Assembly: GCA_047495785.1 (NCBI GenBank) | Contig: JBLDXI010000016.1 | Location: 496,001 to 560,000, forward strand | Source: Lepidodermella squamata | Taxonomy: Eukaryota; Animalia; Gastrotricha | DNA: 64,000 nt | Direction of reading: 5' to 3' | Part shown: piece by piece, positions 1 to 64,000 of the stretch | Position numbering within the stretch: position 1 is the stretch's first letter | How the letters are laid out: each line of letters opens with the position of its first letter | Notes under the pieces: generated by a model | Databases searched by the model: none | The model's input: the letters and a program-made list of their open reading frames with translations, nothing else | What the model was told of the DNA's origin: nothing | Program-made: the position numbers and the translations under genes

Positions 1-890
1 ATTGTCTTTGGCAGCTAAATATATCAGATTATTGACTGAAAAAATGGATCATCGCGACGTTTGCGCCAAGTTGCACAAAGCGTGAACAATTGCGTCTAAG
101 ACCTATTAAAGCAGCAGGAATGGGGGTCAAAGCAATAAACCACTTCTAAACCGATCGAGAGATTCACGTGATGTTATATTAGATGAGAAGAGCGCTGTAT
201 AATTCCTTTTTTTGTAAACAATGAGATAATTCGTAAAAAAACGTGGGAATTATAATCCCAGGTATTTCACCATATTTATCTGAATTTTTAGGATCCCCGG
301 CTTTGAATAAGCTCTCGCGCGGCAGGGTTCTAGAGTTTCAGTACATTTTCGTGTAACGGGCTAATTAATTGTACATTAGCTGGCATGTCAGGCAATGGAA
401 TCTTGGAAATACCCTTCTCCCTTCTCTTTGATAGCAAGTTTAGGTCTTCTATGTAGCCTAGATAAAGCGAGTTGTTTGACTTGGGTTTTTAATGCGAACG
501 AAGCCATAAACGTAGGAATAATAATAAGGCGAGAAATTTAATGCTCACCCTTCTATTGCGCCAATTTTGGCGACGTTTCGACACATTCATGTGCTATCAT
601 TTATTCCAGGCAAAACAAAGAAATAGGCTACAACATATATTGAGTGTAGAAAAAAGTACAACAAAGAGGATCAAATAGATAGCTTAGCTTTGATAGAGTC
701 CTTTTGATTAATGAGGTTAGGCTTGACTGATTAAATGAAGAGAACAAGGAATCATGAATTTTTCAAACAGGAGACACCGGCTACTAGAAATCTTGGTATG
801 TATTTAGTCCTCAGTCTTCAATTTTGGCCGTGTAGACCATAACAACTCGTTATAACAATTGGTCAACAACAGCTATTTCTGTTGATACAT

Positions 891-3605
891 TTATTGAACT
901 CCCAGCACTCCTTGAAAATAAGATCCAACTTTGGTCCAAATTCCGTCCTCACCGAGCCTCCGCAACTCTATTGGATAAATTCCAAGCTTGTTTGACCCAT
1001 CGATGTTGTAGTATCGGCCATGCAAGCCATCGATCATCGTCACATTCGACGCATCCGAGAATAATTTTGAAACTGAGGCTGTCTTAAGATCCGAAATTGT
1101 TCGATTCTCTGTAAAAATATTTGTTCCAAATTTGATATGTTTTCAGCTCTAATTTCGTGAGACAGCATTCTCAGTGCTTCAGTGCTGGAAACCAAAACTT
1201 GAATCACATAAACTGCATTTTCCGAAATTTTTTTTATATTTCGAATTTTGTCACTATTTTAAGATCGGAGCAATTTTGTCTGATCTCATTGACGTATTGT
1301 TACTCAGTTTTTTCATTTATTTCTTGAACATATATGAGTTGAAAATATTACCTTGGCTTAGTCGATTCGCTATATTTCCTAGAATTTTCCCAGTGTATAG
1401 CACCAGATCGTAGCATCTTGAAGATGGATGCGTTTTGACCGGAGAATCGTTGCCCAAATCAGCAATTTTCGCGTTCATAACTTGATCAAACTCATCCGCC
1501 GAAAGCTGCGAACCATTCACGTAATCACGCGGCGAAAAAGTTGAAATAGGCGCCTCCGTAATAGAAACGACCGAATCATTCATGACTTGTCTCACGGCCC
1601 CATATGGACATTTTCTTTCATAATGATAACTCGAATGCCCAAGAGCGTCTTCCGATTCGGCACCTGTGACTAGAATTGTAACATTTGGCCCGTAAAGTCC
1701 GTAACGAAAAAGTTGACAAAATGCATCGTAGAGCGAAGCAACGTTAACAATAATCAAATTGGGATTCTGCAGTCGCAAAGCCTCGCCGTAGTTATAATCG
1801 CCAGAAATGTAATGTCGCCGCGCAGTTATATTGCGATTCGAAAATCGTCCAATTAAGGAAGCTTCAAACTAAAGTTAATATTTTAAAATTAAAACAAATC
1901 GTGGTTGGAAATTTTGAAATAAAAAAATCAAGAATTTTACAGTTTCGAAGTGCCTATTTGTACATAATTTTCAAAAGTGACCTACTTGTTATTTCACGAA
2001 TTTTTAGGGGTTTCATGGTTAGGATTAGGGTTGGCGTTGGGGTTCGTTTTGAAAAAGCGAATGTTCAAATGGGCAAAAGGTACCACATAATTATATGCAA
2101 ATACGAGCACCTTTCAAGTTTTTATAATTTCAAAAAGTTCTAAATTTTGAACTTCAAATTTATTTAAAATATTTTTATCATTCGTGCTTGGAAATTTTAA
2201 AAATTCTCAACATCGATTTTTATTGAATTAAATTTAATTAAAAAATAATAATTTATAATTGTAATCGGGTCTACAAATTGATGATATTTACCTCTCTGCA
2301 TGCAGTTACCGAAACATCAGTGACAACGGCGATGTTAACGGCTTTTTTTGTTACGATTTTCATCGCTATCAATTTTTCAACGAATTGCGTCATGACGTCA
2401 GCAGCAAAATCGGATATATAAGGCACCAGAGCGCGAACATTTTCCAATCGATCACGTCCAGCCGGAGCGTAGTAGCTGACCTAAATTCACGGCGTGAATA
2501 GTCAATTTTCAGCTAAACTTAAGGAGGCTTGCCATGGTTATATTGAAAGCTGAAGCGACCCTCGCAAGATTGTTGCGCTCTGTTGATCGGAAGCAGTCGC
2601 CCAAGGTCAGATGAATAGGTAAGCGATCGGGGTAGTCAGGAGATGAACTCCAGGTCTTGAACGTTCTCGAAATTGCCACTGAAGCCTGACACTGAAACGA
2701 AAAAAATCCCATCAAAATTACACGTAAGACAAAAGTGCTAAATCTCTCTCGAAAGTTTCCGAGTTGTTACTACTAAATAAATAACACAGTAACTATTTGA
2801 ATATGGATTCCGATGTTAATTCTTGCTAATTACATAAAATTACATGAAATTGTCACTGCAGTACTGCGGAGAACAATGGGATCCAGTGCTATTGTTCAGC
2901 GCAGTACCCGGGCCGCCGGGCTCGGGCCTCTGGAATCGGGTCGTCGGGCTTGGGTCGCCGGGCTCGGGTCATCCTACAACCAACGCCCACCCCGACAATT
3001 TTACCAAGTCCCGGCCCGAGCCCGGCAGCCCGGGTACTGCGCTGAACAATAGCACTGGATCCCATTGTTCTCCGCCGTGCTCTGGCTGGCACCTTGGCCG
3101 GCCCGTGTGCGATGAAGCGTGATTCTCTCGAATTTATTAAATTTACAGTAAACGTCGCATACGGGCATGTTTTAAACCGGCCCGAGCGCAGAGCGGCAAA
3201 TCAATGCTACCCGTCTGCGTACGGGCCGGCCGGAGCGCGTACGGGCCAAAATCGGGCTCGGGCCCCAACATTACCACATACCGCATCATCTAACAACTCG
3301 AGTCGCAGTTCATAGCCAGGCAGCCAATTCGGGTCCATGTGCAATCGTTCGAGAGCGATTTCCATAGCTTTCGTGCACAGCAAACCGATAGGTTTGCTCG
3401 TGAACAAAGTACTGTAGGTTACAGCGGCCGTCATTGTCACAATTTTGCTCCTGTTGCTTGGCGCCTTGAAAACGTGCTGCTGCAACGTAGCTTCCATCCG
3501 GCTGTACTTTGTTATTGGCGTAGCACTCTGTTCGTAGCTGTGAACTAATCCGAAGAATAATGGGAGACAACCGCTGGTTATCGTTATCGCAATCAAAATA
3601 TTCAT
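891..3605 (-). CDS. VFT-A: secreted Venus flytrap (ANF-receptor-like) domain-only protein, class C GPCR ectodomain paralog, about 468 aa
   Basis: Exons 3605-3282, 2691-2533, 2480-2292, 1868-1352, 1108-891 splice in frame. Signal peptide MNILIAITITSGCLPLFFGLVHS. It shares CxxAMEIALxRLHxDPxWLPGYxLxLELxDD, YGLYGPN and CYDL motifs with the 7TM paralogs in the window. The stop TAA overlaps AATAAA and no TM exon follows. Confidence 0.8.
1950..2110. mobile_element. Small MITE-like insertion with degenerate TTAGGG-like core in intron 3 of VFT-A
   Basis: Imperfect TIR gtgcctatttgtacataatt / aattatatgcaaatacgagcac; internal ggttaggattagggttgg; absent from the homologous intron of VFT-B. Confidence 0.55.
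2866..3075. mobile_element. GC-rich foldback MITE in intron 1 of VFT-A
   Basis: Inverted arms of about 63 bp at 2866-2928 and 3013-3075 with one mismatch; absent from VFT-B intron 1. Confidence 0.85.
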
Positions 3606-4280
3606 TTAATACTGCGTTTTCTCTGTAATTCCAATATAATGGATTACAAATACTGCACAATGCGTGACCTAGTTAATTGTCATTTGACCTAAAGTATTCA
3701 AACAAGCTTATAAAGCTTATAAACTGATAGAGGATAGAGCGATTGATGTCGATTATCATTATGAGCATTTTTCTATTTTAACCGAAAATATTTGAAGAAA
3801 ATTCTGTTTTTTCACTCTTCCCAGGTATTCTTTGAATTTATAGGATTTCCGGATTTGAGGAAGCTCTATTGGGGGAGACTTTCGATTTTCACTACATTTC
3901 TAGTTCCGGCTAATTAATTTGACGATCGCGTGCTCGTCTCCGTAAATTGAATCCTGAAAATATTATTCCTTCAATTATAGAAAACTAGGAGCTTCGAATC
4001 TAGGAGAGATAAATTTATTTATCTCTGCTTCTAACATCCTGGAAAAATACGCGCACTATTATAATGCGCAGTTTTTTTGTACCTACACCCTACACTAGCT
4101 ATATTCATCTGCGTGGCCAATGAAAGTCGTCCCCCACCCAGTGGGCGGAGCTTAGACGGTCTATATAAGCCTTATATAGATCCTTATTATATATCTGAGT
4201 TTTTCTGTCCCTTATCTTGTAAGGGACCGAAAAGCTCAGATTATTTAGTTGCTGAACGACCGTCACAACCGTTTTGATAG

Positions 4281-4870
4281 ATACGCTGAACTTCACGAGC
4301 TGTTCAGAAAATCTGCCGCCCAGCATCACCTTCCGACGATTGGATTGCTGGAACGACAGCTGTGACTGCTGGTAAATATCAATTCATTTGGTTTGAATGA
4401 TGACTTATTGACTTGATACATCAGGATATGGGGTCTAGCCAATTCCGGTGGAGCTATATCCGATATTCTGAGATACATCACAACGCCGATTGTTAGCAAA
4501 GCCGCATGCCAAACTTCATGGGGTACCGACTCAATAACCGACAGGCTTGGCGATTATTTCAGTGACTCATCAATCAGACATTGCTAATCGAGTTACTTTA
4601 AACATATTACAAAAATGGGGTGTATCAGCCTGTCATGGGGATTCTGGTGGCTCTGTCATGTCCTACTCGCACGGCTATTACAAGCTGTGAAGCATCACTT
4701 CGTTCGGCGACACATTCTGCAGTGCCACCTACTCCGTTCACACCCGTGTGGCATCGTACTTGGATTGGACTGCCACCAATGCAGTTGCCACCACTGGCTA
4801 TGTTTTATCCCAGTGTGCAATCCTGGGTCATATTCGTCTTACATCAAGTGCGAATGTTTTCTATGAATAG
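4281..4870 (+). pseudogene. Trypsin-like (S1) serine protease pseudogene fragment, C-terminal half
   Basis: Manual translation gives VQKICRP..GTTAVTAG / WGLANSGGAISDILRYITTPIVSKAAC / SACHGDSGGSVMSYSHGYYKL*SITSFG..VHTRVASYLDW. It has the GDSGG catalytic-Ser motif, an in-frame TGA and frameshifts; no His-motif exon was found. Confidence 0.85.
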
Positions 4871-5579
4871 AGGAATGATTCTTTTTTTCTCTTTTTCAAA
4901 CTGCTTGCTGCTCGAATTTCAATAAGAACCTTTCTGCAAACATGCTGATAGGCGGAATTGTTTAATATTGTTCCCCGTAAATCAGGAAAAAATAATCATG
5001 CCTCTCTACTTCAGTTGACAAGCCTTTTCATGTCAAATTGTAGATTCAGATTCAAAGGTGAGCAGATATCAGACGCCGATGAAATTTACCACGAAGCGCC
5101 TCGAATTTTACGTTTAAACTATTCAACGCGCAAAATAGTTGGAATTTTAATTATTAAAGATTGCAGGGAGAAATTTTTCAAAACTTCAGGCGCCAGGCAG
5201 AATGGTCCGGTTTAGACCAAGTCCGGATTATTATTTTATACCGCACGGAGTCCGTATTGGGAAATGTAACGTTAACTTCAGGATTTTTCACATTTTACGT
5301 ACTTCAAAGTCATTCAAGTCGTACTTTTTCACATAAATAATTGAACTACATACATGCTAGATGTTAGATCTGGGATGATTATGGCCGGTTGAAAAATTGA
5401 CGAGGTGTTTCGTGCCAAGCAGGTGCCTGCATTTTCCTCCAAATCTTCTGCAAAATTGACCATCATGCCTAAGCCGACTCAGACCCTATAATCCGTCCGG
5501 TTTAGAAAGTAATTACAATGTGAAGTCCACACGTTTGGATCGAGCCACCCGAATATATTTATTCGGAATATATTTTACC

Positions 5580-5667
5580 GGAACCAAATTTACGGTGAGC
5601 GGAACCTAATTTACTGTAGCGGAATCTAATTTACTGTAGCGGAACCAAATTTGCTTTCTGCGGAACC
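5580..5667. repeat. Minisatellite, about 20-bp unit x4
   Basis: Repeated ggaacc(a/t)aatttactgtagc-like unit. Confidence 0.7.
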
Positions 5668-7258
5668 GAAGTCGAAACATGCCAAGAGTCATTTTTTGAA
5701 TATTTATACGAATTTTAGGCTAAGCATGAATTCTGAATTGAACTTTCCGTCTGATGAAGAATGTTGCGCTGAATTCACTGGTGAATTTTCTAGAATTATT
5801 GATGATAAGTGTCTTCGAAATTGATAAAGACATCGAGCAAGTAATTAATTATGATAAACAACTTATTTTAGCCATAGAGAACAACATAAAGTAAACATCC
5901 AACTAGACAACGGTTAGAAGAAATTTTTAAAAATGATTGGCGAAATTTTTTACCGCCGATGGCTTCTTCAATCAATATAATCTTGTTGAACTTCAAGTGT
6001 TTCTTGAAGGAATGTTCCAGATTTAGTCCAGTCCTGCAAATGTCTCCTGCAGCGAGCCTTCGCAACTCAAGTGGATAGATTCCAAGAATTTTTGACCCGT
6101 CGATGTTGTAGTATTGGCCATGCAGGCCGTCGATCATCGTCACATTGGACGCTTCGGAGAATAACTTTAAAACGGACGCTGTCTTCATATCTGAAATTTG
6201 TCGTTTCTCTGAAAAATGGTTGTTAGAAAAAATCAAATGATGTATAATAACGCTAATATTAACAATAATTGACAGTCCTAGGAACTGGAACTTAAACCTT
6301 ACATTGCCCGATTATCTGAAATTGTTTAATTTATTGAATTGAAGATTTTTTCTCAATTTTCGGATCAAATAGATATTTTCTGAAGTCATTCGACATTTTA
6401 AGATAATTGTAATATGTTATCTAATTTTTGAAGTTTTGAACAAGAAAGTTATAAATTGATTACCTTGGCGAAGTCTATTCGCTATATTTCCGAGAATTTT
6501 CCCTGTGAATAGCACCAAGTCGTAGCATCTTGAAGCTGGATACGTTTTGATCGGAGAATCATCGCCCAAATCAGAAATTTTTGCATGCATTGCTTTATCA
6601 AACTCAGCCGCTGAAAGCTGAGTGGAATCCACGTAATTACGCGGCAAAAAGGAGGTGGTAATCGGAACCTCCGTAATGTGAACGACCGACGCAGTCATAA
6701 CTTGTCTCACGGCCGCCCGGGGACATTTCCTTTCGTAATAATAATTCGAATACCCAAGAGCGTCTTCCGATCCGGCATCTTCGACTAGAATTGTGACATT
6801 TGGCCCGTAAAGTCCGTAGCGAAAAAGTTGACAAAATGCATCGTAGAGTAAGGGCACGTTTAAGATAATTAAATTAGGATTCTGCCGCCGCAAAGCCTCG
6901 CCGTAGTTGTTATCGCCGGAAATGTAATGTCGCCGCGCAGTAATGTTGCGACTCGAAAATTGTCGGATCAAAGAAGTTTCAAGCTAAAGTAAAAAACAAT
7001 CGTGGTTGTAAATTTTGAAAACAAAAAACTGGATTTTTTCGATGATTTCATCAAATTTTCAGTTTTCATTTTTTAATTTATTTTTTATCATTTGTATGAT
7101 TGGATATTTGGAAATTAAAAATATTTGGAATTCAGATTTTTTATTGTTGAATTAAATCAAATTAGGACAAATTTTTAAAATAGCAATTCGGCTTATAAAT
7201 TGGTGATATTTACCTCTCGGTATGCAGTTACCGAAGCATCAGTGACAACGGCGATATT

Positions 7259-8508
7259 GAGGGTTGTGATCGAAACGAGCAAACATTTATTCCAGCCTAT
7301 TCCACGCTATTCCACGCTTTATCCCACGCTATTCCTTGATTAACTTGGCGAAACCTTCTCAATTACGAAAATTTTGCTGCAAAAGAGGTGATCGAAAGAA
7401 GCAAACACGCAAAAACGCACTCTATTTCAGAGTAGATTCGAAGTAATCGCGAATTTCTGCGAAAATAGCTGTAATTTATTTATTTTCGTCGATTTTTGTG
7501 GGATAAAACGAGAATTTTGGGGTAAAATCTGCACCCCAGTCCGGACTGTGTCATAAATTTGCTTCAAAATGAGCAAATCGAGTGAAAATTTCAGAAAAAG
7601 CTGCGATGATTCACCGATGATTCGCCGTAAAATTGCGCAACAGTTGACGTTTCGATCTAAAAAAGTCAATATTGCGTTTAGATATTACCTTTGCCTCCAA
7701 ACCTTGCCACCCGGCCTAGTGGCCAAGCAAGGTTAGCGCGACCTCTTACACGGTTCAGAGCTCAACAAAGCACACCTTTAATAATCGATTTTCTGGCCGT
7801 TTTAGTAATCACGTGAAAACATGGATATGAAGATTTGTGAACTAATGAATGAGCGTTGATCGTGTTTTTGGCTAACATCTTCACAAATTGGAGGCGTATA
7901 GCTACCGGCAGTCGGATTTTCAATAGCAGGGAAGTTGAGATTAATCAAGTTTTTGGGGTTAGTCATTCATCCGAAGTCGGCTCGAAACTAGCAACAACAA
8001 TATTGGGCAAAAGACATCATCCGAAAAACGTGTTAGCGGTTAGCGGCATTGAACAATGTCAACCTAACTTCGTTGTCTTCGTCACTAATGACACTAACCC
8101 TGCCTTTCACGATTTCAACACTCATTTCTATTTCTATTAGATATGATTCGCATTGAGATGAACACCCGCTGAAATGCGTCTTGTCCGGCTCCTAATTCCG
8201 TGACATTAAAAAATGAGCGAAAATACATGAAAATATGGTTCAAATTTTACAAAATGGCACTGAATTTGCAAAGTCAACCGGAATGCAGGCGTGCATTGTT
8301 ACAGTGTTACTTCATAATCGCGATTATTGCGCGTTATTGGGACCATTGTTACTCAACACAAGATAAATTGTAAATCTTAATTTGCCATCGAATTTCTTCC
8401 GAGAATAGCGCAAACCTAATGCCGGGACAAATTTACTGAGAGAAATAACAAATAATTCTCGAAAGCTAAAATGACACAAATTATTTGCTTCTTTCGATCA
8501 CAACCCTC
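7259..8508. mobile_element. Non-autonomous DNA transposon, 1250 bp, 3-bp TSD ATT (PIF/Harbinger-like), inside VFT-B exon 3
   Basis: TIR gagggttgtgatcgaaa at both ends; ATT at 7256-7258 and 8509-8511; the reconstructed empty site matches VFT-A (gcgat-gtt-aacgg). Confidence 0.9.
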
Positions 8509-8577
8509 ATTAACGGGTTTCTGTAGTACGCTATGCTCGAATTGGGTCATGACGTAAGCGGTTGAATCGGATATATA

Positions 8578-8770
8578 GGCAGACCGCCATAACAGCGAAT
8601 ACCCGAAACAGCGAACGCGACAAAACAGCAAAAAATCTAATTTGCAACATAACAGCGATTTTAATATGGCACATTACACAGCATTTTGGGGAGGATTTTT
8701 CGCTGTTTCGTCGCTTTCGCTGTTATGTCGGTTTCGCTGTTCTGCGCATTCGCTGTTTTGACGTCCTACC
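8578..8770. mobile_element. 193-bp Mutator-like MITE with 9-bp TSD inside VFT-B exon 3
   Basis: TSD ggatatata at 8569-8577 and 8771-8779; imperfect TIR ggcagaccgccataacagcgaat / attcgctgttttgacgtcctacc; internal aacagcga repeats; empty site present in VFT-A. Confidence 0.9.
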
Positions 8771-9785
8771 GGATATATAAGGCACCAGAGCGAACACATT
8801 ATCCAAGCGATCATTTCCGCTATTTTCTGCAGCCGAAGCGTAGTAGCTGACCTAAATTACAAGAGAATAAGTAGTTCGTTTTCGATCGAAATTAACGAGG
8901 CTTGCCATGGTTATATTGTAATTAGAAGCGACCCTCGCAAGCGTATTGCGCTCTGTTGATCGGAAGCAGTCGCCCAAGGTCAGATGAATTGGTAAGCGAT
9001 TGGGGTAATCAGGCGATGAACTCCACATCTTGATCGTTCTCGAAATTGCCACTGGAGCCTGACACTGAACGAAAAAAAATCCCATCAAAATTACACGTAA
9101 GACACAAGTGCCGAATCTCTCAAGAAAGTTTCCGAGTTTTTACTTTCTAAATAAATGAGAGTCTTTAGTATGGATTCCAATGTAAATTATTGCTATTACA
9201 TGAAATAAGAAAAATTTACGATTTCAGAAAAAAATTGCTTAACTGCCTATAATCTTAATTTCTCGATTTGCCGTTTTCTTCGTAATTCGTAAAATTACCC
9301 AATCATCTAACAGCTCGAGTCGCAATTCATAGCCAGGCAGCCACATCGGGTCCATGTGCAATCGTTCGAGGGCGATTTCCATAGCTTTCGTGCACAGCGG
9401 ACCGACGGGTTTGCTCGTGAACCAAGTATTGTAGCTTACAGCCGCTGTTTTTGTCACGATTTGCGTCCTGGCGTCCTGCGGATAGAAACCGCGCTGCTGC
9501 AACGTATCTTCCATCGGGCCGGACCTTGACATCGGCGCAGCACTCTGTTCGTAGCTGTGAACGAATCCGATGAATAATGGCAGACAGACGATGGTTATTG
9601 CAATCAATAAAATATTCATTATATACCATACAATTATCTGCATTATTTCGAAAAAACGTTTACTATTACTTTATTACTATTACTTCCAAGCCCTGTTTTA
9701 CATGGAATTTGACCTAGGTATATCATTTTATTCGAACATTCCTGTTTTGAGAGCGAGGTCAAAGCAATAAACTGATAGAGCGATT

Positions 9786-11937
9786 GGGTGGTATTCTCGA
9801 AGCAGTTTACATTAAAACCAAGTTTTATAAGACCAAACCAAAAACATTTTCGGTATGAACAAGACCAAGAGCTTATTCTTGCGTATATAAAACGAGTTCA
9901 GTTTCTGATCGGGGATTAACTGTAGACTTTATTAGACTAATTAGGTTGCGTAACAATCACGTTAAAATTACGAAAAATTTGGAAATTAACTTTGAAATTA
10001 GAATATGTTGGAAAATGTGGAATTGTTGGAATAGGGAACCGGGTGCCCTAATTTCGGCCACCTCATCCAGTTACGCTAATACCTTGAGTTTGATACCGTT
10101 AAATTCGTCTCGGCAAGCCTAACGTGGAAATGGCCTTTGATGCTTTACCTGGGAGCTTTTCCTTGACGACGTGATGCCTGAAACTCGGGTGTTTATGGCT
10201 ACAAAGCACTCGAGAACGACATGACCCCCTCGCCTGCATTTGTAATTATTTTTTGCTGCACAGCCTTAGTGTCCAAATTTCGGCCAGTGGCCGAGGTTAG
10301 GCCACAGCGACCGAATTTAGGAAGCGGCCAAAATGAGGGATTCCTGCTCTACGGATGGGCGGTACAGCCTGGTTAACTAGGATGTTGGGGAACATTTTCT
10401 CCTACTATCGGCTAACCCGAGCCCTTTGCCAAAAATCGAAAAATTGGCAGGCCAATATTAAATGAATTCCCGGCTGTCTGTGGTTCATGCGATCATTTCG
10501 ATTCGATTCAAGTTAATTGACAATTCTCGGCGATTTTTCATGAAAGCCCTGATATTCCAAATTATTACCCTTTATCGAACCACCTGGCCGGGAAAATGAC
10601 TGCCATACTAAATTGGCTAAATCAAAACACCGTCCAAAACAGATAAAATCAATTCTTGGAGGTAGAAGCGATTTTGACGAAATTGGGTAGCTTGTGTGGC
10701 ACGTGATTTAACATGGCCGCGTTTGTTTATATGAACCATCTGGCCCAAACTAGCATGATGATTTATTGCTTCATTCCATTTAAATTTCACATATTTTTCG
10801 CGCATTTTACACGTAAAAATCGGCCAGGTTACCCTATCATTTTCAGGTAACTCAGCTCATTTGTTTACTAGATGTTATCTCGAGTCGAATGACTTTGGCT
10901 GTGGCATTATTTTACGATCCCAGAATTGGGATATAGTTATGTCACATTAATCTCAGCCTGAAATTGATCACTTGTCTACCTTTAATTTAAGATTTTAAAT
11001 ATGAATGCAGGCTGTAGCGCGAGTACTAAATAATTTATTGTCCGAAAAATAAGATACAATTTTTTGATTAAATTAGCGATTAAATTAGCGAGAAGGTGAA
11101 TTTATTAGCCAATGAAAACGAAGGCTACTGAATATGAATCCACAAAATTCACTAATCGTTTCATATGAGAAATATTCAGATTTATTCAAATCGAGACAGC
11201 TTATTTTCTATTTTTATAGCCAGGCAGGAAACCCCTTCAAAAAATTTCTGCTGAACAAATGTAGGTACATTCCGATGTAATAACGCGGGTGAATAAAATA
11301 TCGGAATATGCAAATTTATCAGTCTTCTTAAATTAAGCTCATCGGAAGAGGTGGTTTCAGAGTTTTTCATGAAATTTGTTTTTCGCTAATGCGTAAAGTT
11401 TCGTCGCCTATTAGCCGAGATTAGACCCTGTCCTCAGTCTTAGCCTTAGATCGGTATAGAGTTCTCGTTACTTCATCCATGCAAACTGTTGAACTGGTTC
11501 GTATTCACTACGCGGGGCTAATCTTGGGTTCTAATATCGTTTTTAGATCTCGGGTTTCAGTTTTCTCGCTCATGAGAAGCTGAAACCAGATTTTTCTAGA
11601 AAAAAAATCCAAATGCGTAGACCTGGTAGGGGGCAGGTCTACAGCTCATGGGTAAATTTGGACTGAACAGGCGGTTTAAACGGGGAGTTGGAAACAGTTC
11701 GGTTTTAAAATTTAAAACTTGGTTTTAAAGAAAGCCATCCATCGCCGGATTAACAGCTATTTTAGCCGTTTGTCCCAACTTCTGTGTTTCATAACAATTG
11801 AATGTACCAAAAGAACAATCGACAAAAATTCGTGGACAATCCTAAAACCAAATGCTAATTTGATTTGGTCTACATGAAACCAGGTCTATACCCAGTTTGG
11901 TCTTAACATCGACAAAACCGCTTCGAGAATACCACCC
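9786..11937. mobile_element. 2.15-kb non-autonomous DNA transposon, TSD ATT (PIF/Harbinger-like), upstream of VFT-B; probably contains nested elements
   Basis: 18-bp perfect TIR gggtggtattctcgaagc; ATT at 9783-9785 and 11938-11940; the empty site gagcg-att-gatgtc is present upstream of VFT-A at about 3737-3750; no transposase ORF. Confidence 0.9.
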
Positions 11938-12455
11938 ATTGATGTCGAATATCATAATGAGGATTTGTTTAACATTGCCATGATTTTTTTTTCTAAATTT
12001 TCGCTAATTTTACGCTCAATTTCAATTACCAGGGATTTTTCCAGAAATGTCTTCTGAATGTATAGGATTTCCGGATTTGAGGAAGCTCTCGTGTGGAGAG
12101 ATTTTCGTTTTTAGGTACATTTCGTGTTTCGAGCTAATTAATTTTACAATAGCAGAGGCATGTCTTGAGACTGAACCTTGAACATATTATATAATCAATC
12201 ATAGAAATTAAGGAGCTTCTGCATTCTGCATATATCCTTGAAAAACACGCTTGAGTTGTTTGACTGGATTATTTTTATTTTTAATACGAATCAAGTGATA
12301 AAAGAGTGACTAAAATCGACATTGCGTATACAAATCGAGACAAACACGTCTTATTAATGATGCGGTTTTCAGAACAATAACATGACAGACAAGAGGTGTG
12401 AAGCGTGATGTTTCGAAGGTTAACGAGTGAAAATTCCGAAAAAATCGACTCGTCG

Positions 12456-13856
12456 TTACAGCGTGCTCTGCTTTTCGACGGTATTCCAGCTATTGATGAC
12501 CTGAAAATATCGATGACATAATTTAATAAAACAGGCCGAAGTAAAATTTCAAATTTCAAAATGTATCATAGAATGGCTCTTTCACAATTTTTCAAAACAA
12601 AATCGAATTTTTGTTAAATTTTTTAAATTTCCAGAAATTTAAAATTAACTTTTAAATTCCGAAAAACTAGAAAAGATTCGAGAAAATTCAGATTTTTAAA
12701 TTATTTTTAAATTTTTAAATATTTTTAAACTGGAATTGAAATTTGAAAATAGTTGTTTTTTAATTTTCACTCACCCTGCGTTGAATTGTGTCGTAGAGCA
12801 GGACCTTGCTGAATGGCTCACCGGCGTCAGTATCGCCATCGACCTGAACCTCGTCGACAAAGGTGACCGGGCCCGGCTTGGGCGAGTCGCGGCCGTAGAC
12901 GTACAAGTAGCGGTGGCGAACAACCGCGTTCGTGATGATCGGCAGTAGGTTCGTTTCGACAATGTACTGCTGGCAGGCGATGATCGAATCGCCGGGGTTG
13001 GGCGGGTTCGCAAAGTCGAGTTTGTCCGCCATTTCGGTCACGCCGCGGGCGAGGCCGGACGAACCGGCGTCGGCCAGAAAACCGGCATTATCCTCAGAAA
13101 CGACTGCAGCTAAATTTGAAAAAATGAGAAATAATTTTAGGATTTTAGATGAAAAAAACGCGTTATATGGCTTTCAGAGAAATTACCTGAAAAATTCCAA
13201 ATGATCGACATCACTTTCAAGAATATTATCTATTTTTTATTCGAAATTCTTCATTCTTCATTTATTCTTGATCAAATCGTGGTCAGATTTTTCAGGTCAA
13301 AAGTAAAAAAAAAGTCGAAATTTTGTGAATAAATCGAAAAATTCACTGCTGAAAATCTGAAAAATTCTGCACAGTCAAAAATTCACTGGTGATTTTTCGC
13401 TGCGCAAATGTCGCCGCTAATTTGTCGCTCATGAAATGAAAAATTGCACAACCGTTGAAAATTTAAATTTGGTCACTTTAAATTTGATTTTCATATTTTC
13501 TCAAATTTTCGAAAATTCAAAAAAATCACTGAAACAAATTATTCAAATTAATATAAATAATTTCCTAGAAGTTGAAATAATTGTGTAACCCAGTTCCATC
13601 CTATAAAAATTTTAGGAGACATTTTTTGATGATCGGTTGAACACAGAATTCAAGTGACTTTTTTTTTAGATTTTCAAACTTCCTATGGTGTAATTTTGAA
13701 CTTACTGCTAGAGTAGACTTCAAAGTCCTTGTAGCGATGGGTCATTTTAACGAGGAAGCCATTCGGCGTCTGCACCTTTTCTTTGACCTCGAGATGCTCA
13801 TTTGGCCCCATGCCAAACAGGTCATTGACCTTTTCAGGTTGAACTTTCGTCGACAT
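12456..13856 (-). CDS. Stand-alone M4 (thermolysin/vibriolysin-family) propeptide-like protein, FTP+PepSY, about 176 aa, no catalytic domain
   Basis: Exons 13856-13706, 13109-12775, 12500-12456 with canonical GT-AG sites, in frame; AATAAA about 180 nt downstream. The spliced protein LFGMGPNEHLEVKEKVQTPNGFLVKMTHRYKDFEVYSSTAVV..GLARGV..LYVY..FVDEVQV..EPFSKVLLYDTIQRRVINSWN resembles vibriolysin/LasB propeptides along its length (recognised from memory). No HExxH motif. Confidence 0.7.
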
Positions 13857-15006
13857 GTTATCAATTAAATTATATTCTAAAATATTGCATAATAAACAAC
13901 AAATCGAGCTGATTAGGTTCGGAGGAGTTGTTGCGTGGATCATAGGTGAACGTTTACCGTTTTTTTTGCACCGATTCTGAAATTTGATATGAGTTAATGA
14001 GACTGTAATTGTTGCAATAATTCTTGCTTTAAAAATAATGGAAAAATGGAATATTTTCAAATTTCTATAGCAGTGCATGAAATTCGAGCTAATAGAGAGT
14101 GTTCACATTATTTAGACTTTGATGTTTGTTCACATGCCACATGCAAATGAGCAGCACGTGCTCATCACATTGGCGCCACGCAGCATCATCTGTATGGACG
14201 CTTCATTCACGAAAACAATGAGGCCGATGGATGAACTCGTTACGGACACAATAAAGGCGTAAACAAAACGATAGCACTGAGAGTACTAGTACTATATGAT
14301 ATCGCATTTAGCAGTTCATACCGAATTATTCAGAATCAATAGTAAATACCGGGAAAATTCCGTAACGAGGCGTAACTTTGGACGAATTGCCGAAGAAAAA
14401 CGAAAAATTTGAACTAAAAGTACGCGCAAATCTTTTTTTTTAAGAATTTTAAGAATTTTCAAACCTTTTTACTAAATTTTGAAAAATTTCAATTCATGAT
14501 TTTTTGGCTGATTTTCAGCAAATTTACACTACTTCTTCTAATAAGGAAATTTTTTTTATTTTTTTTTCATTTTATTTTTTTAAATTGTTTACCACATTTT
14601 CTATTATTAGCAACTTGATTTTTTTCCCACATAATTAGCGCTCACCGAGGTGCTGCTTGGCTGACAGAAAAAAATCAGAATGACATGTCATTTTAATTAA
14701 TTTTAAACCGCTCAGACATCAGGCGGTCACGGGTCAGCGGTCAGTCACGCGGCTTGTGTGGTTAATAAATTGGCGGGTGACGTCGATGCGCGTTTTCGAG
14801 GTTTAAACCCCGACTCACCTACACGGATTCGGGAACAACTTGGTAATTAAATTCGGGCAATTTTGTTATAGTTGGACGAAACGAATTCTGCTGTTTCACG
14901 GATCACGGGTCATTATAGCAATTATAGCAGATATAGGCATCAGCGGTCTAATTAGCGGCATTTAGACAAGTTATATATCGTAAAATTGAAGTTAATTAAT
15001 GACGCG

Positions 15007-15056
15007 TGAACTGAAACAAACAGCCAACTGCTTTTATTGAGACTCGTCTATATAAA
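15007..15056 (+). promoter_or_regulatory. Upstream motif TGAACTGAAACAAAC-A(G/A)CCAAC plus TATA box, shared by SPDRR genes
   Basis: A near-identical motif lies at about 31246-31270 (with tatata) and a variant at about 22165-22190, each at a comparable position before the ATG. Confidence 0.55.
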
Positions 15057-15092
15057 TTCAACACGTTTGATGATTTTATTTTAATTACAAAA

Positions 15093-15705
15093 ATGCCACT
15101 TTTTCGGATTCTGGCACTTATTTCGGTATTTGGTGGCATTCTGGTCGAGGCCTATAACAAAGACTTGAACGTTCAGAATTTAATGGCAGGTAAATTCATA
15201 TTTTTTGAATTTCGTTGATTTTTAGAAATTCTCTACTAGGAATATTCAAAAAATTTCAAAAATAATAAACTCATTTAAATAAAAAAAGAAAAGATATTTT
15301 TTCCGAATTTAATCAAATAGCTTTAAATTAAGATATTCAAATAAAAATTCTGAATTTAAAAAAAATGGATTTAAAAATTGAAAAATTAAAATTGAATTCG
15401 ATTTTAAATTTTTATTTTTATTTTTTTCAGAGCGATTCTGGAGGTTACTGATGAAAAATCAGTTCAAGGAAGCGTTCAAGCAATTGCGGCTTATGGTTCT
15501 GTTCGAAAAAGCAACTTCGAAACAGCGATGTCAGGAGGCGGTTGTCAACGACGCGAAAGCCCTGTGCCGCAACGCCTCACCGCACCCGTTCAGCCTGTGG
15601 CGAAAGCAAGTGGCGCTTCAAATCATGTCGCCCGATCGACGGCTGGCTGAAATCACGCGAGCCATCGCCGAATCTCGCGATGTTGTTCGGCAAGGCTCGA
15701 AATGA
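15093..15705 (+). CDS. Secreted SPDRR-family orphan protein, copy 1 (about 123 aa)
   Basis: Exons 15093-15189 (signal peptide, phase-1 intron) and 15431-15705; TATA-like element at about 15049; AATAAA at about 15799; three paralogs in the window. Confidence 0.9.
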
Positions 15706-17557
15706 TGGTTTTACGGAGAATTTTGCTCTGATAATTTTCGTATGAGAATTGTTTCCTGGTTGAATGGTTTTGTTTTCAAAAGCTGAAATTTAAACTAAAA
15801 TAAACTTTATTTTCTGTGCGCTGCAAGAAGCGTATGAGTAATTCACTAAATGTAATTTTCGGACAGAATCAATAATTACCCTTTCAAAAAAAATTATTCA
15901 ATTCCAAATTCCTTGAAATACAAAATTATTGAAATTCCATAACTTGGCGAGGAAAGCACCACGAGCAAACCACAAATACCTCAGCTTTGCTAATGTTTTC
16001 ATACCTCATTCTATGCAAAATTCGCATCACTCTCTGATATGCAATTCGACCTTGATTTAAATTTGCACACTGGATTGTACAAAATGTCCCCAGTTGGGTC
16101 CGAATCGAGCCGAATGTTATACCCTCAACCTTAAAGATGGTGTAACACATATACCATGATTGATAATTGATAACAAAATTTTTACCATAATTTTTCAGTG
16201 ACAGGAATTTGGCTCCGTAATTGTGCCGTATTATTTGTGGCAGTATAATGCCGTAGATATCGAAGATATCAATAAGATTCACACGAATTTATGTTCCATT
16301 TTTCTTACGCTAATTTGAGAAACCAACTTTTCCCGGTCGACCTATGTCGTTTTTTGAGACTCATACTGGACCTGGAATGGGAACGGACTGGGAACGGCGT
16401 AGGCATTGCGCGAAATACGGGTAGAATGGGGGTATCTTACCCCACAGTTCGCAAGGCCAAAGATGAAAACCCCAAACATACCACATGGGGGACCCTTTGG
16501 TCACACAATTTGGGCCCGAAAATACCCCCTAGTACCTCAATTCAGAAAACAGCCGGCTGGAGTATGCGGTGAAACTTTCGTCCATTTCAAAACTCCGATG
16601 CATAAGTACACTACTTGCGAGTGCAAGTTTCCAGGTCAAAAATTTAGTGCTTCTGATGCTGCTAACTTGTTCGATTGCACCTGATGTGAGAAAGCAAGGT
16701 GTCGTCCTAAAAGTTGGTTCAAACGAGCTGGTATATGAGAACCTCCGCAGCCATTGTGAGCATCATGTACAATCATCGGCGCCCGCAGATTACAGCGGAT
16801 CAGGACATCCCAGACGTTGCCCTCACAATTCCGCCGACCTTCTCGATGCTGAGATCGAGCCTCGAGATCGTGCATCAAAACATGCATGGACATTTAAATA
16901 AATGGACATGTAGAAACGGAAGCTTTCACCGAGTCGTTTCCTTTATTTCACGAGCAATCAAGCTGGTTCTTGCTGGTTCTTCAGCGCCACAAACGTCATA
17001 TTTTTTCTGTTGAACTTCTTCGAAAGCTCGGCTAGAAATAACAAATGAATATTGCACAACATCTTACAATTATCTTTCTAGCTGCGTCGTCTGTTGAGGC
17101 TAAATTGCTATGGAACAGTTCGATTCCGACGAGAGTTAGGTCCTCATCTTACAACGCTAACGACTCGTCGCGCGTAACTATCAGCCTGCTGCTTTCGTGC
17201 AATTATGCGGGAACAAACAATCCCCAAGGCCCTATTTGCTCTGAAGGAATTCGCTATGCTCTTGACAGCATAAAACGACAGCCGAATCTGCTACCCGGAA
17301 TCGAACTTGCCATTGATCCAATCGATGATTTCGTAAGTTGAAGGCTCAAAAAAACCGCAGATTCCCCGTAATTGTAACCTATTTTAGTGCAGCGAACCTT
17401 TAGCGACCATGAGGTTTTTCGCTGAGATGCGGAGGAATGACCAAGTTCCAGATCGATTTCCTCTCATCCTGTATCCTACTTGTTCAGTGCAATACACCTT
17501 GGTAAAAACTCTGCAGCATTACAACTTCATGAGTGTAAGTCGAAATATGGATTTGGG

Positions 17558-17643
17558 TATCCTTCACTTGCGTATCTGAGCCAAGGATAAGGATAAGGTT
17601 AGGGCTATGGTTAGGTTTCGGGTTAGATACGCAATTGAGGGTA
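17558..17643. mobile_element. Tiny TIR element with TTAGGG-like core in intron 2 of GPCR C
   Basis: Inverted ends cttgcgtatct / agatacgcaat; core ggttagggctatggttaggtttcgggttag. Confidence 0.5.
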
Positions 17644-17699
17644 ATTCCTAGATAAATATTTTGGAGACGGAAGACATAAGTAGAAGTCTGTTTGATCTC

Positions 17700-17830
17700 C
17701 CAGCCAGAGAGCGATGTAGGACAGTAGAACTGGTTAGGATAAGGAAATCGACATAGAGGGTCGATTGGCCTTTGGCCTTTTGGTTTGATTTGAATTCAAC
17801 TTGCGGACCGATTGAACTGGTAGGGATGAT
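17700..17830. repeat. Dispersed repeat; reverse-complement copy at about 21471-21546
   Basis: Blocks agagagcga..taggac..agaactggttaggataagg and gaccgattgaactggtagggatgat recur inverted. Confidence 0.7.
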
Positions 17831-20800
17831 GATGACTGATTGTACTCCAACTTTAAAATTCCGAACCCCGTCCGAAGCGCGTCCAAATTTGTTTATAAAT
17901 CCAACTCAAGATTATCGTCTTATGCTTATCGCCTTACTCTAATATCTCGATTTTCAGGTAGCTCATTGGAGCAGTCAAAATGATGTTTTCACGCAGAGGA
18001 ATCGTTACCAGAATTTATTCGTTGTATCACCCCCGTTGGCGATTTCTACGGATGGTATTACCTCATTCATGACAGCTATGGGATGGAAGAAGTTGTCCTT
18101 CGTCTCAGATATGAAAGATTCATTATACGCAAGCGATATTTACACTCAAAAGTTGCTGGAACAAAAGTTTAACGTCACATCATCCGTTCGATACAAAATT
18201 CCACTTCTGAATGGTCTCATACCAGATTCTGAGAGCATACGCGCTGTAGTGGAGGAATTGAAGCGAAACGATGCGAGAATCATCAGTATAGGAACTGCTT
18301 CACCCGCGCGCTTTGCATGCTAGCTTCATCGCTACAAGCTATTCGGGCCTAACTACGTTTTTTTCGTGTCTATGTTAACTCCTTTCCAGCCAACTGATCC
18401 TTTGCGGTTTGACTGGTGCACGGAGGCCATGTTGCGGGATTCATTCAACACGGCTATACAAACACGATGACCCTGGGCATGGGGAATCTAGCCGATTCTT
18501 TCGGGAATTCAGGGTTAGACCTCGATTCGGCGCTTATGTCCAGTATAGATAATCCCCAGACAAAAAACAGCTGGGCAATCCGCCAGTACACGTATGACAG
18601 TGTGCTTTTAGCAGCCCACGTTTTAAATACAACACAGACGTTCCTGCGGCAGGAAAATCAGTCACTTATCGACTGGGTGACTACTGGCAAGAACTTCGCG
18701 TCCAACGGAAGCTACATAATCGAAAAAATTAAGGAGGCGCTTTTTTCGACTCGAGTTACAACAAAGACGGGGGAGATAGCCTTCGAGCGAAATACTACCC
18801 TCAACTCAGGCGGAAATGTGATTTTCGGATACTTCAGGCTTCAATTACTGCCTAACAGCTCGAGCCCACTTGCGATTCCTTTCGCGACATTTGATGCAAA
18901 AGCTAAAAAATTCGAGCTGATACCTGGGAAACTAAAATGGAAAACTCTCAGCGGCAATGCTCCGCCAGATTCAGTCAGGATTGTTCAAATCGTTCTCCCC
19001 TTAATTTCAACTGAGGCCTACGTTGCAATTACAATCCTGTCATGCCTCGGAGCGTTCACAGTGATATTAGCCACTTGTTACCAGTTGAAATGTCGAAAAT
19101 CACCGCAGGTCATGAATTCTACACCAAAACTAAATGCGTTCATTTTGCTGGGGGATCTATTGCTTCTAAGCTCTAATTTGGTCCAGTTACCTTGGTATGA
19201 AGACGGCTTTGCTAGAATTTGCATGGCATCTTACGGTCTTTTGTTTCTTGGAATATTCTTCCTGGTCGCAGCTATGGTTGGTAAGTTGGAGCTTGCCAGA
19301 CTACTGAGTTTGACCAGCCGGCAAAAAGGAAGTATGTCCAGAGTGATAAGCTCACTAAAAATGGGACGCAGCCCCAGAGCAACTGCCCAGGAAAGCATCA
19401 CGAAGGCAGCTTCCACCGTGAGAAAAATAACCTCAACTGCCAACATTGAAGCTAAATTTGCTTCAATGCATAAGCTTGTTGTAATCGCGATTTCGACTGT
19501 TTTCGTCTTTCTGGTCGCTCTATTATCGATTTGGTTTTCCCTTGATCCAAATGATATGACTGTGACTCTTAATTCACCTCAACTATCAACCCTCGACGAT
19601 TCACTAGCATATCAGGAGGTCGTTTTCGAATGCTCTATCGGAGATTCTTACCTAAGCAAAGCTGCCATTGGTGTAATTTGTGCAATTTTCGTGATTCTAA
19701 TGCTTCGAGGGTCACTTGCTGCTTACAAAGTTCGATCGGTAAGCGATTTTTCTAATTTAAAACATAGATGGATGATATTACTCAGTTTAAATACCTCCTC
19801 TTCATTTCCAGATAACCTTGGAGCGATTGAACGACCTGAAAGCAATAGTTAAATGCTTTTACGGGACAATCTTGCTGTTAGCTGCTGGCGCTGTGATTGC
19901 GGCTGTTATCTTCACGGAGCAGGCTAAGCAACGTTTGGCTTTGTCAGCGATGATTCTATCATGTGTAACGCTTAACTTGGGGCTCATTTTCATACCCCGT
20001 AAAACAATCGACGTTCAGCGAATCAACTCGAGCCTTTGAATGGCCAATATAAATATCATGAACATATATATACTTTAATGATCCAGCTATTGAAAGCGGG
20101 ACCGGGCGCTCTCATCTTCTCTGCGTCACAAATTAAGAATTTTGAATTATTTGAGTATATTTGAGTATGAGGATGGGCGAGTTTGCAGACGAGTTTCCAG
20201 GTGCAGGAATGAACAGGTTTTCGATTTCGATATTTATCTATAGTAAACCTGTTGATTAAACACTGGATTTCCAATCAGGGCTAGTTTGAAATAAATCGTA
20301 ACAGATGAGAGTTAAATGCGCTTTTCTCCTCTACTAATACAACTTTAATTACAGATGACACCTTTAATGATCCAATGACCGCGCAGCCTAAATAGTTGAA
20401 TAATGGACATCGTGTGAACTGAAATAGTTTTAGCCGGAAAATAGCAAAAACCTCTACGCCAGCGGACAATTATTATACCTTGGAAACTCAATCTAATAAC
20501 GCACAGACGGTGTCATGGTTGGCTTGCATGTCGTCAGTCATAAACAGTTTGAGAAGTGACGCAGGTGCGCATTTTCACCGAATTCCCCGAATTCATGATT
20601 TATTCCGGACAGGTTTGTTGTCAATGTGTTATATATTAATAGCCTTTATTCTAGACTAAACTTTGGCGCAACTTAGCAGACACCACGCAACCTGCCACGA
20701 CACGTTAGGTTAACAGTGCTACGCTAGACCAACTAGATCGAAGGGAGAGATATGTTTCGAACTGATAACACCTGTCGTAAGACGTAACACGAGTGCTTAC

Positions 20801-22251
20801 GAGCGGTTCTAATTTTTTCGATTGGAAGAAATTGATTTTGGGAGAAGGAATGATCATCGGCTGCCGGGTCCCAGGAAGTGTTCAAGCTTTGGCAAGCAGT
20901 ACCAGGGTGGCACTGAAACCTTTCTGCCATCTTTCTCCAATAGGTCATGGCTGTGATAGCCTTGGTGATAGCGGGTATTGTGGCAATCACACCCTATCAT
21001 TGACGAGACAATTTCTCGAGAAAACCTTCAAATACCTTCAGACATTATTAGAATTTCTTGCGTGGAATCTCCGCCCCAGACCACTGATCTGTAGAGCAGA
21101 CTTAGAGCACCCATGAGGCGAGGCATACCTGAGGCGATTGAAACTCCGGCTTTTCACATATGTCATTTCTCGATTCTAGAGCTTGATGTAGGCGATGAGG
21201 AAACTTCAAAGCTGGACTGTATCCGAATGAGTGAAATTGGCTATGCTAATGGCATACGGGCAGAATTCTTTGGGTCAGCCTGGGAGAAAGTAGTTGGGCC
21301 ATGGAAAAAGTTTCTTAAGATTACGGTGCCACTTCTCGGAAAGCGATTGAAACACGATTTGCAAATGCCAAAAGAAGTATCGCTTGGAAACTGCGTTTTT
21401 CGGACCTCTCATAGCTTATATCCCTTTGTTCCCTGAAACCAGAGATCGAAGTACCGCTAGGAATGGTCGAGATCATCCCTACCAGTTCAATCGGTCCCTA
21501 ACCCTTATCCTAACCAGTTCTGCCGTCCTACTTCGCTCTCTGCCTGAAACATCAGCGTGATTGATATTTTTTCTTACCTTGAACCGCAAATTGATTCCGC
21601 GCATCGATCTTTTAGCACAATGCCAGTCACATCAAAAAGCGATGTTAGTTGTTGATTTAGTCTTGTCAGATATCACATGAATGGAATAGAAATCCGGTCG
21701 AACTAAATAATGAGGCTGGACGACAAAAATGAGGCCTGGATGAAATTCGATCCTAATCTAAGGACGCTGTAAAACAGAAATGTTGTGTCGGTTGTAAAAA
21801 TCTCACCCTGACTAGAAAATTAGATTGGACACGATTAATGGGTCGCGCTAATCAAAAACCAGTATCATGTTTGACTAGCAAAATTCAATCAATTTAGCAG
21901 AATCAATCTTACAAAGTACAAACCGATGAGCGTTACGGTTGACTAGATGCCACCGACTCGCGTAGTTAATAAACTGAGCCGTTGCGTTGACTGTGCTTTT
22001 CCACCGACAAGGGAATTCGAAATTGAATTTGGACAAAAATGATTGGCTTTAGCGATGTAGGTTGTGTCACAGCTCATTTGCTAATAGGTGCTTGCCCGCA
22101 CTTTGGCACTAAAGTGGAAATTAAATCTTTCACGAAACGTTGAGTGACGTTAATAGATATCACTTGAACTAGAACAAAACGCCAGCCGCTACAATCAGGA
22201 CTACAAATTTACAATTTTCAAAGCATTTAATGTTCAATTTTCAGTTGAAGC

Positions 22252-23062
22252 ATGACTCCTTTTCGAATTATCGCGCTTATTGCTTTCGCAGGTATTCTAG
22301 TTGACGGCTATCACAATAAATACTTGATGGTTCAGAAGCTGATGGCAGGTAATTTTTAAATGAATTTTCAGAAATATTCAAAACCTCAAACCTAATTATA
22401 AACCCTGAACCCTGAGACCACACTCCATCTCTCGAATCGAACCTTTTTGAGGCCTGAAACGTTTATTCGTTTTCCGGAAATCGCACATTTTCAAACGACA
22501 GATGGTTGGATTTCCACCTTTCCACCGTGCTCACCCCAACAGATTGAAACCAAACGTGCTGAGAAACGGAATTACATGTTCGTGAATTTCAAAATATACT
22601 TTTCAATTCCAAATATAATTTGATTCAACTCCCATGAAAACAGACCTTATAGTTTCTGTTACGTACAAAAGTACTTATTGAGTAAGAACCAAAAAGGAAC
22701 CTTTTGATTTCTTACTTCGTTTTGGTTTCTTATTTTGATTCAGCCTTAATAAAACATGATTTGGCATATTTTCAGATCGATTTTGGAGGCTTTTCATGAG
22801 GCATCAATTCAGGCAGGCATTCTTGCAATTACAGCGCATGGTCGTGCTTCAAAAAATAACATCAAAACAACGATGTCACGATGCGGTTCTCATCGATGCA
22901 AATGTCCTGTGCCGCAATGCTTCGCCGCACCCTTTCAGCCTGTGGCGAAAACACGTCGCGCTGCAAATCATGTCACCCGACCGACGACTGGCTGATATCA
23001 AGCGAGCCATCGCCGAGTCTCGGGCTGCTTTCACTAAAATGATGAAGAAGAACCAAGACTGA
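22252..23062 (+). CDS. Secreted SPDRR-family orphan protein, copy 2
   Basis: Exons 22252-22348 (97 nt, same as copies 1 and 3) and 22776-23062; sequence DRFWRLFMRHQF..C..LCRNASPHPFSLW..IMSPDRR. Confidence 0.9.
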
Positions 23063-24019
23063 ATCTCAGTAAAAAGGTTTATGAATTGATTAGCCATGGG
23101 AAAATTACTCAGTTTTAAGGAGTGTCGATTGTCCGGAGCCAACATTAGCATTCACAGCACGAGTATCCCCAAAATCATCTAAAATGGGTCGTTTCGAGTT
23201 CTTCAAATTAATGCTGGTGAAATAAAAATTCGATGCTGTTTTTACCCAAGCCTGAATCTTCCAAAAAATGGATGACCAAAGGGTTTGTTCTTCCAAGAGA
23301 GCAAAGTAGGACATGGCACCTTGACGGGCAACCAACAAATCTCTCATCCGTCAAGAGCAGCTGCGCTATGTCGAATTTACTAAACTATCACGTAAGAGCA
23401 CCTGGAAAAATAGTTGCGCCTAGCTCTCACGCGAGGCCAATGCTCAACACGGTAAAATTTAAACGTCGTCGATGCGCGATAACATATTTACTTATACATC
23501 CAACATCCAAATAGTCGAGTTTGTACATTTCAAATTTCTTCTACCGATTGGCGAGTCACGTGCTTTGCTTCAGCTGTCATTTGGTAGGGGCATAATGCAT
23601 ATTATATCTTCATTGGATATCACGAGGTTTTTTGAAGCGCAGCACACGGCTGAAAAGCGGGCTATTCTTTGATTTCAGCAGCCGTTGAAAAATTGTACCG
23701 AATTTCTAGGGCTATCTGCCGCTATGCTATTTGTCGAACGGCGATACTCGGTTCGCCCGGAAATCGCGTGCAAAGTCAGTCAAATTGGCGTGCAAGGCAA
23801 GTCAGAATGGCGGCTTGCTAAAACCATTTGCCTATGATTTCAATGCGCCTAAATATTTGGAGTGGCTTCTAGATACAAGGAATCTAGGTGGTTAGAGTTT
23901 TTAGGTGGTATGACGAACAATATGTTCATCTAAGAGAAACCCTACAGTTGTGACGGCAAAATGAAATAAAAAGGACGCAGTATTCATGAGGTATTGTTTT
24001 ACTCAACATTCAACGGGCC

Positions 24020-24670
24020 ACCAAAACTCTCTCCTCCGCCAATATCATCAGTAATAGCTGCGCCGCAGGAGCCTCGGCTGCTTCACTGCAGCTTGTAGAA
24101 CTTCTTATGCACCTTTTTTCCTTCGCAATTTCATTATTTTTATTAAAGAAACACGTGTTTATTTTACATGATTCTCAGCTTCTTCATTTTATTCATTTTC
24201 TTACTTTTTACTACTTAAGGATTTTCTCGATCTTCGAAGGTTCGCTGAATGCGAATACGAAACCCGAATAAGATGAATTTGATATTTGATAATTTGATAT
24301 GAAGAACATTCTCAAGTATTTTGCTGAACATGAAAATTTAATGAATAACTTCGAATAAGAAAGATAGCTCAATGACAGACGATAGTATGTGTAATTTGAA
24401 GCCGAGTCGAATGCACCGATCCGCCTCGTCACAAAAGCTGGAACAATGGTTGCGTCCGGCGATCGCACGCGGCTGTAATTCCAATGCTCAACGTGGGGTT
24501 TTGAACGCAGTCAGCAATGCGCCGTATCTTATATACATACTCACGCTCAAAATATCCAACTAGTCGAATATATTTTTCAAAATAATATGACTCCCCCTCT
24601 TTTGCGTAATATCGAGAAATGCCGGCATCGCTGTCACCGTTTAGCGTTAGCTCATCCTTTCAGCTGCTGT
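24020..24670 (-). pseudogene. Decayed remnant of a PAN/apple-like gene (upstream region, start and 3' end)
   Basis: Reverse-complement similarity to 29230-29590 (upstream region, ATG TTC TTC) and to 29910-29970 (ctgcagtga..gatattggcggaggagag); the coding middle is lost. Confidence 0.65.
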
Positions 24671-25198
24671 TTTGTAGAGATGAATAATGCGTCTTAATCG
24701 AGTACACATCTTAGCTGCATGTCACGTGTAACGAGAGCCGAAAAAACCGAAACTCCCCGACGGATGCTTAACGGTGTAAATCCCTTAACGCATTTCCAAG
24801 GTGCGATCTTGGACCCTGGAGCTGCTGTCAGGGTTGGATAAAAAGATGTTGTAGTATTGACTAAATAACTAGCGATTACCACCAAAGACCAAAGAAGAAA
24901 AGCAAAGCGAGCATTTTTTGTAAGTTTATCGTTTATCCATTAAACCTATCAAATTTGACGAAACAGCGAGCTAAATTCGATACTTTGTCCTGTCTGGCCG
25001 AGTTGGAAGGGGGGTCCTGGAAGAGCTTTGAATTGGTCTCCTGTAAACTGTAAGGATCTCTCATCGTAAGCCACCAATATTTGGTGTAGTAAAGACAGTA
25101 GGTATCCTTCAAATTTTATTTCATCTAAAGTCACGTGACGGGCAATCAAGAAGACCTCTCATCCGCTCATATTCTAAACAGCAGTATCCTGTATCTGC

Positions 25199-25556
25199 TT
25201 ACTTCAGCAACTTCACTGCAGCTTGGAGTACTCCCAAGCCCCAAGCGGGTGAGGAATTGACATTCTTCGACGTGCATCTGTCGTACAACGTGCAGGTGGC
25301 TCCCCTACGATAATTCATCGAAAACGCCTTGCATTTGATGTTAGCCGCACAACGAGCCTGGCATGGTGAATTCATATATAGGCATCTCAACAATCGACGA
25401 TCCGCTACTACAATCCTTATCCGTAATCTTGAACACTATAAGAAAAACCACATTATCAATTGAAATTCCCCATATTCAACTCAAAAGATTGAACATGCCT
25501 GCAGATGAAGCCAGAGCGAAGATCATTGCGAAGACTAGTGCAACTTTTAAGAACAT
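25199..25556 (-). pseudogene. PAN/apple-like secreted protein pseudogene (paralog of 29578-29922)
   Basis: Signal exon MFLKVALVFAMIFALASSA. Relative to the intact paralog it has an 8-nt deletion (ctgcgcaa), a 7-nt duplication near the end, and a GC donor instead of GT. Confidence 0.85.
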
Positions 25557-26517
25557 ACCTAAGGTTTTGGCTGCAAATTAATCAATTGATTAATTACTTC
25601 GAAGATGGAAGTGTGCTAAATGACTGAGCTTCGTGTGTGTTGTGTCAGGCGAAGTTGAATGCATCCAACGGCCACGTCAGAGCAGCTGGAACAATCTTCG
25701 ATCCAAGCGATAACAAGATGCTATAACAACACGGATCAACGAGGGGGAACTCCAACGCAGTCAAAAATGCTTCGTCAATCATACTTGCATCCTCCAAGGT
25801 GCGAGCATTTGACAAACAGTTATGATTAATTCTTCTTCTTTTCCCATTTACATACGACATTCGAGAAATATCGCGAATATTGCTACATTGTTTCAGCTGC
25901 CATTTTGTAGGTGAAAATTAAGTCGCTGTAAGTCATTTCAGAACATGCGACATCTCAGCATTCGCTATTCCATCAAATGTTACTTTCCTTGTGAGAGATT
26001 CACGTGCAACTATTTCTGCTTTACCTTTAGACCGCTTTACCTATTCAGCTGCGAAAAACCAAACCCAAGCTTGCTCGATAAGACGAAAAAATGTTCACTG
26101 AGAGAAATTGATTACTGGTCAGATAATGAACGCATTAAAAAATTACTGCATATATTCCTGTTTTCAGATCTGATATTCAGGTGTTTGCAGCGATTAAGTG
26201 GAAATAAATCGTGCGAAAGTGATGTAGGAAGCTGGCGCCATTGCCGCGTAAAAATAGCGCGATTACAAGCACGGGTTATCAGCAAAGGTCGGAGTCAAAC
26301 CACTGTTTTTCCGAAGAAAAAATGACCCGAGTCGCAACAGGTGTGAGACAAGTTCGGCGCATGAACTGCGTTTCGCTGTTGTTAATTGCTGCGCGGATTT
26401 GCCTGAGAAAAAGTAGGCGTGAATTCGGATGGCAGGCACACGATAATACAAATACATTGCTTGATGCATTCCACGTCTTAACTAACGCTCATTTCAAGTT
26501 TGAAGCAATATTGCTGA

Positions 26518-28582
26518 ATGGCTATGAAGTTTTGTAGCAACATCTTATTGATTGTAGTGGCCGTAGGGTTGCTACTTGTGCACAGCCTGCCAACGACCGA
26601 AGCGTGGCGGGACGATGAGGTCTCAACAATAGACGACTTTTGGTGGTGGTTGTACACCACTTCTGAGCCCGTCACAGAAGCCGTCACAGAACCCTTCACA
26701 GAATCCGAAACAGAGCACCCTTGGTGGTGGGTGACGGAAGGACCCACCACAGAAGCCGTTACAGAACCCGTCACGGAAGCACCCACCACAGAAGCCGTCA
26801 CAGAACCCGTCACGGAAGCACCCACCACAGAAGCCGTTACAGAACCCGTCACGGAAGCACCCACCACAGAAGCCGTTACAGAACCCGTCACGGAAGCACC
26901 CACCACAGAAGCCGTTACAGAACCCGTCACGGAAGCACCCACCACAGAAGCCGTCACAGAACCCGTCACGGAAGCACCCACCACAGAACCCGTTACAGAA
27001 CCCGTCACGGAAGTACCCACCACAGAAGCCGTCACAGAACCCGTCACGGAAGCACCCACCACAGAAGCCGTCACAGAACCCGTCACGGAAGCACCCACCA
27101 CAGAAGCCGTCACAGAAGCCGAAACAGAGCACCCTTGGTGGTGGGTCACGGAAGGACCCACCACAGAAGCCGTAACAGAACCTGAAACAGAAGCACCTAC
27201 CACAGAAATAGCAACTGAACTGCCTACGACAGCTGCGTCCTGGAACCCAGTTACGGAGCAAGAAACCACGATCGAGCCAGAAAGCCCAACAACTGTGCCG
27301 TCGGCCGCTTCCTGTGACAACTTCCGCCTCGCGTCATCTCGCTCCATCTCGGTGATGGGCCACGAACCCCTGGTTTTCTATGGCGACTGTTTCCGTTCTC
27401 TTTGCGAAGCCACAATCGAGTGTACATTCAACGATGCGAAGCAGGGCAGCGTCCGCGTTTCCGGTCTCTCTTTATATTTTCACATTCTTTAGTTCTTTGC
27501 AAGCCAGTCGCATTTAGGCGTGTTAAATAAGGCGGTGGTATTTTAATTTTTAATTTTGTATCATTTTGAAGGTCTCGTGGAAGCGCCGCTCTTCTCCCCA
27601 CCGCGGGCCATCTGTTATGCGCCCTATCTGTACACGCTCGGCGACATGACTGTTGAGGTGAAGCTGCACTCGCCCAGCAGCCAGCAGCCTATCGATCTGC
27701 CGAAGGTCACGGTCACAGTCGAGCAATCTCGCCCGGTTGTCAACATGCAAATTATCGCTTCCGACAGAGTTACGCTCGTATATCCCGATCTGACGTCAAT
27801 TGCGCTGACCAGCGACATGAATGCTGTCGACGTCGCCTTCGTGTGGTTCAACCCGGAGTTCAGGACTTTCGAAGACAAGGAATCCTACGGATTCACCCAG
27901 TTCAAGTATGCTCCGTATAAAAACATTGAAGTTTCCCCGCCTGATCTCGCGTCACTCGGCATCAAGAAGGCGCTGCTCGCCTCGACCTTCGTTGCATTCG
28001 CCATCCGGCCAAAGCGACTCAGCCACGGCGGCCCCCATCCGTTCTACCCGAAAGCCGAGGTCTTCACACCCTTCGTGCCAGCCATGCATCTCTACCCTGA
28101 ACTGCGCAGCCTCAAGGCATCTGTTTGCCAGGCCTGGTATCAATGGACACCCAAGGTAAGACATGGCTTCTATATCTCGGGATCGATTGAGCCGTATTGC
28201 ATTATAGATCAATGCTCCGCTGAACTGCAGCAGCTCGAAGTCGTCGATTGACCGAAACTTCACCGGCAAATCATCGCTGCTGTACTCGAGCACTTACTCA
28301 CGAGCCACGCTCGGCAGCCAGGCCACCAATCCTCGCTACGAAACCGCGTCTCCGCAGGGTTACCACGGCTACGGTCAGGAATGCTACTACTACAGCGACA
28401 GCGGGCTGCTGGTGACCGACTGGCGCAAGGGCGCCGGTTCTGCACAGCTGCAGAGCACGTTCAAGGACGAGCGCGAGCACTACTTCGAGGACGAAGTGTC
28501 GTGGTACGCGTGCTGCCACGGCGAGGAAGCAGGTTCGTCGTGCGAAAAGTACTACAAAGCCCGCAAGGTCTTTGCACGTTAA
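26518..28582 (+). CDS. Secreted acidic mucin-repeat protein with SUSD2/MUC4-like (IPT-like + AMOP) C-terminus
   Basis: Exons 26518-27463, 27572-28155, 28208-28582. Signal peptide, T/E/P-rich repeats, and AMOP-like motifs CQAWY..GQECYY..G.L..HYFEDEVSWYACC..CEKYYKAR. No TM segment. Confidence 0.85.
26743..27205 (+). repeat. 39-bp coding tandem repeat (PTTEAVTEPVTEA), about 11 units
   Basis: Directly visible; interrupted and bounded by a duplicated HPWWWVTEG block. Confidence 0.95.
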
Positions 28583-29577
28583 TAAGCATGGAACTGCAAG
28601 GGAAAAGGAAGGACAGTTGTTTATTGTAACCTCAGTAATCAATTTTAATCAACTGAGAGAAGGCATAATAAATAAATTGACTTATTCTTGGCAAATCATT
28701 GAGTAACGAGTTTTTTTAATACATTGCTTCATTTGGCTCCAGCCATGATTCTCTACCTCCGTAAAATTAAAGTAAAATTAGAGGATGCTTTTGCTTAAAA
28801 AAGCTAAAGCTTTCGCCGAGCCTGCGACGTCGACTCTGACGAGGATTGGACGAGGATATCAGAATATGTTATCCGAAAAAAGCAAATATATCACAAATAA
28901 AAATACGACTCAAATACTGTGATAAAGCCGATATTATTTCAAATTTATGAATGTTTGGCCGTCATTCTACTTCGCGCGTTTTAAGACAGGCCACTTGCTT
29001 ACCGTTTGCAATAGTGAAAAAATACTGCCAAAAAGAGTAAATTTGCTTATTGCCGTAAGAAATTGGATAAGTACTGTGACAAAGACATTTAGCAGCCATA
29101 CTCAAAATTCATCTGTAGATTTGAAATTCGGCCTTGAGCCGTGAGTTGCAGCCTCATACAGAAATTCCTAGTGATATCAAACTATGATGTGCACCCGAAT
29201 TCGACGCATTATTCATTTACAAAAACACCGCAGCCCGCAGCTGAAACGATGCCGACATTTCTTGATATCACGCAAAACACGTGGGTAGTGGGGATGAAGT
29301 CATAATATTTTGAAAAATTATACTCGGTTAGTTGGGTATGTATGTAGAATGCAAGCATATGCTTGGCGCATTATTCACTACGTTGAAATTCCCCGGCGTT
29401 GAGCGTTGGCGTTAGAGCATGTTTTGATCGCCGGGCGCAACGATCGTTCCAGCTGCTCCCACGTGGCCGTCGAGTGCTTCGCTTCAAAACAGACTTACCA
29501 ACCATAGTCATTCAGCTTTCTTTCATTTTCGAAGTAATTACTTATATTCCTTTTTTGCCATAGCCAAACGCTTCAGT

Positions 29578-29922
29578 ATGTTCTTCAAAGCTGCACTGGT
29601 CTTCGTAATGCTCATCGCTATTGCTTCATCTGCTGGTATGTTTTTCTCGAGTTGAAGTTCGAAGATTTAAATTGACAATATTCAATTCATTAATATAGTT
29701 TTCACGAAAACGGATAAGGATTGTAGCAGCGGATCGTCGATTGTTGAGATGCCTATTTATGGATTCACCACTGCGCAATGCCAGGCTCGTTGTGCGGCTA
29801 ACATCAAATGCAAGGCGTTTTCGATGTATTATCGTCGGGGAACCACCTGCACTTTATACGACAGATGCACGTCGAAGAATGTCAATTCTGCATCCGCATG
29901 GGAATACTACGTGCTGCAGTGA
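29578..29922 (+). CDS. Small secreted single PAN/apple-like domain protein (about 93 aa)
   Basis: Exons 29578-29635 and 29699-29922; signal peptide; C..CQARCAANIKCKAFSMY..CTLY..C six-Cys pattern; downstream AATAAA. Confidence 0.8.
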
Positions 29923-30301
29923 AAAGACAGGACGCTGCTGCTTACGATATTGGCGGAGGAGAGAATTTCGGTTGCCCGTCAAGTGATAATTAAGAATAAA
30001 TAAACTGTGAACGTTGCCCTCTGTCTTCGCTAAATCAATGAAAAAATGAAAATACCGAGGTGTTCCCTGCCACTGGAACCACGAGACATTTAAATAAAAG
30101 AATTAAGCTAAAATTCCCTAAGGAGTACAAGTTACTACTAAATCAAGGTAAACTCGCCCGGTCTCGCGGAAACCGGCATTTGATATCCCGAGAAGTAATC
30201 TATATTTCTGTTCTTATCAATTATTTTCCAAAAATTCAACAGGAGTTCAAAGTAGGAAAAACCCAAAAAGTGGCCAAATTTAGGGCCCAGTGCTCTGCTG
30301 T

Positions 30302-30434
30302 CAGTGTGCGAAGTAGGATCCTGGAACTGAGGTGTTTTCCGGCACCCAGCCGAAGAAACCAAAATGTCCCTTCTTTTTTTAGATTCCCGGAGCTGGGGTG
30401 CCGCGACACCACAGAACCCCAGTACTTCGCACAA
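30302..30434. mobile_element. Short TIR element (hAT-like ends), second copy at about 56225-56385
   Basis: TIR gtgcgaagta / tacttcgcac; shared internal acccagccgaagaa and cccggagctggggtg. Confidence 0.75.
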
Positions 30435-31375
30435 AGTTCAATATGAAAAAATGCTGCTGGAGGTTGGATTTTATTTTCAGCAATTCATGGACAATGACTT
30501 CCAAGCTCGCTCCAAGAATTAAAATTTGGACTACCATGATGCGAGCTTTTCGGGCCATCGAAAACCTGCTTCATTTTCGACTTGATAACGAATTAACGAA
30601 CGATTAGATTTTTTACTAGTATAGTGAATTCATAGCACCATTTCTCTCGTGAGCATAGACAGTGATGTAGAGATGTACTGTCTATAATGTTTTCGTATGG
30701 TCGGGATTTTGTTATTGACGTGCGCCTCATTAGTCAAATCAGAGAAAATTTGCAGGGGCGGTTTTACCTGATATCTTCATCTTTCTGAAGTTTCGCGAAT
30801 TCAAAATTCGGAAAGCAATCGCGGTCATAGGGCAATTGTATGCTCTATTGAAATATCACCCAAATTGTAATTCATTGTCAATCAACGCAGACAGGCGTGT
30901 CACTCAAGGTTGAATGACTGCTGGTCACGCCGCCGCTCGTGTAATTGTCGGACAGGGCGAAAAGCCGAGGATGCGCATGTGAGGCTGCTTTTCCCAGTAC
31001 AAACATTCTAAGTTTAACTTTTAAGTAGACGTTAACCTCTAATAGAGACAATTACCATGGACTCAGAATGTACGCGCCGATCACCATTGAATTTGTTCCG
31101 TCGAATGCATTCCGCAATGCTTAATTTCGCAATATAGGATCAGTGCTGATTACGCTGTCCAAGATGTAAAAAGCGATTAAGACACACTCAGAATGATGAG
31201 GGTGATTATCTAGTTAGGGATCAATTGACAGTGATTGATTGCATTTGAACTGAAACAAACAACCAACCGCCGCATCGGACCTTTATATATACCCGTTTAA
31301 CGAGCATACTAGGTGAAGTTCTATCAACTCGCTAAAGTTGCAGATTCACTTTCATAGTTCAATTCAAGTTCGAAA

Positions 31376-32350
31376 ATGCAAGTTACTTTACTATTTATAC
31401 TGATCGCGGTTACTGGCTTTGTGATGGCCGATGCCAATGATAAGCACGTTGAAACTCAAAATAGAATGGCAGGTAATAAGCAGAGAGCAGAGATTTTTTG
31501 TAATTCGTTTTTCTATGTTACAGAATTCATTCATGTGTTATAAAGTTTTGTTCCCTTGAACTCCTGCTTTTTAAGAATTTAAGGAATATTTTTGAATTTT
31601 GAGCTTTACCGCTTCATTCGCGCAAGCAATGAATGAACAAAATATTTGACTAATTTTCTGTGCGACATTTCAGAAGGCGCCAATTTGGCAGAATTTTTCC
31701 CATCTTTTTCAGCAACAAAATGAAATGCGACATCTCAGCGAAATCAGATTGGAAGCATTCCATTAACTTTGAAAGCTAATGTAAGCAACAAAGCCTGTGA
31801 TGCTTGGGCAATTGAGATTTCGCTGAGATGTCGCATTTCATTTTGTTGCTGAAAAAAAATGCAAAAATTGTGCTAAATTGGCGCCTTCTGAAATGTCGCA
31901 CAGCAAATTAGTCAAATATTTTCTGGTTCACTAATTTGTTGTAGAGCGTGAAGCCGTGGAATTTCCATTTGAAAAAGCATCGGATTACATTTTTCAATTT
32001 TAATGTAACATTTTACTATAATCTCTTCGATTTTGACTTCGAATTCGATTTTTCTATTTCTATTTTCAATTGTTTTTCCAGAGCGATTTTGGAGGCTATG
32101 GCTAAGGCATCAGTACGAAGAAGCTTTCGAGCAACTAAGGCAAATGGTTGTATACCAAAAAACGATATCGAAACAGCGATGCCGTGACGCTATCCCCAAC
32201 GATGAAAACGCCCTGTGCCGCAATATTTCACCGCAGCCGTTCAGCTTTTGGCGCAAGCGCATGGCGCTGGAAATCATGTCGCCCGATCGGCGGCTCGCTG
32301 CAATCGTTCGAGCCATCACCGACTCTGGAACGGCTCTACGGCAAGGATGA
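31376..32350 (+). CDS. Secreted SPDRR-family orphan protein, copy 3
   Basis: Exons 31376-31472 and 32082-32350; ERFWRLWLRHQY..C..LCRNISPQPFSFW..IMSPDRR. Confidence 0.9.
31634..31930. mobile_element. Foldback MITE with arms of about 110 bp in the intron of SPDRR copy 3
   Basis: aaaatatttgactaatttt..gcgacatctcagcgaaatc is mirrored by gatttcgctgagatgtcgc..attagtcaaatatttt. Confidence 0.9.
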
Positions 32351-34191
32351 AATCGACACGCATGACCGATTTTCAGCAAACATTTCATTGAGACAATTTT
32401 TCGAGAGAATTTTTTCCGGTTGAACGAGTGACCAGTTTTCATTTCTATCGAGAATGAATCGTGACTGTTCCCACCGACTTTAAGCAAATAACGCTAATAA
32501 AATTCGAAGAAAATAGTGATTGGTGACCTATTTGTTTAAAAAACGAAATACGAGGTTAATATTGATCGAAAAATTTAAGAAATCCAATCGATCGTGACTG
32601 CGATCCCACCGAGCTATATACCGCAAATAAAATTCGAAGAAATTTTTATATGTGACCTATTAATTTTAACTAAACGAAAATTCCTACTCAACACCTAGCT
32701 TGTGATTGAATTTGAGAAAATTCGAAGAAATCAAAGGAAAAAACCGAAAATTGTTCGAATGAATCCGAAATTTCGTCCATGTGAGAATTCTAAAACGGAA
32801 AAGATATATCAGGGGCTCGTGAAAGTTTGGAAAGTTTGAAATTGCTTTCCTCGCTCTTGCTTTCGATCTCCCTAGAATCTGGGAGCATCGCCTAGATCAT
32901 AGAAAAAAACATGATTATTCTGGTAGCGTTGCGCGTATAATTTCTTTGCGCGTATAATTTCTTTGCGCGCTGTTGCGCTGAAAAATATTGGCATATTTTG
33001 CAATTGCATTAATACTGTTCCCACGCGGCGCTATTTTTCATTTGGCTAATTACGACGTTCCGCTTTTGCGTGATGCGAAATCGCCACAGAATATGCGGCG
33101 ACTCCAAAAAGTCACATCGCATCAAATTTCAAGTTTTGCGTGGCCTCTGATATCAAAATATGACACTTGTTCCTCGCCGTTTCTTTTTATGGTAGCCAAC
33201 ATGCTTTCGATATCAAAATGCAAAACAAACAGTTAATAACCTGATTTTTCTTGAAAAAGCTCGAAATTTCGATAGATGATGGGATTAATTTTCTAGCTTT
33301 TTTCAGTATTAAGTATATCTTTTTTTATAATATTTAAGTTATAATTTTATAATTTTATAATTTTTTTAAGTTGCTTGTATTTTCTGATTTTTTTATAATA
33401 TTGTTTGACAATTTTTCAGAGTTATTGTTCGCCCTCATCTATCATTCTATATGTTATCGTAGCCGTAAATAATTTTACAAAAATTACAACTGCAAATTTA
33501 TTCAATATTGATATTAATTTGAATTGCCTATAATTTAAGGTGGCAGCCTATTTTTCCATTTTCCAGTCTATTTTCGCATTAATTTGACGGACTGGGAAAA
33601 AACTGAAAAATCAACGCGATTTGCCGCACTTGCTATTTGTCTATGCAAATTGGTCAAATTATCACGGCGTCTCCAAGTTTTCAGTGCTAAATAGCTAAAT
33701 ATTGTCGTACTCTTACTATATATACTTGGTTGTTATTTCTATTGCAAATCATAGTTTCCATATTATTCAAGCAGCGGTTTATCATCGCCAGAATTTATCG
33801 CAATGGGCAGCAGCAGCGGCATTTACACGCCGAATAACTGGACCGGTTCACTTGGTAAGTGAAATGCTCGCATACAAACAGTGCCTAGATACAAATTAGC
33901 GCGCCAAAAACTACGACGACGGGTGACTAAACGCAAAAATATATGTATCACGCCATATAAGCATTGTGCTTAGTTATCGCAGAGTAGCCTCGCAGCAGTT
34001 AAAATTCAAATTTTACAATATATTATAGTAATTTCTGTTTGATTTTTCTCGTTTCAAAGGATCGTCGCCTGCTGTCAGCAAAGCTACAATTTGGGCTATG
34101 AGAATCGCCCAAGGTGAGCGATAATTTTTCACATTTTTATTCCCATTTTCACATTTGAATGAAAACCGACCCTGACCTTGCTGCGAGAGTC

Positions 34192-34387
34192 ATATCGTTA
34201 GCAACGTTGAATAACTCGGATTTAGGCTTGTTTACAACCGTTTCAAGGTGACGGGAGACAAGTAAAAAGTGGAGTTTTTTTAACGTGAATGAAGAGGCGA
34301 AACAAAATACTTTTTAGTTGTCACCTCTAACCTTGAAACACTTGTAAACAAGCCTAAATCCGAGTTATTCAACGTTGCTAACGATAT
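34192..34387. mobile_element. Foldback MITE, probable TA target site (Tc1/mariner-type)
   Basis: Perfect inverted arm of about 45 bp (atatcgttagcaacgttgaataactcggatttaggcttgtttacaa) that extends further with mismatches. Confidence 0.85.
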
Positions 34388-35187
34388 ATCGTTCTTTTTT
34401 CAAATTATTCTAAAATATGGAATATTGGGGAACTCGAAAAGTTGCATTCTTTGGATAAACGTTAAATTAGAACTTTCTGAAGGTTTTTCAATAAATTAGA
34501 ATTCATAGGCGGGAACTTAATTATGTAAACATTGAGAAAGGTCAGCCTGAACTTTGAAAGCTACAAATTTATTTCAAGACTGGTATGGGAGAAATAAGCG
34601 GAACCTAATTTTAGATGAGCCAAAGGTCGCATTTTCGAATATTTCTACGAAATTGAGGCAATATTTTAATTCTATAGTGGAGAACCGTCTTGAACAGAAT
34701 TTTACGCTGAATTCAAATAAAATTATACCGACCAATCATGACATCTTTGAAAGTTTCGTAAAGTATATAGGCTTAGTCCCATTGAAAATTGAAAAATTTG
34801 CTTTCGCTGAAAATAAGACCCGAAAAGCTTGTCTCAGAATTTGCACGACCATTTCAAGAAAATTCAACCATTTTTTTCTTAAATAATCCTACCTAGAGAA
34901 TAATTCATTCTTTACCCGCGATTTAACCGAATAGTCAAATTAACAAGGAATTAACAAAAATACAGGAAAAAAACCTGGAAAACCCCGATTTTAACTGGTT
35001 CGGTAATTTTCGGTCAATTCCTCTGAATTTGCCTCCAAATTTCTCAGAGTGAATTATTTGACAACTATTCTCTTGATTTATTGAATTTTTCTAGAATTTC
35101 TGGCCATGAGAGTTTCTGAACCCTTTCCCGTGAATTATTTTTGCTTGCGTTACTTCTCAGACACGACGTGTTTGGACAAACATTGGG

Positions 35188-37151
35188 ATGGGCATGATTC
35201 TTAACGGCAAGTAATCTAGTTGAATTTTTTTAAATTTTATCTCGGCAATTTGTTACAGCCTATTTAATGCAAAGTGCTTCTAATTACCCCGAATATAAAA
35301 ATAAGGTTGCATTTTTTTACTATTTTCCCAATATTCTTGCCATTATTAGGCTATAGAATCATGCGATTGATGTTAGTTCCCAAATATCTTCTTCATTTCG
35401 TCAACATCTCGTCACTTCAGACTAACTTGAAATGGGACATTCTTGAATTACAATCACGCTCGAGTCGCGTGTTTACTTCGCGCAGGGTCTATTCAAGATT
35501 CGAGAGGCCTTATAATTAATGACTTATCATTACTACGCGCGCGCGCGCTTTTTTTCTCCGCGCGCGTGATTTAACGAGCTAGTCGCGCACACTCACACAC
35601 ATTTATGCTGCAATCGTGAATCGCACAAAAACTGCTCTGATTGATTTATACATTCAAAATCGTCCCTATACGGCTGCGTATATGCATAAAAGAGGCTGCG
35701 AGGACATCGCGCGGCGAAATCATCATCGCGATATTATAACTGCATGCATTGTATCAATAGGCCGCGCTCGCAAGTGACACAAAATAAATAATAGAAATAT
35801 TATTAATATTACTAGCTATATACGCGATGTATGCGGGCTAAATTGTGCGCGATAAAAAAAATCTCGGCGACATTCATTCTCGATATAACTATTCTACTTA
35901 TTCATGTCATTATTTATGCGGAACTCGCCATAGTCTTCGGAATTTCCTTCGAATATTTATCACTTACGAATTCTATGAAATTTCGAATGAAAAAGCAGTA
36001 AATGCGGATTTTACTGTTGAAATCGATAACTGCTTGGCTGTGTTACAACTCGATTTTCATCTTTCTCGCTTTTTCAGTTGTGTCGCTGCTTTTCATCATC
36101 GAAGCTAAAACGAGCAGCGGAAACAGCGAGCAATTTGAAGGTAAGACTTCAGAAATACTTATTTAGGCGATTTTCTTTGATTTTTTAAATATTTCCGGGC
36201 TTATCAAAAAATTCCGAATGATTCTTAAAGATTTTGACTTGATAATACATTGCAGAAAATATTTTTTCAGTATTTTATTCAATTTTTTTAAATTACAGCC
36301 GAAAACTGTCTATTACTGTGGGAGCAAAATAAAAATGAGGTTATATCGCCATTTCTTGAAAATTCGAATTTTACTGCTCATGAACGATGCAGAAGCGATA
36401 TTTGATAGGATTGTTTTAGTTTATATAATAGCCTTATTTTTTCAGTGGAAAATCGAACTTCAAGACTTTCTGAACAGAGATCCTTGAATCTTGTCTATAG
36501 TCTATAGGGATCCTAGTCACCAGACTTCTGGTTAAGTCGGGTTTCTGAATATCAGTCAAGTTCAAAATGCTTCCATCTGTTTCTAGCCATAGCTTATTGT
36601 ATTATAGGTATCAAAAATACAGTATTTAGAAATTGTGAAGAATCGGAAAAATGAGGCTTAAATTTAGAGCTGGAACCCTAAATTTTGTAGTGAAAAAATC
36701 CAGGTCCATTGATAGTTGATAGGCATGTGTTTGCTATTAACTTTTATTTCCCTGTTTCATTTTAGATGATATACGATGTCACGAATGCTTCGATTTCGCC
36801 ACAAATAGCACATGCTCAGATCCTTTTTTACAACATTTCATCGACGAAACCGGCCCGTTGCCGCGCCACTGTGAGGCTAAGCGCGGGGCGTGCCTGAAAA
36901 TCTACCGCTTCATCGACGGCGAGGCGTACATCCAACGAACGTGCTCTGTCAAACTGCAATTCAAGCTACCATTCGCTGATTCATGCCACGCCGAGTCGTC
37001 GCGAAACGGCGGCTTCTTGTGCCAGTGCCCGAGCGACTGGTGCAACGAAGCTCCGCCCATTTTGACCTCGCTGACAACAGTGCAACTTCTCATTTCAGCA
37101 TTCAGCTCGACGCTAGTTTATTCACATCACCATTTGCTTCAAGTTACTTAA
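35188..37151 (+). CDS. Ly6/uPAR three-finger (quiver/sleepless-like) protein, probably GPI-anchored
   Basis: Exons 35188-35206 (inferred, GC donor), 36078-36140, 36766-37151. Pattern IRCHEC..C.DPF..C..ACLKI..IQRTC..C..LCQC..DWCN followed by a hydrophobic tail. Confidence 0.85.
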
Positions 37152-38076
37152 TCCACGTATTTTAAGTTCGCTGTTTTGTTTTCTAATAAATACACCTGAG
37201 GAGGCGAGAAAGGTTCTTAGCATGGATCATCTTTATTTCAGTTTTCCATAGGAGACTCAAAAATGAGAGAACCCGATGTTTTAGAATTCTAGCATCTTGC
37301 CCCTAGTCAGTAAGAATCACAGAAAGTCGCATTCTACGAGAGATGATCTCCAGGGGAGCAGAGATCGTAAATTCCCAAATACTAGTCCACCTCTTTGTCG
37401 GCATTTTGGTGTTCTTTGTAGTGCCGCCTGGGCTTGTATTTGGGAATTTACCTTGGAGGAATAGACATGGAGTGATGACTCGCCTATTATAGAGATCATA
37501 TCGCGCGCACGACGGGGGGCCCGCCGCCTGCCTCACTCGCGCGCGCAAGATGAGGAAACGACAGCACGTTGGTACCATTTTCTTCGCCATTCTTTATGAT
37601 ATTGAGTTGGGCTTTGGAATGAAGGTAATAGACAATGTGACGCATCCCTACATCTAAAAATTACTTCATTCTGACCCAGGACTGTGGAGCAAATGTGAAA
37701 ATACGCGCGCCTGTGATTTCAATGCTGCCGCGCAATGCAAAAACTTGTGGTACCGTTTATTTCTCAACGGTAAATCATACCTTCATAAAATTTGGTATAG
37801 TTATAGATAATCATTAACTCTATCCCTACATCAAAAAACGGTGTCAATGCGATGCACGGTTCCGGAGAAATAACGCGTTGATGTTTAAAAAATGTGTGCG
37901 CGCCCAAGGTCACGATGCAGCGAGAACAATGCGGGCGCCCCACTGCGCCACTCACCCTTTGCTGACTGATAGCGGGCGCTGATAAAGCGAGTCATCACTC
38001 CATGTACTATTACTCCAAGGAATTTACGGTAGGAATTTTGAGACCGATTGAAATTGAGGCGGAACTAAGTGTTCAA

Positions 38077-41000
38077 TTAGTTGAATTCGGCAAAATACTT
38101 AAAATCCTCATCCTTGAAAACATTTCCTTCAAGCTCGGATCTAGAGGCAGAATGAAGTGGCTCATCTGGTGGGGTGAAACCCCGATTTCTCTCGGTTGAA
38201 CGTCCTAACAAGACGGGATGATACGAAGTGCGTGGATGTTGGATCGGGGGCTTGGAAGCTTCGCTCGAGATGGCGTTGCGGTTCAGTTGTAGGCGCAGGC
38301 TTCCAAATCTAGAAAAAAGCTGAGTAGCAGAAGTTGATAAATTTCTCCTGAGAGAGTCAACCTTGAAAGCAATGATTGAGATTGTTGAAATGGCGCAATA
38401 GCACAAACTGATGGCAGCAATCACTTCGAAAACGTGGGACAAGGTCATCACAGCTATGCAAACCCCAGCAGCTAGAATCAGGTAATAGGCCCTAAAGATT
38501 CTTGCACCCAGCTTGATCTCACTGTTATCGTCCGGTGGTACACAAATTATCGATACAATAACAATGTTATTGTACTGGCCAAAATACAAATAACATGCTT
38601 TTAAGATGGATTTTTTAAATTTTATTAGCCAAATTGCCCAACTCGACCACTCATCCCCTGACTAAACTAACTGAAAGAACACACATTTTCTTAACTAGTT
38701 TTGTGTTAATAAATGGACCGTGGTTTATGCTTTGAGATCTAAGAAAGAATTATGCTGCAAGTTATTCTTCTTTATTGCAGTTACTGGAATTCTAAAAATT
38801 TGCAAAACGTAATTTAATCGTGGCAAACGTCCATAGGAGAACGGAACTGAAAGAGGATATGATGAAGTCATTCAAATTTCCGTTCGACTTAGCTACTAGC
38901 ATTGGTGATCGCTCGCGTGATGATCATCCGATGGCTCCTCGCTCCTCCATCTCTTCTTCACCTAATCATCGATAGAAAGCTCGCCCAACCTCACCCGCTT
39001 CTAGAGCGCTCTTTTGATTCTATTCGCAGTTCGGGATTGAACATTAGGTAGAATGGATCGGTGTCTTCTAAAAAAACCCATTTTTAGGCGCGAAGAGCGT
39101 TGTAGTCCAACAGCAAGACCTGCAAAAAGAAACAATCTACTGCTCAGAACAGCGTACACTCTAGGTCCACTTCTTCACCTTCATCGTTTTCAGCTTCGAA
39201 GCCACGGGTTCCAATGAGGCGGGTCCTATATAAGCAATTTTCCGTGAAAACAACCGCAAAAATGATGCGTGAATTCAAACGCGAATATCAAAAAACGAAT
39301 AAACAGCAATGATTTTTGGAAAACGTTAGTGAAAATATTAGGCTGGATTTTTTAATTTTAGAAAATCACCACTGTTGTCTAGCTATCCTACCCGGTCCGG
39401 CTCGTTTTGTCCCACCGAACGATAACATACATAGTGGATTCGCGTCGAACATAACACGTTATAGTACTCCGATATTGGACTCGAGGCTGGCTCGCTTTCG
39501 CGAGCCGGACGCCTCTCGGCCAATATCGGAGTACAATAACTGCGTTATGTACTCCTTCGAATCCAATATATACTATTTTTGCCCTATTGATAATACAAGA
39601 TCTTATGCATTTAGGTAATTCTAGCTGGCCACTTACAGAATTGATTGCATAGATCAAATACGCGATTCGCAACAAGACAAGGCCATGAAGAGAACCGAGG
39701 ACTGCCAGCAGACTTTGATTGATAACGCGGTTCGCCTCTCCGAGAACACAAATCTCTCTGAACCGCTGATAGGTCGCGTCAATAGCTGATGACTCATCTT
39801 GTTCATAATGTATCTCAGTGGAAAACAGATTTTGTGAAACTGCCCCGAAGTTAAGTCCACAATTACAACAAATCCACACTATGAACAAAATTGCCCATTT
39901 CGGGTTGAATTTGGATCTCATCCTGAATGTTACGCGGTTGGAGTTCGCCCGATTAAACTTGGCTAGTATACCTGAAATTGAAATTGAGTAGCCAATAACT
40001 GCTAATGCAGTGCCAGTGGAGCATCGAACAACAAGATTTCCCAAATTATAAGGCAGGGCAAAGGTTTGGCTGATAAGAATAACGTTTCCAAGTTCGACAG
40101 CGAAATTCTCAATCGAGAAGCCCGGTAGCTGATTTATGGCTACAGGCAGCTTTTCCGACTTGATAATGCTAGCCAATATGAGTAAATTAGTGACAAGAAT
40201 AAACAGGATAGCAATCGTAGCTAAGATAATGAATGAAATCTCAGAAACCATTGGGTCTTGAATTTGGATCAAAACAAGCGAATCCTTTGGCGGTCCACCA
40301 TCCCTGGTTCGCCATTTTAATCGATCTTCATGCAAGCGAAACGATCCCCCGATATCTTCAGCAACTGCAGTTGAATTATCTGATTGCGTAAAAGAAACTG
40401 GAATGAAGCCGAGCGAATTCGTAAGCGTTTCGTTGTCGAAATCATAAGCACCAGCGAATCCGCTCACCTTCGTTCGAAGAATCACTTTTCTAGCTCTTGA
40501 AGGAGAAGCCACGACAGACGCAGAGGAAAGCTCTTTCTTACCTTTGAAGAGACTGTCCACAACCTTTCCCGTGAAGATAATCAAGTCGTAGCACATCGGT
40601 TTCCAAAAATACCAAAAAGGACTAGTCTCAGCTTGAACTATCCTTGTGGCGATCTTTCGCTCCCATTCTTGCGCAGATATCCCAGTAGTATCCTTGTAGT
40701 TTACTCCGTGAATGTCTGGCATTGACACTGATCCATATCTCAACGAACTTTTCACCACCTCATATACCATGTCTTGAGTACACCAGCGCATGGATTCGGG
40801 TATAGTGCTTAAATCGGACCATGCAAAGAATATGATTATGTAATTTGGTCCATAAAGGCCATATTTGTACAGCCAGCAGGCTTTGGCAGCACCAAAATCT
40901 ACGTGCATTGCTATTATTCGAGACTTGCTCGCTTTCAACTGAGTTACAGCCTGTTCCATCTCAACATGGTCATCTTCCACCGGGACCTTTCCAACAAAAG

Positions 41001-41763
41001 TGAGTGATCCGTTTATAGACTCGAGGTGTTTAATCAGGGAACTATCGGCCGTGTCGTAGAAGCTGGATTTTTCGGAGAGAAGAGCTATTTTTTGCCAGCC
41101 AATTTTCTTCATGAAACTCGTCAAAGGCTTCGCCAAAACTTCAGGTGGTGAACCCAAGCTGAAGGCATTGCTGTATCGTTTCTTGTTCAGAAGCATTTCC
41201 ATCGAATTGACGTTGTAGCTAATCTAGAAAGGTAGAGCAAGTTTGAAGGATTTGACTGTGGCTAAAGTGTTTACCATTGTAAAATTGAAATATTTCACGA
41301 CCTCGGCCAAAATCCGCTGCCCGATTGTTTCACAGCCCAATAGAGCTAGTATTGGAATAAGATTTTGTCTATCGTCTGTTTGCAAAAGCTTGGACGTGAT
41401 CTCTGACACGGTATCTCCCTCTGAGCACTAGAAAAGGTCCAATAAACTTAGCAAAACGCTCAGTTGTGAATGACTCACCTTGTCATCGACAAGTTCTAGA
41501 TCTAAATGATAGCCGGGAAGCCAGAGTGGGTCGGCATGAAGCTGGTCCAACGCCACTTCCATGGCCTTGGAGCAAACAGGTCCAAGGGGTAAATTGCCGG
41601 AGTAACTTATCGAGGCAAGCAATGTTAGAATCTCGCTTCGATTGCTGCTGTTTACCGTTGTGATAACGTTTGATGGCATATCGCTGTCCAGAGACACGGT
41701 AAAGTTGAGCGCGATTGTGGAGCCTGCCACAAAAAGGAGATAAAGAACGGCGTTTCTCAACAT
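38077..41763 (-). CDS. Class C GPCR D (GABA-B-like, VFT+7TM); last exon split by a TE, with a possible in-frame alternative acceptor
   Basis: Exons 41763-41479, 41427-41275, 41223-39637, then either 39583-39572 joined to 38520-38077 (ancestral) or 38574-38077 (TE-derived acceptor). GWQK, ACWL, CYDL and WRTRDGGPPKD motifs, plus TM helices. Confidence 0.8.
38524..39571. mobile_element. About 1.05-kb non-autonomous element with asymmetric sub-terminal inverted repeat and hairpin (Helentron/HINE-like layout)
   Basis: Flanked by ACT on both sides. tgttatcgtccggtgg at the left end is inverted at about 39408-39427; hairpin at 39458-39540. Removing the element restores GKNS-EIKLGARIF. Confidence 0.65.
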
Positions 41764-43043
41764 GCTACTGAACTGCTAAAGATGAGTTGAAACTTGCTCG
41801 GTGCTCGGCTGATATGCTGTTTTGAAGCTAGATTCGAGGCTTGCAGTTTATTGATCAGATCTGTGTCTCGTCAAAGTTCGAAAAACCTGTCTTTGAGCTA
41901 TAAGAGGAGGTATTTCCTGAAATGCCATGTGTTTCTGCCTAGCAAGCTAGAAACATTAGGAAATGAAAAGCTTTCCATTTAGCCTCCGATTCCGGGATAA
42001 TTCGTCATGCTTTTATGGCCGCAGACATGCTTCTCATATCACCTTCCCCCATATATAGAGAAGTTCTTCTGTTTTCTATGACTTCCCCTTCTCATTGTGA
42101 ACGGTTCCAACAAGAAAAGGAAAAGCTTCCAGGTTTTATTTTTTTTTGCATAACTACAGGAATAACAGGCGAAGTGACAGGCATATAAGGGGTAAAGGCA
42201 GGGTGCGATCATGGGCAGGGATTAAAAGAATTTTCTCCGATACCTATTTCTCGAAATTCCTTTTGATTTTAACCAAAAATAGGTGCGGGGCATGTATAGT
42301 TTGAAGAATTTCCACTTCTCTTTCAAAGGTTATGCTGACAATTCACAATACCGTGAAAATAACCATAATAACCTTACGTACTCCACCACCTCGAGGATCC
42401 TAACGTCAGCCACTTACTCAGACTCAGAATGCAGTCTACACTGCGTGCAGATACAAGAACAGTCATTCGAAAAAAACAGGAAATGATTGCGGCGACGATT
42501 TTCATTTACCACGCAATTAGCCTTACTCTTAATTCTTAGTCTTCGCTTGATGACTGCTATTTTAAAAGCCGGAAGGATTTAGTCTTATTCAACATTTATA
42601 GACAGTTGAATGCGACGCGTCTCTTTGCCTGGAAACATTTAACGAAGCTATCATAAATATGTAAAAGCAACTTGAAACTTGAATAAATCAGACAATCTTT
42701 TGAAGAAACTGCTTTCGCCACCTAAAATAGTAAAACTGAGTAAATTCCTTTTGGATTGACTTCAACCTCTAAAACTATTGCAATATGTTCTACAGTGGGA
42801 TAAGTGCTAACTAACAAAGAAATCAGAACTCATGGAGAGTTAAGATAGACAAGTGGCAAATTTCTTCTAAGATTAACTTAGGCAGAGAGGTTTGTTTTAG
42901 GTTGGAAAATGCCCACTCGTCAAACTTTCTCAGGAATACTTGACCAAAATGACTAATAACTGCGAACAAGCCTAATCAGCATCTCTTACTCTCTTACTTG
43001 AACACGCCATTGCTTTCAATGCTTTTTCAGCTTTTAAGTTGAA

Positions 43044-45568
43044 ATGATCAAATTCTATCTTCTCTTTCTTCTTGCTTGCATTCCATGTTATAGCGAGGCG
43101 AAGAAGGGTCAGGTAGATTTGAACAGCTCTATGCCAGAGTTTTTGAACTCGGGATTTGTCAAAAACCGCACGATTCCACTCACCCTGATATCGGCGATTA
43201 GCTACTCAGGCAATCTACCTCTTGGCCCTGTTTGCACCAAAGCAATGGAATTCGCCCTCGACCGCCTCCACTTAGATCCGCAATGATTGCCTGAGTACGC
43301 TCTAACAGTTAGATTAGTCGATGATGAGGTAAGTATTTGCATCAACTCGTGGAAAAAGCTTGTAAAATGTCGAATTTCAGTGCACGGAGCAAGGAACAAT
43401 TACAGGGCTGATGAAACAACTGCGCTTAGAAGATGGAAATGGCAGTCTACTTCCGATTGTAAGCCAATTAGGCTGCGAAAGGTTCGGACAGCTTGTCATG
43501 GCAGAAGCCGTTAAATACTTCGGCTTAGTACTGGTAAGACGATTTGGAAGATATTTCGTCCGAATCTTAAATCGGATATTTTCAGTTCGCATTTTGGCTG
43601 AATTCAAAGCAGGTTTTGCTCGATAGGAAACGCTACAGCAATTTTTACAGCGTTGGCTTGACCGGGGACTACATCTATGGCCCATTCACGGTTTTCTTCC
43701 AGAAAATGGGCTGGTCGTACTACTCAATCGTATCTGAAAAAGCAACCCTGTACAACATGATGGATGAAGTTATGACAGAATCGTTAGGCCGAGTTAATAT
43801 CACTTTGTTGACAATCGAAAAAGTCTCGTCACCCGAGGTATATTCCGATGAAATGGATGCCGCTTTCGCTCGAATGAAGCAAAAAAATGGCAGAATTTTC
43901 GTTGTTAACGCTGATTTCGGAGCAGCAAAAGCGTGTTGGTTCTACAAATTTGGCCTGTTCGGACCGAATTATGTCATTTTCTTCCCAACTTGGACGGATT
44001 TATCGACGATTCCTGAAAATGCATCCTGGTGCACTTCAGACATGGTCCAGAAAGTTTTAGAAGCTTCAATTTTAGTTGGTGATGTTAGCATGCCGGAAGC
44101 TTTTGGACCTGGTTACAAAGATTCAACCGGGCTTGCGACTTCTGAATGGGAAGATGAACTAAAATCGAGAATTAATGATGCTGAGAGTAGCCCTTATTGG
44201 TTCTATTGGAAATCCCCTTGTTATGACCTAATGCTGTTTACTGGGAAAATTCTTGCAACCCTAGATAAAATCGCCCGAAAAGGTTGCTCTCTATTTCAAC
44301 AAATTCTTTTCATTTTTTCTGTTTTTTTTCAGAAAATCTTACCTTGTCCGACCTAAGCAAACCTGGAATGAACATCCTTGAGCTAGCAAATGAAGCTGTA
44401 GGGAATACAGAAGTCTCAGGATTCAAGGGTGTCTTAAGGTTCAGCAATGCAACCTACATCAATAAACATGGTTACGTGCCGTTTCTCTTCGCGAAGCCAA
44501 ACGCAAATGGTTCAGCTGGCGTTTTAGCTGAGGAGAAAGCCGGCCGTTTCTCTATTCATCTGGATCACATTAGCTGGCGAACCCACGATGGGAATCCACC
44601 GAGAGATATGCTTCACGTTGAATTTGTCCAGGTTCCCCTGATTTCGCCGTTTGCTTTCGCGACTTTAACGGGTTAGAGATAGAAGCTTTTCGCGGCGTAT
44701 TTCCAATTTTTTAAAATGTTTCCCAAAAAATGTTAGGTCTGGCGATACTGGAGATTTTGTTGGTAGTTATGACGTGTTTTGTCACCCCAAATGAGAATAA
44801 ATTGCTGCGACCTGGAATCTCCACTCGGCCGAGTATTACTCGAGCGGAAATTCTCTCAGTTCTTGGATGCGTCTTGATGACGAGCCACATTTTCGCCCTA
44901 CCATTCGGAATTGAGGAGTCATATGTTGCGAATTACTCCTCTACCACTGCTCTGTTAGCACTCGGCTTGTCGGTTTCAACCTCGGGAACTTTCTTTAAAG
45001 TTGCTGCGATGCCAATTATAGAGAAATCCAGATTTGGCAAACGTTGGATTTACGAGAAATATCGAATGGAAAAAGCTGTGGCTTGGCTTTGGCTCATCGT
45101 TTGCTTCGTTTTAATCGTTGTGATACTGTCAATCGGACTTTTTGAAACAAATGATTTCCTGGCGAAGCAAATACCGTCTGCGATTGATGGCAGTTTAATC
45201 TACCAGTTTTTCTTCAGGCTTTGCGTACTGAATGAAGGGGTTGTAATTTTGCTAGCATCATTTGGTGGGCTTCATGGACTCTTCACTCTCAGAATTCTGT
45301 TCCTTTGCCACCAGCGAAATTTGGTTAGTTCAACGCGACTTTGAGCTAAGTGACAAAATTGCTGAATTCATAATGAATTGATTTGCAGAGGCTGAGCAAG
45401 AGGCAGATTGGCCACCGGTTAGCAGTCAAACTTATAGCGCTCGATTTCATCCTACTAATAGCTGGAATTGCGTGTGCCGCAATGCTGCAGCACAGCTGGT
45501 TACTTGCGATGGCAGTTGTCACTTTGCTCTTTGTTGGCGTTACTACAGCGGCTCGTTACGTTTCAAAG
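43044..45568 (+). pseudogene. Class C GPCR E (GABA-B-like, VFT+7TM) with a single premature TGA
   Basis: Exons 43044-43328, 43381-43533, 43586-44282, 44333-44671, 44737-45323, 45389-45568 are all in frame (last exon unresolved). TGA at 43284-43286 replaces the W of DPxWLP. Confidence 0.8.
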
Positions 45569-47081
45569 GTAATGCTATTTTTGTATTTCGCCGTTAATTT
45601 ATAAACAACAATTATCTTTTGTGGAAGGGGAACTTGTCTATCGATGGTGCGGACTCTGTACGGAACACTGTAGCTTCTAATTGGATAGAGGCGAGGAGTA
45701 GAATAGCAGCCGACAGGCGGGCCAAATAGAGGTGCAATTCTATAAGCATTCATCATTCGTAAATTGACTTCTGATTTCTAATAATAGGTGATCATCAAGT
45801 GTTTTCACTGTTTCTAAACCTCGTGTCACATTTTACAGAAATGGAAAAAATTTAAGATGTTTAAGAATAATATGTTAGTTGGGGAACAAATTGTTGTTAA
45901 TACTGCCGAAACCATTAAAATCTTCACCGTAAAATTTCTCTTCAAGCAAACCATGACCTTTGAAAGCCTTCATCGCAAGTCGCCCCACCTTGTAATTCAG
46001 AATGATCACAAGTTTGGTCGATTTTTAAGTACTACTTCATGTGGTGCATGCTTACACAAGGTTGTGTAGTTAAACAAAAACAAAAACATGTATATTTGAA
46101 GCCCCAGAGTACGTCGAAATCACTACGTTTTCAAGTCTACCTGTTTTAGAAATTCGCAGATAAAAGCCTTTCAAGTAATCCCCTGCCCGTCTCAATCAAC
46201 CGTTTATGGCACGACAGTGTGGGATGGCTAAAAAACAGGCGAGAGTCCTCTTTCGAACGGATGTAGGCCCGTAGAAAAATTCCACGAATTGACCAAGTGG
46301 CGGTTGAAAATTGGGTCAACATTTCTTGGACATACTGTAGTAGTTTTCATTAATCTTCGTTTTTTCATGATTCGGGTTATTTCACCACGAATAATTTCCA
46401 ATTTACACGTTTTCGTTCTGCTCATAGACACCTTAATTCATAAATATATAAAGTTGAATTTTGGTTCAAATGATATTTGTTTTGTTCATTGAATTGGTCG
46501 AAAAGTCAGGCTGTAAGCAGCGCATAAGGCTATCTATTGGCGAAAGCAGCTTAGACAAATTCCAGATGTAGAATTCGTAAACTTAGAGGCAACAAATTAT
46601 GCATACAAATCAATCAGAAGTAATTGCATTCGAAAGCTGCCTGAATCGTGACTACGTCAACCAAGCAATTTTAGTTTGATCGCCAACGAAATTTGTATTA
46701 TCAATCAGCCATTAATTTACCATCTAACACCTAATTAGTCCTCTTTAGGTATGTAATGTGGCAGGTGAGGCATGACTAATAAAGTTTCAGCCACGCGTAC
46801 GGAAAGAGGTGTTCATAACTCTTTTTTTCTATAACTCTGGAGGGTCTCGAAAGATCCCTATGAGCGGGGGCTGCGGCTTTTGAACTGATTAGCGGAATAT
46901 TACCTAGAAAAATTAGGGGCGTGGCGATGCTCGTGTACATGTTGCCAGCAAAGAGCGAATCGATTGGACAAAGCTTCCGTCAAGAGAAGAAAACAGGACA
47001 TCTACGCATCGTCAGCCTTTTAGGTCAAGCGAACTATTAAATATGCTCATAAAATGGTCAAGTAAAAGACTTTGCAAAAAC

Positions 47082-48500
47082 ATGGCGTACAAAGCTGTAG
47101 CGGAAGTTGTAACCTTGGTCATTGCTATCGTTGCCAATTCCTTCGCGATGGAAGGTGTTGTCAAGGGCGAAATTCGCCGGCGGAACTACAGGCTGTTCTT
47201 AGCGGGTCTTCTGGCCTCAGGGATTTACATCTGCGCCATGAGAGCGGTCTCTTTAGTTCGATCGGCATCATTCGGGCGCTTTGATATCGACGTCAAAGCG
47301 AACAAATGTGCTCATAGGCTGGAGCATAGTCTCGAAATGGCTGGTTATCTGTCTTTCCTGTTCAATCTATGCGGAATGTTTGCGGACCATTTCATTGGAA
47401 TCGTGAGTTGCTTTTTGAAGGCCTATAAACAATAAACAAAACGAAATTAATTTTCTTTTCTGACCAGGTTCATCCTCATGCCTATAAAAAAGCTACGAAT
47501 CACTTTATTGTGAAAAGGGCCCCATTTATCGTCGCGATTGGAGTTGTCCTAATGAGTAAGATTCGAAAATGTTTCTACCCTATCTCTGATTGGCTGTTTC
47601 TCATTAGCTATTATCGGTCATGCGCTTTTCGAGGTGATACTACCAATCGCGAACACTGAATCACAGCTGCCACGGCCACGACGAACTGTGATAGCTGTTG
47701 AGTATTCGAATTGTGACCAGACGATATTGGAAATGGTCCGGGACGCCAATTCTTTAGTGAACAGTTTCAATCATGGGGTATTTCTCATCGATCTCAGCAA
47801 CGCATCGTCTTTCAATTTCTATTTAAACGCATTCATGTCGGAATCATGCCACTTGAATACTTCGGTAGATTACCTGCTTGAAATTTATTTAAGTGCTTTT
47901 CTGCCCGTGAATGATCAAAATATTCCAGTTTCCAGTAACTGGGACTGGTGCTCCGATTTCTCTTATAGTTTATACGAAAACTCTTTCGAGTTTCTGGTTA
48001 TGCTCATCTCGTTGCTAGCTATGATTTTCATAATCATCTGCCACTTGAGCTTTCAGCGTGTTATCAGCCGGTCGAGTGGGCGCACCAGGGCCAAAATTGC
48101 GAAATTGAGCAAGACAACGCTGATTATGCTGTCAGCATTCACTGTATGCTGGACGCCGTTTGTCATCCACGAAATCGTAATGACCTATCTAGTCAAAACT
48201 TCGGACGGCTCCAGGCGGCTTGATGAGTATTGCATGATTGCCCACAACATCCTGTACGCCTGTTTCCTCTCAACGCCAATCGTAATTCCGGTTGTTTATG
48301 TCGCCAGAATTAGCGCAGTGTCTCGTTTTCTGTTGACAAAGTATCCTTGCCTCCGATTTGGGCGATTGGCGATCAACTCTCCCGAATGTCTCCCTCGGTC
48401 GAAATATCCGCTTGATGAGTTGGTAAAAATGACCGTCCCTTTCAATCAAAATCGACCCACTACGCAGCTGGATATTGTCGTTTCTCTCGCCAAGTTTTGA
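47082..48500 (+). CDS. Orphan class A (rhodopsin-like) GPCR
   Basis: Exons 47082 (or 47043)-47402, 47468-47555, 47608-48500. ADHFIGIVHP is the DRY-equivalent, FTVCWTPF is TM6, and IPVVY is the NPxxY-equivalent. Confidence 0.85.
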
Positions 48501-49198
48501 TACTTGGAAAATACCTTGAAACAAACTTCAAAAATCTGCAATCTTACCGTACTCCCTTTTCAATCAGCCTAAGATCTTAAGCTATGTGCACTGAAGATGT
48601 CGGCTGTTTAAATTGTTAGAATAGTCTAATGCAACGTTCATTTCACTTGAACCCGTGATGGCGAGGAGTTTGAAGCCAACTCTTGAAATTGGAGCTTCAA
48701 ATTTCAAATAAAACAGCAGACTTTCGGAATCTCCCAGTTGAAGATGCCCTATCCCAAAGGGTCCAGGATATGCGGCAACTGAAAGAAAATCTTGCTTGGT
48801 TGATATTTATTTTGAATGCGAAGCTAGGTTAGTAAGTGGAAATTCCTGGACAACTGGACAAAATCGCAGTTTGCTCATTACTGGTAACTTGATTTACATT
48901 TCGTTCGATACGGTCACGGGTTTTTTCGGCTAATGGAAAATCGTACTTTCAGTATTACTGAAGGCGGCGATAACTTGATTTGCGTTTCATTATAAATTAA
49001 AAACGGTCACGTGTTTTTCGGTTTATTATTACCACCTGTTTGTTTGCTTTGCAGTGCAAATTCACTGGAATTCGCCGCAATAAATGAATGCTGACGCAAT
49101 GTTTGAGGACTGCAACAAATAACGAATCAGAGTTAGGCTTTATTCGCGGGATTTCGCTGGCGTTGCTTATCCACCCGCTTGAGGCCAATTAACAAGAC

Positions 49199-50398
49199 AT
49201 GATAGCTTATTTTTTCGCTTTGAAAGTGGCAATTCTATCCATTTTACCTTTTAAAATCCTGTCGGATGAAGTAACACAGCTCGGTCGATTGAAAGAAAAA
49301 TTCGTCGAGCTATGCCCAGCAGTTCGTTCGAAGTATCTACCATTCGAGGTGGTGTATTACAACAGGCATTCAGGCCGAAGCGATGAAGACTTTCTAACAG
49401 TGAAAGCTGAGCTTTCCCTGTTCAGATTCTTAGAGATCAACGACGTGGAGCGTCGCCTCTCGATTCTAGCAGAGCTAAAATACGAATGGAGCTACCCATG
49501 CCCGAAAATTTCGTGCAAGGATCTTTTCGGGGCGGTGGATGACCCGATGTGCAACGTGACAGAGCTGCAGTTCAGCATCTCTAGCGATGAGATATGGTTT
49601 CCAATGTTGACCCACGTCAATGGCTTCTCGCAAACGCGCCCATCAGCTGACGAGGCTTCTTTTTTACCAAAACGCATCTACCCAATGACGGCACGGGTAT
49701 TCATGTCTCACTTCGCCCGCTTCGACTCGATCTGCAAAACATTTCAATTCAGCCACTTCCCGTTTGACACAATCAATTGTTCACTTATGATGACTTCGAA
49801 TGATCCTATGATCAGGTATTACCCCTACGAAATGACTGTCGACAATGGGTCTTCAGCAATTTTTATACGAGATACCGAGATATGGGAGTTGCTGGGCACT
49901 CGTCCTTTCATTGTCATGCTAAGCTCCTCTGGAAGTGAGCTTCAAACCCCCCGAATTCATTTTTCTATGCTTTTCCGCCGCAAGCCGAATTTTTACATTT
50001 GCAACATGTTGCTACCGACGATTTTACTCTTTGTTGTATTGATCGTCTCGCTGTTTGCTCATCCGGATTCTGGCGAGAGATCAAATCTATGCATGACGGT
50101 TATGCTGACGTACGCAGTCATTTTGACAATGATTTATGAGCAGATACCGCGAACTTCCGAGCCTGTCTATTTGGTATACATGGTCGTGACGAAATTTGTA
50201 TGCGGAGCTGTGATAACAATTTACATGCTGATCGCGTGGTTCTACACTACGTCAGCCTCATGCGGAAGTGACGCTGAGCTGGATAAATCTTCTCGTTTAA
50301 CCAAGGTTCGAATCGGAGACATGATTGTAGCAATAGCGGCATCTGTTACAGTTGCTGTATCGGATACAGTTTATTTTTGTTTAATGATGAGTAATTAG
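49199..50398 (+). CDS. Intronless pentameric ligand-gated (Cys-loop) ion channel subunit, nAChR/5-HT3-like, predicted cation-selective
   Basis: 399-aa ORF; signal peptide; IWFP; C..FPFD..C loop; RRKPNFY pre-M1; DSGER before M2; IPRTS M2-M3 loop; four TM segments. Confidence 0.93.
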   Translation: MIAYFFALKVAILSILPFKILSDEVTQLGRLKEKFVELCPAVRSKYLPFEVVYYNRHSGRSDEDFLTVKAELSLFRFLEINDVERRLSILAELKYEWSYPCPKISCKDLFGAVDDPMCNVTELQFSISSDEIWFPMLTHVNGFSQTRPSADEASFLPKRIYPMTARVFMSHFARFDSICKTFQFSHFPFDTINCSLMMTSNDPMIRYYPYEMTVDNGSSAIFIRDTEIWELLGTRPFIVMLSSSGSELQTPRIHFSMLFRRKPNFYICNMLLPTILLFVVLIVSLFAHPDSGERSNLCMTVMLTYAVILTMIYEQIPRTSEPVYLVYMVVTKFVCGAVITIYMLIAWFYTTSASCGSDAELDKSSRLTKVRIGDMIVAIAASVTVAVSDTVYFCLMMSN

Positions 50399-50718
50399 CA
50401 TCAAGTAATATGTTTCCTCTTTCCTGGAGAAAGGACGAAAACTCTCGAGAAATAACTGGACCGTAATCTTTAAAAATAAATCGTTTTCAATGTACTGTAA
50501 TCTAGACGGAAGACAAGAAAAGTTCGTACTAATCGGGCTTATAACAGCTGAGCAGATTTTGTTTGATACGAGCCTAATAATCTGCCTACGTAAAAAGTAA
50601 ATAAGTCCCTTGGCACGTTGAGGTTGACCCATGTTCCGTGTGGTACTGGGGCCTTATCTATATCTGATGGGTTTTATTAGGTTCCCACAACGATAATTTG
50701 CCGTCAGTGCGGTGAAAA

Positions 50719-51958
50719 ATGCGTCTGTTTCAGACACTATTTTCCTTGGCGATTCTCCAGTTTGCTGGAACGTATGGTTCGAAAAGTCCAAATTGGCTTC
50801 ATGTTGGTGGAGACGCCGATCACACAGGGTACAAGGCCGAAACACTTGGCTCTGTCAAATCTGTAGAAATAGCTTGGACACTCCAAATCGGCGGAATCAG
50901 AACAGAGGAAAATCCATTATCTAGACCTTTGATTCTAAATTCCACTCTCTACTACGTCACAAGCTCTGGCCTGCTCTACGTGATTGATCCGAAATCTGGT
51001 AAGGTGGAAAATAAGGTGAAAATCGACCCGTCAGGCCAAAATCCAGACTTCTACTTCTCAACAATTGACGACGTGAATTCCTTGCTGTTTACCTGCGACG
51101 CTGGAGCAAACAAGCTTCATGGAGTCACTTTGGCAAAAGGCCGGGAGAAGGTCATGTGGAGTGCTACTTTGAAACAATGTGGCGATTTGATAGCTAGTAA
51201 ACAGCTCAAGCGAGTCTTTGCTGTGGAATGTTTGGACTGGAACAAGTGCCATCTCGCAGCGTTTAATTCGCTAACTGGAGAGCCTATTAAAATGAAAGTG
51301 ACCACTCAGTTTCTCACCGCCTTGTCTTTATACCAAGGTGGGAGAAATCCATATTCAACTTCCTATTTCTATCCATTTTCTGCCATTAGGAAATCGTCTT
51401 TTTGGGATCGGTAACAACTCATTCCTCGTGGAATTCGATGCAACCAATGCCGGCGATGTGCTTTGGAAGCTTCCTTACACCGAAGCTTACGATCTAGAGG
51501 ATTACCCGCCAGCAGTGATCCAAGGCACTACTTTTGTCCCAGATGGTGACGTAATAGTAGCTGCGGTTGACGTCGAGGCTCCTAAGACTATTTGGACGTC
51601 GAATTCTAGCGACACGCCCTTTGAGAGCTGTTTGCCACAAGGCTCTTCTGATGGCGCGTTTTTCTATCGAATCTGCGAGTTTTCCGTTCATAAACAAGAC
51701 ATTAAAACGGGGAAATTCGTCATGAAATACGGCGATAATTTAGATGACATCGCTGATAGGCCAATCGTTACTGATGATGTTGTTATCGTGCCTCTAGGCC
51801 GTGGAATTTTTGTCTATGACAAAACCAGCGGTAAACAGTTGGCAAGCTTTGTTACAGGGGATAGATACCCATTACAAGGCTATTTCGCCTATTCCGAAGG
51901 TGTTGTGTATGCTGTTGAAGAGTTCGATTTCATGTACGCAATGAAAATCGGTCAGTAA
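50719..51958 (+). CDS. Secreted PQQ-like/BamB-type beta-propeller protein (about 395 aa)
   Basis: Exons 50719-51337 and 51390-51958; signal peptide; WLHVGGDADHTG N-terminal motif; repeated blades (LYVIDPKSGK, AAFNSLTGE, FDATNAGDVLWK, DIKTGK, YDKTSGK). Confidence 0.85.
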
Positions 51959-52526
51959 AATTCAGCTTTTGAAACCTGTAGAGCCTTTTACCAATTTCGC
52001 AAAAGATGTTCAAAGAAATTCTAGACGGTCCGACCTTGGTCATGATTGACGTCAGCCGCATTGGGTGAGTTGGATAAAGTTTCGGGCGTGTCGTAGGCTC
52101 TAATCTAAGACAAGCCTGGGGTTATGACGACATTCCTTACAGCTGCCTTATCTGACGCAGCAGAGGTGCAATAATTAGCTGGACTCAGCTATTTTGTTTT
52201 TATACAACGAGGCAAGCGAATAACTCCTGGATCATGTGCGGGAAATGAAAAAAAAATGGCAAATGACGTTAAACACCAGTGGCATAGAATTGAAAGCTGG
52301 GGTAGTTCGGAAGACAGTAAACCAATAAGGCAAGAAATGACCATGCAGAACAACGAGTCACACAGTCGAAATATGCTTGGTTATTTTCAGCCGCACTCCT
52401 CATCCGTGACTCTACGCCCGATGTTCAATTTTATACTCTATAATTAGCACTTATCAATTTCTCACCCTCAAAGTTTCGATCTAGGGAAAAACATTCTCAG
52501 TATTACCATTTGTAATACTTCTCAAG

Positions 52527-55275
52527 ATGAGCTTTGCTTATTTAAGTTTGCTGATCGCGTCTATTCTAAGCGTTGTAAGACCGGACCAGAATGTCACTGC
52601 CGTTGAGTTGAACAGCACAATGCCAGAATATCTCGAATCGTCTCTCGGCGAGAATCGAACTATACCACTCAGCATTTTCGCCGCCCTGAGCTATGGCGGG
52701 GATGTGTCCCCTCTCGGACCTGTCTGCTCGACGTCAATGGAAATCGCCCTAGATCGACTCCACTCCAATCCTGAGTGGATCCCTGGCTACAAATTACGGA
52801 TAGATTTGGTTGATGATGAAGTGAGCTTTACATCCTAATCTTAAACTATTTATTAACACAATTTACAGTGTATCGAGTACGGAACGATTAGTGGGATCAT
52901 GGGCCTGCTAAGATCGAAAGACGACTATGGGGATAGGATCCCACTTATGGCTCAAACTGGCTGTGAAAGACTTGGTCAGCTTATTATGGCGGAAGCTGTG
53001 AAGCACTTTGATACAGTTATGGTGAGCAAATCTAGCCTTAATTTCTCTGATTAATCTTGCTTCAATAGATCGGATTTTGGTCCAACTCGAAGGAACTGTT
53101 AGAGGATAGGAAACGCTACAGCAACTTTTATGGCTTAGGAACAGTCGGGGACTACATAACCATTCCAACGAGAAATTTCTTCCTAAAAATGGGCTGGTCA
53201 CATTTTTCAATTTTATCAGAGCAGACCTCTTTCTACGACATGATCGAGAGCTCGATGATTGACGGTTTAGCTCGGGTTAATATCACCCTAGTTTCAATCG
53301 AAGATCTCGAATACACCGATTTTGATTCTGAAATAATTGCAACAACTTTTGACCGAATTGTCAACTCCAATATTAGAGTCATAATCGTACTTGCTGATTA
53401 CGGAGCAGCGAGAGCTTGTTGGTTGTACAAGGCCGGCTTGTTCGGGCCTAGCTTTGTTACGTTTTTCCCGAAATGGACCGATTTGCTGACAATTCCTGAG
53501 GAAATGACTTGGTGCACATTGGATATGGTTCATCAAGTTCTGGAAAGCTCCCTCATAATAGGCGATGTCAGTATGCCTGAGGCGTTTGGCCGCAATTACA
53601 ACGACTCGACCGGTTTTGCGACTGAAGATTGGGAAAGAAGTATCAGAGAGAGGATTATCGATGTGGATAGCAGTCCTTACTGGGTTTACTGGACCCCGAT
53701 ATGCTACGATTTGATATTATACGTAGGTGAAACAATAGCCGAGATCGAAAGGCTTTTTTCCAAAGGTGGGTCCAAATTGATCCACTAGACTCGACTTTTA
53801 TTGCGATTTTTTCTAGAGAATCTAACACTGGTAGACCTCACCTCTCAAAGCAGGGCGCCTAATATCGACATTCTGCAACTGGTAAATCTTGCGGTGGAAA
53901 GGACTGATTTTTCTGGGTTCAAAGGCTACTACAGCTTTGATAACGAAACCCATACAAATTCGAGGGGGTATGTTCCGTTTCTTTTCACTCAAATGGATTC
54001 GAATGGAACTTGGAAAGCCATAGCTGAAGATCGAGCTGGGGACCTTATTCTCTATGAGGAACACATGAATTGGCGAACTAGGGATGGCAAACCTCCTAGG
54101 GACATGCTAACCATTGAGCTGGTCGAAGTTCCAAGTGTCTCAAGCTCCACATTCGGGCTCTTTTCTGGTATGATTTTGAAACTATCAAGTTTATTGCTAG
54201 AACTTTAATTTTCCAAGGTTTCGCTGCGCTGGAAATTATAGCAGCAATTCTGTCCTTATTCTTTTCATATAATGCTCGGAAAATCTCAAACCCGAAATTT
54301 CGAGACTCCTCCAGGCCTAATCTCATGGAACTATCGGCTACATGTGGAAACTTGATGATGCTAAGCCATGTTTTCGCTATGCCATACGGGTTATCACATG
54401 ACATGGTAATTCACTGTTCATGGACAACGAGTCTGCTCGTAATAGGTTATTCTTTGACATCTATCGGTGTTTTACTGCTGTTGGGAAGAAGTGACGAGCC
54501 GAAGGTTAACGTATATCGGCGATACAGCAGCCGCTATTCCATAAACCAGCTCCCCAATGTTCCGACGAATCCGATCTTCTCGATTGCGTGCCTTCTAGCA
54601 AGCTGTGCTTTGTACCTTGTTGCAATATTGAATGGACTTATTACTACGACGGCTGTCTTCGGCGAGGTATTACCGTCTCCTCATGACGACAGTGTCGTTT
54701 TTCAGCTGTTCGCCACTAGATGTGAGATAGGAGGCAATGCGTCGCAGGTTAATCTTTCTTTATTGGCGGCTGTTGGAGCAGTTCAGGGGTTGATCATTTT
54801 ACGGATACTTTTCCTCTGCTATCAAAGGAACGTAGTAAGTGATGACTGAAATGAGATTTTAGCTTAAAAATTTCGAAAGATACAAAAACAGCTAATTTTG
54901 AAAATACTTTATTTATTGAAAAACCGAAAATACTAAAAACCGGAATTTCTTCCTTTCCAGAGTCTGCGTAACAATCAAACTGGTCATAGATTGGCTGCGA
55001 AAATTGTAGCTCTCAATTTGATTCTGCTCCTAGCTGGCAGCGTCTGTGCTTTCATGCTGATATCCAGCATCTTTCAAGTCATCGCTGTAGTCACGTTTCT
55101 CTACGTTTTCATGATCTCTTTTGCGCTATACGCTGATAGAGTGAGTTTTAACTAACTTTACACTTCACCTGTTGTAACAATTTGCTTTTCCCTTTTAAAG
55201 GTCACTGTAAAAGTAGACGCGGCAAATTCCCGAGCAAGTCGACGCAGCTCTAATTATCGACTATATTACCTTTAG
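52527..55275 (+). CDS. Class C GPCR F (GABA-B-like, VFT+7TM), apparently intact
   Basis: Exons 52527-52820, 52869-53021, 53069-53765, 53817-54167, 54218-54834, 54961-55140, 55201-55275, all GT-AG and in frame; close paralog of E. Confidence 0.9.
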
Positions 55276-56224
55276 TTAATTGTATTTCTATAATCGCACA
55301 GCATGGCTTCTGTAAGTACAGACATTAAAGCAGACACTATCAGAATTGAGCCAGTTATAAATTTCGAGATAATCTCGATTATAGAAAACTGACATCAAAA
55401 TGGTTGATACATTTTGAAATATGTCATCGGAAAATCGGATGTCATCCTGCTGTCAAATTTGCAGGTAAATGGATGCTGTCTTTGTGACGTAGGATCTATA
55501 GATGTCAGAATGCGAAATTTCGAGGTATAAGAGAGCTGGAAGCCAAAGTTTCGAAAACACCCCTGGAGAAATGCGATTAGTTTTTGGAAAAGAGGAAAAT
55601 AAAGAAAATATGAATAAATTCAGGTTTCTTACGCTAAATCTGAGGTTCCGGTACAGATTTCCCTAACCCCTGCCAACTAATCCCTGAACTAACCCGGTGG
55701 TCTTCCTCGCCCTCGGGATTCTGACATACTGCTTTTTTACACCCTGCGAGAAAGGTTCTATAAGGGTATCCGAAAAAGCGTATCCGAACAGTGGGATGAG
55801 TCGTTCGAATAGGCATGAAATTTCCTACAACGAGTCACTTTACGAATGCTTGTTACGAGCATCTTGCGTTATGTCGAACTTGGGCGCCAAACACGAAGCG
55901 GAAGCAGCTCATACCGCGACAAGGTATTCACGTGATTTGATTATGAGTCATCGAGAAATCTATTTGCACGTACTAGATGAGATTCAGCTTCAGATTAGTA
56001 GTCGGTCACAGGGTCCGCGATCTTGGATCTTGGATCCTGGAGCTGCCAGATATGAAAAATGCTGTTTTAGCCAAAATGACTGGTGATTTCAACCAAAAAC
56101 GAGCGAAGCGAGGAAATTTTGAAGATGTTCCTCTAAAACACGCTCCAAAAACCTTGGTGAAACAGCGCCGTGATAAATTTTCATTTTCTTTCCCGGTTTG
56201 GCCGAGCTGGGGGGGTGCAGAAGT

Positions 56225-56385
56225 AGTGCGAAGTAGGATCCGGGAGCTGAGGTGTTTTCTACTTGTTTTTTAGGACCCAGCCGAAGAACCCAAAGTGGCC
56301 CCCCTGTGGTTTTTCAGCTTTCCTCTGGTTGTAGTCCCGGAGCTGGGGTGTCGTGACACCCCAGCAACCCTGTACTTCGCACCCT
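56225..56385. mobile_element. Second copy of the short gtgcgaagta-TIR element
   Basis: Matches 30302-30434; ends tacttcgcaccctg. Confidence 0.75.
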
Positions 56386-57141
56386 GGGGGGATGATAGTA
56401 CCCCGAAAGTAGTACACTGAACCGACAAACTCTGATCGTTTTACATATATTTAATGAACGCTTTATTCATAGCTTCAATGAATGCCCTTATTACGACATG
56501 GTGTTGAGAAATGGTCAACGCATTATCACCAACACTGTCCACTCAATATTCCCGTCCGTAAGAATGAGTTTCTGATTCCGTGAAGTGAGACTGGTTTTCC
56601 TCATGTGCCCACGCCCTTGCCCAGCAGCCCGGCGCGGACTGATTGACAGCAATTACAGGCTGGTCATCCATTATACCGCGTACCCCTTAGAAATTGATCA
56701 ACTGCTAATCAAGAACAACACCTGCTACTTCAAAGCATGTCTGCAACTGTCGCCGAGTATCAGGTTGAAATTCATTAGGCTAAATTTCGCAGTATATCAC
56801 CATGATATCACCGCTAATTGAGTTGAATGAAACCGGCGTCTGTGACACAAGCCACTGGAGCATAACGCCGGGAATAACCGCTTATACCTGATGTCGGTTT
56901 TATAGGAACTTGTTTACGAGCTTTTTCGAGCTAAATGAGATTATAGCCTGTCATGTAATCCCGCTTGGCACATCGCTCAGCGCACTCGTGATAATCCGCG
57001 CACTCTTTCACAACCTATATTTGAACGGCTTATCCCCCTATAATCTGGTCATACACGTCAAGTCTCGGTAAAATCGGCTAGCATTATTTAAACCCGCCAT
57101 TGCGGTTATTTTTGCATGCCGTGAGGAAAAAGCTCTGTATT

Positions 57142-57799
57142 ATGAACTGTTGGCGAATTGTCGTAGCGAGTTTCCTGCCGATTTGCCTGCAACATTTTGC
57201 CGTTATGGCCGTACCTACCCAAGCTTCGATGGCGGAATCATCCGATGACTCATACGACGCTGTTCGCAATGCTCTAGCTGGTAAGAATACTTTAAAAATT
57301 TTGATTTCAATTTCCTAAAATTTTCTAAAATTTCGAATTTCGATTTTTCGATTTGAAATATCTTTTGAAAAATTTGAAAAATAGAAATAAAATATTTCGA
57401 ATTTTTCAGAAGTTCAGATTCGTACCGGACAAATTTAGAGAGCTAATTTTTCGATTTTTTTCAGAGCACATCTGGATCAAAATTATGAAAAAGCAACCGA
57501 AAGCAGCTTTCGAAGGTCTGAAAGCTCTAGCAGCGTATGAACGCGAGAAATCGCTCCTGCGATGCCGGCAAATGATGCCGGACGAATCGGCGAATGGCCA
57601 ATCGCATTCGCTGTGCCAAAACACTTCACCGCAACCATTCTACTTGTGGGCGCGATTCGCAGCCCGGGCTATTGTATCACCCGACCGGCGATGGGACGGC
57701 ATGTGGAAGGCGATTGTATCGACACGGCTGAAAGCGGCTGAAAAGGTGAAAGGCAAGGCGAATTCGAATCAAGCCAATTCAACGCGGCGGCCGAAGTAA
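57142..57799 (+). CDS. Secreted SPDRR-family orphan protein, divergent copy 4
   Basis: Exons 57142-57280 and 57465-57799 with the same phase-1 intron; RC..LCQNTSPQPFYLW..IVSPDRR; AATAAA at about 57830. Confidence 0.85.
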
Positions 57800-58942
57800 C
57801 AAAAGCAAAAAGCAAACTTTGACATTTTGAATAAATTCAATTTTTCTTTATTTGTGAATATTCGTCTCATCAGGAATAAAATTGGGAAGTTGATATAGTT
57901 AAAAAATTTCATATTTTTATTTTCATACCTGTTGTCTGAGATTTTTCAGAATTTTTCTGTTGTTGTACCATTTTTCAATAATAATGTTAGCTCATCTGGT
58001 CAAATGTCACATAGTCTATCCCATGACGGTGAATCAAGGCATTAGTATAACAACATCCGGTATTAGTAAAAATCTCAGCTAATGGACAGTGGCATTGATC
58101 GACTTTTGATATTATCAACTGTCCATCATAATTTAGTGATATCTAATTAAACGTGAAAAAGGGGTCATACTTCGGGCAACAACGTCACGCGGCTATATCG
58201 TCGTGGCGATTCAATAGTTCCGGATTCAAAATTAGTTCCAATAGTTCCGGAGCCATCATGGACAAGTGGTCATCTCACTCTGTCATTATTCACGTGCCCG
58301 AAAATGACCTATTTACGCCGAAGGAGTTCGTTAGCGACCTACTTCCTTAATTTCGGACAGCACCGATGAATAAATTGGGCGGTCTTAATAAAAATGGAAA
58401 CTTGAAAAAATAATCCAAGACATATTTTTTGCAATTTGAAAATCGTCCTAGAATCTCCCTGGTGTGCCTAATGTGTCCGGCCCGAAATTAAAACCCCGTA
58501 CAGTGCGTTTTTTCTACGCCATCTCATTTTGTGGGATAAAATCGCATAAAAAAACGGAAAAACATTGCTGTCCAAATTTGGTTACACCTGAAGTTTTTAA
58601 CCATTTTGCAAATAACGTAAAATCAAGATTAAGGACATTTTTGGATTCGATTGATTAGACCTTGAAATTTCCATTTGAGTTGAAAATTGTTCTCTGTTGA
58701 TAACATTCAAAATAATTAAAATAATTTGTGCAAGAAATTCCACAACAAAATTTGAATGCTATTGAGTGTGGAAATTGCATTCATTTAATTACTCCCGTGC
58801 GTGTTTAATCGGCCCCTTGAAAGTTTTATTGCGCCTCAAAAATTATTCAGGTCATCACGCGCGGTTTTAATTACTTTGACGCGCTTTGATGCGACTATGA
58901 AATGATACGTATCAAACCGAGAGACATACTGCTTTATTTATT

Positions 58943-61427
58943 ATGTTGCATCTTTGTGAGATGCGTTCGCCTCAATTTAAGAAATCTGTCTCGTATGCTG
59001 ATGAGAAGCGAAATTTAACCGATGGTGAACATTCGATTGACATATTTATCGAACCGATTATAGCTAATCAGAAAATCGAGAATGCCCTGTGGAATTCCGG
59101 TAATTTTCAGAAAATTCTTGAAAAAAATTAGAAATTTGTTTCATGTTCCAAAAATTAAGTTGGAGCAACCATTCTGCTGCTGACGGCTCTTTTATTCTGT
59201 TCTATCACGATTTTCGGCGTTGTCGGGTCGTTACTAACCGATAGCTATGAGGCCTATTCAGAAGCCAACGAAATCACGGCCAATTTTAGCCAAGACATCG
59301 TGACGCGAGCTTGCAAGAGCGATGCCTGCTTTCGAAAAATCAACGACATTTTCCGATCGATGAACCGAGCCGCTGATCGCTGCGAAAATTTCTTCGAATA
59401 TGCTTGCGGCCGCTTCGAGATTGAAAAATCAAAAATCGATTTGCACGATCCAAGAACGCAATTTTTGAAAATATTAGGTTAGGATTTAAAAACCTTAAAT
59501 TTAAACAATCAAATAAATTGCATTTTTCGAAAAGTTCAAATTTCAAGAAAATTCAAAATTTAAATTTTTTTGAATTTTCAGAAATTTCAGAAATTTCAAT
59601 TTTGTTAAATTTTTAAATTCTTTTAAATTTTCAGAATTTAAATTTTTCAACTTTTTTATAGACGGAACTGCCGATTTTAATTTCAAATGGATGACAGATC
59701 GAAAAGTTATCGATTTCTTCGAAGCTTGTATGAATGATCTTCGACCAGAGGAAGAAAACATCGATAGGGCTCTTCCAATAATTCGCGATATGGGCGGCTT
59801 CAATTCGCATTTAATCCGCGATTTTTCAACCTTCAATTCTCAGCTGCAAAAACTGCTCGCCTACAACCTGGACAATTTGATACAGATTGACGTCGAAATT
59901 GACCCAATTACGGACACTCACGTGTCGTCACTCCCGAAAATTGTCGTAAGACACGGCAGTTTGTGGGGGTGTTTGTGGCCGTGTTCGAAAAAGGACTCGC
60001 TAATGAATTTAGCCTCGAAATTGGGCGGGCCTGATGCGATGCAAATCAACGAAATTGTCAATTTTGAACTCAATTTATCCGCAATTGACATGTACCATGA
60101 TTCGGACGATTTCGATTCAAATTTTACGAATATCGGAAATCTATCGATTTGCTGTTCTATTATCGATTGGGCATCGATTGGGAAATCGCTGAAAATCGAT
60201 TTCTCTATGCTGGAAATTCGAGTCGAACTGAAATTATGCGATTTCCTAACAAAAGTTTGCAGGATTCTCGAGGCTAAAATGAGGTCGATGGATGGTCAGT
60301 TGATGATCCAGAATTATTTCGTTTTCAAGGCGATTCGACCAGCCATACAACGAGGTCTTGGAATAGCGTCGCAATGCTTAGATGACGTAGTTAAATTCAT
60401 GCCATTAGCTGTTGGGTCAATCTATCGGCGGGCGTTTTTCAATGAAAAATCGATCAAATTTATTCGAGAAATTCAAAATTACACTATCGAATCGGCCAGG
60501 AAGGTGTTTTCAATCGATTTCGAGGTAAAATCCTAATTTGTAAAATTCAAAATTTTATTTTTATAAAAATTTAAAAAATTTGAAATTTTATTTATAATTT
60601 TAATTTTTTAATTTTTAATTATTTAATATTCATAAAAAAAACAATTTTTTTAATAGGCCAATGTTGAGCTTCAACCTCCTGATTTTACGATCGATGAAGA
60701 TTCGCTGGGATCCTACTACAAAACGCTGATTATCGAAAGCCAATCTTATGCCTTGAGCCTATCGAACGCAAAATTCTTCCTATTGAACAGGACGGTGCAT
60801 CACTTTGAAAAAATCAAAAATAGTAATGGGTCTATTTTAGTCGAACTTTTCTACAGAGATCCGTTCCACTTGACTGCTTCTTATGATCTCAAATATTCGA
60901 CAGTAATTATTCCGGTCACAAGCTTAGTGGCGCCTTTATTCGATCTTTCGTACCCCTTCGCAGTGAATTTAGGCCAATTTGCGACTCAGTTGGCCCATCA
61001 AATCGCTCATTTATTGATATCTAGAGCTCGCGATAACATAATTTTGTCGAATAATTTAAGAAATGACCTCATTAATAATTTCCCGCAATCTCATGGTAAT
61101 AGTTGGAACCTAAGCCGCAAATTTGAGGATAATTTAGCTGAAATTATCGGCTTGAAGTTAGCGTATGATGTGTACAGCAAATACCGCCAGACTGTTTATT
61201 CGACTCGTGATTTTCCAGGCGCTAAATTGTTCTTCATATCCTACGTTCATGCTCATTGCAGCGAGTCTAGTGTTATTTTAGAAGGCAGTAATATCAATGA
61301 TTATAAGGTCAAGGTCATTCGAACGAATTCGCGCATTTCAACCGCCTTAGCCAATAACATTGCCTTCTCACGAATATTCGAATGCCCAGCTAATTTAACG
61401 CGTTATTTTGATAATGATAATAAATAA
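58943..61427 (+). CDS. Neprilysin/ECE-like M13 family type II membrane protein, probably catalytically inactive (about 700 aa)
   Basis: Exons 58943-59099, 59160-59477, 59662-60524, 60657-61427. N-terminal TM; DRCENFFEYACG; FFEACMN; NLG..LAHQIAH; DNLAEIIG; LFFISY..HC; FSRIFECP. Confidence 0.9.
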
Positions 61428-61605
61428 TATGATGAACCGAAATATTGTCCGGAATTGGGTCATTGCACCCAAGTTTTTTCTTCAAAATCTACCACGCTTT
61501 CCACCTTTTATGTATATCGGAAAGAAGAGTCGGACGCAAAAGCATAGTCACTTTATTCAATCATCTTCAACCGCCTCTCACAGTTTCCGCGGTGGGTACG
61601 CAGTT

Positions 61606-61965
61606 TCAAAGCTTCTGGTAGCTGAACAAAGAACGATCAAGTCCCTCGTCTCCAGGGAATACACACCGATTCGACAACCTGCACGTAGTTTGCTTGTCTC
61701 CGGAAATGATGATCGCCTTGCATTGGCTGTTCTCGCTGCACTTGGCGGCACAATTGGCAATGGGCGTATTGGCAAGTTCACTGCCCATCACTCCAGACAA
61801 GCAAGTCAACGCAACCTGCCTGTATCCAGCGGGAGCTGAAGAACAGATAAAAAAGAGTAATCATTTAAAGAAGTCGACGTTGACCAGCGCTGTGGACTTG
61901 CCTGGGCCTGCAGCTATTAACCCAACGAGCATCGCAACGACCAAGACTATGACTGGCTTGAACAT
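61606..61965 (-). CDS. Small secreted PAN/apple-like protein
   Basis: Exons 61965-61902 (signal peptide, GC donor) and 61835-61606; CLSG..CAAKC..CKA..CRLSNRC. Confidence 0.8.
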
Positions 61966-62037
61966 TTTCTTGAAACTTGAATTGTCACTTGTAAGAAGAA
62001 AGGAAATTAAAATGAATGGATCGGAGCTGCTCCAGTG

Positions 62038-63134
62038 TCTCGACTAGCCGTTTCCAAGCCACCTGCCGGCTATACAATCAACCATCCAGACAGTTCGAGG
62101 TTGTTTACAGCACGAGTGCAGAACTTGCAGACCTTCCCGGTAACCAAAGTTCATTTTCCCTATATCGCGCTCGCTCGCTACGCTCGCTCGCGCAAGAATA
62201 TTTTAACAGAGTTCATGCCAGAAAACAAGGTTTCAGAACTTGAAAATCTCATTTGCGAGCGAAGCGAGCTTTAGCTTGCGCTTTTTTGGGCATTTTCAAG
62301 CTGAAAATAGGTTTAGAAGGCGTTATAAAGGTGTTAGGAATCATGAAAAACTGGTGAACATTTTCAAGATTTCTTTGGAGGTTTTTAACACCCAAACTAC
62401 CCAAACCAGTGTTTCTCAAACTGGGGGTCGCCTGATGATATTCATGAATCTTGAATATTGCGAAAATGGAAAGTATTGCCAAAGAGGTCTCTATTCACTG
62501 GAATGGGCTCCCTATCCCGGAGGGTGATTGGCTCGTAAGAGAAGCGTTAAATGTGAGATTTGGAGGTGAAGCCGCGGCTTGGAATTTCAGAATGAATGAT
62601 CAACGATCAAAATTCCGCTTCGTGTCAAATTTGGTGAATAAGATTAATAACAAACCAGGCAAGCTGTCATTCATGAAATGAAAACATCCATCTCGCCTGC
62701 TATTTTGACAGAGACTTACGAATAAAATCGAGCGGAGCGAGAAATTTTTAGTTAATTTTTGTGTTAGGAACGCCGGGAAATGACAGGGAAAACCCAAATT
62801 TTGTTGGAAAATGACTGGGAAATTAGTAGTTTTTTCTTCATTTTTCCCGGAAATTTCCCTACGGCGGGAAATTTCCCGGTAACCGGGTTACCCGATTTTG
62901 CAAGTTCTGCACTCGTGGTTTACAGTGGTGATAAATTGACCGATCACGGATGATAAAAATGCACCGGTGGGTGGCAAAAATTTGCGCTACCGCATCAGGG
63001 CGCTGTATTAATTATTTCGCCGGTGCATTTTTATCATCGGTGATCGGTCAATTTATCATCAGTGTAAACAACCTTGAACTGTCTGTGTGGTTGCTTGTAT
63101 AGCCGGCAGGTGGCTTGGAAATGGCTAGTCGAGA
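62038..63134. mobile_element. Foldback element (arms about 115 bp) carrying a nested hAT MITE
   Basis: The left arm is 62038-62110 continuing at 62926-62968, mirrored by about 63020-63134. Confidence 0.85.
62111..62917. mobile_element. hAT-type non-autonomous element, 8-bp TSD
   Basis: TIR cacgagtgcagaacttgca; TSD gtttacag at 62103-62110 and 62918-62925. Confidence 0.92.
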
Positions 63135-63328
63135 TGAAGTGAAAGTTTTTATTGCAGCTAGAAGTTTTGACCTCCGGTTCACATACTTCAAATTCGTCAG
63201 TAATTTGAAATCTTCAGGGTAGAAAATGATCGGATTTGCGATTCGCAACTGTCTCACTTTATTCAAAGTATCTTTAACTGACTCTCATGCGGCTCTCACA
63301 TCCGCAGAATAATGCATCATCGACTACT

Positions 63329-63672
63329 TTAAAGCTTCTGGTAGTGAGTCGAGCTTGGATCAATAGGTCTGGCCCTAATTGGTTTACATTCATTCGAAAG
63401 ATTACACCAATCCTTCTGCGGCCCGAAAACCACAAACGCCCTGCACCTCGCTATATCACTGCACTTTTTGGCACACTTGTCCAGGGGCGAAGAAAAAGAT
63501 ATACCTCCAAGGACTCCAGACAAACAATCCATTGAAACTTGCTTGTAACCAGAAGGAACTGAATGGAAATTAGTGGTCAACTATTAAAGTCGACGTTTAC
63601 AACTCCTATGAACTTGCCTTGAGATGCAGCTAGCCCGATGAACATAGCCAAGAAGAGAACTGACTTGAACAT
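63329..63672 (-). CDS. Small secreted PAN/apple-like protein, paralog of 61606-61965
   Basis: Exons 63672-63618 (GC donor) and 63558-63329; CLSG..CAKKC..CRAF..CNLSNEC..YQKL. Confidence 0.8.
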
Positions 63673-64000
63673 GGTGTATGCAAACTTCCTCCAAAGCTAT
63701 GTATGAACTTTGACGAATAACAATCCCCTCTTCCCTGCTGCTTTATTCACAAGTCTTATCCTTATTGGTCTCATCTTCAGCTTTCAAGACATGAGCATTG
63801 TCGTACATCTCCTACCACACTGCGGGTGAGCCATCGACTTATAGATTTGTTCCAATAACTTTATTAATGAGTAAGTATTTCACAGCAGATTATTCTCGCC
63901 ATCAGTTAAGCAAATCGGTATGAGGTGGTAACACTGGCACCGTACGACCTGGTCACTCGAGTCCATGAACAGGCACGAATTCCGAGCCATGCAGCACTTG

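Follow-up and report, generated by a model that had tools for sequence, protein, structure and literature searches.

The window (the whole 64-kb stretch of DNA analysed here) carries on its minus strand a spliced gene under purifying selection whose product is likely a stand-alone, strongly diverged bacterial-type M4 propeptide in an invertebrate. Judging from profile comparisons, the product very probably descends from an M4 propeptide, and it ends where the mature protease would begin. M4 proteases are major virulence factors, and to our knowledge few protein inhibitors of them have been described. We tentatively propose that this propeptide-only gene acts as a secreted inhibitor of M4 proteases, a proposal in which the binding step is one that we infer, and which we weigh below against other uses of the same protein.

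Gene structure and expression

The coordinates of the gene are given in Table 1. Splicing of the three exons yields a protein of 176 amino acids followed by a TAA stop, with both introns bounded by GT and AG, so that the gene structure proposed in the first-pass annotation was reproduced to the base. The stop and the polyadenylation signal that it had listed are likewise found in the DNA sequence, and the motifs that it had quoted (LxVKxxVxxPNG; GxxARGV; EP..LLYDT..RVINSWN) are present in the protein in the same order. The exons have a GC content of 0.47-0.61 and the introns of 0.28 (intron 1) and 0.20 (intron 2). The protein contains a single Cys in its 176 residues, and its mature part has no N-glycosylation site.

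Table 1. Coordinates of the gene, of its candidate 5' parts and of other features of the window.
Feature	Position	Strand	Description
Exon 1	13706..13856	-	151 nt; aa 1-51, N-terminal helix plus the initial half of the FTP-like region; covered by the X1 contig over 13706-13810
Intron 1	13110..13705	-	596 nt, phase 1, GTAAGT..TTTAG; interrupts the FTP-like motif; exactly absent from the X1 contig
Exon 2	12775..13109	-	335 nt; aa 51-162, remainder of the FTP-like region and the larger part of the PepSY-like domain
Intron 2	12501..12774	-	274 nt, phase 0, GTGAGT..TTTCAG
Exon 3, coding part	12456..12500	-	45 nt; final PepSY strand, conserved Trp167, 9 further residues, TAA
AATAAA polyadenylation-signal match	12274..12279	-	177 nt 3' of the stop; sequence only
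Candidate first coding exon	14244..14307	-	ATG and 21 codons, signal-peptide type; phase-1 donor GTAACG; in frame; not RNA-confirmed
T-rich acceptor and extension	13857..13878	-	AG at 13878-13877; CTAAT about 35 nt upstream; 20 nt, 7 more codons before the ATG
Long-exon ANF-receptor gene cluster	17042-20040, 39391-41223, 43571-45341, 53069-54846		a 7tm_3 region in one of them (class C GPCR-like)
Two-exon gene, 123-aa protein, signal-peptide-like start	15093-15705	+	divergent; exon-2 ORF without a Pfam match
Tandem duplicate multi-exon genes, signal-peptide-like starts	890-3612, 6045-9626	-	76-83% DNA identity
Tandem repeat in long open frames	26657-27207	both	324 aa on +, 299 aa on -; weak MORN match on -
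Inverted duplicated segments	25081-25796 vs 29343-30038; 24300-24630 vs 29247-29587		68-74%; one overlaps a weak PAN-domain ORF
Long imperfect palindromes	2860-3081, 31628-31936, 34192-34387, 39428-39572, 62915-63072		MITE-type look
Dispersed repeat just beyond the gene's polyadenylation signal	12050-12219		75% like 3829-3995 and 279-389

Two public sequencing runs cover the locus, here called X1 and X2; X1 is taken as RNA by guess, its nature not being on record. A 552-nt contig of X1 jumps exactly from 13109 to 13706, with intron 1 gone to the base, and its loose end is exon 3 sequence from 12469 onward. Since this contig lacks intron 1 and runs exon 2 into exon 3, both introns are spliced, in agreement with the gene model on the understanding that X1 is RNA. 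The stop codon itself lies outside the 30 displayed letters of the loose end, which run out 11 nt ahead of it, and X1 coverage ceases beyond 13810. All of the ten exon variants found in X1 and X2 are synonymous third-position changes, against a synonymous share of 0.23 for random changes. The gene is real and under purifying selection, and it is not a pseudogene. The X2 reads also show that a noncoding segment upstream of the gene (14095-14150) doubles in depth like the exons, while the introns remain at single depth; this segment is possibly a conserved regulatory element.

Relatives of the gene

A search of 1.84 billion representative proteins gave three matches, of which one, P0001, is a true homolog (61% identity over exon 2). 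P0001 shares a cluster with P0004, and both were found in metagenome contigs. The other two matches, P0002 and P0003 (E ~1e-4), were rejected as short repeats of unrelated proteins. P0001 and P0004 both read straight through the position of intron 2, with no intron there, and carry 16 residues past the conserved Trp, compared with 9 in the 176-aa protein. An acidic hairpin encoded in exon 2 (aa 136-145) is identical in the homolog.

Other searches for relatives added little. Word-based protein searching found nothing with exon 2 and P0001 alone with the alignment A2; DNA-pattern scans of metagenome and genome contigs revealed no relative; tblastn against plasmids gave matches only at E 5-6; P0001, exon 1 and A2, when compared with PDB sequences, returned nothing useful; and the ESM Atlas yielded no usable match to exon 2. 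With P0001 alone, the top ESM Atlas match was a PepSY cluster with a score of 0.78, which we treat as a lead only. A longer relative was found neither in 1854 candidates (a weak search) nor among the 1.84 billion representatives.

Homology to M4 propeptides

We built a profile from bacterial loci carrying a vibriolysin-type catalytic motif, 124 in number, using the 74 with a full M4 precursor. Compared with this profile, the spliced protein aligns collinearly from aa 6 to aa 173 with positions 46-205, at 13.6 bits and a single-comparison E of 1.1e-6, a weak score whose E would be ~0.03 when scaled to a Pfam-sized library. The signal is concentrated mostly in the FTP part. The alignment ends at the propeptide/mature junction, that is, at the maturation site, which bears out the earlier statement that the protein stops where a mature protease would begin. 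None of the controls reached 13.6 bits (0/5000 full shuffles, 0/5000 local shuffles, 0/2886 window chunks), the best of them scoring 5.7. Profile matches near 30700-31900 (4.6 bits) lie inside the shuffle range and were discarded. A global hhalign comparison gave a probability of 48% and an E of 2.8e-5 over 161 columns.

The reverse search, in which a profile of the three animal sequences was run against the 559 ORFs of the loci, 117 of them M4, placed M4 ORFs in all of the top 27 positions; these are not independent observations because they are related to one another. The best 20 domain matches listed all fall in the N-terminal propeptide region. Independent FTP sets also scored positively (5.9 bits for 27 thermolysin-type and 7.7 bits for 21 other sequences), but lower than 24 random vibriolysin-type subsamples, which gave 8.3-17.1 bits.

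Divergence from the bacterial family is considerable. Of the 25 columns conserved in at least 70% of the bacterial set, seven are kept, two of the 25 being signal-peptide columns that are left unaligned; the signature residues lost are R, Q, Q, G, P and G in the FTP part and R, P, A and G in the PepSY part. P0001 is 9-18% identical to the bacterial rows. The Pfam FTP model (PF07504) found no match at E<=1 in P0001 or when the exons were scanned apart, a setting in which intron 1 splits the motif, and the PepSY model (PF03413) found none at E<=1 in exon 2 or in P0001, which holds the whole domain, while the bacterial controls pass: two members of the profile tested in this way both carry FTP and PepSY above the cut-off. 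The assignment to M4 FTP+PepSY propeptides made at first sight thus stands on the custom profile with its shuffle and reverse controls, and does not extend to the Pfam cut-offs on separate exons.

Predicted structure

An AlphaFold model made from the three animal rows alone was poor (pLDDT 38.1). When 48 bacterial rows were added, and only then, P0001 was modelled as a helix on four strands with a mean pLDDT of 69.8. Of five trims of the bacterial rows that were tried, the one used put its helix in the same register as the profile does; because the trim was picked for this agreement, the guided model tests compatibility only. Foldseek returned nothing at E<=0.001, and the highest probabilities among the matches listed were those of the MCP-02 propeptide (0.54) and YpmB (0.47-0.51). 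VIA-align matches, all with Z<8 (best 7.8), comprised TraM, a designed cystatin fold, CD1622, YpmB, YpeB, cystatins and the M36 and MCP-02 propeptides. The two propeptides gave the longest alignments, 102 and 104 residues respectively, with a Z of 5.4 for MCP-02. Such matches are generic, being common to cystatin and NTF2-like folds and to PepSY proteins, and the model shows compatibility with the PepSY fold, not identity. The cystatin motif is QxVxG; it is absent from the first hairpin of the model, and membership in the cystatins was rejected on this ground.

It could be argued that the gene is a lineage-specific orphan whose likeness to M4 propeptides arose by chance or because both converged on a widespread alpha+beta fold, as would fit the low identity of P0001 to the bacterial rows, the poor model from animal rows and the lack of any Pfam, PDB-sequence or Foldseek match at the usual thresholds. 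We consider this improbable, given that the shuffle, decoy and reverse controls all point the other way, that three separate FTP sets score positively and that the protein is collinear with the propeptide from its start to the maturation site.

No catalytic domain in the gene model or the window

The first-pass annotation had noted no HExxH or M4 catalytic exon downstream, and within the window this holds. The three HExxH matches in its six frames all lie outside an M4 context, a full-length M4 profile matched none of its 2771 six-frame ORFs at E<=5, and tblastn of the 74 M4 proteins against the 64 kb gave nothing at E<=0.05. Neither the gene nor the window has the HExxH with a downstream Glu zinc ligand of an active M4 peptidase, and no catalytic domain is encoded in cis: the frame stops after aa 176, and in P0001 and P0004, too, little more than the Trp is left before the end.

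The stop codon overlaps a donor-like GTAACG hexamer (12459), which together with the end of the displayed RNA contig letters ahead of the stop leaves room for another explanation, namely that these exons form only the 5' portion of a longer pre-pro-protease gene and that the apparent stop lies inside an intron starting at this hexamer. A longer protease gene is very unlikely because the 13 acceptors between the stop and the next gene open nothing M4-like (none opens more than 29 codons) and an AATAAA comes after the stop. Further, the next same-strand genes begin ~2.8 kb downstream, and the two homologs likewise stop shortly past the Trp.

A candidate signal-peptide exon

The 176-aa model has no N-terminal signal peptide, and it had been remarked that no clear one was visible. 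This is probably wrong, as an in-frame candidate exon lies upstream (Table 1) whose product has a basic n-region and a hydrophobic core and brings the whole protein to 204 aa. The acceptor suspected just upstream of the ATG does exist as a T-rich AG, and it probably joins this exon. Among 22 possible first-exon joins this one gives the most hydrophobic N-terminus, and an exon of equal quality, by criteria chosen post hoc, arose in 1/1000 and 3/1000 trials of two shuffle tests and in 1/108 window tiles. In the 204-aa precursor the signal peptide and the first propeptide helix lie about as far apart as in the bacterial precursors compared. On these features of the sequence, secretion of the product in its 204-aa form appears reasonably probable, and the candidate exon probably fits a secreted role better than the 176-aa model does. 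A possible alternative 5' end is a short 5'-UTR intron with its donor at 13957, which would give a cytosolic 176-aa product. The ends of X2 contigs hint at a haplotype difference near 13861, within the proposed 5' extension.

Possible functions

M4 propeptides act as chaperones and inhibitors and remain bound after cleavage (PMC10017501 and PMC4282423, both in part). In the mechanism that we propose, an ancestral bacterial precursor of the vibriolysin type would have been reduced to its FTP+PepSY propeptide and a probable signal peptide, and the secreted stand-alone protein would clamp M4-type metalloproteases of bacteria that the animal meets. Three uses are plausible: blocking of microbial M4 proteases ranks first, binding of a new partner second and latching of a host M4 protease third. 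The microbial and the host M4 readings are favoured because both subdomains are kept at full length, and the new-partner reading because signature residues are lost and the acidic hairpin (aa 136-145) is both new and invariant. Counting against an inhibitor are the 7/25 columns kept, the generic fold match and a C-terminal tail longer than that of the processed bacterial propeptide.

The second use, which we hold doubtful, is that a propeptide-derived protein has taken on a new job, its scaffold binding a non-M4 partner such as a receptor, a metal or a different hydrolase, possibly via the acidic hairpin. Stand-alone PepSY proteins such as YpeB, YycI and BqsP/Q regulate non-proteases according to the accessible text of PMC4282423, most bacterial signature residues are gone from the protein, the homologous animal sequences share 61% identity and have fully conserved blocks absent from bacteria, and the modelled domain looks cystatin-like. 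Yet the protein retains the two subdomains with their spacing and finishes at the maturation site, as expected if the whole clamp is still needed, and the QxVxG of cystatins is missing in the first hairpin.

The third use, unlikely in our estimate, is a split host protease, in which an M4 catalytic gene without a propeptide lies elsewhere in the genome and its product is folded and latched in trans by this protein. Co-evolution with a private partner would explain the loss of general signature residues, and there is a bacterial precedent: in the genome of Simiduia aestuariiviva, which also contains the locus L004, a free-standing FTP+PepSY ORF (L126, a 262-aa frame) adjoins an ORF with an M4 catalytic region, an arrangement that suggests a split propeptide/protease pair. 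Against a split host protease, the catalytic domain is absent from the 64-kb window, no longer relative turned up in the 1854 candidates (weak) or the 1.84 billion representatives, and M4 terms are absent from supplements 1-24 of the 27 of a tardigrade genome paper (PMC5531438), which bears on the host only if the guess of a tardigrade is right.

We return to the preferred microbial-M4 inhibitor, for which IMPI of the moth Galleria mellonella offers a precedent as an animal defensive inhibitor of bacterial M4 proteases (PMC9002140, in part), and of which it would be a functional analogue. IMPI, as described there, is a small five-disulfide standard-mechanism inhibitor, whereas the protein studied here has one Cys in 176 aa, and hence no five-disulfide scaffold of this type; its fold is a different one, and it probably came from a microbe. 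The more ambitious version, that an invertebrate has kept the built-in inhibitor of a bacterial virulence-type protease as a secreted, intron-bearing immune protein, a propeptide decoy forming a second class of animal M4 inhibitors beside IMPI, is less probable than inhibition as such, and we offer it as a speculation.

Relation to known proteins and origin

Solved relatives of the best-matching bacterial propeptide are MCP-02 (3NQY/3NQZ), the pro-elastase of P. aeruginosa (8CR3/8CR4) and the thermolysin precursor (5A3Y). The protein resembles the propeptides of vibriolysin-type M4 zymogens in being collinear over aa 6-173, in its equal length and end point and in its probable signal peptide. 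It differs from them in keeping 7/25 conserved columns, in its longer C-terminal tail and in giving no Pfam match on its separate exons, while the gene differs from those of M4 zymogens in its spliceosomal introns, its place in an animal genome and its lack of a catalytic domain. With SspA, YpeB and YpmB (group 2 of Yeats et al. as given in the accessible part of PMC4282423) it shares a PepSY-type architecture, probably secreted here, without an enzyme domain, and the P0001 model matched the folds of YpmB, YpeB and CD1622 (Z 6.2-7.3). Proteins of that group, in the same source, are bacterial, often lipoproteins, and contain between one and five PepSY repeats, whereas here one FTP-like and one PepSY-like unit are found in an animal. 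The propeptide of fungalysin (M36; 4K90 chain B) is also eukaryotic and FTP-containing, and it matches 102 residues of the model (Z 6.2, rmsd 4.4), but it is fungal and attached to its protease.

The gene is integrated in animal DNA, as its introns, its splicing and its animal neighbours show. According to PMC7851659, hardly any M4 proteases are known outside bacteria, and our best-scoring propeptide set is proteobacterial; these two points make it likely, as far as sequence comparison goes, that the gene was transferred horizontally long ago and gained its introns afterwards. We infer a bacterial origin by such a transfer, with loss of the catalytic half in addition to intron gain. PMC6005172 lists a transfer of M13, not of M4, and a literature search at the level of titles and opening lines of abstracts, mostly outside the subscription journals, showed no animal gene for an M4 propeptide only. 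If true, such a gene would represent an unusual route of domestication, in which the inhibitor was kept and the enzyme dropped, and a natural scaffold for anti-virulence inhibitors. The gene also allows a direct test of an old idea about free PepSY-type proteins, namely that they regulate proteases in trans.

Genomic neighbourhood

The window is animal DNA, with ANF-receptor and 7tm_3 genes, a Cys-loop channel, a rhodopsin-type receptor, an M13 peptidase and a Quiver domain; the ANF-receptor cluster adjoins the channel, the 7tm_1 receptor and the M13 peptidase. The Quiver domain and the abundance of receptor genes with long exons would fit an ecdysozoan, perhaps a tardigrade. The longest ORFs of the tandem duplicate genes at 890-3612 and 6045-9626 were scanned and have no Pfam match at E<0.01. 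Finally, the two-exon gene at 15093-15705 has paralogous copies at 22769-23022 and 32041-32353, with a DNA identity of 74-80%.

Follow-up and report, generated by a model that had tools for sequence, protein, structure and literature searches.

Four genes for small, probably secreted proteins lie on the + strand of the window, the 64,000-nucleotide stretch of Lepidodermella squamata DNA analysed here. The earlier note had reported them as intact two-exon genes starting at 15093, 22252, 31376 and 57142; all four are found at these places, and none of the gene models contains an internal stop. The encoded proteins are 123, 127, 121 and 157 residues long (copies 1 to 4). A phase-1 intron is common to all four, as had also been claimed, with GT-AG boundaries, GTAA donors and TTT[TC]CAG acceptors. 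It measures 241, 427, 609 and 184 nt in copies 1 to 4, and is longer in copy 3 because an inverted-repeat element sits inside it (Table 1). Reads from run X1 cover introns and spacers as in DNA, with no joint at the four introns. The acceptors of the four copies look nematode-like, but inspection by eye shows TAG at the end of several introns in neighbouring genes. Rfam and tRNA searches gave no match.

Copies 1-3 are 53-68% identical among themselves, and copy 4 is 31-36% identical to them. When the frames of the window were scored with a four-copy profile, the four exons were recovered at E 1e-41 to 1e-46, which are self-matches since all four were built into the profile. The next frame scored only E 0.58; there is therefore no fifth copy in the window. 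A shared upstream element, TGAACTRRAACAAA, occurs three times in the window, every time preceding a copy, and was not found before copy 4. Its presence suggests that copies 1-3 may be under shared regulation.

Table 1. Features of the four gene copies (positions within the window)
Feature	Position	Strand	Remarks
Shared upstream element, copy 1	15007..15020	+	86 nt 5' of start; TATA-like box at -44
Copy 1 exon 1	15093..15189	+	predicted signal peptide and ~12 mature residues
Copy 1 exon 2	15431..15705	+	long helix, two Cys, conserved core motif, tail, stop
Shared upstream element, copy 2	22165..22178	+	87 nt 5' of start
Copy 2 exon 1	22252..22348	+	predicted signal peptide
Copy 2 exon 2	22776..23062	+	pI 11.0, most basic copy
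Shared upstream element, copy 3	31246..31259	+	130 nt 5' of start; TATA-like box at -92
Copy 3 exon 1	31376..31472	+	predicted signal peptide
Inverted-repeat (palindromic) element in copy 3 intron	31628..31936		self-blastn
Copy 3 exon 2	32082..32350	+	Gly directly before stop
Copy 4 exon 1	57142..57280	+	predicted signal peptide, then acidic N-terminal extension
Copy 4 exon 2	57465..57799	+	divergent; Cys loop and basic tail both longer

Judged from hydropathy alone, the first exon likely encodes a signal peptide, as the note had proposed. The N-terminus is hydrophobic in all four copies (hydropathy 2.6-3.0 over the first 20 residues, ≤1.5 later), small residues occupy -1 and -3, and cleavage is predicted near residue 19-23. 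The mature region holds exactly two Cys in every copy, again as described (66 and 78 in copies 1-3, 80 and 97 in copy 4), and the signal region of copy 4 contains two additional Cys. An intrachain disulfide may close the Cys-flanked loop. The motif C..LCxNxSP[HQ]PFxxW..I[MV]SPDRR is present in all four copies, whose exon-2 alignment is invariant at 25 of 110 columns. Within this motif N-x-S is followed by proline; a proline following a sequon lowers glycosylation.

The family had been called unrecognised, and no match to it was found in Pfam, NCBIfam, PDB or fold searches. Among 1.84 billion proteins searched with a profile, a single real outside relative was detected, P0002 (E 9e-7). In turn, tblastn with P0002 alone recovered the four window copies at E 2e-5 to 3e-10, which speaks against a chance resemblance. 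P0001 (E 6e-8), a plant zinc-knuckle protein aligning through 23 weak stretches, was rejected as a repeat artefact. Three further candidates, at E 98 to 5,500 on the library scale, were also rejected: L001, from a metagenome, and L002, from a bacterial genome, are hexapeptide-repeat acetyltransferases that have one 8-residue word in common with the family but not its Cys, and L003 (viral contig) is a 22-codon frame. A word-based search with the four-copy profile gave 182 candidates, none of them real, and with P0002 added to the profile P0002 itself was the sole one of 255. Pfam matched none of the four exon-2 products, none of the five proteins when P0002 was included and none of the four exon-1 products. 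NCBIfam matched none of the five proteins, and PHROGs one of five at E 0.22, below threshold. The best PDB sequence scored E 0.19, with nothing on a repeat search. For the predicted structures, Foldseek returned nothing at E 0.001 (PDB, viral structures) and VIA nothing at Z ≥8, its best values (Z 6.7-7.0) being generic helical hairpins. The best ESM Atlas scores (0.92) were to unrelated or unnamed clusters, with TM ≤0.55 over short stretches. Literature searches with three motif words found no paper, and those on receptor expansions nothing useful. Searching SPDRR with 'signal peptide' found only a bryozoan insulin-like paper, unrelated as far as its available text goes (PMC4990251).

Comparison with P0002 indicates what the family conserves. 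The outside protein retains W, A, L, RC and C-x-N-x-S-P-x-P-F-x-x-W, and 14 columns are invariant across the five proteins at a between-group identity of 31-36%. The reported invariance of SPDRR holds for the four window copies but not for P0002, which has D-P where they have SPD and lacks the RR. The homologous core of P0002 is acidic (net charge -2), that of the window copies basic (+5 to +9). Since core charge ranges from -2 to +9 while the motif is fixed, the family's conserved trait would be the sequence motif, and not basic charge or RR, as seen against one outside protein. A charge-based role may still have been taken on by the window copies, all four of them basic. The existence of P0002 places the origin of the family before that of this one cluster and points to the residues that matter. 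The proteins are basic indeed (pI 9.8-11.0 in all four copies), but the amphipathicity of the Arg/Lys-rich, amphipathic-looking segments described earlier is mostly at the level of shuffled sequences. The best hydrophobic moment gave p 0.33, 0.23, 0.05 and 0.02 for copies 1-4 and 0.80 for P0002, i.e. p<0.05 in one protein of five, with one more borderline.

Purifying selection, which the note had suggested, is borne out by dN/dS values of 0.21-0.36 in five of the six pairs of copies. All six differences of the second haplotype in copy 4 exon 2 are silent. Among copies 1-3, constraint is strongest from the second Cys to SPDRR (pN/pS 0.20; basic tail, 0.86; 13-32 codons per segment), and no sign of diversifying selection was seen. 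Overall confidence in the structure models is low (pTM 0.37 and 0.48). In the copy 4 model, pLDDT is 78-86 over residues 1-30 and 81 over residues 61-70, and helices begin directly after S-P-Q-P and S-P-D, with RR at the helix start. The predicted layout would comprise a 26-residue helix, the Cys-flanked loop, a short helix from S-P-x-P and a C-terminal helix from S-P-D. The length of the loop is free (8, 11 or 16 residues). S-P-D serves as a helix cap; because the model starts a helix after it, SPD may play this role here, with D-P replacing it in P0002.

Together, these results describe a family of real, selected genes whose proteins, probably secreted and apparently undescribed, carry a sharp motif. 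The earlier proposal of a lineage-specific secreted effector stands as regards narrow distribution and likely secretion, but its stress on basic, amphipathic character and on SPDRR is weakened by P0002, which is acidic in the core and lacks SPDRR, and by amphipathicity above shuffles in one protein of five. The antimicrobial and lytic-toxin options lose weight accordingly. The explanation that we tentatively place first is a mostly helical protein that may recognise a specific protein partner outside the cell, in the manner of a ligand, pheromone or binding protein. The invariant core, rather than charge, would do the binding, a choice favoured by a motif that stays fixed while core charge varies. 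The binding surface would be built from the invariant residues (W, RC and C-x-N-x-S-P-x-P-F-x-x-W), and loop, tail and charge would tune individual paralogues. Against partner binding, a conserved motif may also serve folding or polymer assembly, and no known ligand class stands out in the fold searches.

Three weaker readings, as an antimicrobial, a matrix protein or a prohormone, rank below partner binding. A cationic host-defence or membrane-active protein, binding anionic microbial surfaces, would fit the high pI and helical model of these proteins, the recent tandem expansion of copies 1-3, the windows in copies 2 and 4 that combine a hydrophobic moment of ~0.5 with a charge of +4 to +5, and the mucin/AMOP and PAN genes interspersed with the copies. 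We nevertheless consider it unlikely, given moments that beat shuffles in just one protein of five, the acidic core of P0002, constraint that is strongest in the motif and weakest in the basic tail, and the absence of any sign of diversifying selection. Equally unlikely in our estimate is a structural or secretory product (mucus, glue, cuticle, egg or sperm coat) assembled through its long helix, perhaps with interchain disulfides. An open helical model with low pTM would be expected of a protein whose stable unit is larger than the monomer, copies 2 and 3 have a mucin-like gene between them, and the common upstream element is compatible with co-expression in one gland; the proteins, however, have neither repeats nor low-complexity composition, and bulk matrix proteins usually keep fewer aromatic and proline residues invariant than are seen here. 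Cleavage of a prohormone at the RR of SPDRR (and at RK in copies 1-3), releasing two peptides, one a disulfide ring and the other a C-terminal helix, is improbable. RR is present in all four copies and RK/KR at residue 90 in three, the Gly ending copy 3 is a possible amide donor, and the available part of PMC4990251 gives SPDRR as a predicted cleavage site in a bryozoan insulin-like B chain. This reading is opposed by the missing RR at the corresponding site of the one outside relative, by a terminal Gly in one copy of four, by conservation along the whole chain and by the modelled position of RR at a helix start. Moreover, Leu or Trp comes after RR, and convertases are said to disfavour these residues after a dibasic site.

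Two further readings involve the neighbouring receptors. Six divergent receptors of class C are encoded in the window, together with one of the rhodopsin type and a Cys-loop channel. A soluble carrier that serves such chemosensory-type receptors by binding small hydrophobic molecules, comparable to insect odorant-binding or chemosensory proteins, is compatible with size, secretion and helical fold, and mite group 5 allergens top the VIA matches of the better model. We judge it very improbable: odorant-binding and chemosensory proteins have four or six conserved Cys, and this family has two, with three main helices, no Pfam match and VIA Z values within the helical-model background. Less credible again is a protein ligand for the GABA-B-like class C receptors of the same cluster, which the note had raised. 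Proximity speaks for it: copies 2 and 4 each have a receptor gene on their own strand ~2.2-2.3 kb upstream of them, and copy 1 has one ~1.3 kb downstream. In addition, the receptors are so divergent from GABA-B1 (E about 5e-6) that their ligands are open. Nearly all recognised genes of the window, however, encode secreted or surface proteins, so proximity to receptors is expected. Genes and receptors did not duplicate together: outside exon 2 and the short upstream element, copies 1-3 show no DNA similarity, and while the copies share 53-68% identity, the receptor next to copies 1 and 2 has 25-39% with the others. There are also six receptors against four copies, and Venus-flytrap domains mostly bind small molecules. 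In its boldest form, to which we give the same slight credence, this would be a new class of secreted helical hormone or pheromone in at least two distant animals, acting on the orphan GABA-B-like class C GPCRs of its own cluster. If true, a Venus-flytrap receptor family would have turned to reading proteins as ligands, and the genes of both partners would have been kept as neighbours. Lineage-restricted secreted orphan families are frequent in little-sampled animals, which makes the present evidence of moderate interest; a signalling ligand, above all one for the neighbouring orphan receptors, would matter much more. The sharp motif can now be used to look for relatives in invertebrate transcriptomes.

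Among known systems, cationic alpha-helical antimicrobial proteins are likewise secreted, basic, helical and tandemly duplicated, but the present family keeps its motif and not its charge (net positive in the four window copies, -2 in the P0002 core), and its amphipathicity is mostly shuffle-level. Nematode SXP/RAL-2 proteins are small, secreted and helical, with Ser-x-Pro motifs. One of them, Ani s 5 (2mar), is the first Foldseek match of the model of pTM 0.48, at E 3.7, TM 0.24 and rmsd 17, and the SXP/RAL-2 Pfam profile gave no match. Mite group 5/21 allergens (Blo t 5-type 2lm9 and Der p 5 3mq1) are also small secreted three-helix proteins. They align with the copy 4 model in VIA at Z 6.7 and 6.5 and rmsd 5.5 and 6.1 (72-74 aligned residues, 7-8% identity), but these scores tie with unrelated helical hairpins and a profile match is absent. 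The bryozoan BnILP-B, in the available text of PMC4990251, resembles the family by eye: S-P-x-P comes after a Cys, and SPDRR closes the chain. Lophotrochozoan insulin-like peptides have six or more Cys, against two here in the mature region of all four copies, which also lack Cys-Gly and an A chain; membership of the insulin/relaxin superfamily was rejected and the likeness read as chance. Compared by description only, and from the available part of PMC2586386, a taxonomically restricted gene family of Hydra shares small size, a signal peptide, lineage restriction, paralogous copies and the lack of known domains, and the present family differs from it in its two Cys, its fixed motif and its one distant outside relative.

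All four genes proposed in the earlier note, here called copies 1–4, were confirmed at their positions. Every GT donor was tried with every AG acceptor of each gene, and the resulting splice models, which are devoid of internal stops, encode proteins of 123, 127, 121 and 157 aa with introns of 241, 427, 609 and 184 nt, respectively. The common phase-1 intron was indeed found at the same protein position in 4/4 copies, its donor being GTAA and its acceptor TTT[TC]CAG. Each protein is basic (pI 9.8–11.0), contains two Cys in its mature region and begins with a signal peptide predicted from hydropathy only (2.6–3.0 over the first 20 residues, ≤1.5 further on). In the exon-2 alignment 25 of 110 columns are invariant, including the previously noticed motif C..LCxNxSP[HQ]PFxxW..I[MV]SPDRR. 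A profile scan of the window returned these four frames only (next frame E 0.58). An AATAAA lies 31–159 nt 3' of each stop codon. A 14-nt element occurs three times in the window, 86–130 nt 5' of the starts of copies 1–3, and never in 200 base shuffles, a test made after the fact since the pattern was derived from the copies themselves.

Pfam, NCBIfam and PDB sequence searches gave no match. A HMMER profile search over 1.84 billion representative proteins retrieved two proteins at E ≤0.001, one of which was rejected as a repeat artefact. The other, P0002, is an 82-aa protein encoded on one 877-nt ENA contig. It matches the profile at E 9e-7, is 31–36% identical to each copy and, as sole query, recovers all four exons; 14 columns are invariant across the five proteins. 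P0002 is a true outside relative. Its similarity starts exactly at the exon 2 start and the two preceding residues (Ile, Ala) are among those permitted by an AG acceptor in the same phase, so that P0002 probably corresponds to exon 2 of an animal gene that shares this intron and was called by a gene finder for prokaryotes. D-P stands in place of SPDRR in P0002, and the Cys loop counts 8 residues there, 11 in copies 1–3 and 16 in copy 4. In the tree, copies 1–3 are grouped (support 97), and copy 4 and P0002 stand outside this group. Metagenome, viral and prokaryotic contigs, collections poor in animal genomes, were scanned by pattern and gave 1/53, 1/8 and 1/41 candidates, all false.

AlphaFold2, run on alignments of 4–5 sequences, produced helical models whose confidence was modest (pLDDT 65 and 71, pTM 0.37 and 0.48), and fold searches with them found nothing above background. 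In the copy 4 model (exon-2 numbering), helices span residues 2–7, 11–36, 45–51, 58–70 and 74–105, with Cys at 33 and 50. Both Ser-Pro motifs may be read as helix starts, since the helices at 58 and 74 directly follow S-P-Q-P and S-P-D. The invariant N-x-S after the second Cys is a glycosylation sequon (5/5 proteins), a reading absent from the earlier note, and is followed by Pro. A Pro at this place would lower glycosylation occupancy; no source for this was found, and passages from PMC4977673, PMC1779586 and PMC2120544 gave no support.

The suggested purifying selection was borne out among copies 1–3 (dN/dS 0.21, 0.36 and 0.26). Pairs with copy 4, which are near saturation, gave 0.29 and 0.32, the third being undefined. 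Within copies 1–3, pN/pS, computed on few codons, was lowest between the second Cys and SPDRR (0.20), followed by the long helix (0.30), the loop (0.41) and the tail (0.86). In X1, a sequencing run that behaves like DNA and may come from the same source as the window itself, a second haplotype over 57592–57727 of copy 4 carries six differences, inside or adjoining the motif, all at silent third positions; with 40 of the 427 variants of the run listed, this comparison covers copy 4. The naive chance of this outcome, 3e-4, is overstated, as all six differences come from a single contig and silent changes are favoured by transitions.

The window holds a cluster of animal genes whose introns are short; the neighbours tabulated here are accompanied by a Quiver/Ly6 gene and a rhodopsin-type receptor. 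The six divergent class C receptors match GABA-B1 at E about 5e-6; a word-based search found no relative of them at E 1e-5. They form an orphan receptor expansion, which is likely chemosensory. The neprilysin has H-Q-x-x-H in place of H-E-x-x-H as its zinc motif and is likely non-catalytic. One contig of X1 omits 426 nt of the mucin-like repeat, so the array may be variable in length or collapsed. Mild AA/TT periodicity of 10–12 nt was seen over the whole window (raw autocorrelation 0.045–0.049 vs −0.006 at 5, without shuffle control).

Features of the window
Feature	Position	Strand	Remarks
Copy 1	15093–15705	+	
Copy 2	22252–23062	+	
Copy 3	31376–32350	+	
Copy 4	57142–57799	+	
Class C GPCRs (two genes)	900–9670	-	GABA-B1-like flytrap
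Class C GPCR	17045–20036	+	GABA-B1-like flytrap
Class C GPCR	39388–41775	-	GABA-B1-like flytrap
Class C GPCR	43023–45344	+	GABA-B1-like flytrap
Class C GPCR	52485–54849	+	GABA-B1-like flytrap
Exons of gene without Pfam match	12763–14102	-	one exon unusually rich in GC; immediately 5' of copy 1, opposite strand
Inverted copy of PAN-domain gene	24300–25796	-	68–74% identical, frame apparently disrupted
Mucin-like gene	26518–29300	+	Thr/Glu/Pro-rich 12-residue tandem repeat, weak AMOP match
Small PAN-domain gene	29247–30038	+	Pfam E 6e-4
Cys-loop ligand-gated channel subunit	49193–50398	+	very divergent; single frame of 401 codons; Pfam E about 2e-9
PQQ-type beta-propeller gene	50716–51958	+	animal genome; hydrophobic N-terminus, one short intron
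Neprilysin (M13) gene	59159–61427	+	translation and family match
Palindromic elements, 150–320 nt	2860–3081, 31628–31936, 34192–34387, 39428–39572, 62915–63072		MITE-like
High-copy repeats	near 16000–16600, 21200–21800, 23800–24400, 30300–30900		summed contig depth in X1

The aromatic, Pro and Cys positions are fixed over a long distance, with charge, loop length and tail free, a pattern that makes specific recognition of a partner the most likely mode of action. We tentatively predict a secreted ligand-like or partner-binding protein, its secretion, fold, disulfide and binding being predicted or deduced. A cationic defence protein would fit the basic core of copies 1–4 (+5 to +9), a character that does not extend to the P0002 core (net −2, pI 4.9); this argument against a charge-based role comes from one outside protein. 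The amphipathic-looking segments noted earlier were mostly at shuffle level: the best 18-residue hydrophobic moments of copies 1–4 and P0002 were 0.49, 0.52, 0.59, 0.59 and 0.37 (shuffle p 0.33, 0.23, 0.05, 0.02 and 0.80), above shuffles for copy 4 and borderline for copy 3. Such a defence role is unlikely, and a matrix or coat protein equally so.

A prohormone appears improbable and a small-molecule carrier more improbable still. The faintest prospect is a ligand of the neighbouring class C receptors: copies and receptors were not duplicated jointly, since exon 2 is the only long stretch of DNA that copies 1–3 share, and the receptor lying between the first two copies, 25–39% identical to its paralogues, is far more divergent than the copies among themselves. 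Specific partner recognition stays the tentatively preferred reading.

Three motif words were absent from the full-text literature outside subscription journals, supplements and figures, where printed sequences could name the family; within the same literature, SPDRR occurred in one paper, PMC4990251, which is unrelated. The family of copies 1–4 is real and unnamed, and its kind is common; it is distinguished by Cys pattern or profile from insulin-like peptides, SXP/RAL-2 proteins and odorant-binding proteins.
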